Shown here: piece after piece, positions 1 to 64,000 of the stretch
Position numbering within the stretch: the first letter of the stretch is position 1
How the letters are laid out: each line of letters opens with the position of its first letter
Assembly (NCBI RefSeq): GCF_036588685.1
Contig: NC_086373.1
Coordinates: forward strand, 41,602,001-41,666,000
Direction of reading: 5' to 3'
Source: Mytilus trossulus
Lineage: Eukaryota
DNA length: 64,000 bases
Notes under the pieces: generated by a model
What the model was told of the DNA's origin: nothing
The model's input: only the letters and a program-made list of their open reading frames with translations
The model's database searches: none
Made by a program: the position numbers and the translations under genes

Positions 1-18
1 CAAATATTCATTTTACAG

Positions 19-704
19 TATATGCACCAACAGACAAACATGCATTAGACAGACATGGAGTAGCAAAAGTTTTTCTGGATGAACACACAGTTGGAAGAAA
101 CATAAACAGGCGTCGTGGTGATGGATCTCTTTCTGTACTGGATGTTATTGATGCAAATAGACGAGCAGGATCAAGAGGAGTTGCAACATCTCATGGAATA
201 GGCAGTGAGTTTATTACACATGGGTCATCTTCCGGTAGAGGATTATCTGGAGTTTCAGTTGGTGGCAGGACCGCTGTATCTGGAAGCATTAGAGGCTCTT
301 CAATTGGTTTGTCCCGTGCTTTATCTGACGCTAATGATCAGTTCACGTCTGGTAGCCGAATTGGTTCATCTGGTCTGGCTAGAAATTTGGATCTGTCAAG
401 AAATTCTCATTTGGAAACTATTGGTAGTGGCCATGGAGTGTCTGGTCATTCGGGTGCAGATATTCCTGACGCAATCAGTTCTGGACGAGGTGGGCGTGTT
501 GTACTAGACACTGTTTCTGCCAGACGGAGTGGATCAGCACGTACTTCAGGTTCAGGAGTCGTTTCTCAGTCAGTGCTAGGAGGAAACACTGTTTGCAAAA
601 ACGACTGTTTTAGTGATGGAGATTGTCCAACAAACAGATACTGTGCCACTGTAAATTGTCACAGAATTTGCAGAAGAAGACTGTCAAATGGATACTCATC
701 ATGA
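19..704 (+). CDS. Gene A1, terminal coding exon of secreted Gly/Ser-rich protein with C-terminal 6-Cys WAP-like module (upstream exons outside window)
   Basis: Acceptor ttttacag at 11-18; open phase-1 frame (V)YAPTDKHALDRHGVAKVFLDEHTVG...CKNDCFSDGDCPTNRYCATVNCHRICRRRLSNGYSS*; 686 nt like the paralogous exons. Confidence 0.88.
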
Positions 705-756
705 AAAGCCTATCACCGAAATCCAGACTATGAACCTTTTTTTATATCTTTTTTAA

Positions 757-762
757 AATAAA
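757..762 (+). terminator. Polyadenylation signal AATAAA (same position after every paralog)
   Basis: AATAAA ~52 nt after the stop, followed by a T/GT-rich tract; conserved in the copies. Confidence 0.6.
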
Positions 763-1532
763 ATATTGCATTTAGCTTTTGTTATTGTATAGATTTTTTT
801 GTTATTTTATCAAAAATATTGACAAAGTCATTTGTCAAATAAAACGTATCAGAAAAATAAAAACAGCATACAGTCATAAATACAAATATGAATAAAGATA
901 ACAAAAGCATACAGCAGTTTTAAAAAATGTTCGGTAATTTGTTTAAATTACAGTTACTCGTAACACACAAAAAACATAACAAAAACAATCATAAAACATT
1001 TTCATCGCCAAAAGCAAAGACAATTCCTTGTCAATCTATACATTGATTGGAATTCTGAAATAACTACAAACATTCTTAGAAATTTTATGTTGGATACATG
1101 CTGATAGCTAGACAACACGGAAAACTAACGATTTTCTTTACAAAAACAGATAAATGGAGAATATTAGCATAGAAATATTTGATTATAAAAAGATGTATAC
1201 ATGGAACCTGAATTATAACATAAAAAGTATGAGGATATATTTGATTGCGAAAACTGTTAACCATGTTTACCTTGGGAAATAATATGTTTATTTGTAAATT
1301 GTTATATGTATACATTCATAAAGTTCGTGCTTGATGTAAAAAGACATATGAACTTATTTTTATCTAACTGTGGGATTGGATTTCAATCATTGTTGAAGGT
1401 AATTCTGGAGCATTTAGTTGTAAATTTCAACATTGTTACGTGTATGATGGATATTTGTCTTATCGGTAATCATTCCATATCTTATATCTTTATTAATTTG
1501 ACAGGTAAAAGTCTTCCAGCTGCACTCTTTAA

Positions 1533-2646
1533 TATCAATTCTCTGTAATTATCAAACAATGTCAATACTGGCTGGCCACACTACCTTTTCAAATTTCTTT
1601 AAACTTATTGTGTGTAGTCACACTACATAACCATTAATGTTTTCAATAAAAAAAAATAACCAAAATGATGGGTTGCTATGGAAACGGTGTTACCTATTTT
1701 TCATACAATGGCCTCCTGAGAAAAAACACAAAAACTGCAATTCTGACCAATTTAATTGACATAATATAGTATAATATTTACAATACAGTAAAATATGCTT
1801 TATTTATCTTAAACTACTGTATTTCAAGTTTCTTATCATATAAAAAAATATTCATAAAAATAATTTTGCATAATTCAAAACGGCACTTTATATATACAAA
1901 TTTTGGCATTTTACCAAATCAAGAAAATTCCCTTTGGGAGCCTATTTTGAATAGATTTTGTTTACCTTTGCACACTGATTTGAAACTAAACTAATGATAA
2001 TATACGTAGATGATATATAGTTGGATTTAAACCCCCCAAAAAAATTGTGGGAAATTTCAAGACCTTTCTGTACATAAATCCTAAAAAATGACAAAAAATT
2101 GCAAAATATGCATATTTCCATGGAAATGGTAGTTCATTTCAAATTGCAATATATTGTCTCTTGGCAAAATATTTCACTAAACAATCAACAAAATAATGAT
2201 ACTCAGCCACATTTTATAAAGGTTAATTAATTTTTCAGGTTTTCATTAAGAAACTTTTAAAAGGGTGGGGGGGGGGGGGGGAAGGGGGTGCAAAACTTGA
2301 AAACTTGAAAATAGCATAATTCTCACATTTTTTGTTCAATTTAAATGAAAATTGAAGGAGACTTTTGTTTTTTAGTACTGAAACACTGTGTAAAGTTTTC
2401 AATTAAAGGTTTATCGGTTTTCCAGTTGTCATCTGGACCCTTCCAAAAAAGGGGGAGGGGGGGTCAGATGGCATAAACTTAAAAATAGCATAAATCATAA
2501 AACTTTTTGTTGGATTTAGATGAAAACTGAACTTGATCTGTTGTTTATAGGATTAAAACACTGTGTTAAGATTGTTACATATTTTTGATTGGTTCTCAAG
2601 TTATCATCTGGATTCATCAGGGATCGACTGACAACCATAACTTCAA
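1533..2646. mobile_element. Copy-specific ~1.1 kb insertion, probable non-autonomous element
   Basis: Absent from the paralogous flank at ~38550 (gcactctttaaggtctcatg); TTAA on both sides; internal duplicated unit (~2290-2445 / ~2470-2610) and G-runs. Confidence 0.6.
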
Positions 2647-3621
2647 TTAAAGTTTCTCATGTTTCTATACAAATGCATTTTTTGTGAAACAAAAATTTGA
2701 CACACAACTCACAATTGCACATGATCTGCTGTAAGATGGTCACAACTGTCGGAACAATGAGTTGTTGAATTAGCATTCATTCGATGTAAATTTTTAAGGA
2801 AAAATTAAAGCATTTAATTAACACTTAAATAAAACATTTTTTTTGTCCAGAAGCCAAATAAAGAAAAGTACAAATTTACCAAACAGTGCTTGTGCTACTA
2901 GAACTATAACTTTAGGTGGTTTTGTAAGACTTTTTTTATCAATCATAGAAGAAATGTGCTGTCCTGAGTTTGAATGATTATTCGCTTAAAGATAATAACT
3001 GATAAGTTAATATATTTTTTTACTCCTTTTGCCCGTCAGTCCTGATCATATCTAAAACAAACTTTTTATCAGTTTGAGGAGTTTTGCATTTGATATCTGA
3101 CATAATTCGTATATTTTTGTTACTTAAACAATAAAAGTCTTCATAGAAACAATTACGAAAATCTTTTACTTACGATTACATAAAGATACTAACAAGTGAA
3201 CAATTTTAAGTTGACACATATAAAGAAATTAACACAAAGGAACATAATTAGAACTATACAATGCTACATGCTTGCAGGATCTTGGATACGATCTAACATA
3301 TTAGAATCTAAGCATACAGAAATGCACCTTATGTGATTCTCCTCCTTTTTTGGTTTTTGCTGCTATCCAAAATCAAAATTGTTGTTTTTTTTCTTCATTG
3401 GAATCATTTGGAAACTTTTGCAATCTTCTGCGTCTTCAAGTAAATCTTCCCCAGAGATGGAGCCACTCAATTAGCTGTGTCCAATTAACGGATCAGTTTT
3501 CAAAATGATGAATATATATAAAAAAAGAATTTATTCCAAAGTTAAAAGGTTGAAAGGTACACCCAAAATGGAACATTTCACATGCACAACATTAAATTAC
3601 AGGAACATAAATATATATATA

Positions 3622-4407
3622 CTGGTAATCATTATGGAAATATAAATCCGTTAAAACTTTTAATTTTTTTTCCTTTCGTGACGTTTTTTTCGCGATTTTT
3701 TGTTTTTTTCAAAATTTACATAAAACGACAATTTAAAAAAAAAGAAGTTTCAAATAATGATGCCAACCTCTTATTAAAAGGTAAAGACAGTGTTTGCCAT
3801 CAAGTTGTTTTTAAAAATCATACAGTTTCTTCGTTTATTTGTTAAGCAAAGTTTGTCCCCACGAGAAATTGTTAAAATGTATACATTATCAACTGATTTA
3901 CCATAGACAGTATGTGTAAAGTGATATTCAAAAAGCGGTAACAATCTTAAAACTTATCCGAAAGGTTCCAAATTTACTGTGTGTTGTTTTCATATCTAAA
4001 GCATTGATTTGAGACGAAAATAAAAAAAAATATTTTTGCATTTTTTGAGATTTAAAAAAACACCTTTTTTCCCAAAAATTTGAAAAAAACAATATTTCAA
4101 CCCATTACTTACAACATGAACATTACTTGATTAGCATATTGAATATTTTTAAACAAATTTGAAATTTTATTTAGAAATTAGAAATTATGTGTCGATTTTT
4201 TATTCAACTTTCCGCAAAACTAATTTGCACCCTACGATCGTTTACACTGAATTTAGATGCTGTCCGACAAGGTTTGATTTTCATTATCACATGTGAATAC
4301 ATTGCAAATACAAGCTTTTTAAAATAGTGTATCTCATTTTTTCTTATATTTAATACTTTTTGATCAATTTTATTTCAAAGTCGTGTATCGTTTCTTTTGT
4401 TGACTAG
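3622..4407. mobile_element. ~790 bp insertion into a TA run, probable DNA-transposon derivative
   Basis: Empty site at ~39520 (ggaacataactatatatatatctacaaagcac); TA repeats on both sides; only weak terminal similarity. Confidence 0.6.
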
Positions 4408-4485
4408 TATATATATCCACAAAGCACTCAAAGCACGTTGGCCAATATGTAGATTTTATATTAAAAACACTGTTTAACTAAATAA

Positions 4486-4821
4486 AATCTATGAATGGTT
4501 GGCACTGATTTAAATTAGTGTCTGCTCCATGACAGTCTTGAACATTGAAAAAGAGACACTGCTATTATAGTTTTGGTGCAGTATTTGCTGTTACTGTACA
4601 CCACAGTTTAGCATAGAACCCTATACATGAAAACCAGAAACAGAAAACACAATCAAATCTATGAACGGTTGCATTGCACTGATTTAAATTAGTGTCTCCT
4701 CCATGACAGTCTGGAACATGAAATAAAAGACACTGCTCTTTTAGTGTTTGGTCCAGTTTTGCTGCCACTGTGCACCACATGTACAGTTCAACATAGAACC
4801 CTATATGAGAAAACCAGAAAC
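4486..4821 (+). repeat. Tandem dimer of ~170-bp unit inside spacer S
   Basis: aaatctatgaa...gcactgatttaaattagtgtct...tagaaccctat...aaaaccagaaac occurs twice; also present in the other S copies. Confidence 0.8.
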
Positions 4822-4864
4822 CTCTTTATGTCAGAAAAAACAATCAAACCTCCAAACATACTAT

Positions 4865-5006
4865 TTAGGGGCCAGCTGAAGGACGCCTCCGGGTGCGGGA
4901 ATTCTCGCTTCATTGAAGACCTGTTGGTGACCTTCCACTGTTGATTTTTTTTTCTTTGGTCGGGTTGTTGTCTCTTTGACACATTCCCCATTTTCATTCT
5001 CAATTT
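4865..5006 (+). mobile_element. Short interspersed repeat insertion
   Basis: Empty site aaactatcaacac at ~17270 and ~39972; ends ttgtctctttgacacattccccattttcattctcaatttt. Confidence 0.7.
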
Positions 5007-5806
5007 TATCAACACTGATTTGTGTCCACACTTGTAAAGTATACAAAATACACATTTTATTTGAGATTGTTTGACAAAGATATGTTGTTTTTCGACTAAA
5101 CTCCAATTTAACAAAGCTTTTTTTTTTTTACTTTAAAGCCGTTTGATTGACGATCTTTTTTAATCAATGATAAGCATTAAAAATAATCTAAACTATATTT
5201 ATTGATATTGATCGATTTGTTTTTAAAGACTGCAGCTACAAATATATTTTTTTTTGTTCTACAGTGAAATAAAATCAGAAAAGTATCGTATGTCTCATAA
5301 CATAAAATATTAGAAGAGTATCTTGATTATGAAGACCAATTGTATTTTCTTGATATGAAAGACTATATATATGATTTCTTACTCAAACACTAATGGATAC
5401 TCTGACATTTCAATAAAAAAGTGTTCGGGTTAGGTAAGTTAGTTATCAAACATGAGACCTTGAAGAGTGCATCTGGAAGACTTTTATCTGTCTAATTAAT
5501 AAATATTTAAGATATGGAATGATTGATTTTGTAACATTTTTTTATGTGTTACGAGTTACTGTAATTAATACAAAACACAAAACATTTTTTTCAATTGCTG
5601 TATGCTTTTGTGATATTTTTTCATATTTGTAATTGTGACTGCATGCTGTTATACTTTTTCTGATTAGTTTTATTTGACGAATGACTTTGTCAATATTTTT
5701 GATAAAATAACGAAAAATCTATACAATAGCAAAAGTGGAATGCAATATTTTATTTTAAAAAAGATATAAAAACATGTTCATAGTCTGGATTTCAGTGATA
5801 TGCTTT

Positions 5807-6988
5807 TCATGATGAGTATCCATTAGACAGTCTTCTTCTGCAAATTCTGTGACAATTAACAATGGCACAGTATCTGTTTGTTGAACAATCTCCATCACTA
5901 AAACAGTCGTTTTGGCAATCAATTTTTCCTCCTACCACTGACTGAGAAATGAATCCCAAACCTGAAGTACGTGCTGATTCACTACGTCTTGTAGAAGCAG
6001 TGTCTAGAACCAAACGCCCACCTCGTCTAGAACTGATTGAGTCAAGAATATCTGTACCTGTATGACCAGACACTCCATGGCCACTACCAATAGTTTCCAA
6101 ATGAGAATTTCTGGACAGATCCTCATTTCTGGCCAGACCAGATGAACCAATTCGGCTACCAGAGGTAAAATGATCATCATCGCCAGATAAAGCACGGGAC
6201 AAACCAATTGAAGAACCTCTTATGATTCCAGATACAGGGTTTCTGCCCCCAACAGTAGCCCTAGACAATCCTCTACCGGAAGATGACCCGTGTGTAATAA
6301 ATTCACTGCCTATTCCATGAGATGTTTCATCTCCTCTAAACATCTCCTCTTGATCCTGCTCGTCTATTTGCATCAATAACATCCAGTAAAGAAAGAGATC
6401 CCTCACCACGACGCCTGTTTATGTTTCTACCAACTGTGTGTTCGACCAGTAAAACCTTCTCCACTCCATGTCTATCCAATGCATGTTTGTCTGTGGGTGC
6501 ATATACTGTAAAATGAATATTTGACGTGTTATAATTTTCACAAATCTAGTAATTAAAAAAAAAACTTTTGTTGATACGTAGATACTAGGATAACTGATAT
6601 TTTTACCAATTTGATTACCATATTCTTTAGATGAAATGACTAGAATGTTATCAACTGCATGGAACGTACGATTTCAGGACAGATGTAGGCTCATACTGTA
6701 TAGTAAGCTAAAAAAGAGTCCACATGAGAAATATGAATCAATTAAAAAAAAAACAGAAAACGTTTTGTGAAATTTTCTTTTATGTATATACAGATTGTAG
6801 TAATAAACACTCTTATGTACAAAAATTATATCTTTTTGACAATTGTATTATGGTAAGGTATTGGGAATTTTGTATCTTAACACCCAAAATATTTTATAAA
6901 AACATTCTATAAACTCTCATTAAATTTACTTACCGGCTACTGTTATTGTGGTCAATGCCATTAAAATGAAAATGGTTTGGAATCTCAT
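5807..6988 (-). pseudogene. Gene A2, frameshifted paralog (exons 6988-6934 and 6505-5807)
   Basis: Signal exon MRFQTIFILMALTTITVA with GT donor; terminal exon is 699 nt (686+13) because AGAGGAGATG-TTT-AGAGGAGATG gives an immediate in-frame TAG after ...RRAGSRGDV. Confidence 0.85.
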
Positions 6989-7162
6989 CCTCTTTATAGT
7001 TTCTGAAAAATAACAGAATTAATGTTTTACGTTACTGGAATTTTGATGTGCACGTTTCTTATGATTTTTAATTACCTAGAGAAAGAATGTTTCGTTGAGT
7101 AAAGCAGGCAATCATTTTGAAAAATCATACTTAATTAAATTGTTTTAGAATGCCCTTTTCTT

Positions 7163-7422
7163 TTTTTCTTTTTTTCATCTTTAAAATTCCTTTATTTCCA
7201 TCAGTTGCTTGTTTCATTGTCTTCAACAAGTCCAAGCTCCTTGTGAAGAATACATATAAATTTCAATTCTATTATATATTAATAAATAAAACATCAATCT
7301 AATAAATGTTTCTTAACATTAACTAAAAAATTATCTTCTTTTAATTTCTTTGAATAATACATTCGTTTTGTAAATTCTCTTATGAATAGACAAAAAACAT
7401 CAAGTCTTTTCATTTTCTGATC
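7163..7422 (-). mobile_element. 260-bp retro-type insertion in intron 1 of A2
   Basis: 16-bp direct repeat agaatgcccttttctt at 7147-7162 and 7423-7438; A-rich 3' end on minus strand; absent from other class A introns. Confidence 0.65.
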
Positions 7423-7658
7423 AGAATGCCCTTTTCTTACAACTTCTTCATTTGCCTTCTATATCTTAAAATGCAATATTAACAGGTAGAAAATTTGGTA
7501 AGAATTCATATATTTGAACCATTTAGTATGTATTTTTTTATGCCTTTTCTAATTCCTCAATGAATTATTTCTTGTTTATCTGTGTTATATGTAATGTTCA
7601 TAGTTATTGCTATGTAAATCTAGCATTTTTATTTATAATACATATGTATATTTCTCAC

Positions 7659-7980
7659 CTTAGTATAAAACAATAGGAATAGTTTGTAATGAATATTGTT
7701 GTATTGCTTCAGAATTGTTCTTTTATACCGTATCCAATTTTTTTTCTAATAGTTGACATACACACAAGTAAATTTGGATATCAACCACAAATGATGAATT
7801 TGTTAATTATGTTTCAAACTTTTAAATGTCACAATGTCATTGTACTTTGCAGTCTTGGATTATGCTCATGTATAAAAAAAACAACTGTACTCAGTGTTAT
7901 TTTGTTTTCTTACTGCTGCACACACATTTGGCGTGATGTCATAATACACGTAGTCATTACGAAATATTATTTTGACTGAT
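7659..7980 (-). promoter_or_regulatory. A2 proximal promoter and non-coding exon 1
   Basis: TATAAAAG 7727-7720, TCATT initiator-like ~7690, donor AAG/GTGAG after 7659, TGTGGTT 7789-7783. Confidence 0.65.
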
Positions 7981-8312
7981 GAACAATATGGTTAAATATG
8001 CAAATTATTAATTTCGTTGCAATCAGAGACTTGCACAAACTATCCGAAAGCCTCCTATATCCTCATGGTTTAGACGTTCAAATGTTTTAAATGAAATTAC
8101 TTGAAAACCACTGTTTGATATTTTGTTCGAATGTGTTTTTTTTAAACACAGTAATTATTAAGACATAACTTACATAACACTGCTTGAGCTTATGCTTACA
8201 ACAAGGACGAGAACCATCCTTATTTGTAAACAAACTAGTAAACAATTTTGAAGAAAAAATAGTTTTGATGTATCTTGCATATCTCCTCCTCATGTTCCGT
8301 CATTGTTATGCT

Positions 8313-8338
8313 TGTTCATTAGGAATGTTATCACCAAT
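8313..8338 (-). repeat. Single unamplified monomer of the 26-bp promoter VNTR
   Basis: Reverse complement attggtgataacattcctaatgaaca with the same flanks as the three arrays. Confidence 0.85.
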
Positions 8339-8874
8339 CTAAAACTTCAAAAGAATTCACATCACTGTGTTAGGTTCTAAGTTACAAAACATTAATACTC
8401 ATAAGTGTTGTTTATATATAATCTACATATAAATCAACTCTAAAAGTTGTTTGATTTCTCAGTATCTTTTGGCTGTTGAAAACTTTTGGTTACATGATAG
8501 AATGGTTTACTTTTTCATTTTATAGAGAGAAAAATACAAAAGGAAACAGTATTCAAAACAAAACCTATTAAACTACATAAATTGCAGCACCAACCACTTC
8601 ATACCCCGGGGCGATCTCAGCTGCAAGTGAAAACTACTTTAACTAATCTAAGTAGATTTTACTCAATAATGACACAAAAACTGCCTGCACTGACTATTTG
8701 TACTATTGCATGTATTGAAAGATGATTGACTTTTTTTAATATAGAAACTACAAACACATATTGAATAAAACGGAAACGAAACTCAAAATACTCAAAATAT
8801 AAAAACTCCTATGTAAACTTCGATTTAAAATAAACAGATATCTAGTTCATTTATCACGTACATGTATCTTTATA

Positions 8875-9325
8875 AGGTGGCACGGTAGTATTTGCATTCC
8901 AGAATTTTGGTTGCTCTTTTGTGTACCCTTCCTTAGTGAATGTATCTGAACAGTGTGATTAAACAAAAAAAAAACAGTATCAACTGAATACACTTTCCCA
9001 AACTGAGGAATGAATCAGGTGTAGAAAAATATTAAATAATTTTACAAACAGATGAAAATGAATTTTTAAGAATTTAGTTTTTCAAATTGTGCATTCACTG
9101 CATGACAAAAAAAACCCGAAAGCACTAGAGGCCTTAGGTTTTTCTAAAAATAGCCAAAAAAGTAAACGGTCATGTATATACTATTCAAATTCATTTCTGA
9201 ATAGTAAAATGAAATTTCTTTTGTTAAGTGTGAATGTAGAATGTTTTGCAGTGTAAAAAAGTAGTGAAAATTCTAAAAAGGCCATCATTATGGCTTACGG
9301 GCCAGGAAATACTACCGTGCCACCT
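8875..9325. mobile_element. Old MITE with 19-bp TIR AGGTGGCACGGTAGTATTT in divergent spacer 1
   Basis: Perfect inverted repeat 8875-8893 / 9307-9325; non-coding interior. Confidence 0.7.
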
Positions 9326-10014
9326 ATAATATATATCAATGATAGTGCAATTGCTTTAGACCTGGTTTCATTTTCTTGGTTAGCAATACAAATAACTGTT
9401 TTAAACACCTTATACGTATTTAGTATGCAAACTGTTTGTTTTACATTGATTAGAAAAGAACGCCAGGCTAACATTTATGGAATACACAACACTGATGCAT
9501 AAAAGATTTATAGTGCATTCCATTTTTTCAATGTTACTTCAACAGAAATTTTAAATCCATATGCATAAAGGTAGATAAAACGATGTAAGCGTGTGATTTG
9601 AATTCTTGGAAGTGTTATTGTAAACCAAAGTACATATATAGGTTTAACATCTTGCTCACAGAAGATTATTTTTCACTGAGGCTTTTTTTATTTTATATAA
9701 TTTTAGCTTTTTCAAAATAATTGCGATCTATCTCCCCTTTTTATATGTGTTTGCCAATCGAATGGAAGCCATTTTTCCTCTGACAGGGCTTTTTCGTTAT
9801 TCATATGAGGCAGACTTTCAACAATAGCTTCTCAAAAAATTGTAAAGATACAAGAACTACGATTAACTTTAGATTTGATAATGTAAATTTGTGTTTTGTT
9901 GTCTTTCATTTTTACTTATTTGCTTTGTCTAATTCACGTTTTGTGCTTATATACTACATGTTTTCTTGTTTTTATATTGATTAACATTATAACACAACTT
10001 TTTTCTGATATTTT

Positions 10015-10230
10015 TACCTATGATATCTCATTGGTTTGTTCACACATCAATATAATGGAATTTGAAGCAACTGTCATACAAGTCAAACGTTTAACCAGCT
10101 ATGCAACAAGGTTTAATCCATCAGTTTCTGCAAAAGTAAAAGTTTGTACCAAGTCAGGAAAATATCAGTTGATATCCCTTTGTTTGATGCGTATGAGAAT
10201 TTGATTTTTCAATGGGATTAGGGACTTTTA
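10015..10230 (+). repeat. Interspersed repeat fragment with CCAAGTCAGGA core (also in the other three divergent spacers)
   Basis: Shares the core with repeats at ~20760-20885, 47489 and 60958. Confidence 0.5.
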
Positions 10231-10737
10231 GAGACGTTTTGTCCGCCTGAAATAATGAATTGAACACAAAATGTTACTACGGAACGAAAGAACAAGATAT
10301 TTTTACATATCAAAACTTAAGTTAAAATAAAATTTTACATTTCAGGACAAAATGTCGAGAGGCAACAAAAAAGGACATATTCTTTTTTTTTTTAACCCAA
10401 GATAAAACAGAGCCCAGATTTGACTCAACTTTGTTTCAATTTTTAGTTTTCCTTCAAAATTTGTTCCTTATATGTTATAGACTCAAGTTTATTTAATACT
10501 AGTAAACCGTTTGTAAACAAACCGCTAGTATTGTGTATATGTTTAAAATCCTAAAAAAGAAGAGTTTCCCAACGTCAACCAGTTCACCTTTAAGAGTGGT
10601 TTTCCAAGCAATTCAAAGAAATACTAATATCGTTTAAAAGGAAATAAAAGACTTCAGATTATTATTTTTTTTGTATTGTTCAAGTCTCTGGTTATTACCA
10701 AAACAGCCATCAATTTATTTGCAAACATTAATAATAG

Positions 10738-11045
10738 GTCAAAGCAATATTTCATAACACGTACATGTATTATGACGTAACGAAAACTATGTTGATTGTA
10801 TGAGGAAACAAAATGTGTTTTTGACCCTGAGAATATTTCTGTGAACATGTATTGCAATTCCTTAGTACTACGACAGTGTGACATTTAAAAATAAACAACG
10901 AATTCATCATTTGCGGTTAACTTTAAACTTTCCTTGTGTACATGTATATTATAAACAATATAATTGAAAACGAACGATATAAAAGAGCGATTTGGAGGCA
11001 ATAAACATTATTCATTAGAGATAATTCAAATTGATCCAAACAAAG
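10738..11045 (+). promoter_or_regulatory. B1 proximal promoter and non-coding exon 1
   Basis: TGCGGTT 10912-10918, TATAAAAG 10978-10985, TCATT ~11012, donor AAG/GTAAG after 11045. Confidence 0.65.
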
Positions 11046-11556
11046 GTAAGAAATTATTAAAGCAGAATCATAACTAATTGGTATTAATAAATAGGAAAGA
11101 AATAACTAAAATTAATGCAATAGTAACAAAGGTAGGAAATAAGTGATAAAAGATTTAGAAAATTGTATTTATAAAGTTTTAAGCCTGATGCATAGTTCAA
11201 TATTTTGGTTTTGATCTCAATAATTTGAATTTAGATTCAGTAACACAAAACTGCTTCAAACTATAATTTATTTTCATAACTTATATTTCCTGTGTTTAAA
11301 AATATATCAGACGTTTTATTCGGAATGAAATAATTATTGGAGGTATTCAAGTTAATAATGTTTTTTCTGCATTTGTAAATTGTGCGTATACATCCTATGT
11401 ATCTTTTTAATTTGTAATGTGAACCTAATTTCTCTGTTAAATCATATTGCATTTCTAAATTGAAACTTTATTTCCACAATTAACATTTCTCGTATTAAAA
11501 AATTTGAACTGCTATTTTGTATGTTACGATATTTTTCCTCTAAATTTCAGACTTGA

Positions 11557-12716
11557 ATGATGACATTCCAGACCATTTTCGTTTTGATGGCATTGGCCAC
11601 AATAACAGCAGCAGGTAAGAAAAATATGCAATGTGATTTAGTCGAAATTTATAAACTGTATCAAATAAAAGTGTTTTCATTATAAAATTAAAAAAAAAAA
11701 ACACAGAATGTTAAGATATTTCCAAAACCGAACAGTCTCTGCAATGGCTTACAACAACGTTCTTTTGCTGAAAGTGTGTGGTTGTTTAATTTGCGATAAT
11801 AATTGATATTATTGTATTGTTAAATAAAAAAAAATCACCAGGATTTTTTCGTGGTTTTGGTAAAGTCAACACTAATTACTTTAGAAAATTTGTTATTCGT
11901 TGATTATTTGAATTCGTGGTTCTCCTGTACCCATGAAATGTACGAAAACTGGTATCCAACGAATATTAATGAATCCACAGTAATCAACTCATGAAAATCA
12001 CATAAATTGTTAGATATTCAATATTTACAGTATATGCACCCTCGGATAAGCATGCAATAGACAGACATGGAGTGGAGAAAGTTTTACTGGTCGAAAACAC
12101 AGTTGGTAGAAACATAAACAGGCGTCGTGGTGACGGATCTCTTTCTGTACTGGATGTTATTGATGCAAATAGACGAGCAGGATCAAGAAATGTTGGAACA
12201 TCTCATGGAATAGGCAGTGAGTTTATTAAACACGGGTCATCTTCCGGTAGAGGATTGTCTGGAGCTTCAGTTGGTGGCAGGACCTCTGTATCTGGAAGCA
12301 TTAGAGGCTCTTCAATTGGTTTGTCCCGTGCTTTATCTGACGATGATGATCATTTCACGTCTGGTAGCCGAATAGGTTCATCTGGTCTGGCTAGAAATTT
12401 GGATCTGTCAAGAAACTCTCATTTGGAAACTATTGGTAGTGGCCATGGAGTGTCTGGTCATTCAGGTGCAGATATTCTTGACGCAATCAGTTCTGGACGA
12501 GGTGGGCGTGTTGTACTGGACACTGTTTCTTCCAGACGTAGTGTATCAGCACGTACTTCAGGTTCAGGATTCGTTTCTCAGTCATTGATAGGAGGAAAAA
12601 CTGATTGCAAAAACGACTGTTTTAGTGATGGAGATTGTCCAACAAACAGATACTGTGCCACTGTTAATTGTCACAGAATTTGCAGAAGAAGACTGTCTAA
12701 TGGATACTCATCATGA
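11557..12716 (+). CDS. Gene B1, secreted Gly/Ser-rich 6-Cys WAP-like protein, 247 aa (exons 11557-11614, 12031-12716)
   Basis: MMTFQTIFVLMALATITAA + phase-1 GT-AG intron + VYAPSDKHAIDRHG...; open to TGA. Confidence 0.9.
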
Positions 12717-13379
12717 AAAGCCTATTACCGAAATCCAGACTATGAAACTTTTTTTATATCTTTTTTAAAATAAAATATTGCATTCAGGTTTTGTTATTGT
12801 ATAGATTTTTCGTTATTTTATCAAAAATATTGACAGAGTCATTTGTCAAATAAAACGTATCAGAAAAAAATATAACAGCATACAGTCATAATTACAAATA
12901 TGAATAAAGATAACAAAAGCATACAGCAATTGAAAAAAATGTTCGGTGATTTGTTTAAATTACAGTAATTTGTAACACACAAAAAAACATAACAAAAACA
13001 ATTAAAATACTTTTTTCGCCGAAGCAAAGACAATTCCTTGTCAAGTTCTACATTGATTGGAATTCTGAAATAGCTACAAACATTCTTATAATTTTTATGT
13101 TGGATACCTGCTGATAGCTAGAAAACACGGAAAACTAACGATTTTCGTTACAAAAACAGATTAAGGGAAATACATTATAATAGAAATCTTTGATTGTAAA
13201 AAGAGGTATACATGGAACCTGAATTATAACATAAAAAGTATGAGGAAATATTTAGGGTGTGAAAATTGTTAACCATGGTAACCTTGGGAAATAATATGTT
13301 TATTTATAAATTGTTATATGTATACATTCATATAATCGGTCCTTAATATAAAAAGACATATGAACTAATTTTTATCTAA

Positions 13380-13954
13380 CTATGTGATAAAGATTTCAAT
13401 CATTGTTGAAGGTAGTTCTGGTGCGTATAGTTGTAAGTTTGTATATACTGAAAAATTAATTAATGATTAATTTAGGAAAAAAAAGAAATTGTATTTTATT
13501 TTTATTGAACAATACAATGATTTCAAGTATTATCGCCAATAAAACAACTACACATTCTATGCAAAGGGAAGTTGTTGTAAGCAATTGTAAAGAAAATTAC
13601 TGAACTCCGAAAAATAAATAAAAACCGAAAGTCACTAATCAAATGGCAAACTAAAATGATAAGACACATCAAGCGAATGGAAGAGACTGTTCGGTTTTGC
13701 AAATATCAGCTGTTTAAAAGAACATTATCTAGTAGGACATTAAAATTTTATTTAAACACAGATCACACTTGTATTTGATACAGTTTATAAAATTTCGAGA
13801 AAATCACATTGAACATTTTTTTCTTACCAGCTGCTGTTATTGTGGTCAATGTCATCATAACGAAAATGGCTAAATACATTGAACATTTTTCTTACCGGCT
13901 TCTGTAATTGTGATCAATGCCATCAAAAGGAAAAATGGTCGGAAATCTCATCAT
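13380..13954 (-). pseudogene. Class C fragment (subtype C2), broken
   Basis: Signal exon 13954-13896 has a +1 frameshift; duplicated partial exon 13869-13828; acceptor at 13447 followed by only TATAT of exon 3; no exon 1 or TATA. Confidence 0.75.
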
Positions 13955-14835
13955 TTCTAAGTCTAAAATTTAGAGGAAAAATATCGATATTAATAAAATA
14001 GCAGTTCAAATAATTTAATACGAATTATGCAAATCGTGAAAATTAAGTTTCAATCTTTAAATGCAATATGACTTTACAATGAAATTAGGTTAACATTACA
14101 AATAAGAAAGTTACATACATGTAGATGTATATTCACGAATTAACACATGCAGAAAAAGGAACTTTCATAACTTTCATTGATTGTCAAGTATAAGTATAAT
14201 ATATATATTTACTTTTACAGTATTTAAACTTAAAAACAAACATTACTTCGAATGATTAATAACTTGAATATATCAAATATTTATTTCATTCCAAATTAAA
14301 TATTCAATTTGTTTTAAATCACTGTTAACATCAGTTGTGAAAATGAATTATACTTTGTAGCATTATTGTGTTACTGTATGTTAATTTAATTTACTGAGAT
14401 TAATACCAAAATATTGAAGTATGCATAACGCTTTAAACTTTAAAAATCTAATTTTCTTAATCTTTTATAACTTACATGTATATCCTATCTTTGTTACTAT
14501 GGCATTAATTATAGTTGTTATATCTTTCCTATTTATTTAAACCAAAAAACCAACACAGAAAACGAAGGATTTTCGTTACAAAAACAGATTAAGGGAAAGA
14601 TATTAGCATAGAAATCTTTGAATATAAAATGAGGTATACATGAAACCTGAATTATAACATAAAAAGTTTGCGAAAATTATTAACCATGTTATGACAATAA
14701 TACATCAGTGTTCTTATTTCCAAAAGAGGCACTCAGCATATACAATTAATGTGTGCATGAAGGGACAGCAACTTGCTAAAAACTGAATGTTTTTATTACC
14801 ACAATTAATTATGTTTAATTGGAAAACAAATATAT

Positions 14836-15755
14836 GATATAAAATAAGAAATATGCCTCTCTTTCAAGACTTTTTGTCCATGTAGTTTGATATAAAATAA
14901 GAAATATGTCTTTTCCAAGACTTTTTGTCCATGTAGTTTGATATAAAATAAGAAATATGTCTTTTTCAAGACTTTTTGTCCATGTAGTTTGATATAAAAT
15001 AAGAAATATGTCTTTTCCAAGACTTTTTGTCCATGTAGTTTGATATAAAATAAGAAATATGTCTTTTCCAAGACTTTTTGTCCATGTAGTTTGATATAAA
15101 ATAAGAAATATGTCTTTTCCAAGACTTTTTGTCCATGTAGTTTGATATAAAATAAGAAATATGTCTTTTCCAAGACTTTTTGTCCATGTAGTTTGATATA
15201 AAATAAGAAATATGTCTTTTCCAAGACTTTTTGTCCATGTAGTTTGATATAAAATAAGAAATATGTCTTTTCCAAGACTTTTTGTCCATGTAGTTTGATA
15301 TAAAATAAGAAATATGTCTTTTCCAAGACTTTTTGTCCATGTAGTTTGATATAAAATAAGAAATATGTCTTTTCCAAGACTTTTTGTCCATGTAGTTTGA
15401 TATAAAATAAGAAATATGTCTTTTCCAAGACTTTTTGTCCATGTAGTTTGATATAAAATAAGAAATATGTCTTTTCCAAGACTTTTTGTCCATGTAGTTT
15501 GATATAAAATAAGAAATATGTCTTTTCCAAGACTTTTTGTCCATGAAGTTTGATATAAAATAAGAAATATGTCTTTTCCAAGACTTTTTGTCCATGTAGT
15601 TTGATATAAAATAAGAAATATGTCTTTTCCAAGACTTTTTGTCAATGTAGTTTGATATAAAATAAGAAATATGTCTTTTCCAAGACTTTTTGTCCATGTA
15701 GTTTGATATAAAATAAGAAATATGTCTTTTCCAAGATTTTTTGTCCATGTAGTTT
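14836..15755. repeat. Minisatellite, 18 x 51 bp
   Basis: Unit gatataaaataagaaatatgtcttttccaagactttttgtccatgtagttt, near-identical copies, no spacers. Confidence 0.95.
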
Positions 15756-18626
15756 GGCATTATGGTAAGATCATCAATGATCAGAGGTGGTTATGATGGG
15801 TAAATATTAATAATAGGCCTCTGTAACAAAATACATCTCTGGATTGAGCTTTTGTATAAGTGTATTATAATAACGCTATATAAACGCATTCTTTGTGAAA
15901 CACACAAATTTGACACACAACTCACAATTGCACATGACCTGGTGTAAGATGGTCACAACTGTGAGCACAATAAGTTGCATTCATTCGCTATAAGTATTTA
16001 TGGGAAGATTAAAGCATTTTGTTAACACTTAAACAAAACATTATTTTTCAATAAGCTAAATAAAGAAAGTACAAATTTGCCCAACACTGCTTGTGCTCCT
16101 GGAACTTTAGGTGGTTTTGTAAGACTTTTTTTTATAAATCATAGAAGAAATGTGCTGTCTATTGATGAGTCCAGAGTTTGAATAATCGTTCGCTTAAACA
16201 TAATAACTGATAATGTAATCTATTTTTTAATCCTTTTTTCCGTCAGTCCTGATCATAACTAACAAACTTTAAAAACAGTTTGAGAGGAGTTTTGGCATAT
16301 GATTACCGACATATTCTGTATATTTTTGTTTCTGAAAACAATAGTAAGTTTTCATAGAAACAATTACGATAATCTTTTACTTACGATAACATAAAGATAC
16401 TAACAAGTAAACAATTTTAAGTGGACACATTTAAAGAAATTAACACATCAAAGGAACATAATAAGAACTGTACAATACTACATGCTTACAGGTCCTAGGA
16501 TACGATCTAGCATATCATAATCACATCATACAGAAATGAACCTAATGTGATTCTCCTCTTATTTGCGTTTATGCTGCTATCCAAAATCAAAATTGTTGAA
16601 ATTTTTTTATTGGAATCATTCAGAAATAGTTACAATCTTCTGCTTCTTCAAGTAAATCTCCCCAGAGATGGAGCACACTCTGCTTGCTGTGTCCAATTAC
16701 GGATTAGTTTTCAAAATGATGAATATATTAAAAAAGAAATTATTCCAAAGTTAAAATGATGAAAGGTAAGCCCAAAATGGAACATTGCACGTTCACAAAA
16801 TTAAATTACAGGAAAGTACATATCTATATTTACGACGCACTCAACGCACGTTGGCCAATATATAGTTTTTATATTAAAAGCACTGTCTAACTAAATAAAA
16901 TCTATGAATGGTGGCACTGATTTAAATTAGTGTCTGCTCCATGACAGTCTTGAAGATTGAATAAGAAACATTGCTTTTTTAGTGTTTGGTACAGTATTGT
17001 TGTCACTATAAACCACAGTTTAACATAGAACCCTATACAGAAAAACCAGAAACAGAAAACACAATCAAATCTATGAACGGTTGCATTGCACTGATTTAAA
17101 TTAGTGTCTCCTCCATGACAGTCTGGAACATGACATAAAAGACACTGCTCTTTCAGTGTTTGGTCCAGTTTTGCTGCCACTGTGCACTACATGTACAGTT
17201 CAACATAGAACCCTATGTGAGAAAACCAGGAACCTCTTTATGTCAGAAAAACTATCAAACCCCCAAACAAACTATCAACACTAATTTGTATATATCTTTT
17301 ATATATCTTTAAAGCCCGTTGATGGACGATCTTTTTTAATCTATGATAAGCATAACACATAATCTAAACTCTATTTATTGATATTGATCGATTGTTGTTT
17401 ACAGACTTCAGCTACAAATATAATTTTGTCTTCTTCAGTGAAATAAAATAAAAATGTATGTGTCATACATTGTACAATAAAATGATAGAGGCGTAACTTA
17501 ATTATGAAGAGCTATTCTTTTTTCATGATATGAAAGACTACATATTTGTGTTCAAACACATACAATGATGGATACTATGAAATTTCAATAAAAAAAGTGA
17601 TCGGGTCAGGTAAGGTAGTTATCAAACATGAGACCTATAAGAGTGCACAGGGAACACTTTTACCTGTCAAATTAATAAAGATATAAGATATGGAATGATT
17701 ACCGATAAAACAAATATCCATCATACACGTAACAATGTTGAAAGTTACAACTATACGCATCAGAATTACCTTCAACAATGATTGAAATCTATATCACATA
17801 GTTAGATAAAAAAATAGTTCATATGTCTTTTCATATTAAGGACCGACCATATGAATGCATACATATAAAAATTTACAAATAAATATATCATTTCCCAAGG
17901 TAAACATGGTTAATAATTTTCGCATACTTTTTATGTTATGATTCAGGTTTCATGTATACCTCAATTTATAATCAAAGATTTCTATGCTAATATCTTTCCC
18001 TTAATCTGTTTTTGTAACGAAAATCGTAAGTTTTCGGTGTTGGTTTTTTGGATTAAATAATTAGGAAAGATAAAACAAATAAAATTAATGCCATAGTAAC
18101 AAAGATGGGATATAAATGAAGTTATAAAAGATTAAGAAAATTGGATTTATAAAGTTTAAAGCGTTATGCATATTTCAATATTTTGGTATTGATCTCAGTA
18201 AATTAAACTAAGATACAGTGACAAAATACTGCTACAAAATATAATTAATTTTCATAACTGATGTCCACTGTGATTTAAAATTTTTTGAATATTTAATTTG
18301 GAATGAAATAATAAATTGAGATTTTCAAGTTATTAATCATTCGAATACATGTTTGTTTTTAAGTTTAAATACTGTAAAAGTAAATATATATATTATACTT
18401 GACAATCAATGAAATTGATGAAAGTTCCTTTTTCTGCATTTGTTAATTCGTGAATATACATTATATGTATCTTTCTTATTTGTGATGTGAACTTAATTTC
18501 TCTGTAAAATCATATTGCATTTAAAGATTGAAACTTAATTTTCACGATTTACATATTTCGTATTAAATTGTTTGACCTGCTATTTTGTTAATAACGATAT
18601 TTTGCCTCTAAATTTAAGACTTAGAA

Positions 18627-19152
18627 ATGATGAAATTTCCGACCATTTTCGTTTTGATTGCGTTGATAACAATAACAGTAGATGGTAAGAAAAGTGTTCA
18701 ATGTGTTTTTCTCGAAATTTATAAACTGTATCAAATAAAAGTGTGTTCAGTGTGTAAATAACATTTGAATGTCCTACTAGAGAATGTTCTTTAAAACAGC
18801 TGATTTTTGCAAAACCGAACAGTCTCTTCCATTCGCTTGATGTGTTTTATCATTTTAATTTGCCATTTGAATAGTGACTTTCGGTTTTGAATTTTCTTCG
18901 GAGTTCAGTACTTTTCTTTAGAATTGCTTACATCACCATCCCTTTGCGTAGAACGTATAGTTGTTTTATTGGAGATAACTCATGAAATCATTGTATTGTT
19001 CAATAAAAATAAATTACAATTTTTATTTTTTCTAAATTAATCATTAATTAATGTGTGAATATAACATAAATTGTCAGATCTTTAATTTAACAGTATATGC
19101 GTTAGATAGACAAACTTACATCTATATTCACCAGAATTACCTTCAACAATGA
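18627..19152 (+). pseudogene. Class C fragment (C1a) with intact 38-aa spliced micro-ORF (exons 18627-18684, 19094-19152)
   Basis: MMKFPTIFVLIALITITVD/VYALDRQTYIYIHQNYLQQ*; GT-AG intact; family promoter and exon 1 missing. Confidence 0.6.
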
Positions 19153-19834
19153 TTAAAATCTATATCACATAGTTAGATAGAAATACATTCATATGTCTTT
19201 TTATATTAAGGACCGACCATATGAATGTACACATATAACAATTTATAAATAAATATATTATTCCCCAAGGTAAATATGGTTAACAATTTTCGCAATTTAA
19301 ATATATCCTCATACTTTTTATGTAATAATTCAGGTTCCCTGTATATCTCTTTTTATAATCAAAGATTACAATTCTAATATCTGTCCCTTAATCTGTTTTT
19401 GTAACGAAAATTGTAAGTTTTCTGTGTTGTCTAGCAATCAGCACGTATCCAACGTAAAAATTATAAGAATGTTTGTAGTAATTTCAGAATTCCAATCAAT
19501 TTAGAATTTGACAGGGAATTATCTTTGCTTTGGCGAAGAAAATTTTTTTTTAATTGTTTTTGTTATGTTTTTTGTGTGTTACGAGTTACTGTAATTTAAA
19601 GATATAACCGAACATTTTTTCAATTGCTGTATGCTTTTTTGATCTTTATTCATATTTGTAATTATGACTGTATGCTGTTATATTTTTTCTGATACGTTTT
19701 TTTGACAAATGACTTTGTCAGTATTTTTGATAAAATAACGAAAAATCTATACAATAACAAAAGCTGAATGCAATATTTTATTTTAAAAAAGATATAAAAA
19801 AATGTTCATAGTCTGGATTTCAGTGATAGGCTTT

Positions 19835-21009
19835 TCATGATGAGTATCCATTTGAAAGTCTTCTTCTGCAAATTCTGTGACAATTAACAGTGGCACAGTA
19901 TCTGTTTGTTGCACAATCTCCATCACTAAAACAGTCGTTTTTGCAATCAGTTTTTCCTCCTATCACTGACTGAGAAACGAATCCTGAACCTGAGGTACGT
20001 GTTAATCCACTACGTCTTGCAGAAACAGTGTCTAGTACAACACGCCCACCTCGTCTAGAACTGATTGCGTCAAGAATATCTGCACCTGAATGACCAGACA
20101 CTCCATGGCCACTACCAATAGTTTTCAAATGAGAATTTCTTGACAGATCCAAATTTCTAGCCAGACCAGATGAACTAATTCGGCTACCAGACGTGAAATG
20201 ATCATCATCGTCAGATAAAGCACGGGACAAACCAATTGAAGAGCCTCTAATGCTTCCAGATACAGAGGTCCTTCCACCAACTGAAGCTCCAGACAATCCT
20301 CTACCGGAAGATGACCCGTGTGTAATAAACTCACTACCTATTCCATGAGATGTTCCAACATTTCTTGATCCTGCTCGTCTATTTGCATCAATAACATCCA
20401 GTACAGAAAGAGATCCGTCACCACGACGCCTGTTTATGTTTCTACCAACTGTGTTTTCGACCAATAAAACTTTCTCCACTCCATGTCTGTCTAATGCATG
20501 CGTATCCGAGGGTGCATATACTGAAAAAAAATGAATATCTGACAATTTATGTGATTTTCATGAGTTGATTAATTGGAAAAAAAATACTGGTGATTTTTTT
20601 TTATTAAACAATACAATAATATCAATTATTATCGCCAATAAAACAACTACACAATTTTAGCAAAAGAACGTTGTTGTAAGGCATTGCAGAGACTGTTCGG
20701 TTTCGGAAATATTTTAACATTCTCTGTTATTTTTTTTTAAATGTTATCTATCACAAGGAAAAAGTAAAATCACAATAAAACTGAACTCAGAGGAAAATCA
20801 ATTAGGAAAGTCTATAATCACATGGCAAAATCAAATAACAAAACGCATCAAAAACGAATGGACAAGAACTGTCATATTCCTGACATAGGAAACACCTTTA
20901 TTTGATACAGTTTACATATTTCGACTAAAACACATTGAACATTTTTCTTACCGGCTGCTGTTATTGTGGCCAATGCAATCAAAACGAAAATGGTCTGGAA
21001 TGTCATCAT
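19835..21009 (-). CDS. Gene B2, secreted Gly/Ser-rich 6-Cys WAP-like protein, 247 aa (exons 21009-20952, 20520-19835)
   Basis: MMTFQTIFVLIALATITAA/VYAPSDTHALDRHG...; canonical splice sites; open frame. Confidence 0.9.
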
Positions 21010-21624
21010 TCAAGTCTGAAATTTAGAGGAAAAATATCGTTACTTACAAAATAGCAGTTCAAATAATTTAATAACGAATTATGTAAATTGTGGAAATAAA
21101 GTTTCAATTTAGAAAATTAATGCAATATGATTCAACAGAGAAATAAGTTCACATTACAAATTAGAAAGATACATAGGATTTATATTCACATTTTACAAAT
21201 GCAGAAAAAGGAACTTGCATAACTTGCATTGATTGTCACGTATAAGTATAAGATAAACATATATCTTAACAGTATTCAAACATAAGAACCAAATATTACT
21301 TCGAATGATTAATAACTTGAATATCTCCATTATTTATTCCATTCCGAATTAAACGTCTGATAGATTTTAAAACACAGTAAATATTAGTTATGAGAATAAA
21401 TTATACTTTGAAGTAGTATTGTGCAATTGAATCTAAATTCAAATTGCTGAGATCAAAACCAAAATATTGAACTATGCATCACGCTTAAAACTGTATAAAT
21501 ACAATTTTCTAAATCTTTTATTACTAATTTCATATGTTTTTTACTATGGCATTAATTTTAATTGTTATATCTTTTCTATTTATTTATACCAAATAGTTAT
21601 GATTCTTCTTTTATAATTTCTTAC

Positions 21625-21940
21625 CTTTGTTTGGATCAATTTGAATTGTTTCGAATGAATAATGTTAACTGCCTCAAACTCGCTCTTTTATACCGTTCGT
21701 TTTCAATTATATTGTTTATAATACACATGAACACAAGGAAAGTTTAAAGTTAACCGCAAATGATGAATTCATTGTTTATATGTGCATTTTTAAATGTCAC
21801 ACTGTCGTAGTACTAAGGAATTGCAATATATGTTCACAGAAATATTCTCAGGGTCAAAAACACATTTTGTTTCCTCGTACAATCGACATAGTTTTCGTTA
21901 CGTCATAATACATGTACGTGTTATGAAATATTGCTTTGAC
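21625..21940 (-). promoter_or_regulatory. B2 proximal promoter and non-coding exon 1
   Basis: TATAAAAG 21692-21685, donor after 21625, TGCGGTT 21758-21752. Confidence 0.65.
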
Positions 21941-23375
21941 CTATTATTAATGTTTGCAAATAAATTGATGGTATGTTTAGTAATAACCAGAGACTTGAAC
22001 AATACGAAACAAATAAAAATAAACTGAAGTCTTTTATTTCCTTTTAAACAATATTAGTATTTCTTTGAATTATTTGGAAAACCACTCTTAAAGGTTAACT
22101 GGTTATCGTTGGAAAACTCTTCTATTTTTTTTCAGAATTTTAAACATATACACAATACTAGCGGTTTGTTTGCTAACGTGTTACTAGTATTAAATAAACT
22201 GGAGTCTATAACATATAAGTAACAAATTTTGAAGGAAAACTAAGAATTAAAACAAAGTTGTGTCAAATCTGGGCACCGTCAGTTTTATCTTGGGTTAAAA
22301 AAAAGAATATGTCCTTTTTTGTTGCCTCTTGACATTTTTTCCTGAAATGTAAAATTTCAGACAATTATCTTTTATTTTAACTTAAGTTTTGAGATGTAAA
22401 AATGCCTTGTTCTTTCGTTCCGTATTAACATTTTGTGTTATATTTATTTTTTCAGGCGGACAAAACTTCTCTTAAGTCCCTAATCCCATTGAAAAATCAA
22501 AAGCTCATACGCATTAAACAGAGGGATATCAAATGGTATATTCCTGACTTGGTACAAGCATTTTCTTTTGCAGAAACTGATGGATTAAACCTTGTTGCAT
22601 AGCTGGCTAAACCTTTCACTTGTATGACAGTTGCATCAAATTCCATTATATTGATGTGTGAACAAACCAATGAGATATCATAGGTAAAAATATCAGAAAA
22701 AAGTTGTGTTATAATGTTAATCGATATAAAACAAGTAAATATGTAGTTTACAAGCACAAACGTGATATAGACAAAGCACATAAGCAAAAATGAAAGACAA
22801 GAAAACACAAATTTACATTATCAAATCTAAAGTTAAAGGTAGTTCTTGTATCTTTACAATTTTTTGAGAAGCTATTGTTTAAAGTCTGCCTCATATATAT
22901 AAATAAAGAGCCCAGTCAGAGGTCAAATGGCTTCCATTCGATTGGCAATCACAAATAAAAAAAGGGAGATAGATCACAATTATTTTGAAAAAGCCAAAAT
23001 TATATAAAATAAAAAAAAGCCTAAATGAAAAATAATCTTCTTTGAGCAAGATGTTAAACCTATTTATGTACTTTGGTTTACAATAACACTTCCAAGAACT
23101 CAAATCACACGCTTACACCGTTTTATCTACCTGAATGCATATGGATTTAAAATTTCTGTTGAAGTAACATCGAAAAAATGGAATGCACTATTAATCTTTT
23201 ATGCATCAGTGTTGTGTATTCCATAATTGTTAGCCTGGCGTTCTTTTCAAATCAGTGTAAAACAAACAGTTTGCATACTAAATATGTATATGGTGTTTAA
23301 AACAGTTATTTGTAGTGCTAACCAATAAAATTGAACCAGGTCTAAAGCAATTGCATTATCATTGATATATATTAT

Positions 23376-23816
23376 AGGTGGCACGGTAGTATTTCATGGC
23401 ACGTTAGCCATAATGATGGCCTTTTTAGAATTTGCACTACTTTTTAACACTGCAAAACATTCTACATTCACACTTAACTAAATAAATTTCAATTTACTAT
23501 TCAGAAATGAATATGAAATAGTATCATGACCGTTCACTTTTTTTGCTGTTTTTAAAAACCTAAGGCCTCTAGTGCTTTCGGGTCTTTTTATCATCCAGTG
23601 AATGCACAATTTGAAAAAAATCTTAAAAATTCATTTTCATCTGTTTGTAAAATTATTTCATATTTTTCTTCACCTGATTCATTCCTCAGTTTGGGAAAGT
23701 GTGTTCAGTTGATACTGTTTTTTTCGGTCTAATCACACTTTTCAGATACTTTGACTTAGGTAGGGTACACAAAAGAGCAACCTAAATTCTGGAATGCAAA
23801 TACAACCGTGCCACCT
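23376..23816. mobile_element. Old MITE (AGGTGGCACGG TIR), spacer 2 copy
   Basis: TIRs at both ends; homologous to 8875-9325. Confidence 0.7.
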
Positions 23817-24276
23817 TATAGAGATACATGAGAAATTAAATAGATATTTGGTTTTTTTTTTAAATCGGAGTTTACATAGGAGTTTTTATATTTTGAGTAT
23901 TTTCAGTTTCCGTTATATTCAATCTGTGTTTGTAGTTTCTATATTAAAAAAGTCAATCATCTTTCAATACATGCAATAGTACAAATAGTCAGTGCAAGCA
24001 GTTTTTGTGTCATTATTAAGTTAAATCTTCTCAGATTAGTTTTTATTTTAAATTCCGCGATGCCTTTTAGTGTTTTTTTCTCTCTATGAAAATAAAAAAA
24101 AGTAAACAATTCTATCATGTTACCAAAAGTTACCCAATAGCCAAAATATATTGCGAAATTCAAACAAATTTAAGAGCTGATTTATATGTAGATTATATAT
24201 TAACAACACTTATGAGTATTAATGTTTTGGAACTTAGAGCCTTACACAGTGATGTGAATTTCTTTTCAAGTTTTAG

Positions 24277-24858
24277 ATTGGTGATAACATTCATAATAAA
24301 CAATTGGTGATAACATTCATAATGAACAATTGGTGATAACATTCATAATGAACAATTGGTAATAACATGCATAATGAACAATTGGTGATAACATTCATAA
24401 TGAACAATTGGTAATAACACACATAATGAACAATTGGTAATAACATTCATAATGAACAATTGGTGATAACATTCATAATGAACAATTGGTGATAACATTC
24501 ATAAACATTCATAATGAACAATTGGTGATAACATTCATTATGAACAATTGGTGATAACATTCATAATGAACAATTGGTGATAGCATTCATAATGAACAAT
24601 TGGTGATAACATTCATTATGAACAATTGGTGATAACATTCATAATGAACAATTGGTGATAACATTCATAATGAACAATTGGTGATAACATTCATAATGAA
24701 CAATTGGTGATAACATTCATAATGAACAATTGGTGATAACATTCATAATGAACAATTGGTGATAACATTCATAATGAACAATTGGTGATAACATTCATAA
24801 TAAACAATTGGTGATAACATTCATAATAAACAATTGGTGATAACATGCATAATGAACA
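24277..24858 (+). repeat. 26-bp promoter VNTR, ~22 copies
   Basis: Unit attggtgataacattcataatgaaca; one partial unit near 24500. Confidence 0.95.
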
Positions 24859-25196
24859 ATCATAACAATGACGGAGCATGAGGAGGAGATATGCAAGATA
24901 CATCAAAACTATTTTTTTTTAAATTGTTCAATAGTTTGTTTTCAAAGAAGGATGGTTCTCGTCCTTTTTGTAAGCATAAACTGAAGCAGTGTTAAATAAG
25001 ATACGTTTTAGCAATTACTGTGTTTAAATTAAAAAAAACATTCGAACAAAATATCAAGCAGTGCTTTTCAAGTAATTTTATTTTAAAAGATTTTAACGAG
25101 GAAATAAAAGGCTTTCGGATTGTTTTTGTTAAAAATGTACAAGTCTCTGATTACAACGAAATTAATAACTTGCAATTCTAATCACACTGTTGATCA

Positions 25197-25515
25197 GTCA
25201 AAATAATATTTCGTAATAACTACGTGTATTATGACATAATGCCAAATGTGTGTGTAGTAGGAAGAAAACGAAATAACCCTGAGTACAGTTCTTTTTTTTT
25301 AAATAAGCATAATCCAAGACTGCAAAGTAAAATGACATTGTGACATTTAAAAGTTTGAACCATAATTTACAAATTCATCATTTGCGGTTGATATACAAAT
25401 TTCCTTGTGTGTATGTCAACTATTAGAAAAAAATAATTGAATACGGTATAAAAGAACGATTCTGAAGTAATACAACAATATTCATTACAAACTATTCTTA
25501 TTGTTTTATACTAAG
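25197..25515 (+). promoter_or_regulatory. A3 proximal promoter and non-coding exon 1
   Basis: TGCGGTT 25383-25389, TATAAAAG 25447-25454, donor AAG/GTAGG after 25515. Confidence 0.65.
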
Positions 25516-25912
25516 GTAGGAAATATACATATTTATTAAAAATAAAAATGTTAGATACACATAGCAATAACTATGAAAATTTAACACATATAACACAGAT
25601 AAGTAAGAAATAATTTATTGAGGAATTAAAAAAAGGCATCAAAAAATGTATACATACTATGTGGTACACATATTTCAATTCTAACTCAATTTTCTGGATG
25701 TTAAAAATTGCATTTAAAGTGGAAGGAAGCAAATGAAGATTTGTAAGAAAAGAGCATTGTAAAACTTAATTAAGTTTGATTTTTCAAAATTATTGCCTGC
25801 TTTACTCAACGATTCATTCTTTCTTTAAGTAATTGAAAATCAAGAGACACATGCACATCTTAACTCCAGTAACGTAAAACATTAATTCTGTTGTTTTTCA
25901 GATATTATAAAG

Positions 25913-27078
25913 ATGATGAGATTCCAAACCATTTTCATTTTAATGGCATTGACCACAATAACAGTAGCTGGTAAGTAAATTTACTGTGAGTTTATATAAT
26001 GTTTTTATAAAAAAAAACTTGGGTGTTAGGATAAAAAAATCCAAAATTACCATAATAAAATTTTCAAAAAGATATAATTTTTATGCATCAGAGGATTACT
26101 TACTAACATCTTTGTTTGGTTACATATAAGAAAATTGCACAAAAGGTTTTCTGTAGTTTAAAAAAAAAAATTGAATCATATTTGTCATGTGGAGTCTTTT
26201 ATAGCTTTCTATACAGTGAGCCTACATCTGAGCTGAAACCGTACGTTCCCAGCAGCTGATAACATTCTAGTCATTTCATCTTAAGTGTATGGTAATCAAA
26301 TTATAATATCTACGTATAAACAAAGTTTTTTTTTATTGTTTTGTATTACTAGATTTGAGAAAATTATAACACGTCAAATATTTATTTTACAGTGTATGCA
26401 CCCACAGACAAACATGCATTAGACAGACATGGAGTAGAAAAAGTTTTGCTGGTTGAACACACAGTTGGAAGAAACATAAACAGGCGTCGTGGTGAGGGAT
26501 CTCTTTCTGTCCTGGATGTCATTGATGCAAATAGACGAGCAGGATCAAGAAATGTTGGAACATCTCATGGAATAGGCAGTGAATTTATTACACACGGGTC
26601 ATCTTCCGGTGGAGGATTGTCTGGGGCTTCAGTTGGTGGCAGGATCTCTGTATCTGGAAGCATAAGAGGTTCTTCAATTGGTTTGTCCCGTGCTTTGAAT
26701 AGCGATGATGATCATTTCACCTCTGGTAGCCGAATTGGTTCATCTGGTCTGGCTAGAAATTTGGATCAATCCAGAAGTTCTCATTTGGAAACTATTGGCA
26801 GAAGCCGTGGAGTGTCTGGTCATACAGCTACCGATCTTCTTGATTCAATCAGCTCTGGACGAGGTGGGCGTGTTGTTCTAGACACTATTTCTGCCAGACG
26901 TAGTGGGTCACCACGTACTTCAGGTTCAGGATTCATTTCTCAGTCAGTGGTAGGAGGTAAAACTGATTGCAAAAACGACTGTTTTAGTGATGGAGATTGT
27001 CCAAAAAACAGATACTGTGCCACTGTTAATTGTCACAGAATTTGCAGAAGAAGACTATCAAATGGATACTCATCATGA
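25913..27078 (+). CDS. Gene A3, secreted Gly/Ser-rich 6-Cys WAP-like protein, 247 aa (exons 25913-25970, 26393-27078)
   Basis: MMRFQTIFILMALTTITVA/VYAPTDKHALDRHG...; canonical splice sites; open frame. Confidence 0.9.
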
Positions 27079-28055
27079 AAAGCCTATCACAAAAATCCAG
27101 ACTATGAACCTTTTGTATATCTTTTTTAAAATAAAATATTGCATTCAGTTTTTGTTATTGATTGATATTTCGTTATTTCATCACAAATATTGATAAGTCA
27201 GTCGTCAAATAAAACTAATGAGAAAAAAATATAACAACATACAGACATAACTACAGATATGAATTAAAGTATACAGCAATTGTCAAAAATGTTCGGTGAT
27301 TTGTTTTAATTGCAGTATCTCGGAACACACAAAAAAAACATAAAATAAACAATAATACAAAACTTTTTTCGCCAAAGCAAAGACAACTCCTTAACAAGTT
27401 TTGCATTGATTTGAATTCTGAAATAACTACAAAAAATCGTCAGACTTATTTTTATGCTGCGTACGTTCTTATAGCCAGACAAAACGGAAAGCTAACTATT
27501 TTCTTAACAAAAACAGATTTAGCGAAATATATAAGCATAGACATTTTTGATTATAAAAAGACGTAGACATGAAACCTGTATTATAACATAAAAAGTATAT
27601 GGATATATTTTAATTGCGCAAACTGTTTTCCTCGGGAAGTTATATGTTTATTTTATAAATCCAATTTTCTTAATCTTTTATAACTTACATGTTTCTCCTA
27701 TTTTTGTTAATATGGCATTAATTATATTTGTTTTATCTTTCCTATTTATTGAAACCAAAAAACCAACACAGAAAACGAACGATTTTCGTTACAAAAAAAG
27801 ATTAAGGGAAAGATATTAGCATAGAAATCTTTGATTATAAAAAGAGATATACATGAAACCTAAATTATAACATAAAAAGTATGAAAAAATTATTAACCAT
27901 GTTATGACAATAATACATCAATGTTCTTTTTTCCAAAAGAGGAGCACTCAGCATATACAATTAATGTGTTCATGAAGGGACAGCAACTTGCTAAAAACTG
28001 AATGTTTTTACCACAATTAATTATGTTTAATTGGAAAACAAATATAAGATATTAA

Positions 28056-28328
28056 GGTGGTACCTAACACTACAGGGAGATAACTCTGTAAAGTCAGCTA
28101 AACGTTTTAATTACGTTGTGTTGTAAAGGGAATATTAAGCTTCTCAATGATCAAAATTGGTTTTTGTCAAATTGCTATATAACCAGTGTAATTTTTCTGA
28201 CAAAACGGTTGGTTCAAAATTTTTGAAATTTTAATAGTTTTGTTTAAGGGTCAAAGTAAATACATTGTTCAAATTTTATGAAAATTAAAAGAGCCAAATT
28301 AATTTTAGTGAAAGTGTTGGGTACCACC
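28056..28328. mobile_element. 273-bp MITE with TTAA target duplication, Kolobok-like
   Basis: TTAA-GGTGGTACCTAACACT ... AGTGTTGGGTACCACC-TTAA (15/16 TIR match); absent at the paralogous site ~14836; TTAA with RR..YY termini is the Kolobok pattern. Confidence 0.85.
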
Positions 28329-28402
28329 TTAAATAAGAAATATGTCTTTTTCAAGACTTCTCGTCCATGTAGTTTGGCATGTTGGTAAGATCATCTATGA
28401 TC

Positions 28403-28594
28403 AGAGGTGGTTATGATGGGTAAATATTAATAATGATCAGAGGTGGTTATGATGGGTAAATATTAGAGGTGGTTATGATGGGTAAATATTAGAGGTGGTT
28501 ATGATGGGTAAATATTAGAGGTGGTTATGATGGGTAAATATTAGAGGTGGTTATGATGGGTAAATATTAGAGGTGGTTATGATAGGTAAATATT
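28403..28594. repeat. Minisatellite, 7 x 26 bp
   Basis: Unit agaggtggttatgatgggtaaatatt; single copy at paralogous 15783-15808. Confidence 0.92.
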
Positions 28595-29182
28595 AATAAT
28601 AGGCCTCTGTAACAAAGCATATCTCTGGATTGGGCTTTTGTATAAATGTATCATAATATTGCTATACAAATGCATTCTTTGTTATATTGGATTTATAAAG
28701 TTTAAAGCGTTATGCATACTTCAATATTTTGGTATTGATCTTAGTTGATTAAATTAAGATACAGTAACACAATACTGCTACAAAGTAAAAATAAATTTTC
28801 ATAACTGATGTTTACTGTGATTTAAAAAATTTTGAATATTTAATTTTGAATGAAATAATTATTTGAGATATTCAAGTTATTAATCATTCGAAGTAATGTT
28901 TGTTTTTAAGCTTAAATACTGTAAAAGTAAATATATATATTATACTTATACTTGACAATCAATGAAAGTTATGAAAGTTCCCTTTTCTGCATTTGTTAAT
29001 TCGTGAATATACATCCTATGTATCTTTCTTATTTGTAATGTGAACCTAATTTCTCTGTAAAAGCATATTGCATTTAAAGATTGAAACTTAGTTTTATTCA
29101 CGATTTACATAATTCGTATTGAAGTATTTGAGCTGCTATTTTGTTGATAACGATATTTTCCCTATAAATTTTAGACTTAGAA

Positions 29183-29777
29183 ATGATGAGATTTCCGACC
29201 ATATTCGTTTTGATGGCATTGATCACAATTACAGAAGCCGGTAAGAAAAATGTTCAATGTGTTTAGCCATTTTTGTTATGATGACATTGACCACAATAAC
29301 AGCAGCTGGTAAGAAAAAATGTTCAATGTGTTTTTCTCGAAATTTATAAACTGTATCAAATAAAAGTTTGTTCTGTGTTTAAATAAAATTTTAATGTCCT
29401 ACTAGATAATGTTCTTTAAAACAGCTGATATTTGCAAAACCGAACAGTCTCTTCCATTCGCTTGATGTGTTTTATCATTTTATTTTGCCATTTGATTAGT
29501 GACTTTCGGTTTTGAATTTTCTTCGGAGTTCAGTACTTTTCTTTACAATTGCTTACAACAACTTCCCTTTGCATAGAATGTGTAGTTGTTTTATTGGCGA
29601 TAATACTTGAAAACATTGTATTGTTCAATAACAATAAAATACAATTTCTTTTTTTTCTAAATGAATCATTAATTAATTCATGAATATAACATAAATTGTC
29701 AGATCTTTAATTTTATAGCATATGTATTAGATAAACTTACAAATATATGCACCAGAACTACCTTCAACAATGATTGA
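29183..29777 (+). pseudogene. Class C fragment (subtype C2)
   Basis: Signal exon 29183-29240 MMRFPTIFVLMALITITEA; duplicated partial exon 29267-29308; exon-3 remnant from 29719 with a 4-nt deletion relative to C1. Confidence 0.7.
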
Positions 29778-30458
29778 AATCAATATCACATAGTTAGATA
29801 AAAATTATTTCATATATCTTTTTATATAAGAACTGACCATATGAATGAATACATAAAACAATTTACAAATAAACATATTATTTCCCAAGGTAAACATGGT
29901 TGATAATTTTCGCAATTAAAATATATCCTCAAACTTTTTATGTTATAATTCAGGTTCCATATATACCTCTTTTTATAATCAAAGATTTCAATTCTAATAT
30001 CTTTCCCTTAATCTGTTTTTGTAACGAAAATCGTTCGTTTTCTGTGTTGTTTAGGTATCAGCACGTATCCAACGTAAAAATGTTAAAAATGTTTGTAGTT
30101 ATTTCAGAATTCCAATCAATGTAGAACTTGACAGGGAATTATCTTTGCTTTGGTGAAAAAAGTATTTTTTAATTGTTTTTGTTAGGTTTTTTGTGTGTTA
30201 CGAGTTACTGTAATTTAAAGAAATAACCGAACATTTTTTCAATTGCTGTATGCTTTTTTTTTTTTATCTTAATTCATATTTGTAATTATGACTGTATGCT
30301 GTTATATTTTTTCTGATACGTTTTTTTGACAAATGACTTTGTCAGGATTTTTGATAAAATAACAAAAAATCTATACAATAACAAAAGCTGAATGCAATAT
30401 TTTATTTTAAAAAAGATATAAAAAAATGTTCAAAGTTTGGATTTCAGTGATAGGCTTT

Positions 30459-31611
30459 TCATGATGAGTATCCATTTGAAAGTCTTCTTCTGCAAATTCT
30501 GTGACAATTAACAGTGGCACAGTATCTGTTTGTTGGACAATCTCCATCACTAAAACAGTCGTTTTTGCAATCAGTTTTTCCTCCTATCACTGACTGAGAA
30601 ACGAATCCTGAACCTGAGGTACGTGCTGATCCACTACGTCTTGCAGAAACAGTGTCTAGTACAACACGCCCACCTCGTCTAGAACTGATTGCGTCAAGAA
30701 TATCTGCACCTGGATGACCAGACACTCCATGGCCACTACCAATAGTTTTCAAATGAGAATTTCTTGACAGATCCAAATTTCTAGCCAGACCAGATGAACC
30801 AATTCGGCTACCAGACGTGAAATGATCATCATCGTCAGATAAAGCACGGGACAAACCAATTGAAGAGCCTCTTATGCTTCCAGATACAGAGGTCCTTCCA
30901 CCAACTGAAGCTCCAGACAATCCTCTACCGGAAGATGACCCGTGTGTAATAAACTCACTGCCTATTCCATGAGATGTTCCAACATTTCTTGATCCTGCTC
31001 GTCTATTTGCATCAATAACATCCAGTACAGAAAGAGATCCGTCACCACGACGCCTGTTTATGTTTCTACCAACTGTGTTTTCGACCAGTAAAACTTTCTC
31101 CACTCCATGTCTGTCCAATGCATGCTTTTCCGAGGGTGCATATACTGAAAAAATTGAATATCTGACAATTTATGTGATTTTCATGCGTTGATTAATTGGA
31201 AAAAAATACTGGTGATTTTTGTTTTATTTAACAATACAATAATATCAATTATTATCGCCAAAAAAAGAGCTACACACTTTTAGCAAAAGACGTTGTTGTA
31301 AGGCATTGCAGAGACTGTTCGGTTTCGTTATTATTTTTTTTAAATGTTATCTACACAAAGAAAAAGTAAAATCACAAAAATACTGAACTCAGTGGAAAAT
31401 CAACTAGGAAAGTCTATAATCACATGGCAAAATCAAATAACAAAACGCATCAAAAACGAATGGACAAGAACTGTCATATTCCTGACATAGGAAACACCTT
31501 TATTTGATACAGTTTACATATTTCGACTAAAACACATTGAAAATTTTTCTTACCGGCTGCTGTTATTGTGGCCAATGCAATCAAAACGAAAATGGTCTGG
31601 AATGTCATCAT
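30459..31611 (-). CDS. Gene B3, secreted Gly/Ser-rich 6-Cys WAP-like protein, 247 aa (exons 31611-31554, 31144-30459)
   Basis: Signal exon plus 686-nt terminal exon; canonical splice sites; open frame. Confidence 0.9.
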
Positions 31612-32226
31612 TCAAGTCTGAAATTTAGAGGAAAAATATCGTTACTTACAAAATAGCAGTTCAAACAATTTAATAACGAATTATGTAAATTGTGGAAATA
31701 AAGTTTCAATTTTGAAAATTAATGCAATATGATTCGACAGAGAAATAAGTTCACATTACAAATTAGAAAGATACATAGGAATTATTATCACATTTTACAA
31801 ATGCAGAAAAAGGAACTTGCATAACTTGCATTGATTGTCAAGTATAAGTATAAGATAAACATATATCTTAACAGTATTCAAACATAAGAACCAAATATTA
31901 CTTCGAATGATTAATAACTTGAATATCTCCAATATTTATCCCATTCCGAATTAAACGTCTGATAGATTTTAAAACACAGTAAATATAAGTTGTGAGAATA
32001 AATTATACTTTGAAGTAGTATTGTGTAACTGAATCTTAATTCAAATTACTGAGATCAAAACCAAAATATTGAACTATGCATCACGCTTTAAACTGTATAA
32101 ATACAATTTTCTAAATCTTTTATAACTTATTTCATATCTTTTTTACTACAGCATTAATTTTAATTGTTATGTCTTTTCTATTTATTTATACCAAATAGTT
32201 ATGATTCTGCTTTTATAATTTCTTAC

Positions 32227-32540
32227 CTTTGTTTGGATCAATTTGAATTATTTCGAATGAATAATGTTTACTGCCTCAAACTCGCTCTTTTATACCGTTC
32301 GTTTTCAATTATATTGTTTATAATACACATGAACACAAGGAAAGTTTAAAGTTAACCGCAAATGATGAATTGTTTATATGTGCATTTTTAAATGTCACAC
32401 TGTCGTAGTTCTAAGGAATTGCAATATATGTTCACAGAAATATTCTCAGGGTCAAAAACACATTTTGTTTCCTCGTACAATCGACATAGTTTTCGTTACG
32501 TCATCATACATGTACGTGTTATGAAATATTGCTTTGACCT
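32227..32540 (-). promoter_or_regulatory. B3 proximal promoter and non-coding exon 1
   Basis: TATAAAAG 32294-32287, donor after 32227, TGCGGTT 32360-32354. Confidence 0.65.
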
Positions 32541-33979
32541 ATTATTAATGTTTGCAAATAAATTGGTGGTATGTTTAGTAATAACCAGAGATTTGAACAA
32601 TACGAAACAAATAAAAATAAACTGAAGTCTTTTATTTCCTTTTAAACGATATTAGTATTTCTTTGAATTGCTTGGAAAACGACTCTTAAAGGTTAACTGG
32701 TTATCGTTGGAAAACTCTTTTTTTTCAGGATTTTAAACATATACACAATACTAGCGGTTTGTTTGCTAACGGTTTACTAGTATTAAATAAACTGGAGTCT
32801 ATAACATATAAGTAACAAATTTTGAAGGGAAACTAAGAATTAAAACAAACTTGAGTGTAATCTGGGCACCGTCAGTTTTATCTTGGGTAAAAAAAAAAGA
32901 ATATGTCCTTTTTTGTTGCCTCTTGACATTTTGTCCTGAAATGTAAAATTTCAGACAATTATTTTTTATTTTTACTGAAGTTTTGAGATATAAAAATGCC
33001 TTGTTCTTTTGTTCCGTATTAACATTTTGTGTTATATTTATTTTATATTTATTTTTTCAGGCGGACAAAACTTCTCCCTAATCCCATTGAAAAATCAAAA
33101 GCTCATACGCATTAAACAGAGGGATATCAAATAGTATATTCCTGACTTGGAACAAGCATTTTTTTTGCAGAAACTGATGGATTAAAACTTGTTAAATAGC
33201 TGACTAAACCTTTCACTTGTATGACAGTTGCATCAAATTCCTTTATATTGATGTGTGAACAAACCAATGAGATATCATAGGTAAAAATATCAAAAAAAAG
33301 TTGTGTTATAATCTTAATCAATATAAAACAAGAAAATATGTAGTTTACAAGCACAAAACGTGATATAGACAAAGCACATAAGCAAAAATGAAAGACAAGA
33401 AAACACAAATTTACATTATCAAATCTAAAGTTAAAGGTAGTTCTTGTATCTTTACAATTTTTTGAGAAGCTATTGTTTAAAGTCTGCCTCATATATATAA
33501 ATAAAGAGCCCAGTCAGAGGTCAAATGGCTTCCATTCGATTGGCAAACACATATAAAAAAAAAAGGGAGATAGATCACAATTATTTTGAAAAAGCCAAAA
33601 CTATATAAAATAGAAAAAAGCCTAAATGAAAAATAATCTTCTTTGAGCAAGATGTTAAACCTATTTATGTACTTTGGTTTACAATTATAACACTTCCAAG
33701 AACTCAAATCACACGCTTACATCGTGTTATCTACCTGAATGCATATGGATTTAAAATTTCTGTTGAAGTAACATCGAAAAAATGGAATGCACTATAAATC
33801 TTTTATGCATCAGTGTTGTGTATTCCATAATTGTTAGCCAGGCGTTCTTTTCAAATCAGTGTAAAACAAACAGTTTGCATACTTAATATGTATAAGGTGT
33901 TTAAAACAGTTGTTGGTAGTGCTAACCAATAAAATTGAACCAGGTCTAAAGCAATTGCATTATCGTTGATATATATGTT

Positions 33980-34415
33980 AGGTGGCACGGTAGTATTTCC
34001 TGGCACGTTAGCCATAATGATGGCCTTTTTAGAATTTGCACTACTTTTTAACACTGCAAAAATTCTACATTCACACTTAACTAAAGAAATTTCATTTTAA
34101 TATTCAGAAATGAATATGAAATAGTATCATGACCGTTTACTTTTTTTCCCTGTTTTTAAAAACCTAAGGCCTCTAGTGCTTTCGGGTCTTTTTATCATGC
34201 AGTGAATGCACAATTTGAAAAAAATCTTAAAAAATCATTTTCATCTGTTTGTAAAATTATTTCATATTTTTCTACACCTGATTCATTCCTCAGTTTGGGA
34301 AAGTGTGTTCAGTTGATACTGTTTTTTCTAATCACACTTTTCAGATACATTGACTTAGGTAGAGTACACAAAAGGGCAACCTAAATTCTGGAATGCAAAT
34401 ACTACCGTGCCACCT
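33980..34415. mobile_element. Old MITE (AGGTGGCACGG TIR), spacer 3 copy
   Basis: TIRs at both ends; right end reads CCACC-TTAA. Confidence 0.7.
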
Positions 34416-34951
34416 TAAAGAGATACATGAGTAATGAAATAGATATTGGTTTTTTTTTTAAATCGGAGTTTACATAGGAGTTTTTATATTTTGAGTATTT
34501 TCAGTTTCGTTTCCGTTATATTCAATATGTGTTTGTAGTTTCTATATTAAAAAAGTCAATTATCTTTCAATACATGCAATAGTACAAATAGTCAGTGCAA
34601 GCAGTGTTTGTGTCATTATTAAGTTAAATCTTCTCATATGAGTTAAAGTAGTTTTCACCTGAGATCGCCCCGGGGTATGAAGTGGTTGGTGCTGCAATTT
34701 GTGTAGTTTAATAGGTTTTGTTTTGTATACTGTTTCCCGTTAGGTTTTTTTTTAAATCCGCGATGAAAATGAAAAAGTATACCATTCTATCATGTAACCA
34801 AATGTTTCCCAATAGAAAAAAGATATTGCGAAATTCAAACAAATTTTAGAGCTGATTTATATGTAGATTAGATATAAACAACACTTATGAGTATTAATGT
34901 TTTGTAACTTAGAGCCTAACACAGTGATGTGAATTCCTTTTCAATTTTTAG

Positions 34952-35471
34952 ATTGGTGATAACATTCATAATGAACAATTGGTGATAACATTCATAATGA
35001 ACAATTGGTTATAACATTCATAATGAACTATTGGTGATAACATTCATAATGAACAATTGGTGATAACATTCATAATGAACAATTGGTGATAACATTCATA
35101 ATGAACTATTGGTGATAACATTCATAATGAACAATTGTTGATAACATTCATAATTAACAATTGGTGATAACATTCATCATGAACTATTGGTGATAACATT
35201 CATAATGAACTATTGGTGATAACATTCATAATAAACAATTGGTGATTACATTCATAATGAACAATTGGTGATAACATTCATAATGAACAATTGGTGATAA
35301 CATTCATAATGAACAAGTGGTGATAACATTCATAATGAACAATTGGTGATAACATTCATAATGAACAATTGGTGATAACATTCATAATCAACAATTGGTG
35401 ATAACATTCATAATGAACAAGTGATGATAACATTCATAATGAACAATTGGTGATAACATTCATAATGAACA
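34952..35471 (+). repeat. 26-bp promoter VNTR, 20 copies
   Basis: 520 bp = 20 x 26. Confidence 0.95.
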
Positions 35472-35823
35472 ATCATAACAGTGACGGAGCATGCGGAGGA
35501 GATATGCAAGATACATCAACACTGTTGTTTTCAAAATTGTTCAATAGTTTGTTTTCAAAGAAGAATGGTTCTCGTCCTTTTTGTAGGCATAAGCTCAAGC
35601 AGTGTTAAATAAGATACATCCTAGTAATTACTGTGTTTAAATAAACAAACCTTCGAACAAAATATAAAGCCGTGGTTTTCAAGTAATTTTATTTCAAAAG
35701 ATTTTAACGTCTAAACCATAGGGAAATAAAAGGCTTTCGGATTGTTTTAAATTTGTTAAAAATGTACAAGTCTCTGATTACAACGAAGTTAATAACTTGC
35801 ATATTTAACCATATTGTTCATCA

Positions 35824-36141
35824 GTCAAAATAATATTTCGTAATAACTACGTGTATTATGACATAATGCCAAATGTGTGTGTAGTAGGAAGAAAACGAAA
35901 TAACCCTGAGTACAGTTCTTTTTTTTTTAAATAAGCATAATCCAAGACTGCAAAGTAAAATGACATTGTGACATTTAAAAGTTTGAACCATAATTTACAA
36001 ATTCATCATTTGTGGTTAATATACAAATTTCCTTGTGTGTATGTCAACTATTAGAAAAAAATTTGAATACGGTATAAAAGAACGATTCTGAAGCAATATA
36101 ACAATATTCATTACAAACTATTCCAATTGTTTTATACTAAG
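35824..36141 (+). promoter_or_regulatory. A4 proximal promoter and non-coding exon 1
   Basis: TGTGGTT 36011-36017, TATAAAAG 36073-36080, donor AAG/GTAAG after 36141. Confidence 0.65.
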
Positions 36142-36542
36142 GTAAGAAATATACATATTTATTAAAAATAAAAATGCTAGATACACATCGCAATAACTAT
36201 GAAAATTTAACACATCTAACACAGATAAACAAGACATAATTCATTGAGGACTTAAAAAAAGGCATCAATAAATTTTTACATACTATATGGTACAAATATT
36301 TTAATTCTAAGTAAATTTTCTGTATGTTAAAAAAAATCATTTAAATTGAAAGAAATCAAATGAGGAAGTTGTAAGAAAAAAGCATTGTAAAACAATTTAA
36401 TAAGTATGGTTTTTCAAAGTGATTGCCTGATTTACTCAACGATTCATTCTTTCTTTAAGTAATTGAAAATCAAGAGACACATGCACATCTAAATTCCAGT
36501 AACGTAAAACATTAATTCTGTTTTTTTTCAGAAATTATAAAG

Positions 36543-37721
36543 ATGATGAGATTCCAAACCATTTTCATTTTAATGGCATTGACCACAATTACAGTAGCTG
36601 GTAAGTAAATTTACTGTGGGTTTATAGTATGTTTTTATAAAAAAAAATTGGGTGTTGAGATACACAATTCCCAATACCTTACCATAATACAATTTTTAAA
36701 AAGATATAATTTCTGTACATAAGAGGGTTGATTACTAACATCTACATATGTTTGTATACATAAAAGAAAAATTCACAAAAAGTTTTCTGTTTTTTTAAAT
36801 TGATTCATATTTGTCATGTGGAGTCTTTTATAGCTTTCTATACAGTATGAGCCTACATCTGAGCTGAAATCGTACGTTCCCTGCAGTTGAAATCATTCTG
36901 GTCATTTCATTTAAAGTTTATTGTAATCAAATTGGTAGAAATACCAGATTTTCTAATATCTACGTATCAACAAAAGTTGTTTTTTTATTGTTTTGTATTG
37001 CTAAATTGGTGAAAATTATAACACGTCAAATACTAATTTTACAGTATATGCACCAACAGACAAACATGCATTAGACAGACATGGAGTAGCAAAATATTTG
37101 CTGGATGAACACACAGTTGGAAGAAACATAAACAGGCGTCGTGGTGACGGATCTCTTTCTGTACTGGATGTTATTGATGCAAATAGACGAGCAGGATCAA
37201 GAAATGTTGGAACATCTCATGGAATAGGAAGCGAGTTTATTACACACGGGTCATCTTCCGGTAGAGGATTGTCTGGAGCTTCAGTTGGTGGCAGGACCTC
37301 TGTATCTGGAAGCATTAGAGGCTCTTCAATTGGTTTGTCCCGTGCTTTATCTGACGATGAAGATCAGTTCAAGTCTGGTAGCCGAATTGGTTCATCTGGT
37401 CTGGCTAGAAATTTGGATCTGTCAAGAAATTCTCATTTGGAAACTATTGGCAGTGGCCATGGAGTGTCTGGTCATTCAGGTGCAGATATTCTTGACGCCA
37501 TCAGTTCTGGACGTGTTGTACTAGACACTGTTTCTGCCAGACGTAGTGGATCAGCACGTACTTCAGGTTCAGGACTCGTTTCTCAGTCAGTGCTAGGAGG
37601 AAACACTGTTTGCAAAAACGACTGTTTTAGTGATGGAGATTGTCCAACAAACAGATACTGTGCCACTGTTAATTGTCACAGAATTTGCAGAAGAAGACTG
37701 TCAAATGGATACTCATCATGA
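36543..37721 (+). CDS. Gene A4, secreted Gly/Ser-rich 6-Cys WAP-like protein, 244 aa (exons 36543-36600, 37045-37721)
   Basis: Open frame; terminal exon 677 nt because of an in-frame 9-nt deletion (SSGRVV vs SSGRGGRVV). Confidence 0.9.
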
Positions 37722-40700
37722 AAAGCCTATCACCGAAATCCAGACTATGAACCTTTTTTTATATCTTATCTTTTTTAAAATAAAATATTGCATTTAGTTT
37801 TGTTATTGTATAGATTTTTTTTGTTATTTTATCAAAAATGTTGACAAAGTCATTTGTCAAATAAAACGTATCAGAAAAAATAAAACAGCATACAATCATA
37901 AATACAAATATGAATAAAGATAACAAAAGCATACAGCAATTTAAAAAAATGTTCGGTGATTTGTTTAAATTACAGTTACTCGTAACACACAAAAAACATA
38001 ACAAAAACAATCATAAAACACTTTCATCGCCAAAAGCAAAGATAATTCCTTGTCAATCTCTACATTGATTGGAAATCTGAAATAACTACAAACATTCTTA
38101 GAAATTTTATGTTGGATACATGCTGATAGCTAGACAACAAGGACAACTAACGATTTTCTTTACAAAAACAGATTAATGGAGAATATTAGCATAGAAATAT
38201 TTGATTATAAAAAGATGTATACATGGAACCTGAATTATAACATAAAAAGTCTGAGGATATATTTGATTGCGAAAACTGTTAACCATGTTTACCTTGGGAA
38301 ATAATATGTTTATTTGTAAATTGTTATATGTATACATTCATAAAGTTCGTGCTTGATGTCAAAAGACATATGAACTTATTTTTATCTAACTGTGGGATAT
38401 GGATTTCAATCATTGTTGAAGGTAATTCTGGAGCATTTAGTTGTAAATTTCAACATTGTTACGTGTATGATGAATATTTGTCTTATCGGTAATCATTCCA
38501 TATCTTATATCGTAATTAATTTGACAGGTAAAAGTCTTCCAGCTGCACTCTTTAAGGTCTCATGTTTCTATACAAATGCATTTTTTGTGAAACAAAAATT
38601 TGACACACAACTCACAATTGCACATGATCTGCTGTAAGATGGTCACAACTGTCGGAACAATGAGTTGTTGAATTAGCATTCATTCGATGTAAATTTTTAA
38701 GGAAAAATTAAAGCATTTAATTAACACTTAAATAAAACATTTTTTTTGTCCAGAAGCCAAATAAAGAAAAGTACAAATTTACCAAACAGTGCTTGTGCTA
38801 CTAAAACTATAACTTTAGGTGGTTTTGTAAGACTTTTTTATCAATCATAGAAGAAATGTGCTGTCCTGAGTTTGAATGATCATTCGCTTAAAGATAATAA
38901 CTGATAAGTTAATATATTTTTTTACTCCTTTTGCCCGTCAGTCCTGATCATATCTAAAACAAACTTTTTATCAGTTTGAGGAGTTATGCATTTGATATCT
39001 GACATAATTCGTATATTTTTGTTACTTAAAACAATAATAAGTCTTCATAGAAACAATTACGAAAATCTTTTACTTACGATTACATAAAGATACTAACAAG
39101 TGAACAATTTTAAGTTGACACATATAAAGAAATTAACATAAAGTAACATAATTAGAACTATATAATAATGCATGCTTGCAGGTCCTTGGATACGATCTAG
39201 CATATTAGAATCTAAGCATACAGAAATGCAACTTATGTGATTCTCCTCCTATTTTGGTTTTTGCTGCTATCCAAAATCAAAATTGTTGTTTTTTTTCTTC
39301 ATTGGAATCATTTGGAAATTTTTGCAATCTTCTGCGTCTTCAAGTAAATCTCCCCAGAGATGGAGCACACTCAATTAGCTGTGTCCAATTAACGGATCAG
39401 TTTTCAAAATGATGAATATATAAAAAAAAAAAAAAAAAAATTATTCCAAAGTTAAAAGGTTGAAAGGTACACCCAAAATAGAACATTTCACATGCACAAC
39501 ATTAAATTACAGGAACATAACTATATATATATCTACAAAGCACTCAAAGCACGTTGGCCAATATGTAGATTTTATATTAAAACACTGTTTAACTAAATAA
39601 AATCTATGAATGGTTGGCACTGATTTAAATTAGTGTCTGCTCCATGACAGTCTTGAACATTGCAAAAGAGACACTGCTATTTGAATGTTTGGTACAGTAT
39701 TGCTGTCACTGTAGATCACAGTTTAACATAGAACCCTATACATGAAAACCAGAAACAGAAAACACTATCAAATCTATAAACGGTTGCATTTCACTGATTT
39801 AAATTAGTGTCTCCTCCATGACAGTCTGGAACATGAAATATAAGACACTTCTCTTTTAGTATTTGGTACAGTGTTGCTGCTACTGTGCACTACATGTACA
39901 GTTCAACATATAACCCTATATGAGAAAACCAGGAACCTCTTTATGTCAGAAAAACTATCAAACCCCAAAACAAACTATCAACACTAATTTGTATATATCT
40001 TTTATATATCTTTAAAGCCCGTTGATGGACGATCTTTTTTAATCTATGATAAGCATAACACATAATCTAAACTATATTTATTGATATTGGTCGATTTGTT
40101 TTTAAAGACTTCAGCTACAAATATGATTTTGTGTTCTACAGTGAAATAAAATAAAAATGTATGTGTCATACATTGTACAATAAAATGATAGAGGCGTATC
40201 TTAATTATAAAGAGCTATTTTTTTTTCATGATATGAAAGACTACATATTTGTGTTCGTACACATACTATGATGGATACTATGAAATTAAAAAAAAAAAGT
40301 GCTCGGGTCAGGTAAGGTAGTTATCAAACATGAGACCTTGAAGGGTGCACATGGAAGACTTTTACCTGTCAAATAATAAAGATATAAGATATGGAATGAT
40401 TACCGATGAAACAAATATCCATCATACACCTAACAATGTTGAAAGTTACAACTATACGCATCAGAATTACCTTCAACAATGATTGAAATCTATATCACAT
40501 AGTTAGATAAAAAAAATAGTTCATATGTCTTTTCATATTAAGGACCGACCATATGAATGCATACATATAAAAATTTACAAATAAATATATCATTTCCCAA
40601 GGTAAGTAAACATGGTTAATAATTTTCGCATACTTTTTATGTTATAATTCAGGTTTCATGTATACCTCTTTTTATAATCAAAGATTTCTATGCTAATATC

Positions 40701-41330
40701 TTTCCCTTAATCTGTTTTTGTAACGAAAATCGTAAGTTTTCGGTGTTGGTTTTTTGGTTAAAACAAATAGGAAAGATACAACAAATATAATTAATGCCAT
40801 AGTAACAAAGATAGGATATAAATGAAGTTATAAAAGATTAGGAAATGGATTTATAAAGTTTAAAGCGTTATGCATATTTCAATATTTTGGTATTGATCTC
40901 AGTAAATTAAATTAAGATACAGTAACACAATACTGCTACAAAATATAATTAATTTTCATAACTGATGTCCACTGTGATTTAAAATTTTTTGAATATTTAA
41001 TTTGAAATGAAATAATAACTTGAGATTTTCAAGTTATTAATCATTCGAATAAATGTTTGTTTTTAAGTTTAAATACTGTAAAAGTAAATATATATATTAT
41101 ACTTGACAATCAATGAAAATGATGAAAGTTCCTTTTTCTGCATTTGTTAATTCGTGAATATACATCCTATGTTTCTTTCTTATTTGTGATGTGAACCTAA
41201 TTTCTCTGTAAAATCATATTGCATTTAAAGATTGAAACTTAATTTTCACGATTTACATATTTCGTATTAAATTGTTTGACCTGCTATTTTGTTAATAACG
41301 ATATTTTGCCTCTAAATTTAAGACTTAGAA

Positions 41331-41858
41331 ATGATGAGATTTCCGACCATTTTCATTTTGATTGCATTGATAACAATAACAGTAGCCGGTAAGAAAAGTG
41401 TTCAATGTGTTTTTCTCGAAATTTATAAACTTTATCAAATAAAAGTGTGTTCAGTGTGTAAATAACATATGAATGTCCTACTAGAGAATGTTCTTTAAAA
41501 CAGCTGATATTTGCAAAACCGAACAGTCTCTTCCATTCGCTTGATGTGTTTTATCATTTTAATTTGCCATTTGAATAGTGACTTTCGGTTTTGAATTTTC
41601 TTCGGAGTTCAGTACTTTTCTTGAGAATTGCTTACAACAACATCCCTTTGCATAGAATGTGTAGTTGATTTAATCGGAGATAACACATGAAATCATTGTA
41701 TTGTTCAATAGAAATAAAATACAATATTTATTTATTTCTAAATTAATCATTAATTAATAAGTGAATATAACATAAATTGTCAGATCTTTAATTTAACAGT
41801 ATATGCGTTAGATAGACAAACTTACAACTATATGCACCAGAATTACCTTCAACAATGA
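41331..41858 (+). pseudogene. Class C fragment (C1b) with intact 38-aa spliced micro-ORF (exons 41331-41388, 41800-41858)
   Basis: MMRFPTIFILIALITITVA/VYALDRQTYNYMHQNYLQQ*; no family promoter. Confidence 0.6.
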
Positions 41859-42541
41859 TTAAAATCTATATCACATAGTTAGATAAATATACATTCATAT
41901 GTCTTTTTATATTAAGGACCGACCATATGAATGTACACATATAACAATTTATAAATAAATATATTATTCCCCAAGGTAAATATGGTTAACAATTTTCGCA
42001 ATTTAAATATATCCTCATACTTTTTATGTAATAATTCAGGTTCCCTGTATATATCTTCTTATAATCAAAGATTCCAATTCTAATATCTGTCCCTTAATCT
42101 GTTTTTGTAACGAAAATCGTAAGTTTTCTGTGTTGTCTAGCAATCAGCACGTATCCAACGTAAAAATTATAAGAATGTTTGTAGTTATTTCAGAATTCCA
42201 ATCAATTTAGAATTTGACAGGGAATTATCTTTGCTTTGGCGAAGAAAATTTTTTTTCAATTGTTTTTGTTATGTTTTTTGTGTGTTACGAGTTACTGTAA
42301 TTTAAAGATATAACCGAACATTTTTTCAATTGCTGTATGCTTTTTTGATCTTTATTCATATGTGTAATTATGACTGTATGCTGTTATATTTTTTCTGATA
42401 CGTTTTTTTTGACAAATGACTTTGTCAGTATTTTTGATAAAATAACGAAAAATCTATACAATAACAAAAGCTGAATGCAATATTTTATTTTAAAAAAGAT
42501 ATAGAAAAATGTTCATAGTCTGAATTTCAGTGATAGGCTTT

Positions 42542-44261
42542 TCATGATGAGTATCCATTTGAAAGTCTTCTTCTGCAAATTCTGTGACAATTAACAGTGG
42601 CACAGTATCTGTTTGTTGGACAATCTCCATCACTAAAACAGTCGTTTTTGCAATCAGTTTTTCCTCCTATCACTGACTGAGAAACGAATCCTGAAGCTGA
42701 GGTACGTGTTGATCCACTACGTCTTGCAGAAACAGTGTCTAGTACAACACGCCCACCTCGTCTAGAACTGATTGCGTCAAGAATATCTGCACCTGAATGA
42801 CCAGACACTCCATGGCCACTACCAATAGTTTTCAAATGAGAATTTCTTGACAGATCCAAATTTCTAGCCAGACCAGATGAACTAATTCGGCTACCAGACG
42901 TGAAATGATCATCATCGTCAGATAAAGCACGGGACAAACCAATTGAAGAGCCTCTAATGCTTCCAGATACAGAGGTCCTTCCACCAACTGAAGCTCCAGA
43001 CAATCCTCTACCGGAAGATGACCCGTGTGTAATAAACTCACTACCTATTCCATGAGATGTTCCAACATTTCTTGATCCTGCTCGTCTATTTGCATCAATA
43101 ACATCCAGTACAGAAAGAGATCCGTCACCACGACGCCTGTTTATGTTTCTACCAACTGTGTTTTCGACCAGTAAAACTTTCTCCACTCCATGTCTGTCTA
43201 ATGCATGCTTATCCGAGGGTGCATATACTGAAAAAATTGAATATCTGACAATTTATGTGATTTTCATGCGTTGATTAATTGGAAAAAAAATACTGAAACC
43301 TCAAATCAAAAAAAATAATGCATATGTTTTTTATAACTCAATGGATAGTTTTCATTATAAAACTTATGTACATATACTTTTTTCTGAAGAAAATTCTTAA
43401 ATTTATTCATATTTAGAAGAAGTTTACTTAATTTTAATTGCTTGCTTCCAGCAACCAATTCCCCCGACATATTTTCCGTATGCAAAGTGACCTCAGTGTG
43501 ACCCATCTCGTAAAAATCCGGTGATCACAATACGCATGGATGTCCTTAAAATAAACTATTATCTGAATTCACATGTTAAACACGTGCTCTCTTTCCATGC
43601 TTTTTTTGTTTATTTTTTGTCTATTGTTGACAAACAGGTGACCATCGTTAAACTTCGGCTTCGAAATACGAACTTTAATTACCTGCCATATTTACACAAC
43701 AACACTGACCGATTGAAAAAAAAATTTGACGATTATACGAAATTTACACGAAAAAAATGATAAATTCGTGCACAGAAGACTATGTTTATGATGTGTGTAT
43801 GCATTGGTTCAAGAAATGGAAGAACATATTTTTTCACCGGTCACTCGTTTCTTTTGACTTTAACAATACAATAATAACAATTATTATCGCCAATAAAACA
43901 ACTACACAATTTTAGCAAAAGAACGTTGTTGTAAGGCATTGCAGAGACCGTTCGGTTTCGGAGATATCTGACATTCTTTGTTAATTTTTTTTAAATGTTA
44001 TCTACACAAGGAAAAAGTAAAATCACAAAAAAATGAACTCAGAGGAAAATCAATTAGGAAAGTCTATAATCACATGGAAAAATCAAATAACAAAACGCAT
44101 CAAAAACGAATGGACAAGAACTGTCATATTCCTGATATAGGAAACACCTTTATTTGATACAGTTTACATATTTCGACTAAAACACATTGAACATTTTTCT
44201 TACCGGCTGCTGTTATTGTGGCCAATGCAATCAAAACGAAAATGGTCTGGAATGTCATCAT
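42542..44261 (-). CDS. Gene B4, secreted Gly/Ser-rich 6-Cys WAP-like protein, 247 aa (exons 44261-44204, 43227-42542)
   Basis: Canonical splice sites; open frame; intron 2 enlarged by an insertion. Confidence 0.9.
43296..43859. mobile_element. One-ended DNA-transposon fragment in B4 intron 2
   Basis: Absent from B2/B3; right end ...tttcttttgact abuts TTAA (a TTAA is present at the B3 empty site); left end and adjacent flank deleted. Confidence 0.65.
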
Positions 44262-44479
44262 TCAAGTCTGAAATTTAGAGGAAAAATATCGTTACTTACA
44301 AAATAGCAGTTCAAATAATTTAATAACGAATTATGTAAATTGTGGAAATAAAGTTTCAATTTAGAAAATTAATGCAATATGATTCAACAGAGAAATAAGT
44401 TCACATTACAAATTAGAAAGATACATAGGATTTATATTCACATTTTACAAATGCAGAAAAAGGAACTTGCATAACTTGC

Positions 44480-44584
44480 TTGTCCATTCGTTTTGGATGC
44501 GTTTTGTTTTTTGATTTTGCCATGTAATTATGGACTTTCGAAATTGATTTTCCTCTGAGTTCGGTATTTTTGTGATTTTACTTT
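44480..44584 (+). mobile_element. ~105-bp interspersed repeat inserted in B4 intron 1, inverted relative to the copy at ~44012-44118
   Basis: Empty site ataacttgcattgattg in B2/B3; TTGC duplicated at the ends. Confidence 0.75.
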
Positions 44585-44985
44585 TTGCATTGATTGTCAA
44601 GTATAAGTATAAGATAAACATATATCTTAACAGTATTCAAACATAAGAACAAAATATTACTTCGAATGATTAATAACTTGAATATCTTCATTATTTATTC
44701 CATTCCAAATTAAACGTCTGATAGATTTTAAAACACAGTAAATATTAGTTATGAGAATAAATTATACTTTGAAGTAGTATTGTGTAACTGAATCTAAATT
44801 CAAATTGCTGAGATCAAAACCAAAATATTGAACTATGCATCACGCTTAAAACTGTATAAATACAATTTTCTAAATCTTTTATTACTTATTTCATATCTTT
44901 TTTACTATGGCATTAATTTTAATTGTTATATCTTTTCTATTTATTTATACCGAATAGTTATGATTCTTCTTTTATAATTTCTTAC

Positions 44986-45300
44986 CTTTGTTTGGATCAA
45001 TTTGAATTATTTCGAATGAATAATGTTTACTGCCTCAAACTCGCTCTTTTATACCGTTCGTTTTCAATTATATTGTTTATAATACACATGAACACAAGGA
45101 AAGTTTAAAGTTAACCGCAAATGATGAATGCATTGTTTATATGTGCATTTTTAAATGTCACACTGTCGTAGTACTAAGGAATTGCAATATATGTTCACAG
45201 AAATTTTCTCAGGGTCAAAAACACATTTTGTTTCCTCGTACAATCGACATAGTTTTCGTTACGTCATAATACATGTACGTGTAATGAAATATTGCTTTGA
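44986..45300 (-). promoter_or_regulatory. B4 proximal promoter and non-coding exon 1
   Basis: TATAAAAG 45053-45046, donor after 44986, TGCGGTT 45119-45113. Confidence 0.65.
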
Positions 45301-46737
45301 CCTATTATTAATGTTTGCAAATAAATTGATGGTATGTTTAGTAATAAGCAGAGACTTGAACAATACGAAACAAATAAAAATAAAGTGAAGTCTTTTATTT
45401 CCTTTTAAACAATATTAGTATTTCTTTGAATTGCTTGGAAAACCACTCTTAAAGGTTAACTGGTTATCGTTGGAAAACTCTTCTATTTTTTTTCAGAATT
45501 TTAAACATATACACAATACTAGCGGTTTGTTTGCTAACGGTTTACTAGTATTAAATAAACTGGAGTCTATAACATATAAGTAACAAATTTTGAAGGAAAA
45601 CTAAGAATTAAAACAAAGTTGAGTCAAATCTGGACACCGTCAGTTATATCTTGGGTTAAAAAAAAGAATATGTCCGTTTTTGTTTGTCCTGAAATGTAAA
45701 ATTGCAGACAATTATCTTTCATTTTAACTTAAGTTTTGAGATATCAAAATACCTTGTTCTTTCGTTCCGTATTAACTTTTGGTGTTAAATATATTTTTTT
45801 TTAGGCGGACAAAACGTCTCTTAAGTCGCTTATCCCATTGAAAAATCAAAAGCTCATACGCATCAAACAAGGGGATATCCACTGGTATATTCCTGACTTG
45901 GTACAAGCATTTTCTTTTGCAGAAACTGATAAATTAAACCTTGTTACATAGCTGGCTAAACCTTTCACTTGTATGACAGTTGCATCAAATTCCATATTAT
46001 TGACAACGATGTGTGAACAAACCAATGAGATATCACAGGTAAAAATATCAGAAAAAAGTTGTGTTATAATGTTAATCAATTTACAACAAGAAAATATGTA
46101 CTAGTAGTATATAAGCACAAAACAAGATATAAACAAAGCACGTAAGCAAACATGAAAGACAAGAAAACACCAATTTACATTATCAAATTTTAAGTTAAAA
46201 GTAGTTCTTGTATCTTTACAATTTTCTTGAGAAGCTATTGTTTAAAGTCTGCCTCATATGAATAAAGAAAAAGCCCAATCAGAGGAAAAATAGCTTCCAT
46301 TTGATTGTCAAACACAAATAAAAAAGGGAGATAGATCGCAATTATTTTGAAAAAGCCAACATTATATAAAATAGAAATAAGCCTAAATGAAAAATATTCT
46401 TCTTTGAGCAAGATGTTAAACCTATATATGTACTTTGGTTTACAATAACACTGCAAAGAATTCAAATAACACGCTTACATCGTTTTATCTACCTTTATGC
46501 ATATGGATTTAAAATTTCTGTTGAAGTAACATTGAAATAATGAAATGCACTATAAATCTTTTATGCACCAGTGTTGTGTATTCCATACTTGTTAGCCTGG
46601 CGTTCTTTTCTAATCAGTGTAAAACAAACAGTTTGCAAACTTAATATTTATAAGGTGTTTAAAAAAGTTATGTGTAGTGCTAACCAAGAAAATTGAACCA
46701 GGTCTAAAGCAATTGCATTATCATTGATATATATTAT

Positions 46738-47056
46738 AGGTGGCACGGTAGTATTTCCTGGCCCGTAAGCCATAATAATAGCCTTTTTAGAATTTGGACT
46801 ACTTTTTAACACTGCAAAACATTCTACATTAACACTTAACTAAAGAAATATCATTTTACTATTCAGAAATGAATTTAAAATAGTATCATGGCCGTTTACT
46901 TTTCTTGCTATTTTTCTGATCCTTTTTCCAGTTTGGGAAAGTGTGTTCAGTTTATACCGTTTTTCTGTCTAATCACACTGTTCAGATACATTGACTTAGG
47001 TAGGGTACACAAAAGAGCATCCTAAATTCTGGGATGCAAATACTACCGTGCCACCT
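46738..47056. mobile_element. Old MITE (AGGTGGCACGG TIR), spacer 4 copy with internal deletion
   Basis: Both TIRs intact; ~120 bp shorter than the sister copies. Confidence 0.7.
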
Positions 47057-47488
47057 TATAGCGATACATGAGAAATGAACTAGATATTTGTTTATTTTAA
47101 ATCGGAGTTTACATAGGAGTTTTTATATTTTGAGTAATGTCAGTTTCGTTTCCGTTATATTCAATATTTGTTTGTAGTTTCTGTATTAAAAAAGTCAATC
47201 ATCTTTCAATACATGCAATAGTACAAATAGTCAGTGCAAGCAGTGTTTGTGTCATTATTAAGTTAAATCTACTTAGATGAGTTAAAGTAGTTTTCACCTG
47301 AGATGACCCCAGGATATAAAGTGGTTGGTGCTGCAATTTGTGTAGTTTAATAGGTTTTGTTTTGTATACTGTTTCCCTTTAGTTTTTTTTTAAATCCGCG
47401 ATGAAAATGAAAAAGTATACCATTCTATCATGTAACCAATAGCCAAAAGATATTGCGAAATTCATACAAATAATAAAATTCATACAAA

Positions 47489-47763
47489 CTAAGTCAGGAA
47501 TCTGATGTACAGTAGTTGTCGTTTGTTTATGTAATATATACGTGTTTCTCGTTTCTCGTTTTGTTAATATAGATTAGACCGTTGGTTTTCCCGTTTGAAT
47601 GGTTTTACACTAGTAATTTTGGAGCCCTTTATAGCTTGTTGTTCGGTGTGAGCCAAGGCTCCGTGTTGAAGGCCGTACTTTAACCTATAATGGTTTTATT
47701 TTTAAATTGTTATTTGGATGGAGAGTTGTCTCATTGGCACTCACACCACATCTTCCTATATCT
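47489..47763 (+). mobile_element. Short interspersed repeat insertion specific to spacer 4
   Basis: Absent at ~34845; ends ttgtctcattggcactcacaccacatcttcc like 60958-61252 and 63750-63940. Confidence 0.7.
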
Positions 47764-47869
47764 AAATAGTTTATTTATATGTAGATTATATATACTCAAC
47801 ACTTATGAGTATTAATGTTTTGTAACTTAGAACCCTACACAGTGATGTGAATATCTTTTCAATTTATAG

Positions 47870-48311
47870 ATTGGTGATAACATTCATAATGAACAATTGG
47901 TGATAACATTCATAATGTACAATTGGTGGTAACATTCATAATGAACAATTGGTGGTAACATTCATAATGAATAATTGGTGATAACATTCATAATGAACAA
48001 TTGGTGATAACATTCATAATAAACAATTGGTGGTAACATTCATAATGAACAATTGGTGGTAACATTCATAATGAATAATTGGTGATAACATTCATAATGA
48101 ACAATTGGTGGTAACATTCACAATGAACAGTTGGTGATAACATTCATAATGAACAATTGGTGATAACATTCATAATGAACAATTGGTGATAACATTCATA
48201 ATGAACAATTGGTGATAACATTCATAATGAACAATTGGTGATAACATTCATAATGAACAATTGGTGATAACATTTATAATGAACAATTGGTGATAACATT
48301 CATAATGAACA
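47870..48311 (+). repeat. 26-bp promoter VNTR, 17 copies
   Basis: 442 bp = 17 x 26; several units have GGTAA in place of GATAA. Confidence 0.95.
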
Positions 48312-48654
48312 ATCATAACAATGACGGAGTATGAGGAGGAGATATGCAAGATACATTAAAACTATTTTTTCAAAATTGTTCAATAGTTTGTTTTCAAAGA
48401 AGGATGGTTCTCGTCATTTTTGTAAGCATAAGCTCAAGCAGTGTTAAATAAGATATATCTTAGTAATTACTGTGTTAAAAAAAAACATTCGAACAAAATA
48501 TCAAGCAGTGGTTTTCAAGTAAATTTCATTTAAAAGATTTAAACGTCTAAACCATGCGGAAATAAAAGGCTTTCGGATAGGTTTTGTTAAAAATGTACAA
48601 GTCTCTGATTACAACGAAATTAATAACTTGCAATTTGAACCATATTGTCGATCA

Positions 48655-48958
48655 GTCAAAATAATATTTCGTAATAACTATACGTGTGTTATGACATAAT
48701 GGCAAATGTGTGTGTAGTAGGAAGAAAAGGGGTACATTTTTTTTTTATACATAAGCATAACCCAAGACTGCAAAGTAAAATGACATGGTGACTTTTAAAA
48801 GTTTGAACCATAATTAACAAATTCATCATTTGTGGTTGATATACAAATTTCCTTGTGTGCATGTCAACTATTAGAAAAAAATAATTGAATACGGTATAAA
48901 AGAACGATTCTGAAGCATTACAACAAAATTCATTACAAACTTATTGTTTTATAGTAAG
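48655..48958 (+). promoter_or_regulatory. A5 proximal promoter and non-coding exon 1
   Basis: TGTGGTT 48831-48837, TATAAAAG 48895-48902, donor AAG/GTAAG after 48958. Confidence 0.65.
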
Positions 48959-49358
48959 GTAAGAAATATACATATTTATTAAAAATAAAAATGCTAGATA
49001 CACAAAGCAGTACTTATGAAATTTAACACATATAACACAGATAAACAAGAAATAATACATTGAGGAATTTAAAAAAGGCATCAATAAATTTATACAAACT
49101 AAATAGTACAAATATTTCAATTCTAACTAAATTTTCTGAATGTTAAAAATTGCATTTAAAGTGATAGGAGGCAAATGAAGAAGTTGTAAGAAAAAAGCAT
49201 TGTAAAACAATTTAATTAAGTATGGTTTTTCAAAATGATTGCTTGTATTACTTAACGATTCATTCTTTCTTTAAGTAATTGAAAATCAAGAGACACATGC
49301 ACATCTAAACTCCAGTAACGTTAAACATTAATTCTGGTTTTTTTCAGAAATTATAAAG

Positions 49359-50534
49359 ATGATGAGATTCCAAACCATTTTCATTTTAATGGCATTGACC
49401 TCAATAACAGTAGCTGGTAAGTAAATTTACTGTGGGTTTATAGTATGTTTTTATAAAAAAAAAATGGGTGTTGAGATACAAAATACCTTACCATAATACA
49501 ATTTTCAAAAAGATATAATTTCTGTACATAAGAGGGTTAATTACTAACATCTACATATGTTTGTATACATAAAAGAAAAAATCACAAAAAGTTTTCTGTT
49601 TTTTTTTTAATTGATTCATATTTGTCATGTGGAGTCTTTTAAAGCTTACTATACAGTATGAGCCTACATCTGTCCTGAAATCGTACGTTCCCTGCAGTTG
49701 ATTACATTCTAGTCATTTCATTTTAAGTTTAAGGTAATCAAATTGGTAAAAATACCACATTTTCTAATATCTACGTATCAACAAAAGTTTTTTTTTTTGT
49801 ATTACTAGATTTGTGAAAATTATAACACGTCAAATATTCATTTTACAGTATATGCACCAACAGACAAACATGCATTAGACAGACATGGAGTAGCAAAAGT
49901 TTTGCTGGATGAACACACAGTTGGAAGAAACATAAACAGGCGTCGTGGTGACGGATCTCTTTCTGTACTGGATGTCATTGATGCAAATAGACGAGCAGGA
50001 TCAAGAAATGTTGGAACATCTCATGGAATAGGAAGCGAGTTTATTACACACGGGTCATCTACCGGTAGAGGATTGTCTGGAGCTTCAGTTGGTGGCAGGA
50101 CCTCTGTATCTGGAAGCATTAGAGGCTCTTCAATTGGTTTGTCCCGTGCTTTATCTGATGATGATGATCAGTTCACGTCTGGTAGCCGAATTGGTTCATC
50201 TGGTCTGGCTAGAAATTTGGATCTGTCAAGAAATTTTCATTTGGAAACTATTGGTAGTGGCCATGGATTGTCTGGTCATTCAGGTGCAGATATTCTTGAC
50301 GCACTCAGTTCTGGACGAGGTGGGCGTGTTGTACTAGACACTGTTTCTGCCAGACGGAGTGGATCAGCACGTACTTCAGGTTCAGGAGTCGTTTCTCAGT
50401 CAGTGCTAGGAGGAAACACTGTTTGCAAAAACGACTGTTTAAGTGATGGAGATTGTCCAACAAACAGATACTGTGCCACTGTTAATTGTCACAGAATTTG
50501 CAGAAGAAGACTGTCAAATGGATACTCATCATGA
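49359..50534 (+). CDS. Gene A5, secreted Gly/Ser-rich 6-Cys WAP-like protein, 247 aa (exons 49359-49416, 49849-50534)
   Basis: MMRFQTIFILMALTSITVA/VYAPTDKHALDRHG...; open frame. Confidence 0.9.
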
Positions 50535-51140
50535 AAAGCCTATAACCGAAATCCAGACTATGAACCTTTTTTATATCTTTTTTAAAATAAAATATTGCAT
50601 TTAGTTTTTGTTATTGTATGGATTTTTTTTGTTATTTTATCAAAAATATTGACAAAGTCATTTGTCAAATAAAACGTTTCAGAAAAATTTAAACAGCATA
50701 CAGTCATAAATACAAATATGAATAAAGATAACAAAAGCATACAGCAATTTAAAAAAGTGTTCGGTAATTTGTTTAAATTACAGTTACTCGTAACACACAA
50801 AAAACCTAACAAAACAATCATAAAACACTTTCTTCGCCAAAGCAAAGACAATTCCTTGTCAATCTCTACATTAATTGGAATTCTGAAATAACTAAAAACA
50901 TTCTTAGAAATTGTATGTTGGATACATGCTGATAGCAAGATAACACGAAAAACCAACGATTTTACTTACAAAAACAGATTAATGGAGAATATTAGCATAG
51001 CAATATTTGATTATAAAAAGAGGTATACATGGAATCTGAATTATAACATAAAAAGTATGAGGACATATTTGTTTGCGAAAATTGTTAACAATGTTTATTT
51101 TTGAAAATAATATGTTTATTTGTAAATTGTTATATGTATA

Positions 51141-52491
51141 TGTTGTGTACAAGTTATCATTTTGTACAAAAATATTGTACAAATTATACTTTGTATTTTG
51201 ACTTTGTACAAATTACAATTTGTACAAAACGTGCTTGTACAAATTACAATTTGTACAAAATTTGACCAAAATTCACTTATAACTTGTACAACAGTTTTAA
51301 AAACGAATTTTGGTGAAAAATGCAATGATTCACACGATAGAATTGTAATTAACTGACCACACACTAAACATTATTAACATACACTGTTTGTGGACAACTC
51401 CAAAAGGCAGGTTGATCTTCGAAACTTTTGAGAGAAAAAAAAGTAAACAAATAGGATTTTTTCAAATTTTTAATACACTAACGTCTTTTTCTTTAAAAAG
51501 ATATCATTTAATAGTACTGCTTGATTAGTTCTTTATTTTGAGGGTTTTTTTTTATTCAGAAACTTTGCAAACGATTATATTTGTAAAATTTCATATTTTG
51601 TATCGCGTACAGCGTTTTGATGATCGTGAAAAGGATCTCAAAAGATTTGTTCTCACTTATTCGTTATTTCTATAAGTCCATGAAAACAATCAAATATTTC
51701 TTTAAGCAAGTATTAATTTATATTTGTAATTGCTACATCAAAAGATTGAATTTACATGACTTATTCCGCTTCACTTTTGTTTGTGAAAAGATTGATGATT
51801 CGATGCCATTGGGTCTGATAATTTTAAAATAATACACCAACTAGTTTTCTTATAAAATAAATGTCCGTCCGTCTGTCTGGTTAGCATAAATTTTATTTTG
51901 TTTTTAAAGTTTAGACTGTCGCAACTGTTTTCCGTTAAGTGTTATGCACAGTAATAAAACAAAGATCCTGGTTGAAAAAAAACCATTGATAAAATACGGC
52001 AAAAAACAACTGACATATTCCTGACTTTTGCATAGTCATATTCCTAACCAAATGGGGTCTTTAATCTTCTAGGATATCTATTTTGTTTAAAATTTTGACT
52101 GGAGCAGTTAATTGCACATATTAATTCACAGCAACGGTTTCTGATCTTCAACGCTCGCTATAAGAAACAGTTAAAATGCCTGTAAAACAGGTAGTCATCG
52201 AATTGAGAGTCAAAAGATGGTTTGCAATACCTGATTCCATAAATCACTAGATCACCTGCTGAAACGAATGATAAAGAACTACTTTTGAATTTTGTAACTT
52301 AGGTGTACTGTCTGGCCATTAAGTAGCAATTCAATAATGTGTATCAATGCTTTTTTCGCCAAAATCCATATGAAAAATTATTGTACAAGTTATAAGTGAT
52401 TTTTTGTCCTATTTTGTACAAATTGTAGTTTGTACAAGCACTTTTTGTACAAATTACAATTCGTACAAAGTCAAAATACAAATTATAATTA
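51141..52491. mobile_element. Foldback-type element with ~190-bp imperfect inverted arms rich in TGTACA
   Basis: Arms ~51182-51370 / ~52300-52490; flanked by direct repeat taaattgttatatgtata; absent from other class A flanks. Confidence 0.75.
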
Positions 52492-53545
52492 TAAATTGTT
52501 ATATGTATACATTCATAAAGTTCGTCCTTAATGTTAAAAGACATATGAACTTATTTTTTATCTAATTGTGGGATATAGATTTCAATCATTGTTGAAGGTA
52601 ATTCTGGAGCATTTAGTTAATAATTTTCGCATACTTTTTATGTTATAATTCAGGTTTCATGTATACCTCTTTTTATAATCAAAGATTTCTATGCTAATAT
52701 CTTTCCCTTAATCTGTTTTTGTAACGAAAATCGTTAGTTTTCTGTTGTTTTTTTTTGTTTAAATAAATAGGAAAGATATAACAAATATAATTAATGCCAT
52801 AGTAACAAAGATAGGATATAAATGAAGTTATAACCAGTTTTATTTGCTAATTGAAAATTAAGCGGAATAAAATAATTTAAGACAGCAGAGAAGATAATTC
52901 TGTTTAATTGGTTATTACTAACCGACTTAAATAAAAGAGTGAGCTATTATTATTGTAAATGTATAATGTCTCTAGTCTGGTCAAAGGGTCAGAGTGTCCT
53001 ACTTAATTAAACGATAAATTGTTGAAATTAGATAACTTGTTTTCACGTGCAGAGAAATTTCTTTTATGTCCAATGCATGACCGGATATCATCTTTCTTAT
53101 TGGTCAATGGCATTGCGGGTCAGCACGAGTTCACGTGTAAGTGCATTGTGGTCACTTCCTTTTATCATCAGTATTTGATGTGTTAACTTGTGATTCTTAT
53201 CAAACAATTTATTCAAAATTATATGTGGATTAATTTTGGACTGGAGTGATTTCATTTTAGCTATTTCAGGTAAAATCGAACTATACTTTTATATTCTATG
53301 CTTACATTTTGAACATATTTGTCATGTGGAGTCTTTTAAAGCTTACTATACAGTATGAGCCTACATCTGTCCTGAAATCGTACGTTCCCTGCAGTTGATT
53401 ACATTCTAGTCATTTCATTTTAAGTTTAAGGTAATCAAATTGGTAAAAATACCACATTTTCTAATATCTACGTATCAACAAAAGTTTTTTTTTTTGTATT
53501 ACTAGATTTGTGAAAATTATAACACGTCAAATATTCATTTTACAG

Positions 53546-54231
53546 TATATGCACCAACAGACAAACATGCATTAGACAGACATGGAGTAGCAAAAGTTTT
53601 GCTGGATGAACACACAGTTGGAAGAAACATAAACAGGCGTCGTGGTGACGGATCTCTTTCTGTACTGGATGTCATTGATGCAAATAGACGAGCAGGATCA
53701 AGAAATGTTGGAACATCTCATGGAATAGGAAGCGAGTTTATTACACACGGGTCATCTACCGGTAGAGGATTGTCTGGAGCTTCAGTTGGTGGCAGGACCT
53801 CTGTATCTGGAAGCATTAGAGGCTCTTCAATTGGTTTGTCCCGTGCTTTATCTGATGATGATGATCAGTTCACGTCTGGTAGCCGAATTGGTTCATCTGG
53901 TCTGGCTAGAAATTTGGATCTGTCAAGAAATTTTCATTTGGAAACTATTGGTAGTGGCCATGGATTGTCTGGTCATTCAGGTGCAGATATTCTTGACGCC
54001 CTCAGTTCTGGACGAGGTGGGCGTGTTGTACTAGACACTGTTTCTGCCAGACGGAGTGGATCAGCACGTACTTCAGGTTCAGGAGTCGTTTCTCAGTCAG
54101 TGCTAGGAGGAAACACTGTTTGCAAAAACGACTGTTTAAGTGATGGAGATTGTCCAACAAACAGATACTGTGCCACTGTTAATTGTCACAGAATTTGCAG
54201 AAGAAGACTGTCAAATGGATACTCATCATGA
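53546..54231 (+). pseudogene. A6, orphan but open duplicate of the A5 terminal exon
   Basis: Intact acceptor, ORF and AATAAA; the duplication starts inside intron 2, so exons 1-2 were not copied; protein identical to A5. Confidence 0.75.
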
Positions 54232-54837
54232 AAAGCCTATAACCGAAATCCAGACTATGAACCTTTTTTATATCTTTTTTAAAATAAAATATTGCATTTA
54301 GTTTTTGTTATTGTATGGATTTTTTTTGTTATTTTATCAAAAATATTGACAAAGTCATTTGTCAAATAAAACGTTTCAGAAAAATTTAAACAGCATACAG
54401 TCATAAATACAAATATGAATAAAGATAACAAAAGCATACAGCAATTTAAAAAAGTGTTCGGTAATTTGTTTAAATTACAGTTACTCGTAACACACAAAAA
54501 ACCTAACAAAACAATCATAAAACACTTTCTTCGCCAAAGCAAAGACAATTCCTTGTCAATCTCTACATTAATTGGAATTCTGAAATAACTAAAAACATTC
54601 TTAGAAATTGTATGTTGGATACATGCTGATAGCTAGATAACACGAAAAACCAACGATTTTACTTACAAAAACAGATTAATGGAGAATATTAGCATAGCAA
54701 TATTTGATTATAAAAAGAGGTATACATGGAATCTGAATTATAACATAAAAAGTATGAGGACATATTTGTTTGCGAAAATTGTTAACAATGTTTATTTTTG
54801 AAAATAATATGTTTATTTGTAAATTGTTATATGTATA

Positions 54838-56188
54838 TGTTGTGTACAAGTTATCATTTTGTACAAAAATATTGTACAAATTATACTTTGTATTTTGACT
54901 TTGTACAAATTACAATTTGTACAAAACGTGCTTGTACAAATTACAATTTGTACAAAATTTGACCAAAATTCACTTATAACTTGTACAACAGTTTTAAAAA
55001 CGAATTTTGGTGAAAAATGCAATGATTCACACGATAGAATTGTAATTAACTGACCACACACTAAACATTATTAACATACACTGTTTGTGGACAACTCCAA
55101 AAGGCAGGTTGATCTTCGAAACTTTTGAGAGAAAAAAAAGTAAACAAATAGGATTTTTTCAAATTTTTAATACACTAACGTCTTTTTCTTTAAAAAGATA
55201 TCATTTAATAGTACTGCTTGATTAGTTCTTTATTTTGAGGGTTTTTTTTTATTCAGAAACTTTGCAAACGATTATATTTGTAAAATTTCATATTTTGTAT
55301 CGCGTACAGCGTTTTGATGATCGTGAAAAGGATCTCAAAAGATTTGTTCTCACTTATTCGTTATTTCTATAAGTCCATGAAAACAATCAAATATTTCTTT
55401 AAGCAAGTATTAATTTATATTTGTAATTGCTACATCAAAAGATTGAATTTACATGACTTATTCCGCTTCACTTTTGTTTGTGAAAAGATTGATGATTCGA
55501 TGCCATTGGGTCTGATAATTTTAAAATAATACACCAACTAGTTTTCTTATAAAATAAATGTCCGTCCGTCTGTCTGGTTAGCATAAATTTTATTTTGTTT
55601 TTAAAGTTTAGACTGTCGCAACTGTTTTCCGTTAAGTGTTATGCACAGTAATAAAACAAAGATCCTGGTTGAAAAAAAACCATTGATAAAATACGGCAAA
55701 AAACAACTGACATATTCCTGACTTTTGCATAGTCATATTCCTAACCAAATGGGGTCTTTAATCTTCTAGGATATCTATTTTGTTTAAAATTTTGACTGGA
55801 GCAGTTAATTGCACATATTAATTCACAGCAACGGTTTCTGATCTTCAACGCTCGCTATAAGAAACAGTTAAAATGCCTGTAAAACAGGTAGTCATCGAAT
55901 TGAGAGTCAAAAGATGGTTTGCAATACCTGATTCCATAAATCACTAGATCACCTGCTGAAACGAATGATAAAGAACTACTTTTGAATTTTGTAACTTAGG
56001 TGTACTGTCTGGCCATTAAGTAGCAATTCAATAATGTGTATCAATGCTTTTTTCGCCAAAATCCATATGAAAAATTATTGTACAAGTTATAAGTGATTTT
56101 TTGTCCTATTTTGTACAAATTGTAGTTTGTACAAGCACTTTTTGTACAAATTACAATTCGTACAAAGTCAAAATACAAATTATAATTA
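54838..56188. mobile_element. Second copy of the TGTACA foldback element (inside the tandem duplication)
   Basis: 51141-52491 shifted by 3697. Confidence 0.75.
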
Positions 56189-57884
56189 TAAATTGTTATA
56201 TGTATACATTCATAAAGTTCGTCCTTAATGTTAAAAGACATATGAACTTATTTTTTATCTAATTGTGGGATATAGATTTCAATCATTGTTGAAGGTAATT
56301 CTGGAGCATTTAGTTAATAATTTTCGCATACTTTTTATGTTATAATTCAGGTTTCATGTATACCTCTTTTTATAATCAAAGATTTCTATGCTAATATCTT
56401 TCCCTTAATCTGTTTTTGTAACGAAAATCGTTAGTTTTCTGTTTTTTTTTTTTGTTTAAATAAATAGGAAAGATATAACAAATATAATTAATGCCATAGT
56501 AACAAAGATAGGATATAAATGAAGTTATAACCAGTTTTATTTGCTAATTGAAAATTAAGCGGAATAAAATAATTTAAGACAGCAGAGAAGATAATTCTGT
56601 TTAATTGGTTATTACTAACCGACTTAAATAAAAGAGTGAGCTATTATTATTGTAAATGTATAATGTCTCTAGTCTGGTCAAAGGGTCAGAGTGTCCTACT
56701 TAATTAAACGATAAATTGTTGAAATTAGATAACTTGTTTTCACGTGCAGAGAAATTTCTTTTATGTCCAATGCATGACCGGATATCATCTTTCTTATTGG
56801 TCAATGGCATTGCGGGTCAGCACGAGTTCACGTGTAAGTGCATTGTGGTCACTTCCTTTTATCATCAGTATTTGATGTGTTAACTTGTGATTCTTATCAA
56901 ACAATTTATTCAAAATTATATGTGGATTAATTTTGGACTGGAGTGATTTCATTTTAGCTATTTCAGGTAAAATCGAACTATACTTTTATATTCTATGCTT
57001 ACATTTTGAACAAACGTAGAGTTATTTCTTTTTAACCATCCTTTCATTCGGATAAAACTCACTATTTAGATTTATGCCAAACATGAGCAGTTGGTCAAAT
57101 TCATTTCTTTGTCAAAGAGATATTGGGTCAATTTGATTTTCATGTGGGTGGCGACGCTATGCGTTTGCGATCAAAATGTAATTATTTACCATTTATCTGA
57201 TGATTAACCTGATTGTAATTTTACAAGTTACTGCATCCTTTACAGCATCATAATATTTGCAGAACGTATATCAGCCTTATGTATGTGTAAGATACATGAT
57301 TCGTTTAAATTTTACTACAATTAAAAATTTGATTATTGCATAACGATAATAATACCATACATGGCAGAATGCAAAGTTATACACTTATAATTTATAGGAT
57401 GTTATTAACGGTTTCATACATTTTAAGTACTCTTATATGAAAGAGCAAGACAGTTTAAGTATTAATGCCAAGCTATTGTGTTACAAACCCATTTGACTTA
57501 CTTGTTTGGGTAAGGTTGTAGTTATTTCAATTGATGCAGTGAGCTTGACTGCTTGTACTTATGAACTCTGTGTACTATGTGCTTTTTCATTACGTTTTAT
57601 GCAGAGTTCATTGTTTTATGCTATGTCACAAAACTCATGCTACTTTCGTAAATCTCTTCACGGCAGATTGGTTTGAGCTTATCATAATTTTGCAAGTTAG
57701 CCTAATTGCTATAATTGTTAGTATTTTAATTTATGCAAGTGTACCTTGTTTGCTTTATGTGATCGGTATAAAAAGGATATGTCTATTACCTATATGTTTA
57801 TCGCAACCCAATGCTTATTTATTACGAACCAATTTACCTGTCTTTGCCTGTTTTGGGTAATGTGGACGATATTTAAATTTTCGC

Positions 57885-58293
57885 AGAGGGCGTGGTTGCT
57901 TGTACTTATGTCCTCTGTGTATTATTTTTCTCAGAGGTTGTGGTAGCTTGGTCTATGACCTCTGTGTATTTACTTTTGCAAATATTGTAGTATGTAGTGG
58001 GTATTGTTTTATGCTTCGTCATGAAACTCATGCTGCTTCGGTTTTACAGAGGTCGTAGTAGCTTGGTCTATGATCTCTGTATTGTTTTATGCTTCGTCAT
58101 GAAACTCATGCTACTTTTTCAGAGGTCGTAGTAGCTTGGTCTATGACCTCTGTGTATTTGCTTTTGTAAAGTTAATTTGTAGTGGGTTTTGTTTTATGCT
58201 TCGTCATGAAACGCATGTTATATTTTTGCAGATGTCGTAGTAGCTTGGTCTATGATCTCTGTATTGTTTTATGCTTCGCCATGAAACTCATGC
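57885..58293. repeat. Degenerate tandem repeat (73-115 bp units)
   Basis: agaggtcgtagtagcttggtctatga...ttgttttatgcttcgtcatgaaactcatgct recurs ~4 times. Confidence 0.8.
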
Positions 58294-59440
58294 TAAACTA
58301 CATTTAATTATTTTTTCGTCATGGTGATTGGTTTGGAATAAATTAATTTTGTAATCAATTCGTTAACTTCATACAAAATTGCCAGTATTTTGATACATGT
58401 AGTCAGATTTACATGTTTTTCAGTTTGTAATACATGTTTTTATTGTGTTATTTTATTTATCTTTACTAGTATAATTCATGTAAATGATATAGTTTGGGTT
58501 GCGATGAACGTAATTGATAATTTTTATGCCGATACTTATGCACTGTAAGGTCGTCTGCTTTTTTCTTTATACTAGATTTGTTAATAAAAAAAAACATTGG
58601 ACAAGACATATATAGATATAAACTGATGATATTTTAAAGTTCATACTCTTCATTTAATACATGATAAAAACATCTTTTCGGTTTAATGGTTGATTATTAA
58701 AGAATAGAAACTTTGATAATTTAATTATCGCATATTATTCCTTAACATGCGTTTTGTTTGTGGTCCTTGAGTAAGACCAAGTTTGTTTTTAATGAGAATT
58801 TAATTTTTATCCATTATTTTATATTCTTTTTTTGTTTGTTTATTTCATGCCTTGACTATGGACGAACAGCGCTAAGAATGGCATTCATCTACGAAAGAAC
58901 TTTCTCCATTTAAGGACGTGTGCAATTAAGCATCATATCAACAACTTCCATATACTTACTTTTGCAAGCGGTATGCCATAAGTCCGATAATACGAACATA
59001 CGAATATTGATTGGTTGCTGTTTAACTGACATTAAGGACACATACCTAATTTCGTGATTAGAATTTTGATCCAGAAGTGCGAGTCGTATCAACATTGACT
59101 AACCAAAGCCTAATTGACTGTTTTATAAATACAAATTTACAAAATACGACTTCAATCAGCATTTTGATACACAACTGGACACTAGTTACGATGAAAGCTC
59201 AAAGCACCTAATGTTATTCCATCATCTCTTTAAAGTTGACTATGTCGTTAATTGTCCAGGACTCTCGTTACTTAAATACAGCACTTCGTTTTGGAGGAAG
59301 GAAAATAAAACAAACAAAGACTTCTGCCGCAGTTCATGGATAAAATGGTCCTAATAGTGTCCGTGATTCAAGGATTGAAGTCAAATACGTTTATAGAATT
59401 TAACAGCTAAAAAGAATAAATTTAGTATCAGAACTTACTT

Positions 59441-60100
59441 CAGCTGTTGCGGGTCAGTATTACCTGACAAAACATTATGATCCTTTATTTCAAACCATCA
59501 CAACTGTCTTGTTTTGGGTCAGCATTTCCTGCCTAAACGTTTATTATCTTTATTTCATATAATTACAACTGTCTTGTTTTGGGTCAGCATTGCTTGCCAA
59601 AACATTTTATGATATATATTTCTTATAATTACAACTGTCTTGTTTTGGGCCAGCATTGCCTGCCAAAAAGTTTTATGATCTTTATTTCTTATAATTACAT
59701 CTGCCTTGTTTTGGGCCAACATTGCCTGCCAAAACGTTTATTATTTTTATTTCATATAATTACAACAGTCTTGTGTTGGGTCAGCATTGCTTGCCAAAAC
59801 ATTTTATGATTTTTTTTCTTTATAATTACAACTGTCTTAATTTGGGCCAGCATTGCCTGCCAAAACGTTTTATGATCTCTATTTCTTATAATTACATCTG
59901 TCTTGTTTTGGGCCAGAATTGCCTGCCAAAACGTTTTCTGATTTTTATTTCATATAATTACAACTGTCTTGTTTTGGGTCAGCATTGCCTGCCAAAACGG
60001 TTTTTATCTTTATGTCACATAATTTCAATGTATCTTGTTTTGGGTCAGTATAGCCTACTAAAACGTTTGTGATCTTTAGTTCATACAATATATGTCTTTA
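59441..60100. repeat. Minisatellite, ~10 x 65-66 bp
   Basis: Unit ~ttgggtcagcattgcctgccaaaacgttttatgatctttatttcatataattacaactgtcttgtt. Confidence 0.9.
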
Positions 60101-60957
60101 TTGCCGCCCTCCTCATGCTTTCTTTACACCTTGTTCGAATGTCAATGGGATCATTCGGTAGGCTCGGTTTAACTTCCTGTATGTATACATGAATAATTCG
60201 TGATTCATGTAAATGTTGCCGTGTTTATTCATACTAATTATTCAAATTATATATATAAAACGACTTAATGGTTTATTCCAATGTTGTCTAAATGCTATGG
60301 TCTTTAGAGATAAATCCATCACAAACCAAAGTTTTTATATTTAACTAGACTGTTTATTAACTAAATTTTCTTTTCTCTTTTGGTTAAATGTTTATAGTAT
60401 GTGTCAAAAGCTATAAATATTTACTCGGTTAAAACTTACATCTTTTTAACTTTTATCGCAATTAAGGTACAAACAATTATATAAAACATCACTTAAAGCT
60501 GGAATTTTTTATTATTCATTTTACAACTTTATTTACTACTATACAATATAAACCTTTTTTATGTATTGCATTGGAATGACAGTTTGTTAAAATAAGTTCT
60601 GTCGCATGCCAGGAAGGAATGAATTTATTTTATGTTAGGTTGAAGTAAGTTTGGTGTATTCCTCCTTTTTTATAGTGGTGTTATTGATATAAATTATTAC
60701 TATTAATATTGAATGGTGATGTTCACCAGTCACTAAATTTCTAAAAAGCTGTATATTAATAATTGTGACTAAAACTTTTCTTTTTACCGTATCATGAGTT
60801 ACGAAAATTATTTCTATAGTCTCATATCAATTCGGATCACAACAAAAATAACTGAGAGTTAAAAAAGGTTTACAGTAAATACTTATTTACTAATTTTAAT
60901 TTGAAAATGTTTACCCCATGGAATTCACCCCGTCATATTATGTATGTATGTGCCTTT

Positions 60958-61252
60958 CCCAAGTTAGGAGCCTGTAGTTCAGTGGTTGTCGTTTGCTTAT
61001 GTGTTACATTTAAGTTTTTTGTTCATTTATTTTTTGATTTTTTTGATTTTTTTTATGTAAATACGGCCGTTAGTTTTCTTGTTTGAATTGTTTTACATGG
61101 TAATTTTGGGGTCTTTAATAGCTGACTATGCAATATAAGCTTTGCTCATTGTTAAAGGCCGTGTGATGACCTATAGTCGTAAATTTCCGTGTCATTTTGG
61201 TCTCTTGTGGTAAACTGTCTCATTGGCATCATACCACATCTTCTTTTTTTAT
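60958..61252 (+). mobile_element. Short interspersed repeat, same family as 47489-47763
   Basis: ccaagttagga...gttgtcgtttg...tgtctcattggcatcataccacatcttc. Confidence 0.6.
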
Positions 61253-62551
61253 ATTTATACATTTTCGATTGAAAAATGTCAAGTGTAGTTTGGGAATCCT
61301 TTGCTCATGATCCCTTACAGAAATAGTCAGATATAAAACTTCGTATTTAGGAAGGATCCAGGGCTTTGTAAAAATATACTTTAGTTTTGTTTGAATTTTT
61401 AAAATTAAAAATATAGTTTCGGTTAATCAAAGTACTAATTGTCTGTACTAAAATATAAATGGATGTAAGAAGAAATATGAATTCTGAATCATACTTACAT
61501 TGTAACTGCGATTCTATTGTAATTTAATTGCTGTGATACTGGTCGGAATAAGATTTACACCTTTAATCATTTTCACCAGTAAAAGATAATTTTAGAGTAA
61601 TATCTTGGTATATGAAAATAGGAACTTTTAATTTTTTTGCTAAATGTGGAAACGTTTTACATAATATAATTGTATTCACGTCGCCAGAGTCCTCGGGTGG
61701 GGGATCCACTCTTTTAGCCTTAGAGTGGATTTCACATCCACTCTTTCAGCCAAAGAGTGGATTTGTGGCAGGTTTTTCTCCCCACCTTTGCTATTCTTTG
61801 TCATTTATTCAATTGACATGATATTAGTTGATGTAATTTCGTAGTAATTATGTATTATTATTTCATATTAAATATGAATTTTTATGTCAAATTTTTTATT
61901 TGCAAAATGTATTTTTTGCATTTTATGATTTTGAATAAATGACCTTTTTTCGTCAGTTTAGTTTTTATATCATATAGCAAATCAAGCTCAGACTCTGGCT
62001 TGTGTATACGTAGTATGTTTATGGTATCTAGCTGTCTGTCTTAAAAAAGATTAAGAAAATTAGATTTATAAAGTTTAAAGCGTTATGCATATTTCAATAT
62101 TTTGGTATTGATCTCAGTAAATTAAATTAAGATACAGTAACACAATACAGCTACAAAGTATAATTAATTTTCATAACTGATGTCCACTGTGATTTAAAAT
62201 TTTTTGAATATATAATTTGAAATGAAATTATAATTTGAAATTTTCAAGTTATCAATCATTCGAATAAATGTTTGTTTTTAAGTTTAAATACTGTAAAAGT
62301 AAATATATATATTATACTTATACTTGACAATCAATGAAATTGATGAAAGTTCCTTTTTCTGCAGTTGTTAAGTCGTGAATATACATCCTATGTATCTTTC
62401 TTATTTGTGATGTGAACCTAATTTCTCTGTAAAATCATATTGCATTTAAAGATTGAAACTTTATTTGCACGATTTACATATTTCGTATTAAATTGTTTGA
62501 CCTGCTATTTTGTTAATAACGATATTTTGCCTCTAAATTGAAGACTTAGAA

Positions 62552-63079
62552 ATGATGAGATTTCCGACCATTTTCGTTTTGATTGCATTGATAACAATAA
62601 CAGTAGCCGGTAAGAAAAGTGTTCAATGTGTTTTTCTCGAAATTTATAAACTGTATCAAATAAAAGTGTGTTCAGTGTGTAAATAACATTTGAATGTCCT
62701 ACTAGAGAATGTTCTTTAAAACAGCTGATATTTGCAAAACCGAACAGTCTCTTCCATTCGCTTGATGTGTTTTATCATTTTAATTTGCCATTTGAATAGT
62801 GACTTTCGGTTTTGAATTTTCTTCGGAGTTCAGTACTTTTCTTTAGAATTGCTTACAACATCTTCCCTTTGCATAGCATGTGTAGTTGTTTTATTGAAGA
62901 TAACACTTGAAATCATTGTAATGTTCAATAAAAATAAAATACAAGTTCTTTTTTTTTCCTAAATTAATCATTACTTAATTCATAAATATAACTTAAATTG
63001 TCAGATCTTTAATTTTACAGTATATGCATTAGATAGACAAACTAACAACTATCTGCACAAAAATTACCTTCAACAATGA
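62552..63079 (+). pseudogene. Class C fragment (C1c) with intact 38-aa spliced micro-ORF (exons 62552-62609, 63021-63079)
   Basis: MMRFPTIFVLIALITITVA/VYALDRQTNNYLHKNYLQQ*. Confidence 0.6.
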
Positions 63080-63749
63080 TTGAAATCTATATCACATAGT
63101 TAGATACAAATTAGTTCATATGCCCTTCTTTATTAAGGACCGACCATATGAATGTATACATATAACAATTTATAAATAAACATATTATTTCTATGGCTAA
63201 CAATTTTTGCAATTAAAATATATCCTCATACTTTTTTATTTTTTAATTCAGGTTCATTGTATACCTCTTTTTATAATCAAAGATTTCTATTCTAATATCT
63301 TTCGCTTAATCTGTTTTTGTAACGAAAATCGTTATTTTTCTGTGTTGTCTAGCTATCAGCACGTATCCAACATAAAAATTCTAAGAATGTTTTTAGTTAT
63401 TTCAGAATTCCAATCAATGTAGAACTTGACCAGGAATTGTCTTTGCTCTGGCAAAAAAAGTTTTTAATTGTTTTTGTTATGTTTTGTGTGTGTTACGAGT
63501 TACTGTAAAAAAACAAATCACCGAAAAAAAATTTCAACTGCTGTATGCTTTTTTTTTCTTTAGTCATATTTGTAATTATGACAATTAATTCGTCCATTTC
63601 TTAACAAAAGAAGAAAGGTGAACAAAAATGTAAGAATTAGATGTACATATTTCGACATTTCAAGGAAAAATATATTCACCCAAGGCCAAATATATAAGGT
63701 TGACTGTTTGTGTTGGAGATATCAGGTATTGAAAGCAATGTGTTTAATA

Positions 63750-63940
63750 GATATCGAAAGATGTGGTATGAGTGCCAATGATACAACTATCCGTCCAAAT
63801 AACAAATCAATTTATAAAAATAGACCATTAGAGGTCAAGGTACGGTCTTCAACACGGAAACTTGGCTCACATCAAACAGCAAGCTGTAAAGGGTCCCAAA
63901 AATTACTGATGTTAAACCAATGGTCTAATATATATAAAAA
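63750..63940 (-). mobile_element. Short interspersed repeat, reverse copy of the 47489 family
   Basis: aagatgtggtatgagtgccaatga...cttcaacacgga...ttggctcac. Confidence 0.6.
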
Positions 63941-64000
63941 TAGGTATGCAAAATACATATTTTATTTCAACTTGTTTGAACAATGTTATTTTGTTCTTCG

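Follow-up and report, generated by a model that had tools for sequence, protein, structure and literature searches.

A probable WAP-derived six-cysteine module without C1 and C6 in a Mytilus trossulus gene cluster

A 64-kb stretch of Mytilus trossulus DNA (the whole stretch analysed, hereafter the window) was found to encode ten copies of a small cysteine module, C-x3-C-xx-D-x-D-C-x5-C-A-x3-C-x3-C, which very probably has both the fold and the ancestry of a WAP domain. The first-pass annotation had proposed a WAP core without the cysteines C1 and C6, and this was backed by profile matches, fold searches, a paralog that carries a full WAP, and the finding that C1 and C6 occur together or are missing together in nearly all modules compared. 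The module lies at the end of P0001, a Mytilus trossulus protein labelled uncharacterised, and its frame begins at position 594 rather than at 593, where it had first been placed. The gene of P0001 (copy 1) and the further copies are listed below.

19..704, forward strand: main coding exon of copy 1, encoding protein P0001 (247 aa), which is 100% identical over the exon.
NC_086373.1 (G000:C1) 41601522, equal to L008:9522, just left of the window: ATG of the signal-peptide exon of copy 1, which is followed by a phase-1 intron.
L008 about 8960-9030, just left of the window: promoter of copy 1.
21..593, forward strand: cysteine-free linker rich in Gly, Ser and Arg (192 aa, 35% G+S, net charge +7, one Tyr).
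594..671, forward strand: six-cysteine module, corresponding to WAP C2, C3, C4, C5, C7 and C8, with Ala at the C6 site and no C1.
672..704, forward strand: basic RRR tail (RRR at 672-680) and stop codon (702-704).
757..762, forward strand: AATAAA, from its sequence a likely polyadenylation signal.
5807..6503, reverse strand: copy 2, interrupted by a stop 55 codons into the main exon, the module itself being intact.
11557..12716, forward strand: copy 3, with the signal exon from 11557 and the main exon to 12716.
19835..21009, reverse strand: copy 4 with signal exon.
25913..27078, forward strand: copy 5 with signal exon.
30459..31611, reverse strand: copy 6 with signal exon.
36543..37721, forward strand: copy 7; positions 36599 and 37044 are adjacent in a contig from run X16, the sequence between them being a GT..AG intron.
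42542..44261, reverse strand: copy 8 with signal exon.
49359..50534, forward strand: copy 9 with signal exon.
53548..54231, forward strand: copy 10, a duplicate of the main exon of copy 9 without a signal exon or promoter of its own.

A six-frame scan placed the ten copies mostly in alternating orientation, and eight of them appear intact (copies 2 and 10 excepted). As first claimed, the six cysteines are invariant in 10/10 copies, Ala stands at the C6 site in all of them, the upstream 45-60 residues are free of cysteine, so that no C1 is present, and the basic RRR tail follows the module. The ten copies are young duplicates with only five distinct module peptides, and their invariance alone is thus weak evidence. 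Stronger evidence came from the 67 homologs of P0001, whose named species are five Mytilus species. Sixty of these homologs hold modules, 111 in total, and all 111 have six cysteines instead of the eight of a four-disulfide WAP, the spacing 3,5,5,4,3 and no cysteine in the 16 residues upstream. The residue at the C6 site is A in 43, V in 38, I in 17 and T in 13 of them. Across 33 aligned modules, which range from 15 to 98% identity to the query, the six cysteines are the only invariant columns. Among nine window copies, pS was 0.10 in the linker; a module pS of 0.016 was observed beside it, which may reflect gene conversion or merely few sites.

Within the window genes, the signal exon contributes 19 codons before the phase-1 intron, and a second exon joint was seen for a paralog in a contig of run X2. 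The mature protein consists of the 192-residue linker, the module and the basic tail, with a pI of about 10 and a net charge of +10, of which the module alone has +3. From its composition, rich in Gly, Ser and Arg, the linker is inferred to be disordered. A basic stretch and then a Tyr-containing end recur 3' of the last module across the family.

Profile comparisons pointed to WAP. At E<=1, a relaxed threshold of the kind suggested by the first-pass annotation, the Pfam WAP profile matched 32 of the 33 aligned modules, and the next profile, DPY, matched 7/33. Against the PF00095 gathering score of 20.8 bits, a 44-aa piece of the window protein scored 21.6, a 40-aa piece 20.1, a 36-aa piece 17.2 and the full-length P0001 16.8, and the paralog P0050 reached 27.3 bits. 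The earlier suspicion that profile searches may miss the module was therefore borne out in part: full-length P0001 falls below the cut-off, and no six-cysteine module was among the 85 matches listed by a genome-wide PF00095 search, but the 44-aa fragment passes, and UniRef gives the name 'WAP domain-containing protein' to 23 of the 67 homologs.

Fold comparisons also ranked WAP first. An AlphaFold model built from the 33 modules (pLDDT 79, pTM 0.43) contains a beta hairpin, and with this predicted model as the query Foldseek placed omwaprin (rmsd 0.9-1.0 over 28 columns), elafin and SLPI at ranks 1-5, with rmsd 0.9-1.3 overall and a best E of 0.058, none being <=0.001. In a VIA search of 48,161 chains, ranks 1-4 were all WAP (Z 4.3, 4.0, 3.8 and 2.9). 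WAP chains came out on top in all three fold searches, above the knottins, with low scores (rmsd 0.9-1.9 to omwaprin, Z<=4.3, E>=0.058). The omwaprin alignment is ungapped over 35 residues (model 5-39 on chain 16-50) and sets the six cysteines on C2-C5, C7 and C8 and the Ala on C6; the spacing from C2 to C8 is identical to that of omwaprin, and the central C-xx-D-xx-C is present. The canonical WAP disulfides are 1-6, 2-7, 3-5 and 4-8. From this register and from the co-variation of C1 and C6, we infer that the six cysteines pair as 1-5, 2-4 and 3-6, the predicted equivalents of WAP 2-7, 3-5 and 4-8.

Some of the same searches touch on a different origin, in which the module would be DPY- or knottin-like with another connectivity and would resemble WAP through C-xx-D-x-D-C. 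The DPY module 1oig was the best match in a PDB sequence search (E 2.7e-4 vs 0.55 for elafin), the lowest Pfam E-value of any of the 33 modules was also to DPY (4.9e-5), and knottins appeared in the fold search at Z 2.0-2.7. The Dumpy DPY module (PF21164) is a four-cysteine hairpin that shares C-xx-(D/N)-x-D-C, but it has two disulfides only and leaves the first and last cysteines of the mussel module uncovered; the match to 1oig spans only 4/6 cysteines, and the window module scored 14.1 bits against a DPY gathering score of 27. Together with the lead of WAP chains in every fold search, the alternation of six-cysteine modules with full WAPs in single proteins of mussel, bird and mammal, and the co-variation of C1 and C6, this makes a DPY- or knottin-like origin most improbable.

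To compare the two missing positions, we collected 127 distinct, strictly spaced modules: those of the cluster, of other mussel WAP loci, and of proteins from birds (four) and cetartiodactyls (twelve). Forty-five have both C1 and C6 and 81 have neither; in the single discordant module, the cysteine lies near the N-terminus and is likely within the signal peptide. The proposal that the two absent cysteines are partners, made on the canonical pairing, fits these data, in which they co-occur or vanish together in 126/127 modules; the modules are related, so that the co-variation counts as few events and not as 126. Of the 46 other mussel WAP loci, 25 fit the strict spacing, all 25 with both C1 and C6, and the 21 misfits were left out.

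The paralog P0068, 245 kb from P0001, offers a likely route to the window genes. It has the same exon plan and encodes a full WAP with eight cysteines ahead of five six-cysteine modules; both of its ends align with P0001 (44% in the final 108 aa), and it shares a promoter with the window genes; at the site of its full WAP, P0001 has a cysteine-free stretch. The alignment at both ends, the common promoter and the cysteine-free stretch suggest that the window genes likely arose from a P0068-like gene (a full WAP and five beads) by loss of the full WAP and the inner modules, the last one being kept. In a single-sequence AlphaFold model of the first 164 residues of the P0068 main exon (mean pLDDT 48), the six-cysteine module reached about 80 and the full WAP was unfolded; this model returned nothing at Z>=2 in VIA. 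The ESM Atlas yielded no usable match for the module and only sub-0.9 WAP leads for P0068.

Two further genes of the 774-kb region scanned around the window also start with a full eight-cysteine WAP followed by six-cysteine modules, making three with P0068:

L043:1423-3372, forward strand: full WAP and eleven six-cysteine modules on Ser/Thr-rich linkers, the second N-terminal full-WAP gene.
L044:3087-4220, forward strand: full WAP and two modules around a Ser/Leu/Thr-rich repeat, the third such gene.

Between C6 and C7, the three full WAPs of the cluster are longer by one residue, their similarity to the six-cysteine modules is near zero, and they stand apart from these modules in a tree of 19 variable columns, so that descent of the six-cysteine modules from these particular full WAPs would be no more than a conjecture. 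That FastTree analysis grouped all 51 mussel six-cysteine modules, 15 mammal ones and one mussel full WAP with support 0.99 and set the birds apart; 19 columns are too few for the tree either to prove a single origin or to support independent origins.

A profile run against 1.84 billion representatives returned 96 matches at E<=0.001. Outside mussels, these include proteins of muntjac, goat, buffalo, alpaca, dolphins, kiwi, quail, peafowl and fairy-wren, which carry the same module, often beside full WAPs. In the mussel, bird and mammal groups alike, small or beta-branched residues predominate at the C6 site, and two residues after C7 Arg is the commonest residue (mussel 24/51, mammal 13/23, bird 7/8), whereas full WAPs mostly have His there. 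Like the mussel proteins, the 'WFDC3-like' proteins of cetartiodactyls (XP_065766606.1, XP_066877615.1, XP_017919702.1) and birds (XP_013813992.1, OXB57595.1) carry modules of the same spacing without C1 and C6, in tandem and next to full WAPs; they differ in having no Gly/Ser-rich linkers, and their names are automated only. By nearest neighbour, 7/8 bird modules were closest to bird full WAPs, and mussel and mammal modules were without lineage signal. Judging from the scattered distribution, separate origins in mussel, bird and mammal may be more likely, although the 19-column tree put the mussel modules with most of the mammal ones. We also observed that the cetartiodactyl proteins P0079, P0083, P0093, P0097, P0103 and P0153 are secreted, with two to four tandem modules lacking C1 and C6 and some with a terminal full WAP, and that WAP repeats alternate between full and six-cysteine forms in the bird proteins P0075, P0081, P0082 and P0086. 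In the turtle and snake WFDC3-like proteins P0112, P0119, P0147 and P0149, one cysteine of the CC pair is missing while the upstream cysteine is present, and other patterns of loss may exist.

Compared with known systems, the module resembles the WAP/WFDC core (PF00095; omwaprin 3ngg, elafin 1fle/6atu, SLPI 4doq/2z7f) in C2-x3-C3-x5-C4-x5-C5-x4-C7-x3-C8, D-x-D-C, the predicted hairpin fold and the signal peptide, but it lacks C1, C6 and the N-terminal arm, scores around or below the Pfam cut-off, and is repeated as beads on Gly/Ser-rich linkers. Six-cysteine WAPs are already published for Trichuris and Trichinella, and the WAP name is already on 23/67 UniRef homologs. According to the accessible parts of the reports, the SLPI-like proteins of these worms form, as in mussels, an expanded secreted family with one to many six-cysteine repeats (Foth et al. 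2014, PMC5012510; Tm-WAP, PMC6130879), and the effect of the six-cysteine state on function is there called unknown. The whipworm repeats are given as 50 aa, vs a 26-aa core in mussels. Which cysteine pair is missing is not named in the portions of text and supplements available for the whipworm proteins and is left to figures (PMC5012510, PMC6130879, PMC9778506). Perlwapin and the Mytilus perlwapin-like P86855 are molluscan extracellular-matrix WAP proteins with a proposed mineral-binding role, as far as the accessible text of PMC3896809 and PMC5854119 goes. They and lustrin A differ from the cluster proteins in being described with conserved WAP domains, and none of the three was among the matches of our homolog searches. 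Lustrin A has a Gly/Ser region. In the openly readable text searched, which included parts of PMC3896809, PMC7018726 and PMC8382897, there was no description of a WAP lacking C1 and C6, of a three-disulfide WAP or of the mussel family.

In its own genome, the family gave 30 matches, all within 41.56-41.85 Mb of NC_086373.1; across the 774 kb scanned, the open frames that encode such modules number 42 and span 41.31-41.85 Mb. Proteins of the family carry 1, 2, 3, 5 or 11 modules, and P0069, a relative from M. californianus, has a full WAP and eight modules. Ten of the remote matches were mussel-like; a search with P0080 returned only itself. No protein-coding neighbour hinting at function was noticed among the long ORFs listed in the region.

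Several other features were observed in the same region. Eight open frames (L073-L077 and L038-L040; NC_086373.1 41.31-41.39 Mb) form a second subfamily, whose usual plan is an N-terminal six-cysteine module, a four-cysteine segment, Gly/Ser/Asp/Arg/Ile repeats and a C-terminal six-cysteine module of other spacing. A 956-codon open frame (L041:8509 to L042:1376, forward strand) has an N-terminal six-cysteine module and internal four-cysteine segments, like P0084. Another of 662 codons (L052:2296-4281, forward strand) holds 119 cysteines, with many antistasin-like repeats and a terminal WAP domain. Broken or partial family members, with an internal stop, a frameshift or a short frame, lie at L019:1848-2570, L020:2358-3408 and L025:9575-9865. 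The window also contains minisatellites, with a 51-bp unit repeated 18 times (14835-15756), a 26-bp unit in three spacers of head-to-head gene pairs (24277-24860, 34952-35473 and 47870-48313) and a 66-bp unit (59451-60089).

The genes share a promoter, in which the element CATTTGYGGTT lies about 60-70 nt upstream of the TATA box and the order is CATTTGYGGTT, a TTTCCTTGTG-like element, then TATAAAAG.

36007..36017, forward strand: an example of CATTTGYGGTT.
Window positions 7783, 10908, 21752, 25379, 32354, 36007, 45113 and 48827, and also L008:8959 and L027:3544: promoter sites.

CATTTGYGGTT has 8 matches in the window vs 0.19 expected, and the shared promoter has 27 matches in the region vs 0-1 in ten shuffles; none was found before the genes at 41.31-41.43 Mb. 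Among 20 cluster matches, 8 read TGTGGT and 12 TGCGGT, both forms of the RUNX consensus, which the TGYGGT within the element resembles. Beyond the cluster, the promoter 15-mer had 10 matches (control 3), and near none of these ten was the second element or a cysteine module found. The public runs are only guessed to be RNA, are not recorded as RNA and have no tissue label. Summed exon depth was thousands or more in X16 vs about 5-11 in X3, contig depth being a poor measure of expression, and one raw RNA run had only 1-2 reads on the exon.

On balance, we lean towards the explanation that the module is a WAP-derived domain without C1 and C6 and with three predicted disulfides, and that it does not act as an inhibitor but serves a secreted, basic and flexible protein as a structural or binding bead. 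In such a history, the N-terminal arm tethered by C1 would have been deleted entirely, a small or beta-branched amino acid would have come to occupy the C6 site, and the core of 26 residues would then have multiplied to between 1 and 11 units per protein, spaced by low-complexity linkers. The beads on long linkers, the many near-identical genes under one promoter and the difference in depth between X16 and X3, though a poor measure, suggest a bulk secreted structural protein. One secretory cell type may produce the proteins in bulk for incorporation into an extracellular material (byssus, periostracum or shell matrix), in which anionic partners could be bound by the cationic bead and the RRR tail. 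The available sections of published work report WAP domains enriched in the foot and mantle rim of Mytilisepta virgata (PMC5549309), two WAP-profile genes specific to the foot in Perna viridis (PMC7971044) and WAP genes in calcitic shells (PMC5854119). No match by sequence ties these published genes to the cluster family. The few Tyr residues (3 in 228) count against the reading as a material, and the cluster protein is in this respect unlike DOPA-rich adhesives.

The same studies usually read mussel foot and mantle WAP genes as inhibitors, again as far as their accessible text goes (PMC7971044, PMC5549309, PMC5854119), and elafin and SLPI are among the fold matches, so the module might still be a protease inhibitor that guards fresh byssus or shell matrix. 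In the accessible portions of the sources, however, antiprotease WAPs have the spacing C1-x6-C2-x8-C3 (PMC11408880) and bind through the region around C2 (PMC11408880, PMC9680087). The mussel arm has no C1, and only three residues separate C2 from C3 in 111/111 modules; without C1 and the long C2-C3 loop, protease inhibition is unlikely, and we regard a guarding inhibitor as quite improbable.

The same three-disulfide WAP fold could also serve defence, with the cationic module, alone or still attached to its linker, acting as an antimicrobial or microbe-binding effector; we consider this main rival rather unlikely. The high pI and net charge of the mature protein, the RUNX-like TGYGGT in the promoter and the seemingly strong difference in expression between runs would suit a role in defence. 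Omwaprin, the closest structure, and other WAP proteins are antibacterial according to the parts available of PMC11408880 and PMC9680087, but a crustin with an incomplete WAP is stated there to have had no antimicrobial activity (PMC9680087). The nine window copies gave no sign of diversifying selection (pN/pS 0.43 in the linker and 0.19 in module plus tail, with few sites), the charge of the module itself is low, and up to 11 beads on long linkers would better suit a material.

Returning to the favoured reading of a structural or binding bead, a broader proposal may be put forward tentatively, with less confidence than that reading. The WAP without C1 and C6 might be a distinct, undescribed 26-residue three-disulfide mini-domain, reached more than once (in mussels, birds and cetartiodactyls), with a small or beta-branched C6 site and often an Arg two residues after C7; in Mytilus, about 40 co-regulated genes of one cluster might use it as their building unit and together make a secreted material that is major but so far unrecognised.

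These results open no new mechanism. They would mean that the WAP scaffold can shrink, the N-terminal arm and its disulfide being dispensable and a repeatable 26-residue core being left, and they provide a natural covariation test of the 1-6 pairing and a small disulfide scaffold for peptide work. The Pfam scores at the cut-off and the RefSeq label 'uncharacterised' give a reason to revise the annotation. For mussel biology, they point to a large, recently expanding and co-regulated gene cluster.

What the first reader, a model, noticed from the sequence alone, without database searches (positions are those of the whole stretch)
19..54231. Ten-copy cluster of an unrecognised secreted Gly/Ser-rich protein family hidden by a signal-peptide mini-exon
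Seen: the ORF track shows only headless ORFs. Splicing a 58-nt upstream exon (MMRFQTIFILMALTTITVA or MMTFQTIFVLxALATITAA) in phase 1 gives a 244-247 aa precursor with a signal peptide, ~190 aa of G/S/R-rich low-complexity sequence and a Cys module. Seven complete intact genes lie in the window. Known: a Gly/Ser-rich tract followed by a C-terminal WAP domain is the layout of the abalone lustrin A C-terminus, and Gly-rich plus WAP is the layout of type II crustins. Inference: a dosage-amplified extracellular matrix (shell, byssus, periostracum or larval) or defence protein. I do not recognise it as a named gene.
Basis: partly seen in the sequence, partly recalled or inferred. Interest (0 to 1): 0.85.

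Follow-up and report, generated by a model that had tools for sequence, protein, structure and literature searches.

The report
Amplified mussel reduced-WAP secreted protein genes
This stretch of a Mytilus (mussel) chromosome holds ten copies of a gene for a secreted, floppy serine/glycine/arginine-rich protein ending in a small three-disulfide knot derived from the WAP domain; the genes are real and already predicted in public annotation, but nobody has shown what they do.

Summary
The window has ten copies of a ~686-nt coding exon and eight copies of a 58-nt signal-peptide exon. They are joined in phase 1 by canonical GT/AG introns of 409-976 nt.

- **Copies:** seven genes are complete and intact (c3-c9). 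c1 has its first exon 478 nt before the window. c2 is a frameshifted pseudogene. c10 is a headless copy inside a 99.9%-identical 3.7-kb tandem duplication.
- **Already annotated:** five window genes are identical, in both exons, to Mytilus trossulus RefSeq proteins named "uncharacterized protein" (244-247 aa). UniProt calls relatives "WAP domain-containing protein". The splice model is therefore neither hidden nor new.
- **Protein:** about 80% is predicted disordered (S 16-18%, G 14-15%, R 11%, pI ~10). Only the last ~35 residues fold.
- **Cys module:** it matches only WAP structures and aligns to canonical WAPs of longer relatives minus Cys1 and Cys6.
- **Array:** it is built from head-to-head pairs of two types. 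Their promoters and introns cannot be aligned, yet they share a nearly identical exon 2 plus 3' flank.
- **Extent:** the cluster holds at least 17 short-type copies over 111 kb.
- **Function:** untested. My best guess is a crustin/waprin-like protective protein, with a lustrin-like matrix protein as a close rival.

The parts
19..704 (+). c1 (type A), exon 2 only. Its exon 1 lies 478 nt before the window start.
   Evidence: Open frame of 228 codons. The exon-2 translation equals the C-terminal 228 aa of RefSeq XP_063424223.1 (P0011). Exon 1 was found in L001.
5807..6991 (-). c2 (type A) pseudogene: exon 1 6991-6934, exon 2 6505-5807.
   Evidence: The first ATG is changed to AGG. A 13-nt insertion at 6350-6338 shifts the frame and gives a TAG after 56 codons of exon 2.
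11557..12716 (+). c3 (type B): exon 1 11557-11614, intron 416 nt, exon 2 12031-12716.
   Evidence: Both exons are identical to XP_063424245.1 (P0003).
13792..13986 (-). Orphan type-C exon-1 relic. It is frameshifted (59 nt, 13954-13896) and has a local 68-nt tandem duplication.
18627..18684 (+). Orphan type-C signal-peptide exon (MMKFPTIFVLIALITITVD), 58 nt, GTAAGA donor, no exon 2 on its strand nearby.
19835..21009 (-). c4 (type B): exon 1 21009-20952, intron 431 nt, exon 2 20520-19835.
   Evidence: The frame is intact.
25913..27078 (+). c5 (type A, the most divergent copy): exon 1 25913-25970, intron 422 nt, exon 2 26393-27078.
   Evidence: This copy was the query.
29183..29240 (+). Orphan type-C signal-peptide exon, with a 68-nt local duplication at 29199-29333.
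30459..31611 (-). c6 (type B): exon 1 31611-31554, intron 409 nt, exon 2 31144-30459.
   Evidence: Both exons are identical to XP_063424269.1 (P0090).
36543..37721 (+). c7 (type A): exon 1 36543-36600, intron 444 nt, exon 2 37045-37721 (9-nt in-frame deletion, 244 aa).
   Evidence: Both exons are identical to XP_063438136.1 (P0091).
41331..41388 (+). Orphan type-C signal-peptide exon.
42542..44261 (-). c8 (type B): exon 1 44261-44204, intron 976 nt, exon 2 43227-42542.
   Evidence: Both exons are identical to XP_063424323.1 (P0002).
49359..50534 (+). c9 (type A): exon 1 49359-49416, intron 432 nt, exon 2 49849-50534.
   Evidence: Both exons are identical to XP_063424281.1 (P0092).
53546..54231 (+). 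c10: headless exon 2, with a protein identical to c9's.
   Evidence: It lies in the second copy of a 3,699-bp tandem duplication (49617-53315 / 53314-57012, 99.92% identical). The duplication begins inside c9's intron, so no exon 1 was copied.
62552..62609 (+). Orphan type-C signal-peptide exon, at the start of the next repeat unit.

Best explanation
What it is (shown). The window holds a tandemly and invertedly amplified array of two-coding-exon genes in a Mytilus genome, most likely M. trossulus. Each gene encodes a 244-247-aa precursor made of three parts:
- a 19-residue signal peptide on its own 58-nt exon;
- about 170 residues of cationic Ser/Gly/Arg-rich chain, predicted disordered but carrying conserved short motifs (three copies of hLDxhxxxRRxGS, and a DDDD patch);
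- a C-terminal 6-Cys knot, C-x3-C-x5-C-x5-C-x4-C-x3-C, which is a WAP domain that has lost Cys1 and Cys6, the pair that forms one disulfide in canonical WAPs.

How the array is built (shown). The unit of amplification is a head-to-head pair: type B on one strand and type A on the other, 4.6-5.1 kb apart, plus an orphan exon 1. Types A and B have unalignable promoters and introns but share a nearly identical exon 2 and 3' flank. That block has therefore been exchanged or gene-converted between the types.

How it most likely works (inferred). The protein is exported. The disulfide knot is a stable cationic head of the waprin/crustin kind, which binds or disrupts microbial or other surfaces. It is unlikely to act as a standard-mechanism protease inhibitor, because the loop that carries the inhibitory site in elafin and SLPI is cut down to 3 residues and Cys1 is gone. 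The disordered tail would act as a hydrated spacer or tether. High copy number supplies dosage.

My odds:
- Real, expressed, secreted gene family: 0.95.
- Module is WAP-derived: 0.85.
- Protective or defence role: about 0.4.
- Structural matrix role: about 0.35.
For: Gene structure:
- Exons, splice sites and phase are as described.
- Five window genes are identical in both exons to RefSeq proteins.

Conservation and selection:
- 67 homologues were found. Every one that carries a source name is from one of five Mytilus species; two (P0029, P0052, from ENA) are unnamed.
- dN/dS is 0.27-0.59 in 33 of the 36 pairs of the nine open copies. The three pairs outside that range (c4-c8, c7-c10, c9-c10) rest on very few substitutions.

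Signal peptide:
- Basic or polar start, a 14-residue hydrophobic core (mean Kyte-Doolittle 1.8-2.0), and T/A-x-A before the junction.

Composition and fold:
- S 16-18%, G 14-15%, R 11%, pI 9.6-10.1, and 6 Cys at fixed spacing.
- In the AlphaFold2 model only residues ~190-222 are confident (pLDDT 82-90). The rest is below 50.
- Foldseek's seven best hits are omwaprin 3ngg (two chains), SLPI 4doq and 2z7f, the engineered peptide 6atu (two chains) and elafin 2rel, with nawaprin 1udk at rank 9. Ranks 1-7 show rmsd 1.2-2.3 A over 29-33 columns and probability 0.47-1.00. E-values are weak (0.1-1.7) because the domain is small.
- A Foldseek-independent scan of 48,161 chains gave only three with Z >= 2: SLPI, omwaprin and 6atu.

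WAP relationship:
- Pfam WAP matches 42 of 43 family members at E <= 0.1. It passes the curated cut-off on the homologous module of P0050 (27.3 bits).
- Alignment with the canonical 8-Cys WAPs at the N-termini of relatives P0069 and P0084 puts the six Cys on C2, C3, C4, C5, C7 and C8.

Array architecture:
- Self-BLAST.
- Part-by-part identities between A and B: upstream 300 nt 43-53%, intron 49-56%, exon 1 84-88%, exon 2 91-95%, 3' flank 81-94%.
- At least 17 short-type copies lie on one chromosome stretch.

Literature:
- Omwaprin is an antibacterial, membrane-disrupting WAP (PMC6266942).
- Type II crustins are defined as signal peptide + Gly-rich domain + Cys-rich domain + WAP (PMC9680087).
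Against:
- The window copies fall below Pfam's WAP cut-off.
- All structural E-values and Z-scores are weak in absolute terms.
- Single-sequence and profile searches of PDB sequences found no WAP.
- A 23-kDa, 80% disordered protein is not typical of an antimicrobial peptide.
- Longer relatives string up to eight of these 6-Cys modules behind one canonical WAP, on Ser/Gly-rich linkers (P0069). That looks more like a modular matrix protein.
- The disulfide pairing was not examined; I assume it from the canonical WAP pattern.
Confidence: 0.55

Rival explanations
1. Structural extracellular-matrix protein of the shell, periostracum or byssus, lustrin-like. The Ser/Gly-rich chain would be an elastic or hydrated spacer in a biomaterial. 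The acidic DDDD patch and the basic remainder would bind mineral or polyanions. The WAP-derived knot would cap or protect the matrix. Gene amplification would serve bulk production.
For: - Relatives in M. californianus and M. coruscus carry 1 to 8 of the 6-Cys modules, separated by Ser/Gly-rich linkers. One is named "hornerin-like".
- Low-complexity regions combined with WAP are a recurrent shell-matrix signature (PMC5854119, PMC6641155).
- WAP-bearing novel genes rise during M. edulis shell repair (PMC8194122).
- "Whey acidic protein-like" and "Hornerin/filaggrin" transcripts are among the top 25 mantle-specific transcripts of M. galloprovincialis (PMC4581086). Their identity with this family is not verified.
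- WAP-like proteins are foot- and mantle-enriched in another mytilid (PMC5549309).
Against: - No paper or accession search linked this family to any proteome.
- The disordered region is conserved position by position, with fixed motifs. That is unlike typical fast-evolving repetitive low-complexity domains.
- Tyr is very low (3 residues) and Pro is low (1-3 residues), so it is not a DOPA adhesive or a collagen-like protein.
Confidence: 0.35
2. Pro-protein. The nearly invariant dibasic sites (ANRR|AG, S-x-RR|SGS, and an RRR near the N-terminus) would be convertase cleavage sites. Cleavage would release a ~57-residue three-disulfide mini-WAP peptide plus linear peptides. This reading is compatible with the defence reading.
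For: - R48 and R169-R170 are conserved in at least 90% of 43 family members, inside a region predicted to be disordered.
- Dibasic sites sit at the same positions in all nine open copies.
- The hLDxhxxxRR motif is repeated three times.
Against: - There is no processing evidence of any kind.
- Arginine makes up 11% of the protein, so RR pairs are expected fairly often.
- The same motifs could be binding or assembly motifs.
Confidence: 0.15
3. The copy number is inflated by assembly error, or the copies are mostly unexpressed decaying duplicates.
For: - c9 and c10 sit in a 99.92%-identical 3.7-kb tandem duplication that could be a collapsed or duplicated haplotype.
- c2 is a pseudogene.
- The orphan exon-1 copies show the array has been turning over.
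Against: - The other copies differ by 1-15% and have distinct flanks and intron lengths, so they are separate loci.
- Nine of ten frames are open, with dN/dS mostly 0.3-0.6.
- Multi-copy clusters are annotated in four other Mytilus genomes.
Confidence: 0.05

Closest known systems
WAP four-disulfide-core domain (Pfam PF00095), especially the single-domain antibacterial waprins (omwaprin, nawaprin)
   Same: - Same fold by structure search.
- Same Cys spacing from C2 to C8, including the short C2-x3-C3 step. That step is also seen in the canonical WAPs of this family's own longer members.
- The module is cationic.
   Different: - Six Cys, not eight: Cys1 and Cys6, which form one disulfide in canonical WAPs, are both absent, and the segment is one residue shorter at the CC position.
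- Window copies are below Pfam's cut-off (16.7 vs 20.8 bits).
- The module sits behind ~190 residues of disordered chain instead of standing alone.
Type II crustins of decapod crustaceans
   Same: The order of parts is the same: signal peptide, Gly-containing low-complexity region, C-terminal WAP-type knot. Both are cationic and both occur as multigene families (PMC9680087).
   Different: - No 4-Cys "cysteine-rich domain" and no 12-Cys crustin signature.
- Gly is only 14-15%, without VGGGLG-type repeats; Ser and Arg are co-dominant.
- The host is a mollusc, not a crustacean.
- No sequence homology outside the WAP core.
Lustrin A of abalone nacre (C-terminal part)
   Same: A Gly/Ser-rich region, then basic residues, then a WAP-like C-terminal module. 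Longer family members also alternate Cys modules with low-complexity linkers. The comparison rests on the published description of lustrin A (cited in PMC5854119) and on my own knowledge; it is not a sequence test.
   Different: - The window proteins are about 6 times shorter and have no Pro-rich domains or lustrin-type Cys-rich repeats.
- Homology was not tested, because I had no lustrin sequence in hand.
- No evidence that these proteins are in shell.
RefSeq/UniProt models of the same family (e.g. M. trossulus LOC134708015, LOC134707974, LOC134707990, LOC134719084, LOC134707999; M. galloprovincialis A0A8B6GJT6)
   Same: Identical proteins and an identical exon junction.
   Different: They are only computed models named "uncharacterized" or "WAP domain-containing". 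I found no publication, function or family name.

Membership tests
WAP domain (PF00095) | Eight conserved Cys forming four disulfides (C1-C6, C2-C7, C3-C5, C4-C8) | tested here: not met
   Only six Cys, with spacing 3-5-5-4-3 in all nine open copies. Alignment to canonical WAPs shows that C1 and C6 are missing.
WAP domain (PF00095) | Score at or above Pfam's gathering cut-off (20.8 bits) | tested here: inconclusive
   Window copies score 13.2-16.7 bits, matching profile positions 10-39 of 41. The homologous module of relatives reaches 20.0 bits (P0070) and 27.3 bits (P0050). 42 of 43 members match at E <= 0.1.
WAP domain (PF00095) | WAP fold (small beta-hairpin plus a short helical turn on a disulfide core) | tested here: met
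   The model has strands at 207-212 and 215-220 with pLDDT 82-90. Top Foldseek hits are omwaprin, SLPI and elafin, with nawaprin at rank 9. Only three chains of 48,161 reach Z >= 2: SLPI, omwaprin and the engineered peptide 6atu. Absolute scores are low because the domain is about 35 residues.
WAP-type protease inhibitors (elafin/SLPI type) | Exposed inhibitory loop between C1 and C3 that carries the scissile bond | tested here: not met
   C1 is absent and C2-C3 are separated by only 3 residues. The position of the loop in elafin and SLPI comes from my own knowledge of those structures. Inhibitory activity itself was not tested.
Type II crustin | 12-Cys crustin signature (4-Cys domain plus 8-Cys WAP) | tested here: not met
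   The whole mature protein has 6 Cys. The definition is from PMC9680087.
Type II crustin | N-terminal Gly-rich domain of repeated tetra- or pentapeptides | tested here: not met
   Gly is 14-15%, with Ser 16-18% and Arg 11%. Tandem Repeats Finder reported no tandem array inside any of the coding exons.
Secreted protein with a cleavable signal peptide | N-terminal n-, h- and c-regions with small residues at positions -3 and -1 | tested here: met
   The sequences are MMR/MMT, then a 14-residue hydrophobic core (Kyte-Doolittle 1.8-2.0), then T-V-A or T-A-A at the exon end. This was judged by rule; SignalP was not available.
Lustrin A | Sequence homology and alternating Cys-rich and Pro-rich domains | not tested
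Pro is only 1-3 residues per protein.

The most novel reading that the evidence does not exclude
The genes encode pro-proteins that are cut at the conserved dibasic sites. Cleavage would release a ~57-residue three-disulfide "mini-WAP" peptide, a new class of mollusc host-defence peptide, together with conserved linear LD-motif peptides. The two unrelated promoter and intron types (A and B), kept on one homogenised coding body, would let the same effector be deployed in two tissues or conditions. The orphan type-C first exons could be a third, alternative entry point.
Probability: 0.12. Interest if true: 0.6.

Novelty: new variant of a known kind. Interest (0 to 1): 0.4.

Why it matters
Mussels are models for wet adhesion, biomineralisation and antibody-free immunity. 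Their genomes are known for large, variable arrays of lineage-specific secreted proteins.

- **An uncharacterised cluster.** This is one of the larger such clusters: at least 17 near-identical genes, plus a dozen or so longer relatives, over about 280 kb. I found no paper on it.
- **Domain evolution.** It documents a WAP domain that lost one whole disulfide and then multiplied, both as a module within proteins and as a gene.
- **Concerted evolution.** Two paralogue types with unalignable promoters and introns share an exchanged coding and 3' block. This is a clean case for studying concerted evolution and regulatory diversification.
- **Practical value.** If the C-terminal knot is antimicrobial or mineral-binding, it is small enough to synthesise.

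This is still a member of a well-known domain superfamily with unknown function. It is not a new kind of system.

Tried and rejected
**RNA evidence.**

**Joined spliced model.** Exon 2 was searched by reference. Exon 1 (19 aa) is too short for the search tools. The joined product was assessed only through natural RefSeq proteins that a search returned.

**Sequence searches that gave nothing useful.**
- PDB sequence searches with the whole exon 2, the last 45 aa and the family profile found no WAP. The best hit was a 24-residue Dumpy DPY module at E 0.6-0.9.
- The ESM Atlas gave no usable hit.
- A second homologue search, with the divergent relative P0084, added only unnamed transcriptome proteins and one M. 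californianus "prestalk protein-like". Presence of the family outside Mytilus stays unproven.

**Literature.** Eight searches found no paper on the family. They covered accession numbers, WAP with byssus, shell, foot, proteome and antimicrobial terms, and omwaprin. One apparent hit, PMC9873513, was the author name "Waples".

**Other checks.**
- Rfam found no RNA family in the window.
- RGD motif: it is present in most copies (RRRGDG) but not conserved in the family (RGE, RGG), so I rejected it as functional.
- Quick ML tree: the type-A group is supported (0.99), but the joint A+B M. trossulus clade is not (0.26). I therefore make no claim that the whole expansion is species-specific.

Full report

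Yes. A six-frame ORF list shows ten closely related open frames ending in ...NRYCATVNCHRICRRRLSNGYSS*. A motif scan finds ten such ends: + 704, 12716, 27078, 37721, 50534, 54231 and - 5807, 19835, 30459, 42542. It also finds eight copies of a short upstream exon.

Every exon 1 is 58 nt long, begins ATGATG (AGGATG in c2) and ends ...G|GTAAG[TA]. Every exon 2 follows a T-rich tract and cag, and begins T[AG]TATGCACC. The last G of exon 1 completes a Val codon. Introns are 409-444 nt, and 976 nt in c8.

The window contains no N.

**2. Gene table**

| Copy | Strand | Type | Exon 1 | Exon 2 | Note |
|---|---|---|---|---|---|
| c1 | + | A | outside window, G000:C1:41601522-41601579 | 19-704 | complete across the window edge |
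| c2 | - | A | 6991-6934 | 6505-5807 | pseudogene |
| c3 | + | B | 11557-11614 | 12031-12716 | intact |
| c4 | - | B | 21009-20952 | 20520-19835 | intact |
| c5 | + | A | 25913-25970 | 26393-27078 | intact, most divergent |
| c6 | - | B | 31611-31554 | 31144-30459 | intact |
| c7 | + | A | 36543-36600 | 37045-37721 | 9-nt in-frame deletion, 244 aa |
| c8 | - | B | 44261-44204 | 43227-42542 | intact, intron 976 nt |
| c9 | + | A | 49359-49416 | 49849-50534 | intact |
| c10 | + | A | none | 53546-54231 | headless |

- c2's first ATG is changed to AGG. A 13-nt insertion at 6350-6338 shifts the frame to a TAG.
- c10 lies in the second copy of a 3,699-bp tandem duplication (49617-53315 / 53314-57012, 99.92% identical). 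The duplication starts inside c9's intron.

Two things were missed:
- Five orphan "type C" copies of the signal-peptide exon. Four are intact (+ 18627-18684, 29183-29240, 41331-41388, 62552-62609) and one is frameshifted (- 13954-13896). Each lies 1.1-1.2 kb downstream of a B gene in convergent orientation, with no exon 2 on its strand for about 7.7 kb.
- An acceptor-like pyrimidine tract plus cag lies 6-11 nt before every ATG. This suggests a further non-coding 5' exon.

**3. Whose genome, and is the model new?**

The exon-2 product finds 67 proteins. Every one that carries a source name is from Mytilus (M. trossulus, M. edulis, M. galloprovincialis, M. coruscus, M. californianus); two, from ENA, are unnamed. 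Many are 244-247 aa.

Exon by exon, c3, c6, c7, c8 and c9 are identical to M. trossulus RefSeq proteins XP_063424245.1, XP_063424269.1, XP_063438136.1, XP_063424323.1 and XP_063424281.1. c1's exon 2 equals XP_063424223.1.

So the gene structure is correct, but it is already in public annotation as "uncharacterized protein". UniProt calls relatives "WAP domain-containing protein". A signal peptide on its own small exon followed by a phase-1 intron is an ordinary layout for secreted proteins.

The joined product was judged from these natural database proteins.

**4. The protein**

The mature chains are 225-228 aa and about 23.5 kDa, with pI 9.6-10.1. Composition is Ser 16-18%, Gly 14-15%, Arg 11%, Asp 7%, with 3-4 Tyr, no Trp, no N-glycosylation sequon, and six Cys at spacing 3-5-5-4-3.

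Exon 1 has the features of a cleavable signal peptide. This was judged by rule, without SignalP.

An AlphaFold2 model built on a 43-sequence family alignment is confident only for residues ~190-222 (pLDDT 82-90, a beta-hairpin at 207-212 / 215-220). It is below 50 elsewhere.

The "disordered" part is nevertheless conserved position by position. It has nearly invariant motifs around SLSVLDVIDANRR-GS, SGSRIGSSGL, HLETIG, GH-G-DILD-IS and VLDTVS-RRSGS. These amount to three copies of an hLDxhxxxRR-type motif, plus a central DDDD patch.

**5. The Cys module**

- **Pfam.** WAP (PF00095) matches at 13.2-16.7 bits, profile positions 10-39 of 41, below the 20.8-bit cut-off. The same module matches in 42 of 43 family members and passes the cut-off in P0050 at 27.3 bits.
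- **Foldseek.** The top hits are omwaprin (3ngg), half-SLPI (4doq, 2z7f), the engineered peptide 6atu and elafin (2rel), with nawaprin (1udk) at rank 9. Ranks 1-7 show rmsd 1.2-2.3 A over 29-33 columns and probability 0.47-1.00.
- **Foldseek-independent scan.** Of 48,161 representative chains, only three reach Z >= 2: SLPI, omwaprin and 6atu.
- **Relatives with canonical WAPs.** Longer relatives (P0069 from M. californianus; P0084, unnamed transcriptome) start with a canonical 8-Cys WAP and then carry two to eight of the 6-Cys modules.
- **Alignment.** In an alignment of all these modules, the six Cys fall on WAP C2, C3, C4, C5, C7 and C8. C1 and C6 are absent, and the segment is one residue shorter at the CC position.

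C1 and C6 pair with each other in canonical WAPs (established knowledge). So the module is best described as a WAP that lost one whole disulfide. Earlier first-stage notes of this scan proposed the same reading; it is now tested. PDB sequence searches alone do not show the relationship.

**6. Architecture and evolution of the array**

Self-BLAST and the exon maps show a repeating unit of about 10.6-12.1 kb: an orphan C exon (+), a B gene (-), 4.9-5.1 kb of spacer, then an A gene (+). It is present three times in direct order (c4/c5, c6/c7, c8/c9). It occurs once inverted (c2/c3 plus relic) across a centre near 14.5-18 kb, which holds a 51-nt minisatellite.

Identity between A and B genes, part by part:

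| Part | Identity |
|---|---|
| Upstream 300 nt | 43-53% (unalignable) |
| Intron | 49-56% (unalignable) |
| Exon 1 | 84-88% |
| Exon 2 | 91-95% |
| 400 nt after the stop | 81-94% |

The BLAST blocks between the types start 20-40 nt before the acceptor. For the closest A copies (c7, c9), synonymous divergence from B genes (0.11-0.12) matches the 3'-flank divergence. So the exon-2-plus-3' block has been exchanged or converted between two otherwise old paralogue types.

dN/dS among the nine open copies is 0.27-0.59 in 33 of 36 pairs. The three pairs outside that range (c4-c8, c7-c10, c9-c10) rest on very few substitutions. This indicates moderate purifying selection.

In the whole genome, the same chromosome carries at least 17 short-type exon-2 copies between 41,584,101 and 41,695,093. 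Longer paralogues lie on both sides, from 41,563k to 41,847k.

A quick tree puts the window's A copies in a supported M. trossulus-only group (0.99), and c5 next to an M. edulis protein (0.86). Deeper nodes are unsupported.

**7. Function**

Nothing here measures function. The RNA route was shut.

The features suggest an exported protein whose only folded part is a small, cationic, disulfide-locked WAP-type head behind a long flexible cationic tail.

The nearest structural match, omwaprin, is an antibacterial, membrane-disrupting WAP (PMC6266942). The order of parts parallels type II crustins (PMC9680087).

The loop that carries the inhibitory site in elafin and SLPI is reduced to three residues, and Cys1 is missing. 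Canonical protease inhibition is therefore unlikely. This is an inference from known WAP-protease complexes.

I commit, at about 0.4, to a protective or defence role of the waprin/crustin kind.

The close rival, at about 0.35, is a structural matrix protein:
- Multi-module "hornerin-like" relatives exist.
- Low-complexity-plus-WAP proteins are usual in mollusc shell matrices (PMC5854119, PMC6641155).
- "WAP-like" and "hornerin/filaggrin" transcripts are among the top mantle-specific transcripts of M. galloprovincialis (PMC4581086; identity with this family unverified).

A third reading, processing at the conserved dibasic sites into a ~57-residue mini-WAP peptide, is compatible with the first and is untested.

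**8. Novelty and verdict**

The models are public and the domain belongs to a known superfamily.

What is new is the characterisation:
- a reduced, three-disulfide WAP multiplied as a module and as a gene;
- a pair-wise amplification unit with two unrelated 5' ends on one homogenised coding body;
- orphan first exons.

I found no paper naming the family. I rate it a new variant of a known kind, with interest 0.4.

Noticed in passing
window 18627-18684, 29183-29240, 41331-41388, 62552-62609 (+) and 13954-13896 (-): Five orphan "type C" copies of the signal-peptide exon (MM[RK]FPTIFVLIALITITV[AD]). Four are intact with a GTAAGA donor. Each lies 1.1-1.2 kb 3' of a B-type gene in convergent orientation, with no exon 2 on its strand for about 7.7 kb. 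They may be relics of a lost third paralogue or alternative first exons of the A genes.
   Followed up: partly
window 24277-24860, 34952-35473, 47870-48313: A 26-nt minisatellite (11-20 copies) sits 1.05-1.6 kb upstream of the ATG of each type-A gene (c5, c7, c9). It is not present upstream of type-B genes. It may lie in the promoter or in a 5' intron.
   Followed up: no
window 14835-15756: A 51-nt minisatellite of 18 copies, 98% matching. It produces three long spurious ORFs on the minus strand, and it sits at the centre between the inverted unit (c2/c3) and the direct units.
   Followed up: no
window 49617-57012: A 3,699-bp tandem duplication at 99.92% identity. It is either a very young duplication or an assembly or haplotype artefact, and it creates the headless copy c10.
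   Followed up: partly
window 59451-60089 and 57927-58295: Tandem arrays of a 66/197-nt unit (about 10 copies of the 66-nt unit) and of a 182-nt unit (2 copies), in the gene-free, strongly AT-skewed right end of the window. No Rfam family matched anywhere in the window.
   Followed up: no
G000:C1:41563499-41847202 (outside the window): The family cluster extends about 280 kb. Longer paralogues carry one or two extra internal 6-Cys modules. M. californianus has a 731-aa relative (P0069) with a canonical N-terminal WAP followed by eight 6-Cys modules.
   Followed up: partly

Follow-up and report, generated by a model that had tools for sequence, protein, structure and literature searches.

The window, a stretch of 64,000 nucleotides from contig NC_086373.1 of Mytilus trossulus, holds part of a nine-pair array of head-to-head genes with old, distinct promoter ends and mostly one coding exon, which we attribute, with good but incomplete confidence, to an ancient inverted duplication that was amplified as a unit together with gene conversion of exon 3 between the partners. 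Four pairs, A2(-)/B1(+), B2(-)/A3(+), B3(-)/A4(+), and B4(-)/A5(+), were present where the initial annotation had placed them; its count of four is correct inside the window, but the array continues past it, with five more pairs in flanking DNA, for a total of nine in ~117 kb. The spacers were homologous, as proposed, while their lengths, put at 3.3-3.9 kb, measured ~3.25-3.85 kb from TATA to TATA (Table 1); across all nine pairs this distance was 1946-5494 bp. Counting fragments, the family had ~25-30 members over ~280 kb, a copy number based on one assembly, and the host species is highly heterozygous.

The first pair, A2/B1, was indeed flipped relative to the other three, such that 5519-14690 aligned in inverted orientation to 17903-27356 with 81% identity. 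An internal flip, by a crossover inside exon 3, was ruled out because B1 retains a B-type downstream relic, which indicates that the whole first unit was inverted. The long open reading frames in a 51-bp array (14835-15756) were repeat artefacts.

Table 1. Features of the paired array, in window coordinates.
Feature	Position	Strand	Details
A1 exon 3	19..704	+	exons 1-2, promoter, and partner B0 directly upstream of window; B0/A1 1946 bp TATA to TATA
A2	5807..7727	-	TATA 7727; exon 1 end 7659; signal-peptide exon 6988-6934; exon 3 6505-5807
Spacer A2/B1	7728..10977	.	TATA boxes 3251 bp apart; outward-pointing proximal promoters (~350 bp each), paralogous to one another; middle non-palindromic
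Dispersed high-copy repeat in A2/B1 spacer	8850..9300	.	at matching place in three other spacers
B1	10978..12716	+	TATA 10978; exon 1 end 11045; exon 2 11557-11614; exon 3 12031-12716; 247 aa, intact
Example of A/B shared tract (B1)	12130..13440	+	~nt 100 of exon 3 to ~720 nt beyond stop codon
Relic B-type 5′ fragment opposing B1 tail	13765..14546	-	intron 1 and doubled signal-peptide exon; neither TATA/exon 1 nor exon 3 found
Relic B-type 5′ fragment opposing B2 tail	18047..18744	+	
B2	19835..21692	-	TATA 21692; exon 1 end 21625; exon 2 21009-20952; exon 3 20520-19835; 247 aa
Spacer B2/A3	21693..25446	.	3755 bp; 26-bp tandem array 24277-24860
A3	25447..27078	+	TATA 25447; exon 1 donor not found by pattern used; exon 2 25913-25970; exon 3 26393-27078; 247 aa
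Relic B-type 5′ fragment opposing B3 tail	28686..29378	+	
B3	30459..32294	-	TATA 32294; exon 1 end 32227; exon 2 31611-31554; exon 3 31144-30459; 247 aa
Spacer B3/A4	32295..36072	.	3779 bp; 26-bp tandem array 34952-35473
A4	36073..37721	+	TATA 36073; exon 1 end 36141; exon 2 36543-36600; exon 3 37045-37721; 244 aa
Relic B-type 5′ fragment opposing B4 tail	40753..41448	+	
B4	42542..45053	-	TATA 45053; exon 1 end 44986; exon 2 44261-44204; exon 3 43227-42542; 247 aa
Spacer B4/A5	45054..48894	.	3842 bp; 26-bp tandem array 47870-48313
A5	48895..50534	+	TATA 48895; exon 1 end 48958; exon 2 49359-49416; exon 3 49849-50534; 247 aa
A6	53314..57010	+	tandem copy (3697 bp, 3 differences) of 49617-53313; exon 3 only, stop 54231; without promoter and exons 1-2
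Relic 5′ fragment (+) and B-type 3′ flank (-) of B5	62041..63582	.	B5 gene directly beyond window

In A2, a 13-nt insertion near 6330-6345 in exon 3 shifts the frame, with a stop after 74 codons, and this gene is likely a pseudogene. The protein of B1 was 100% identical to P0001, B5 was intact, and the A6 copy is either a very recent duplication or an assembly artefact.

That the pair is the unit of amplification was borne out by the homologous spacers, by a dispersed repeat located at the same place in four of them, and by the recovery of the same main groups in the A-side and B-side trees. Among the outer pairs, the A-side and B-side trees gave conflicting, well-supported splits, and thus co-inheritance of A and B was not strict. 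The spacers were homologous end to end and mostly 85-95% identical, reaching 96% between Am1/Bm1 and A2/B1, and most pairs differed by 5-15%, with many indels. The dispersed repeat yielded 857 candidates, 40 of which were scored; four of these 40 were in the array and the rest on eight other contigs. It also showed high contig depth.

Apart from A6, which has no promoter, every gene had a TATA box and a ~350-bp promoter copy to itself, and 1.9-5.5 kb separated the copies of two partners. As the initial annotation had noted, the proximal ~250 bp of the A and B promoters were alignable in opposite orientation: in all five pairs tested, none of 200 shuffles reached the observed score, either at 0-125 or at 125-250 bp upstream of the TATA box. 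At 250-350 bp upstream, at most two of 200 shuffles did so in four of the five pairs, and at >350 bp no pair of the five did better than 13 of 200. This alignment, alongside the promoter trees, upholds the origin of the pair by an older inverted duplication. The proposal of a single shared divergent promoter was not supported, given that there are two full promoter copies, that none of the 14 invariant blocks of at least 7 nt was more than 340 bp from a TATA box, and that the pair B0/A1 is missing >1.3 kb of the spacer middle (~1.3 kb in comparison with A2/B1) while both its genes are intact.

These observations also bear on chorion-like cassettes, that is, a shared bidirectional promoter serving A and B products whose ratio is held by selection, which we consider unlikely. 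All nine pairs did combine one A-type with one B-type promoter, no solitary full gene was found within the paired part of the array, and blocks in the spacer middle that were 66-82% identical in two outer pairs could, judged by sequence, be shared enhancers. However, the two TATA boxes of a pair each come with their own motif set, the shortened middle of B0/A1 lies between two intact genes, and mature A proteins differed from B proteins no more than from each other, with identities of 88.5% for A-B (54 pairs), 88.3% for A-A (15), and 91.5% for B-B (36), and a single A/B-diagnostic residue, at mature position 5. The near equality of these identities, the lone diagnostic residue, the frameshift in A2, and the lack of a promoter in A6 likewise speak against the linked A:B dosage that had been suggested. 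Co-regulation of A and B is plausible, whether it would act by a common enhancer or by the motifs duplicated in both promoters.

We also found that the division into A and B genes held upstream of ~nt 100 of exon 3 and failed for the rest of the coding exon. Specifically, two 5′ classes, encompassing promoter, UTR exon, signal-peptide exon, and introns, split 9 versus 9(+1), and the A/B split in the promoter and exon 1 tree had support of 100/100. When the six core genes of class A were compared with the six of class B, mean identity was 57% upstream, 52% in intron 1, and 54% in intron 2, rising from 73% in exon 1 and 86% in exon 2 to 92.5% in exon 3 (A-A 92.0%), and was 89% in the 3′ flank (A-A 88%). 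The step itself, from ~50% in intron 2 to >90%, fell inside exon 3, and the high identity persisted up to ~720 nt beyond the stop. Exon 3 dS was similar for A-B (0.178, 63 pairs) and A-A (0.167, 21 pairs) comparisons, with 0.127 for B-B (36 pairs), so that silent sites, too, are common to both classes; dN was ~0.06 versus a dS of ~0.18.

The 16 short genes all formed one group in the tree of exon 3 (100/98), and an AU test rejected a single A clade (p = 0.0005), with borderline values when short A genes alone formed the A clade (p = 0.032 for whole exon 3 and 0.0505 from nt 100); a B clade was not rejected (p = 0.116). Identity of A1, A4, and A5 to the core B genes was 82-87% over the opening 100 nt of exon 3 and 93-96.5% thereafter, and these three A genes were closer to the core B genes than Am1, A2, and A3 are. 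When a run test over 63 A-B pairs was corrected for that number of tests, a single tract remained significant (A8-Bm2, raw p = 0.0005). In this one-genome comparison A genes were not closest to their own pair partner; hence, ongoing arm-to-arm conversion is at most possible.

The long, two-module exon 3 was retained by two of the nine A genes and by one unpaired gene with an A-side promoter. The short form was present in all nine B genes and seven of the nine A genes, with the same deletion junction in each, and in two outer pairs a long A gene stands beside a short B gene from which it differs by one module. In the promoter and exon 1 tree the short A8 was sister to the long Am2L (99/98). The short form was absent from all 20 M. 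californianus and M. coruscus matches, and the predicted proteins of M. edulis and M. galloprovincialis include several of the short form; the predicted M. edulis protein P0005 joins a short body to a signal peptide that matches that of the long gene Am2L at 19 of 19 residues. Taken as sequence evidence, the shared junction and the pattern of A/B identity point to gene conversion between partners.

The short A genes could alternatively be one-off chimeras, formed without conversion when a duplicated B exon 3 and 3′ flank came to lie behind an A 5′ end and was amplified with the pair. A6 demonstrates that exon 3 and flank can duplicate alone, few discrete tracts were detected, and the 3′ flanks of the long A genes, where dispersed repeats interfere, gave no clear alignment past the shared tract, so that an A-specific flank, and with it a second exchange point, is at most putative. 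We nonetheless judge this origin quite unlikely: short exons are found behind at least two A promoter lineages (that of A8 and that of the core six), and this, together with the proximity of A1, A4, and A5 to the core B genes, requires repeated transfer. Its predicted products are the same as those of amplification with conversion. Finally, that purifying selection alone made the third exons alike, or that the array is partly an assembly artefact, is very improbable even with dN below dS, only 3 differences in the 3697 bases of A6, and the closeness of the Am1/Bm1 and A2/B1 spacers, since A and B are alike at silent sites and over as much as 720 nt of 3′ flank while their introns are near the alignment limit, selection leaves the common deletion junction unexplained, most pairs are clearly divergent with many indels, and other mussels also have predicted short-form proteins.

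Under the preferred history of inverted duplication, amplification, and exon 3 conversion, one gene would have been duplicated in inverted orientation, each copy with a full TATA promoter, after which an internal cysteine module would have been lost from one copy, probably B, by recombination between two internal repeats. A genes would then have received the short exon, probably in more than one event, and the pair with its 3′ flanks would have been amplified by tandem and inverted duplications; in-register unequal crossing-over could keep pairs whole without selection for dosage. The B-to-A direction of exon transfer is probable by an argument from parsimony. The net effect is likely that two promoter types raise the dose of a single kind of secreted protein, as opposed to yielding two dose-balanced products. 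A further, tentative possibility, to which we assign a low probability, is a two-promoter, one-product system in which selection keeps an A-type and a B-type promoter in each cassette, for a different tissue, stage, or stress response, while repeated conversion keeps the product uniform and, within the blue-mussel species complex, is spreading the exon that lacks the module among the A genes. The deletion would be unfixed between species, given that the same signal peptide precedes a long body here and a short body in the predicted M. edulis protein. If true, this would be a domain loss caught mid-spread by gene conversion.

The genes have three exons, with a small signal-peptide exon before the large coding exon 3, and the proteins match uncharacterised M. 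trossulus models comprising a signal peptide, a disordered Ser/Gly/Arg region, and a six-cysteine WAP-like module (C-x3-C-x5-C-x5-C-x4-C-x3-C). The WAP four-disulfide core domain (PF00095) has eight cysteines and four disulfides (PMC11767717), and the Pfam match, at 16.5-16.6 bits, was below the 20.8 cut-off. For the terminal module of the relative P0064 (pLDDT 82-89), WAP proteins took the top three places in two fold searches (SLPI, omwaprin, and 6atu), all with weak scores (Z 4.3, 4.1, and 4.0; rmsd 2.9, 2.4, and 2.7; 34-35 aligned; Foldseek E 0.3-2.7). These weak fold and Pfam matches liken the module to WAP proteins (SLPI, omwaprin; crustins; perlwapin, lustrin A), from which it departs in its cysteine number, and the order of signal peptide, low-complexity region, and terminal cysteine module resembles that of glycine-rich crustins (PMC11767717). 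An ESM Atlas search returned no usable match, designed Kelch repeats from a PDB sequence search were spurious (summed weak stretches only), and the 66 sequence relatives found included no named relative outside Mytilus. The predicted product, likely secreted, combines a three-disulfide WAP-like module and a disordered chain rich in Ser, Gly, and Arg; as a candidate function, which we hold at even chances, it may contribute to extracellular matrix or to surface defence, as a secretion of foot or mantle. No description of this family or array was found in the mostly open-access literature searched, and the proteins may be named in tissue or proteome tables.

Spliced transcript contigs, from runs with coded sample labels, were present for both classes. 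An A-type intron-2 joint (439 nt, GT..AG) was in a contig of run X12 and was taken as evidence for A1, and the B1 intron-2 joint was in contigs of runs X1 and X5. Exon 2 joints were A-type in X12 and B-type in X1, X2, and X5, contigs being informative on presence and not on absence. No exon 1 joint appeared in the seven different runs examined, and two raw-read runs had 0 and 1 reads at the locus.

Several known systems share parts of this organization. In Drosophila Amy, coding sequence is homogenised while the flanks evolve independently (PMC3924832), and in dipteran hsp70 clusters an inverted pair is the basic unit (PMC3071340). Like Amy-p/Amy-d and Hsp70Aa/Ab, the mussel genes are linked mirror-image paralogs with homogenised coding sequence, including silent sites, and diverged upstream DNA and introns. 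Unlike them, the mussel pair was amplified to nine copies, its shared tract starts inside a coding exon and extends into the 3′ flank, leaving the signal-peptide exon and introns class-specific, and the tract probably moved a whole-module deletion between classes. The Bombyx mori chorion genes HcA and HcB are 330 nt apart with a common promoter (PMC4639761). Both the mussel locus and the silkmoth chorion A/B genes have the divergent pair as repeated unit, some units in reverse orientation, pseudogenes scattered among the genes, and a small signal exon ahead of a large one; for both, gene conversion has been proposed (PMC4639761 for chorion). In contrast to chorion, where A and B are distinct branches of a protein family, mussel A and B genes give nearly the same mature protein, each from a full promoter copy, with TATA boxes kilobases apart.

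The mechanisms involved are already known, and no new kind of regulation is shown. The locus is a clear natural case for separating two processes that are mostly met apart, pair-wise amplification, as in chorion, and coding-limited conversion of inverted paralogs, as in Amy and Hsp70. Within one array, seven converted pairs can be compared with two that are unconverted and join a long A to a short B, so that before and after are both represented. Moreover, the spread of a domain deletion is traceable across three sister mussel species, and the locus draws attention to a so far unstudied family, restricted to Mytilus, whose proteins are likely secreted.

The genes of the array fall into two classes, A and B, and these are classes of 5′ end. 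With six core genes of each class compared, mean A-B identity was low in the introns (52% in intron 1, 54% in intron 2) and upstream (57%), higher in exon 1 (73%) and exon 2 (86%), and highest in exon 3, at 92.5% (vs 92.0% for A-A); over the 290 nt that follow the stop it was 89% (vs 88% for A-A). Viewed in 50-nt bins, A-B identity was ~50% across intron 2, climbed to ~80% where exon 3 begins, ran at 90–100% farther in, and stayed high up to ~720 nt past the stop. Exon 3 dS was 0.178 (A-B), 0.167 (A-A), and 0.127 (B-B), and class-diagnostic columns (7 A, 9 B genes) numbered 2 of 674 in exon 3 vs 51 of 249 in intron 1. The promoter tree split A from B (100/100). The exon 3 tree grouped all 16 short genes, that is, those without the second cysteine module (100/98), and an A clade was rejected (p = 0.0005; restricting the test to the seven short A genes gave p = 0.032 over the whole exon and 0.0505 from nt 100); a B clade in exon 3 was not (p = 0.116). 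Mature proteins were 88.5% identical for A-B vs 88.3% for A-A, and a single residue, close to the start, told the classes apart.

Each gene had a TATAAAAG box with a splice donor ~60–70 nt below, bounding an untranslated exon 1, then an exon 2 of 55–58 nt encoding a signal-peptide-like stretch and an exon 3 of 686 nt (product ~247 aa). The B-type intron 2 joint was present in contigs of two of four sequencing runs (X1, X5) and the A-type joint (439 nt, GT..AG) in one of four (X12), in runs whose RNA nature is a guess and many of whose contigs are <95% alike, maybe from sister species. No exon 1 joint was seen in contigs of seven different runs, and exon 1 extents and start sites are predictions from sequence. 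The window spans G000:C1:41,602,001-41,666,000 of a 1.3-Gb genome, in which all 44 matches of B1 exon 3 (the best candidates scored) lay within ~270 kb on the same contig; the region examined spanned 344 kb, with coordinates beyond 1–64000 continuing the window numbering. The uncharacterised M. trossulus protein P0001 matched B1 exon 3 at 100%, and 64 of the 66 relatives found were named Mytilus proteins, the other two being without a name. An older, three-cysteine-module branch of the family was mostly head-to-tail (five minus-strand copies, then one of opposite direction), and pairing was not its rule.

Sequence alignment bore out the four head-to-head pairs of the initial annotation, including the flip of the first, and five further pairs lay beyond the window. 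That the pair is the unit of amplification also held, as all nine spacers aligned in one order from B side to A side, and four carried a dispersed repeat at the corresponding place. Separate trees of 5′ modules from the A side and from the B side recovered the six core pairs (100/100), with Am1/Bm1 and A2/B1 as sister pairs (100/100). Strict A/B co-inheritance is weakened because the two trees gave different, well-supported splits for the three outer pairs and differing branching orders for the four other core pairs. Opposite the tail of six B genes lay a relic B-type 5′ fragment, and therefore the copied unit includes the 3′ flank. These relics comprised intron 1 and the signal-peptide exon (doubled in three copies; frame and donor of that exon kept in several), and searches of them for exon 1, a TATA box, and exon 3 found none.

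Coordinates of pairs, relics, and other features (window numbering unless stated)
Feature	Position	Detail
A2/B1, B2/A3, B3/A4, B4/A5	in window	TATA-to-TATA 3251, 3755, 3779, 3842 bp
Am2/Bm2	outside window	TATA-to-TATA 2912 bp
Am1/Bm1	outside window	TATA-to-TATA 3253 bp
B0/A1	outside window in part (A1 exon 3 at window start)	TATA-to-TATA 1946 bp
B5/A7	outside window	TATA-to-TATA 5045 bp
B6/A8	outside window	TATA-to-TATA 5494 bp
Relic B-type fragments	13765-14546, 18047-18744, 28686-29378, 40753-41448, 62041-62669	sixth ~5.9 kb upstream of window (flanking piece L006)
Kept promoter blocks (examples)	10900-10920, 10765-10785	
Spacer repeat	8850-9300	also elsewhere in genome, tandem units ~1670 bp apart, several contigs
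51-bp tandem array	14835-15756	18 copies, 98% matches, mid B1-B2 inverted junction
26-bp tandem arrays	24277-24860, 34952-35473, 47870-48313	17–22 copies, ~600 bp upstream of A TATA in three pairs
Inverted repeat	50949-52741, 54646-56438	~420–440 bp, 75% identity, within duplicated 3.7-kb block
182-bp and 66-bp unit tandem arrays	57878-58295, 59451-60089	unrelated; between A6 copy and B5 flank
Three-module branch	L017-L024 (G000:C1:41,767,000-41,848,000)	
Broken two-module family copy	near 41,768,000 (contig; L017-L024 region)	

The 26-bp array was absent from the A2/B1 and Am1/Bm1 spacers. Long ORFs over the 51-bp array were rejected as spurious products of it, and the inverted repeat is possibly a DNA transposon remnant.

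The proposed homology of A and B promoters over the proximal ~250 bp was confirmed, far above shuffles in all five pairs compared; it reached 350 bp in four of the five, and beyond 350 bp was absent from them. A single shared promoter was not supported, each of the 18 paired genes having its own TATA box and the same ordered upstream blocks. None of the 14 invariant blocks of at least 7 nt across the nine spacers lay more than 340 bp from a TATA box, and the B0/A1 spacer lacked ~1.3 kb that A2/B1 has in its middle, with both reading frames intact. A shared enhancer may nonetheless lie in the spacer middle, since some central blocks were 66–82% identical in two outer pairs. Two blocks upstream of each TATA, at ~65 and ~205 bp, were kept in both classes, with a variable base that follows class (B0 deviates in the Runx-like block); the nearer one, TG(C/T)GGT, presumably resembles a Runx site, and the farther one, ATGAC(A/G)T, a CRE-type bZIP site, both candidate leads only. 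A2 speaks against linked A:B dosage, as it has a 13-nt insertion and a stop at codon 74 next to an intact partner, B1. In-register unequal crossing-over between tandem pairs would return whole pairs wherever it fell, and thus intact pairs are no proof of dosage selection. The exon-3-only copy A6 also counts against dosage linkage; it differs at 3 positions of 3697 bp and is possibly an artefact of assembly.

Three genes, Am2, A7, and Am3 (the last unpaired), had a long exon 3 that includes the second six-cysteine module; in nine B and seven A genes this module is missing, with one common deletion junction that falls between two internal repeats. Among the matches returned across species, which are not whole genomes, the 20 from M. 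californianus and M. coruscus had two or three modules or were cut at the other end, and the short form was seen only in M. trossulus, M. edulis, and M. galloprovincialis. The promoter of A8 was sister to that of the long Am2 (99/98), yet its exon is short, and the Am2 signal peptide (19/19) preceded a short body in an M. edulis protein and a long one in P0023 and P0032, all three being gene predictions. From sequence, the deletion would mark transfer of exon 3, for which B to A appears the more economical direction. A run test on 63 A-B pairs left a correction-surviving tract in one, and A genes had no preference for their own partner; therefore, most transfer predates the latest pair duplications.

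The mature B1 chain contained 18% Ser, 15% Gly, and 11% Arg. AlphaFold on the three-module relative P0064 (29-sequence alignment) gave a mean pLDDT of 41, with 82–89 in the terminal module, for which WAP proteins were the top, weakly scoring matches in two fold searches; the Pfam WAP score was 16.5 bits vs a cut-off of 20.8. This module has six cysteines, and the two missing ones would presumably be WAP disulfide partners, giving a predicted three-disulfide WAP-like fold. WAP is used as defined in PMC11767717. WAP-like proteins show enrichment in the foot and mantle rim of a different mussel (PMC5549309) and have also been found in shell matrices (PMC5854119); the passages on them in both papers leave the family of the array unnamed.

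Among the titles and abstract openings listed in literature searches, none described this array or its gene family. Silkmoth chorion genes form head-to-head pairs (HcA/HcB, 330 nt apart) on a common promoter, in an array that includes pseudogenes and pairs in reverse orientation and for which conversion has been proposed (PMC4639761). The mussel array resembles this in look but is without its two defining features, the short common promoter and distinct A and B protein classes; it appears to work like the inverted Amy and Hsp70 pairs of Drosophila, amplified nine-fold. The interpretation in the initial annotation is partly supported. The array is an example of an already known kind of system, and it preserves with unusual clarity the states before and after a likely conversion.
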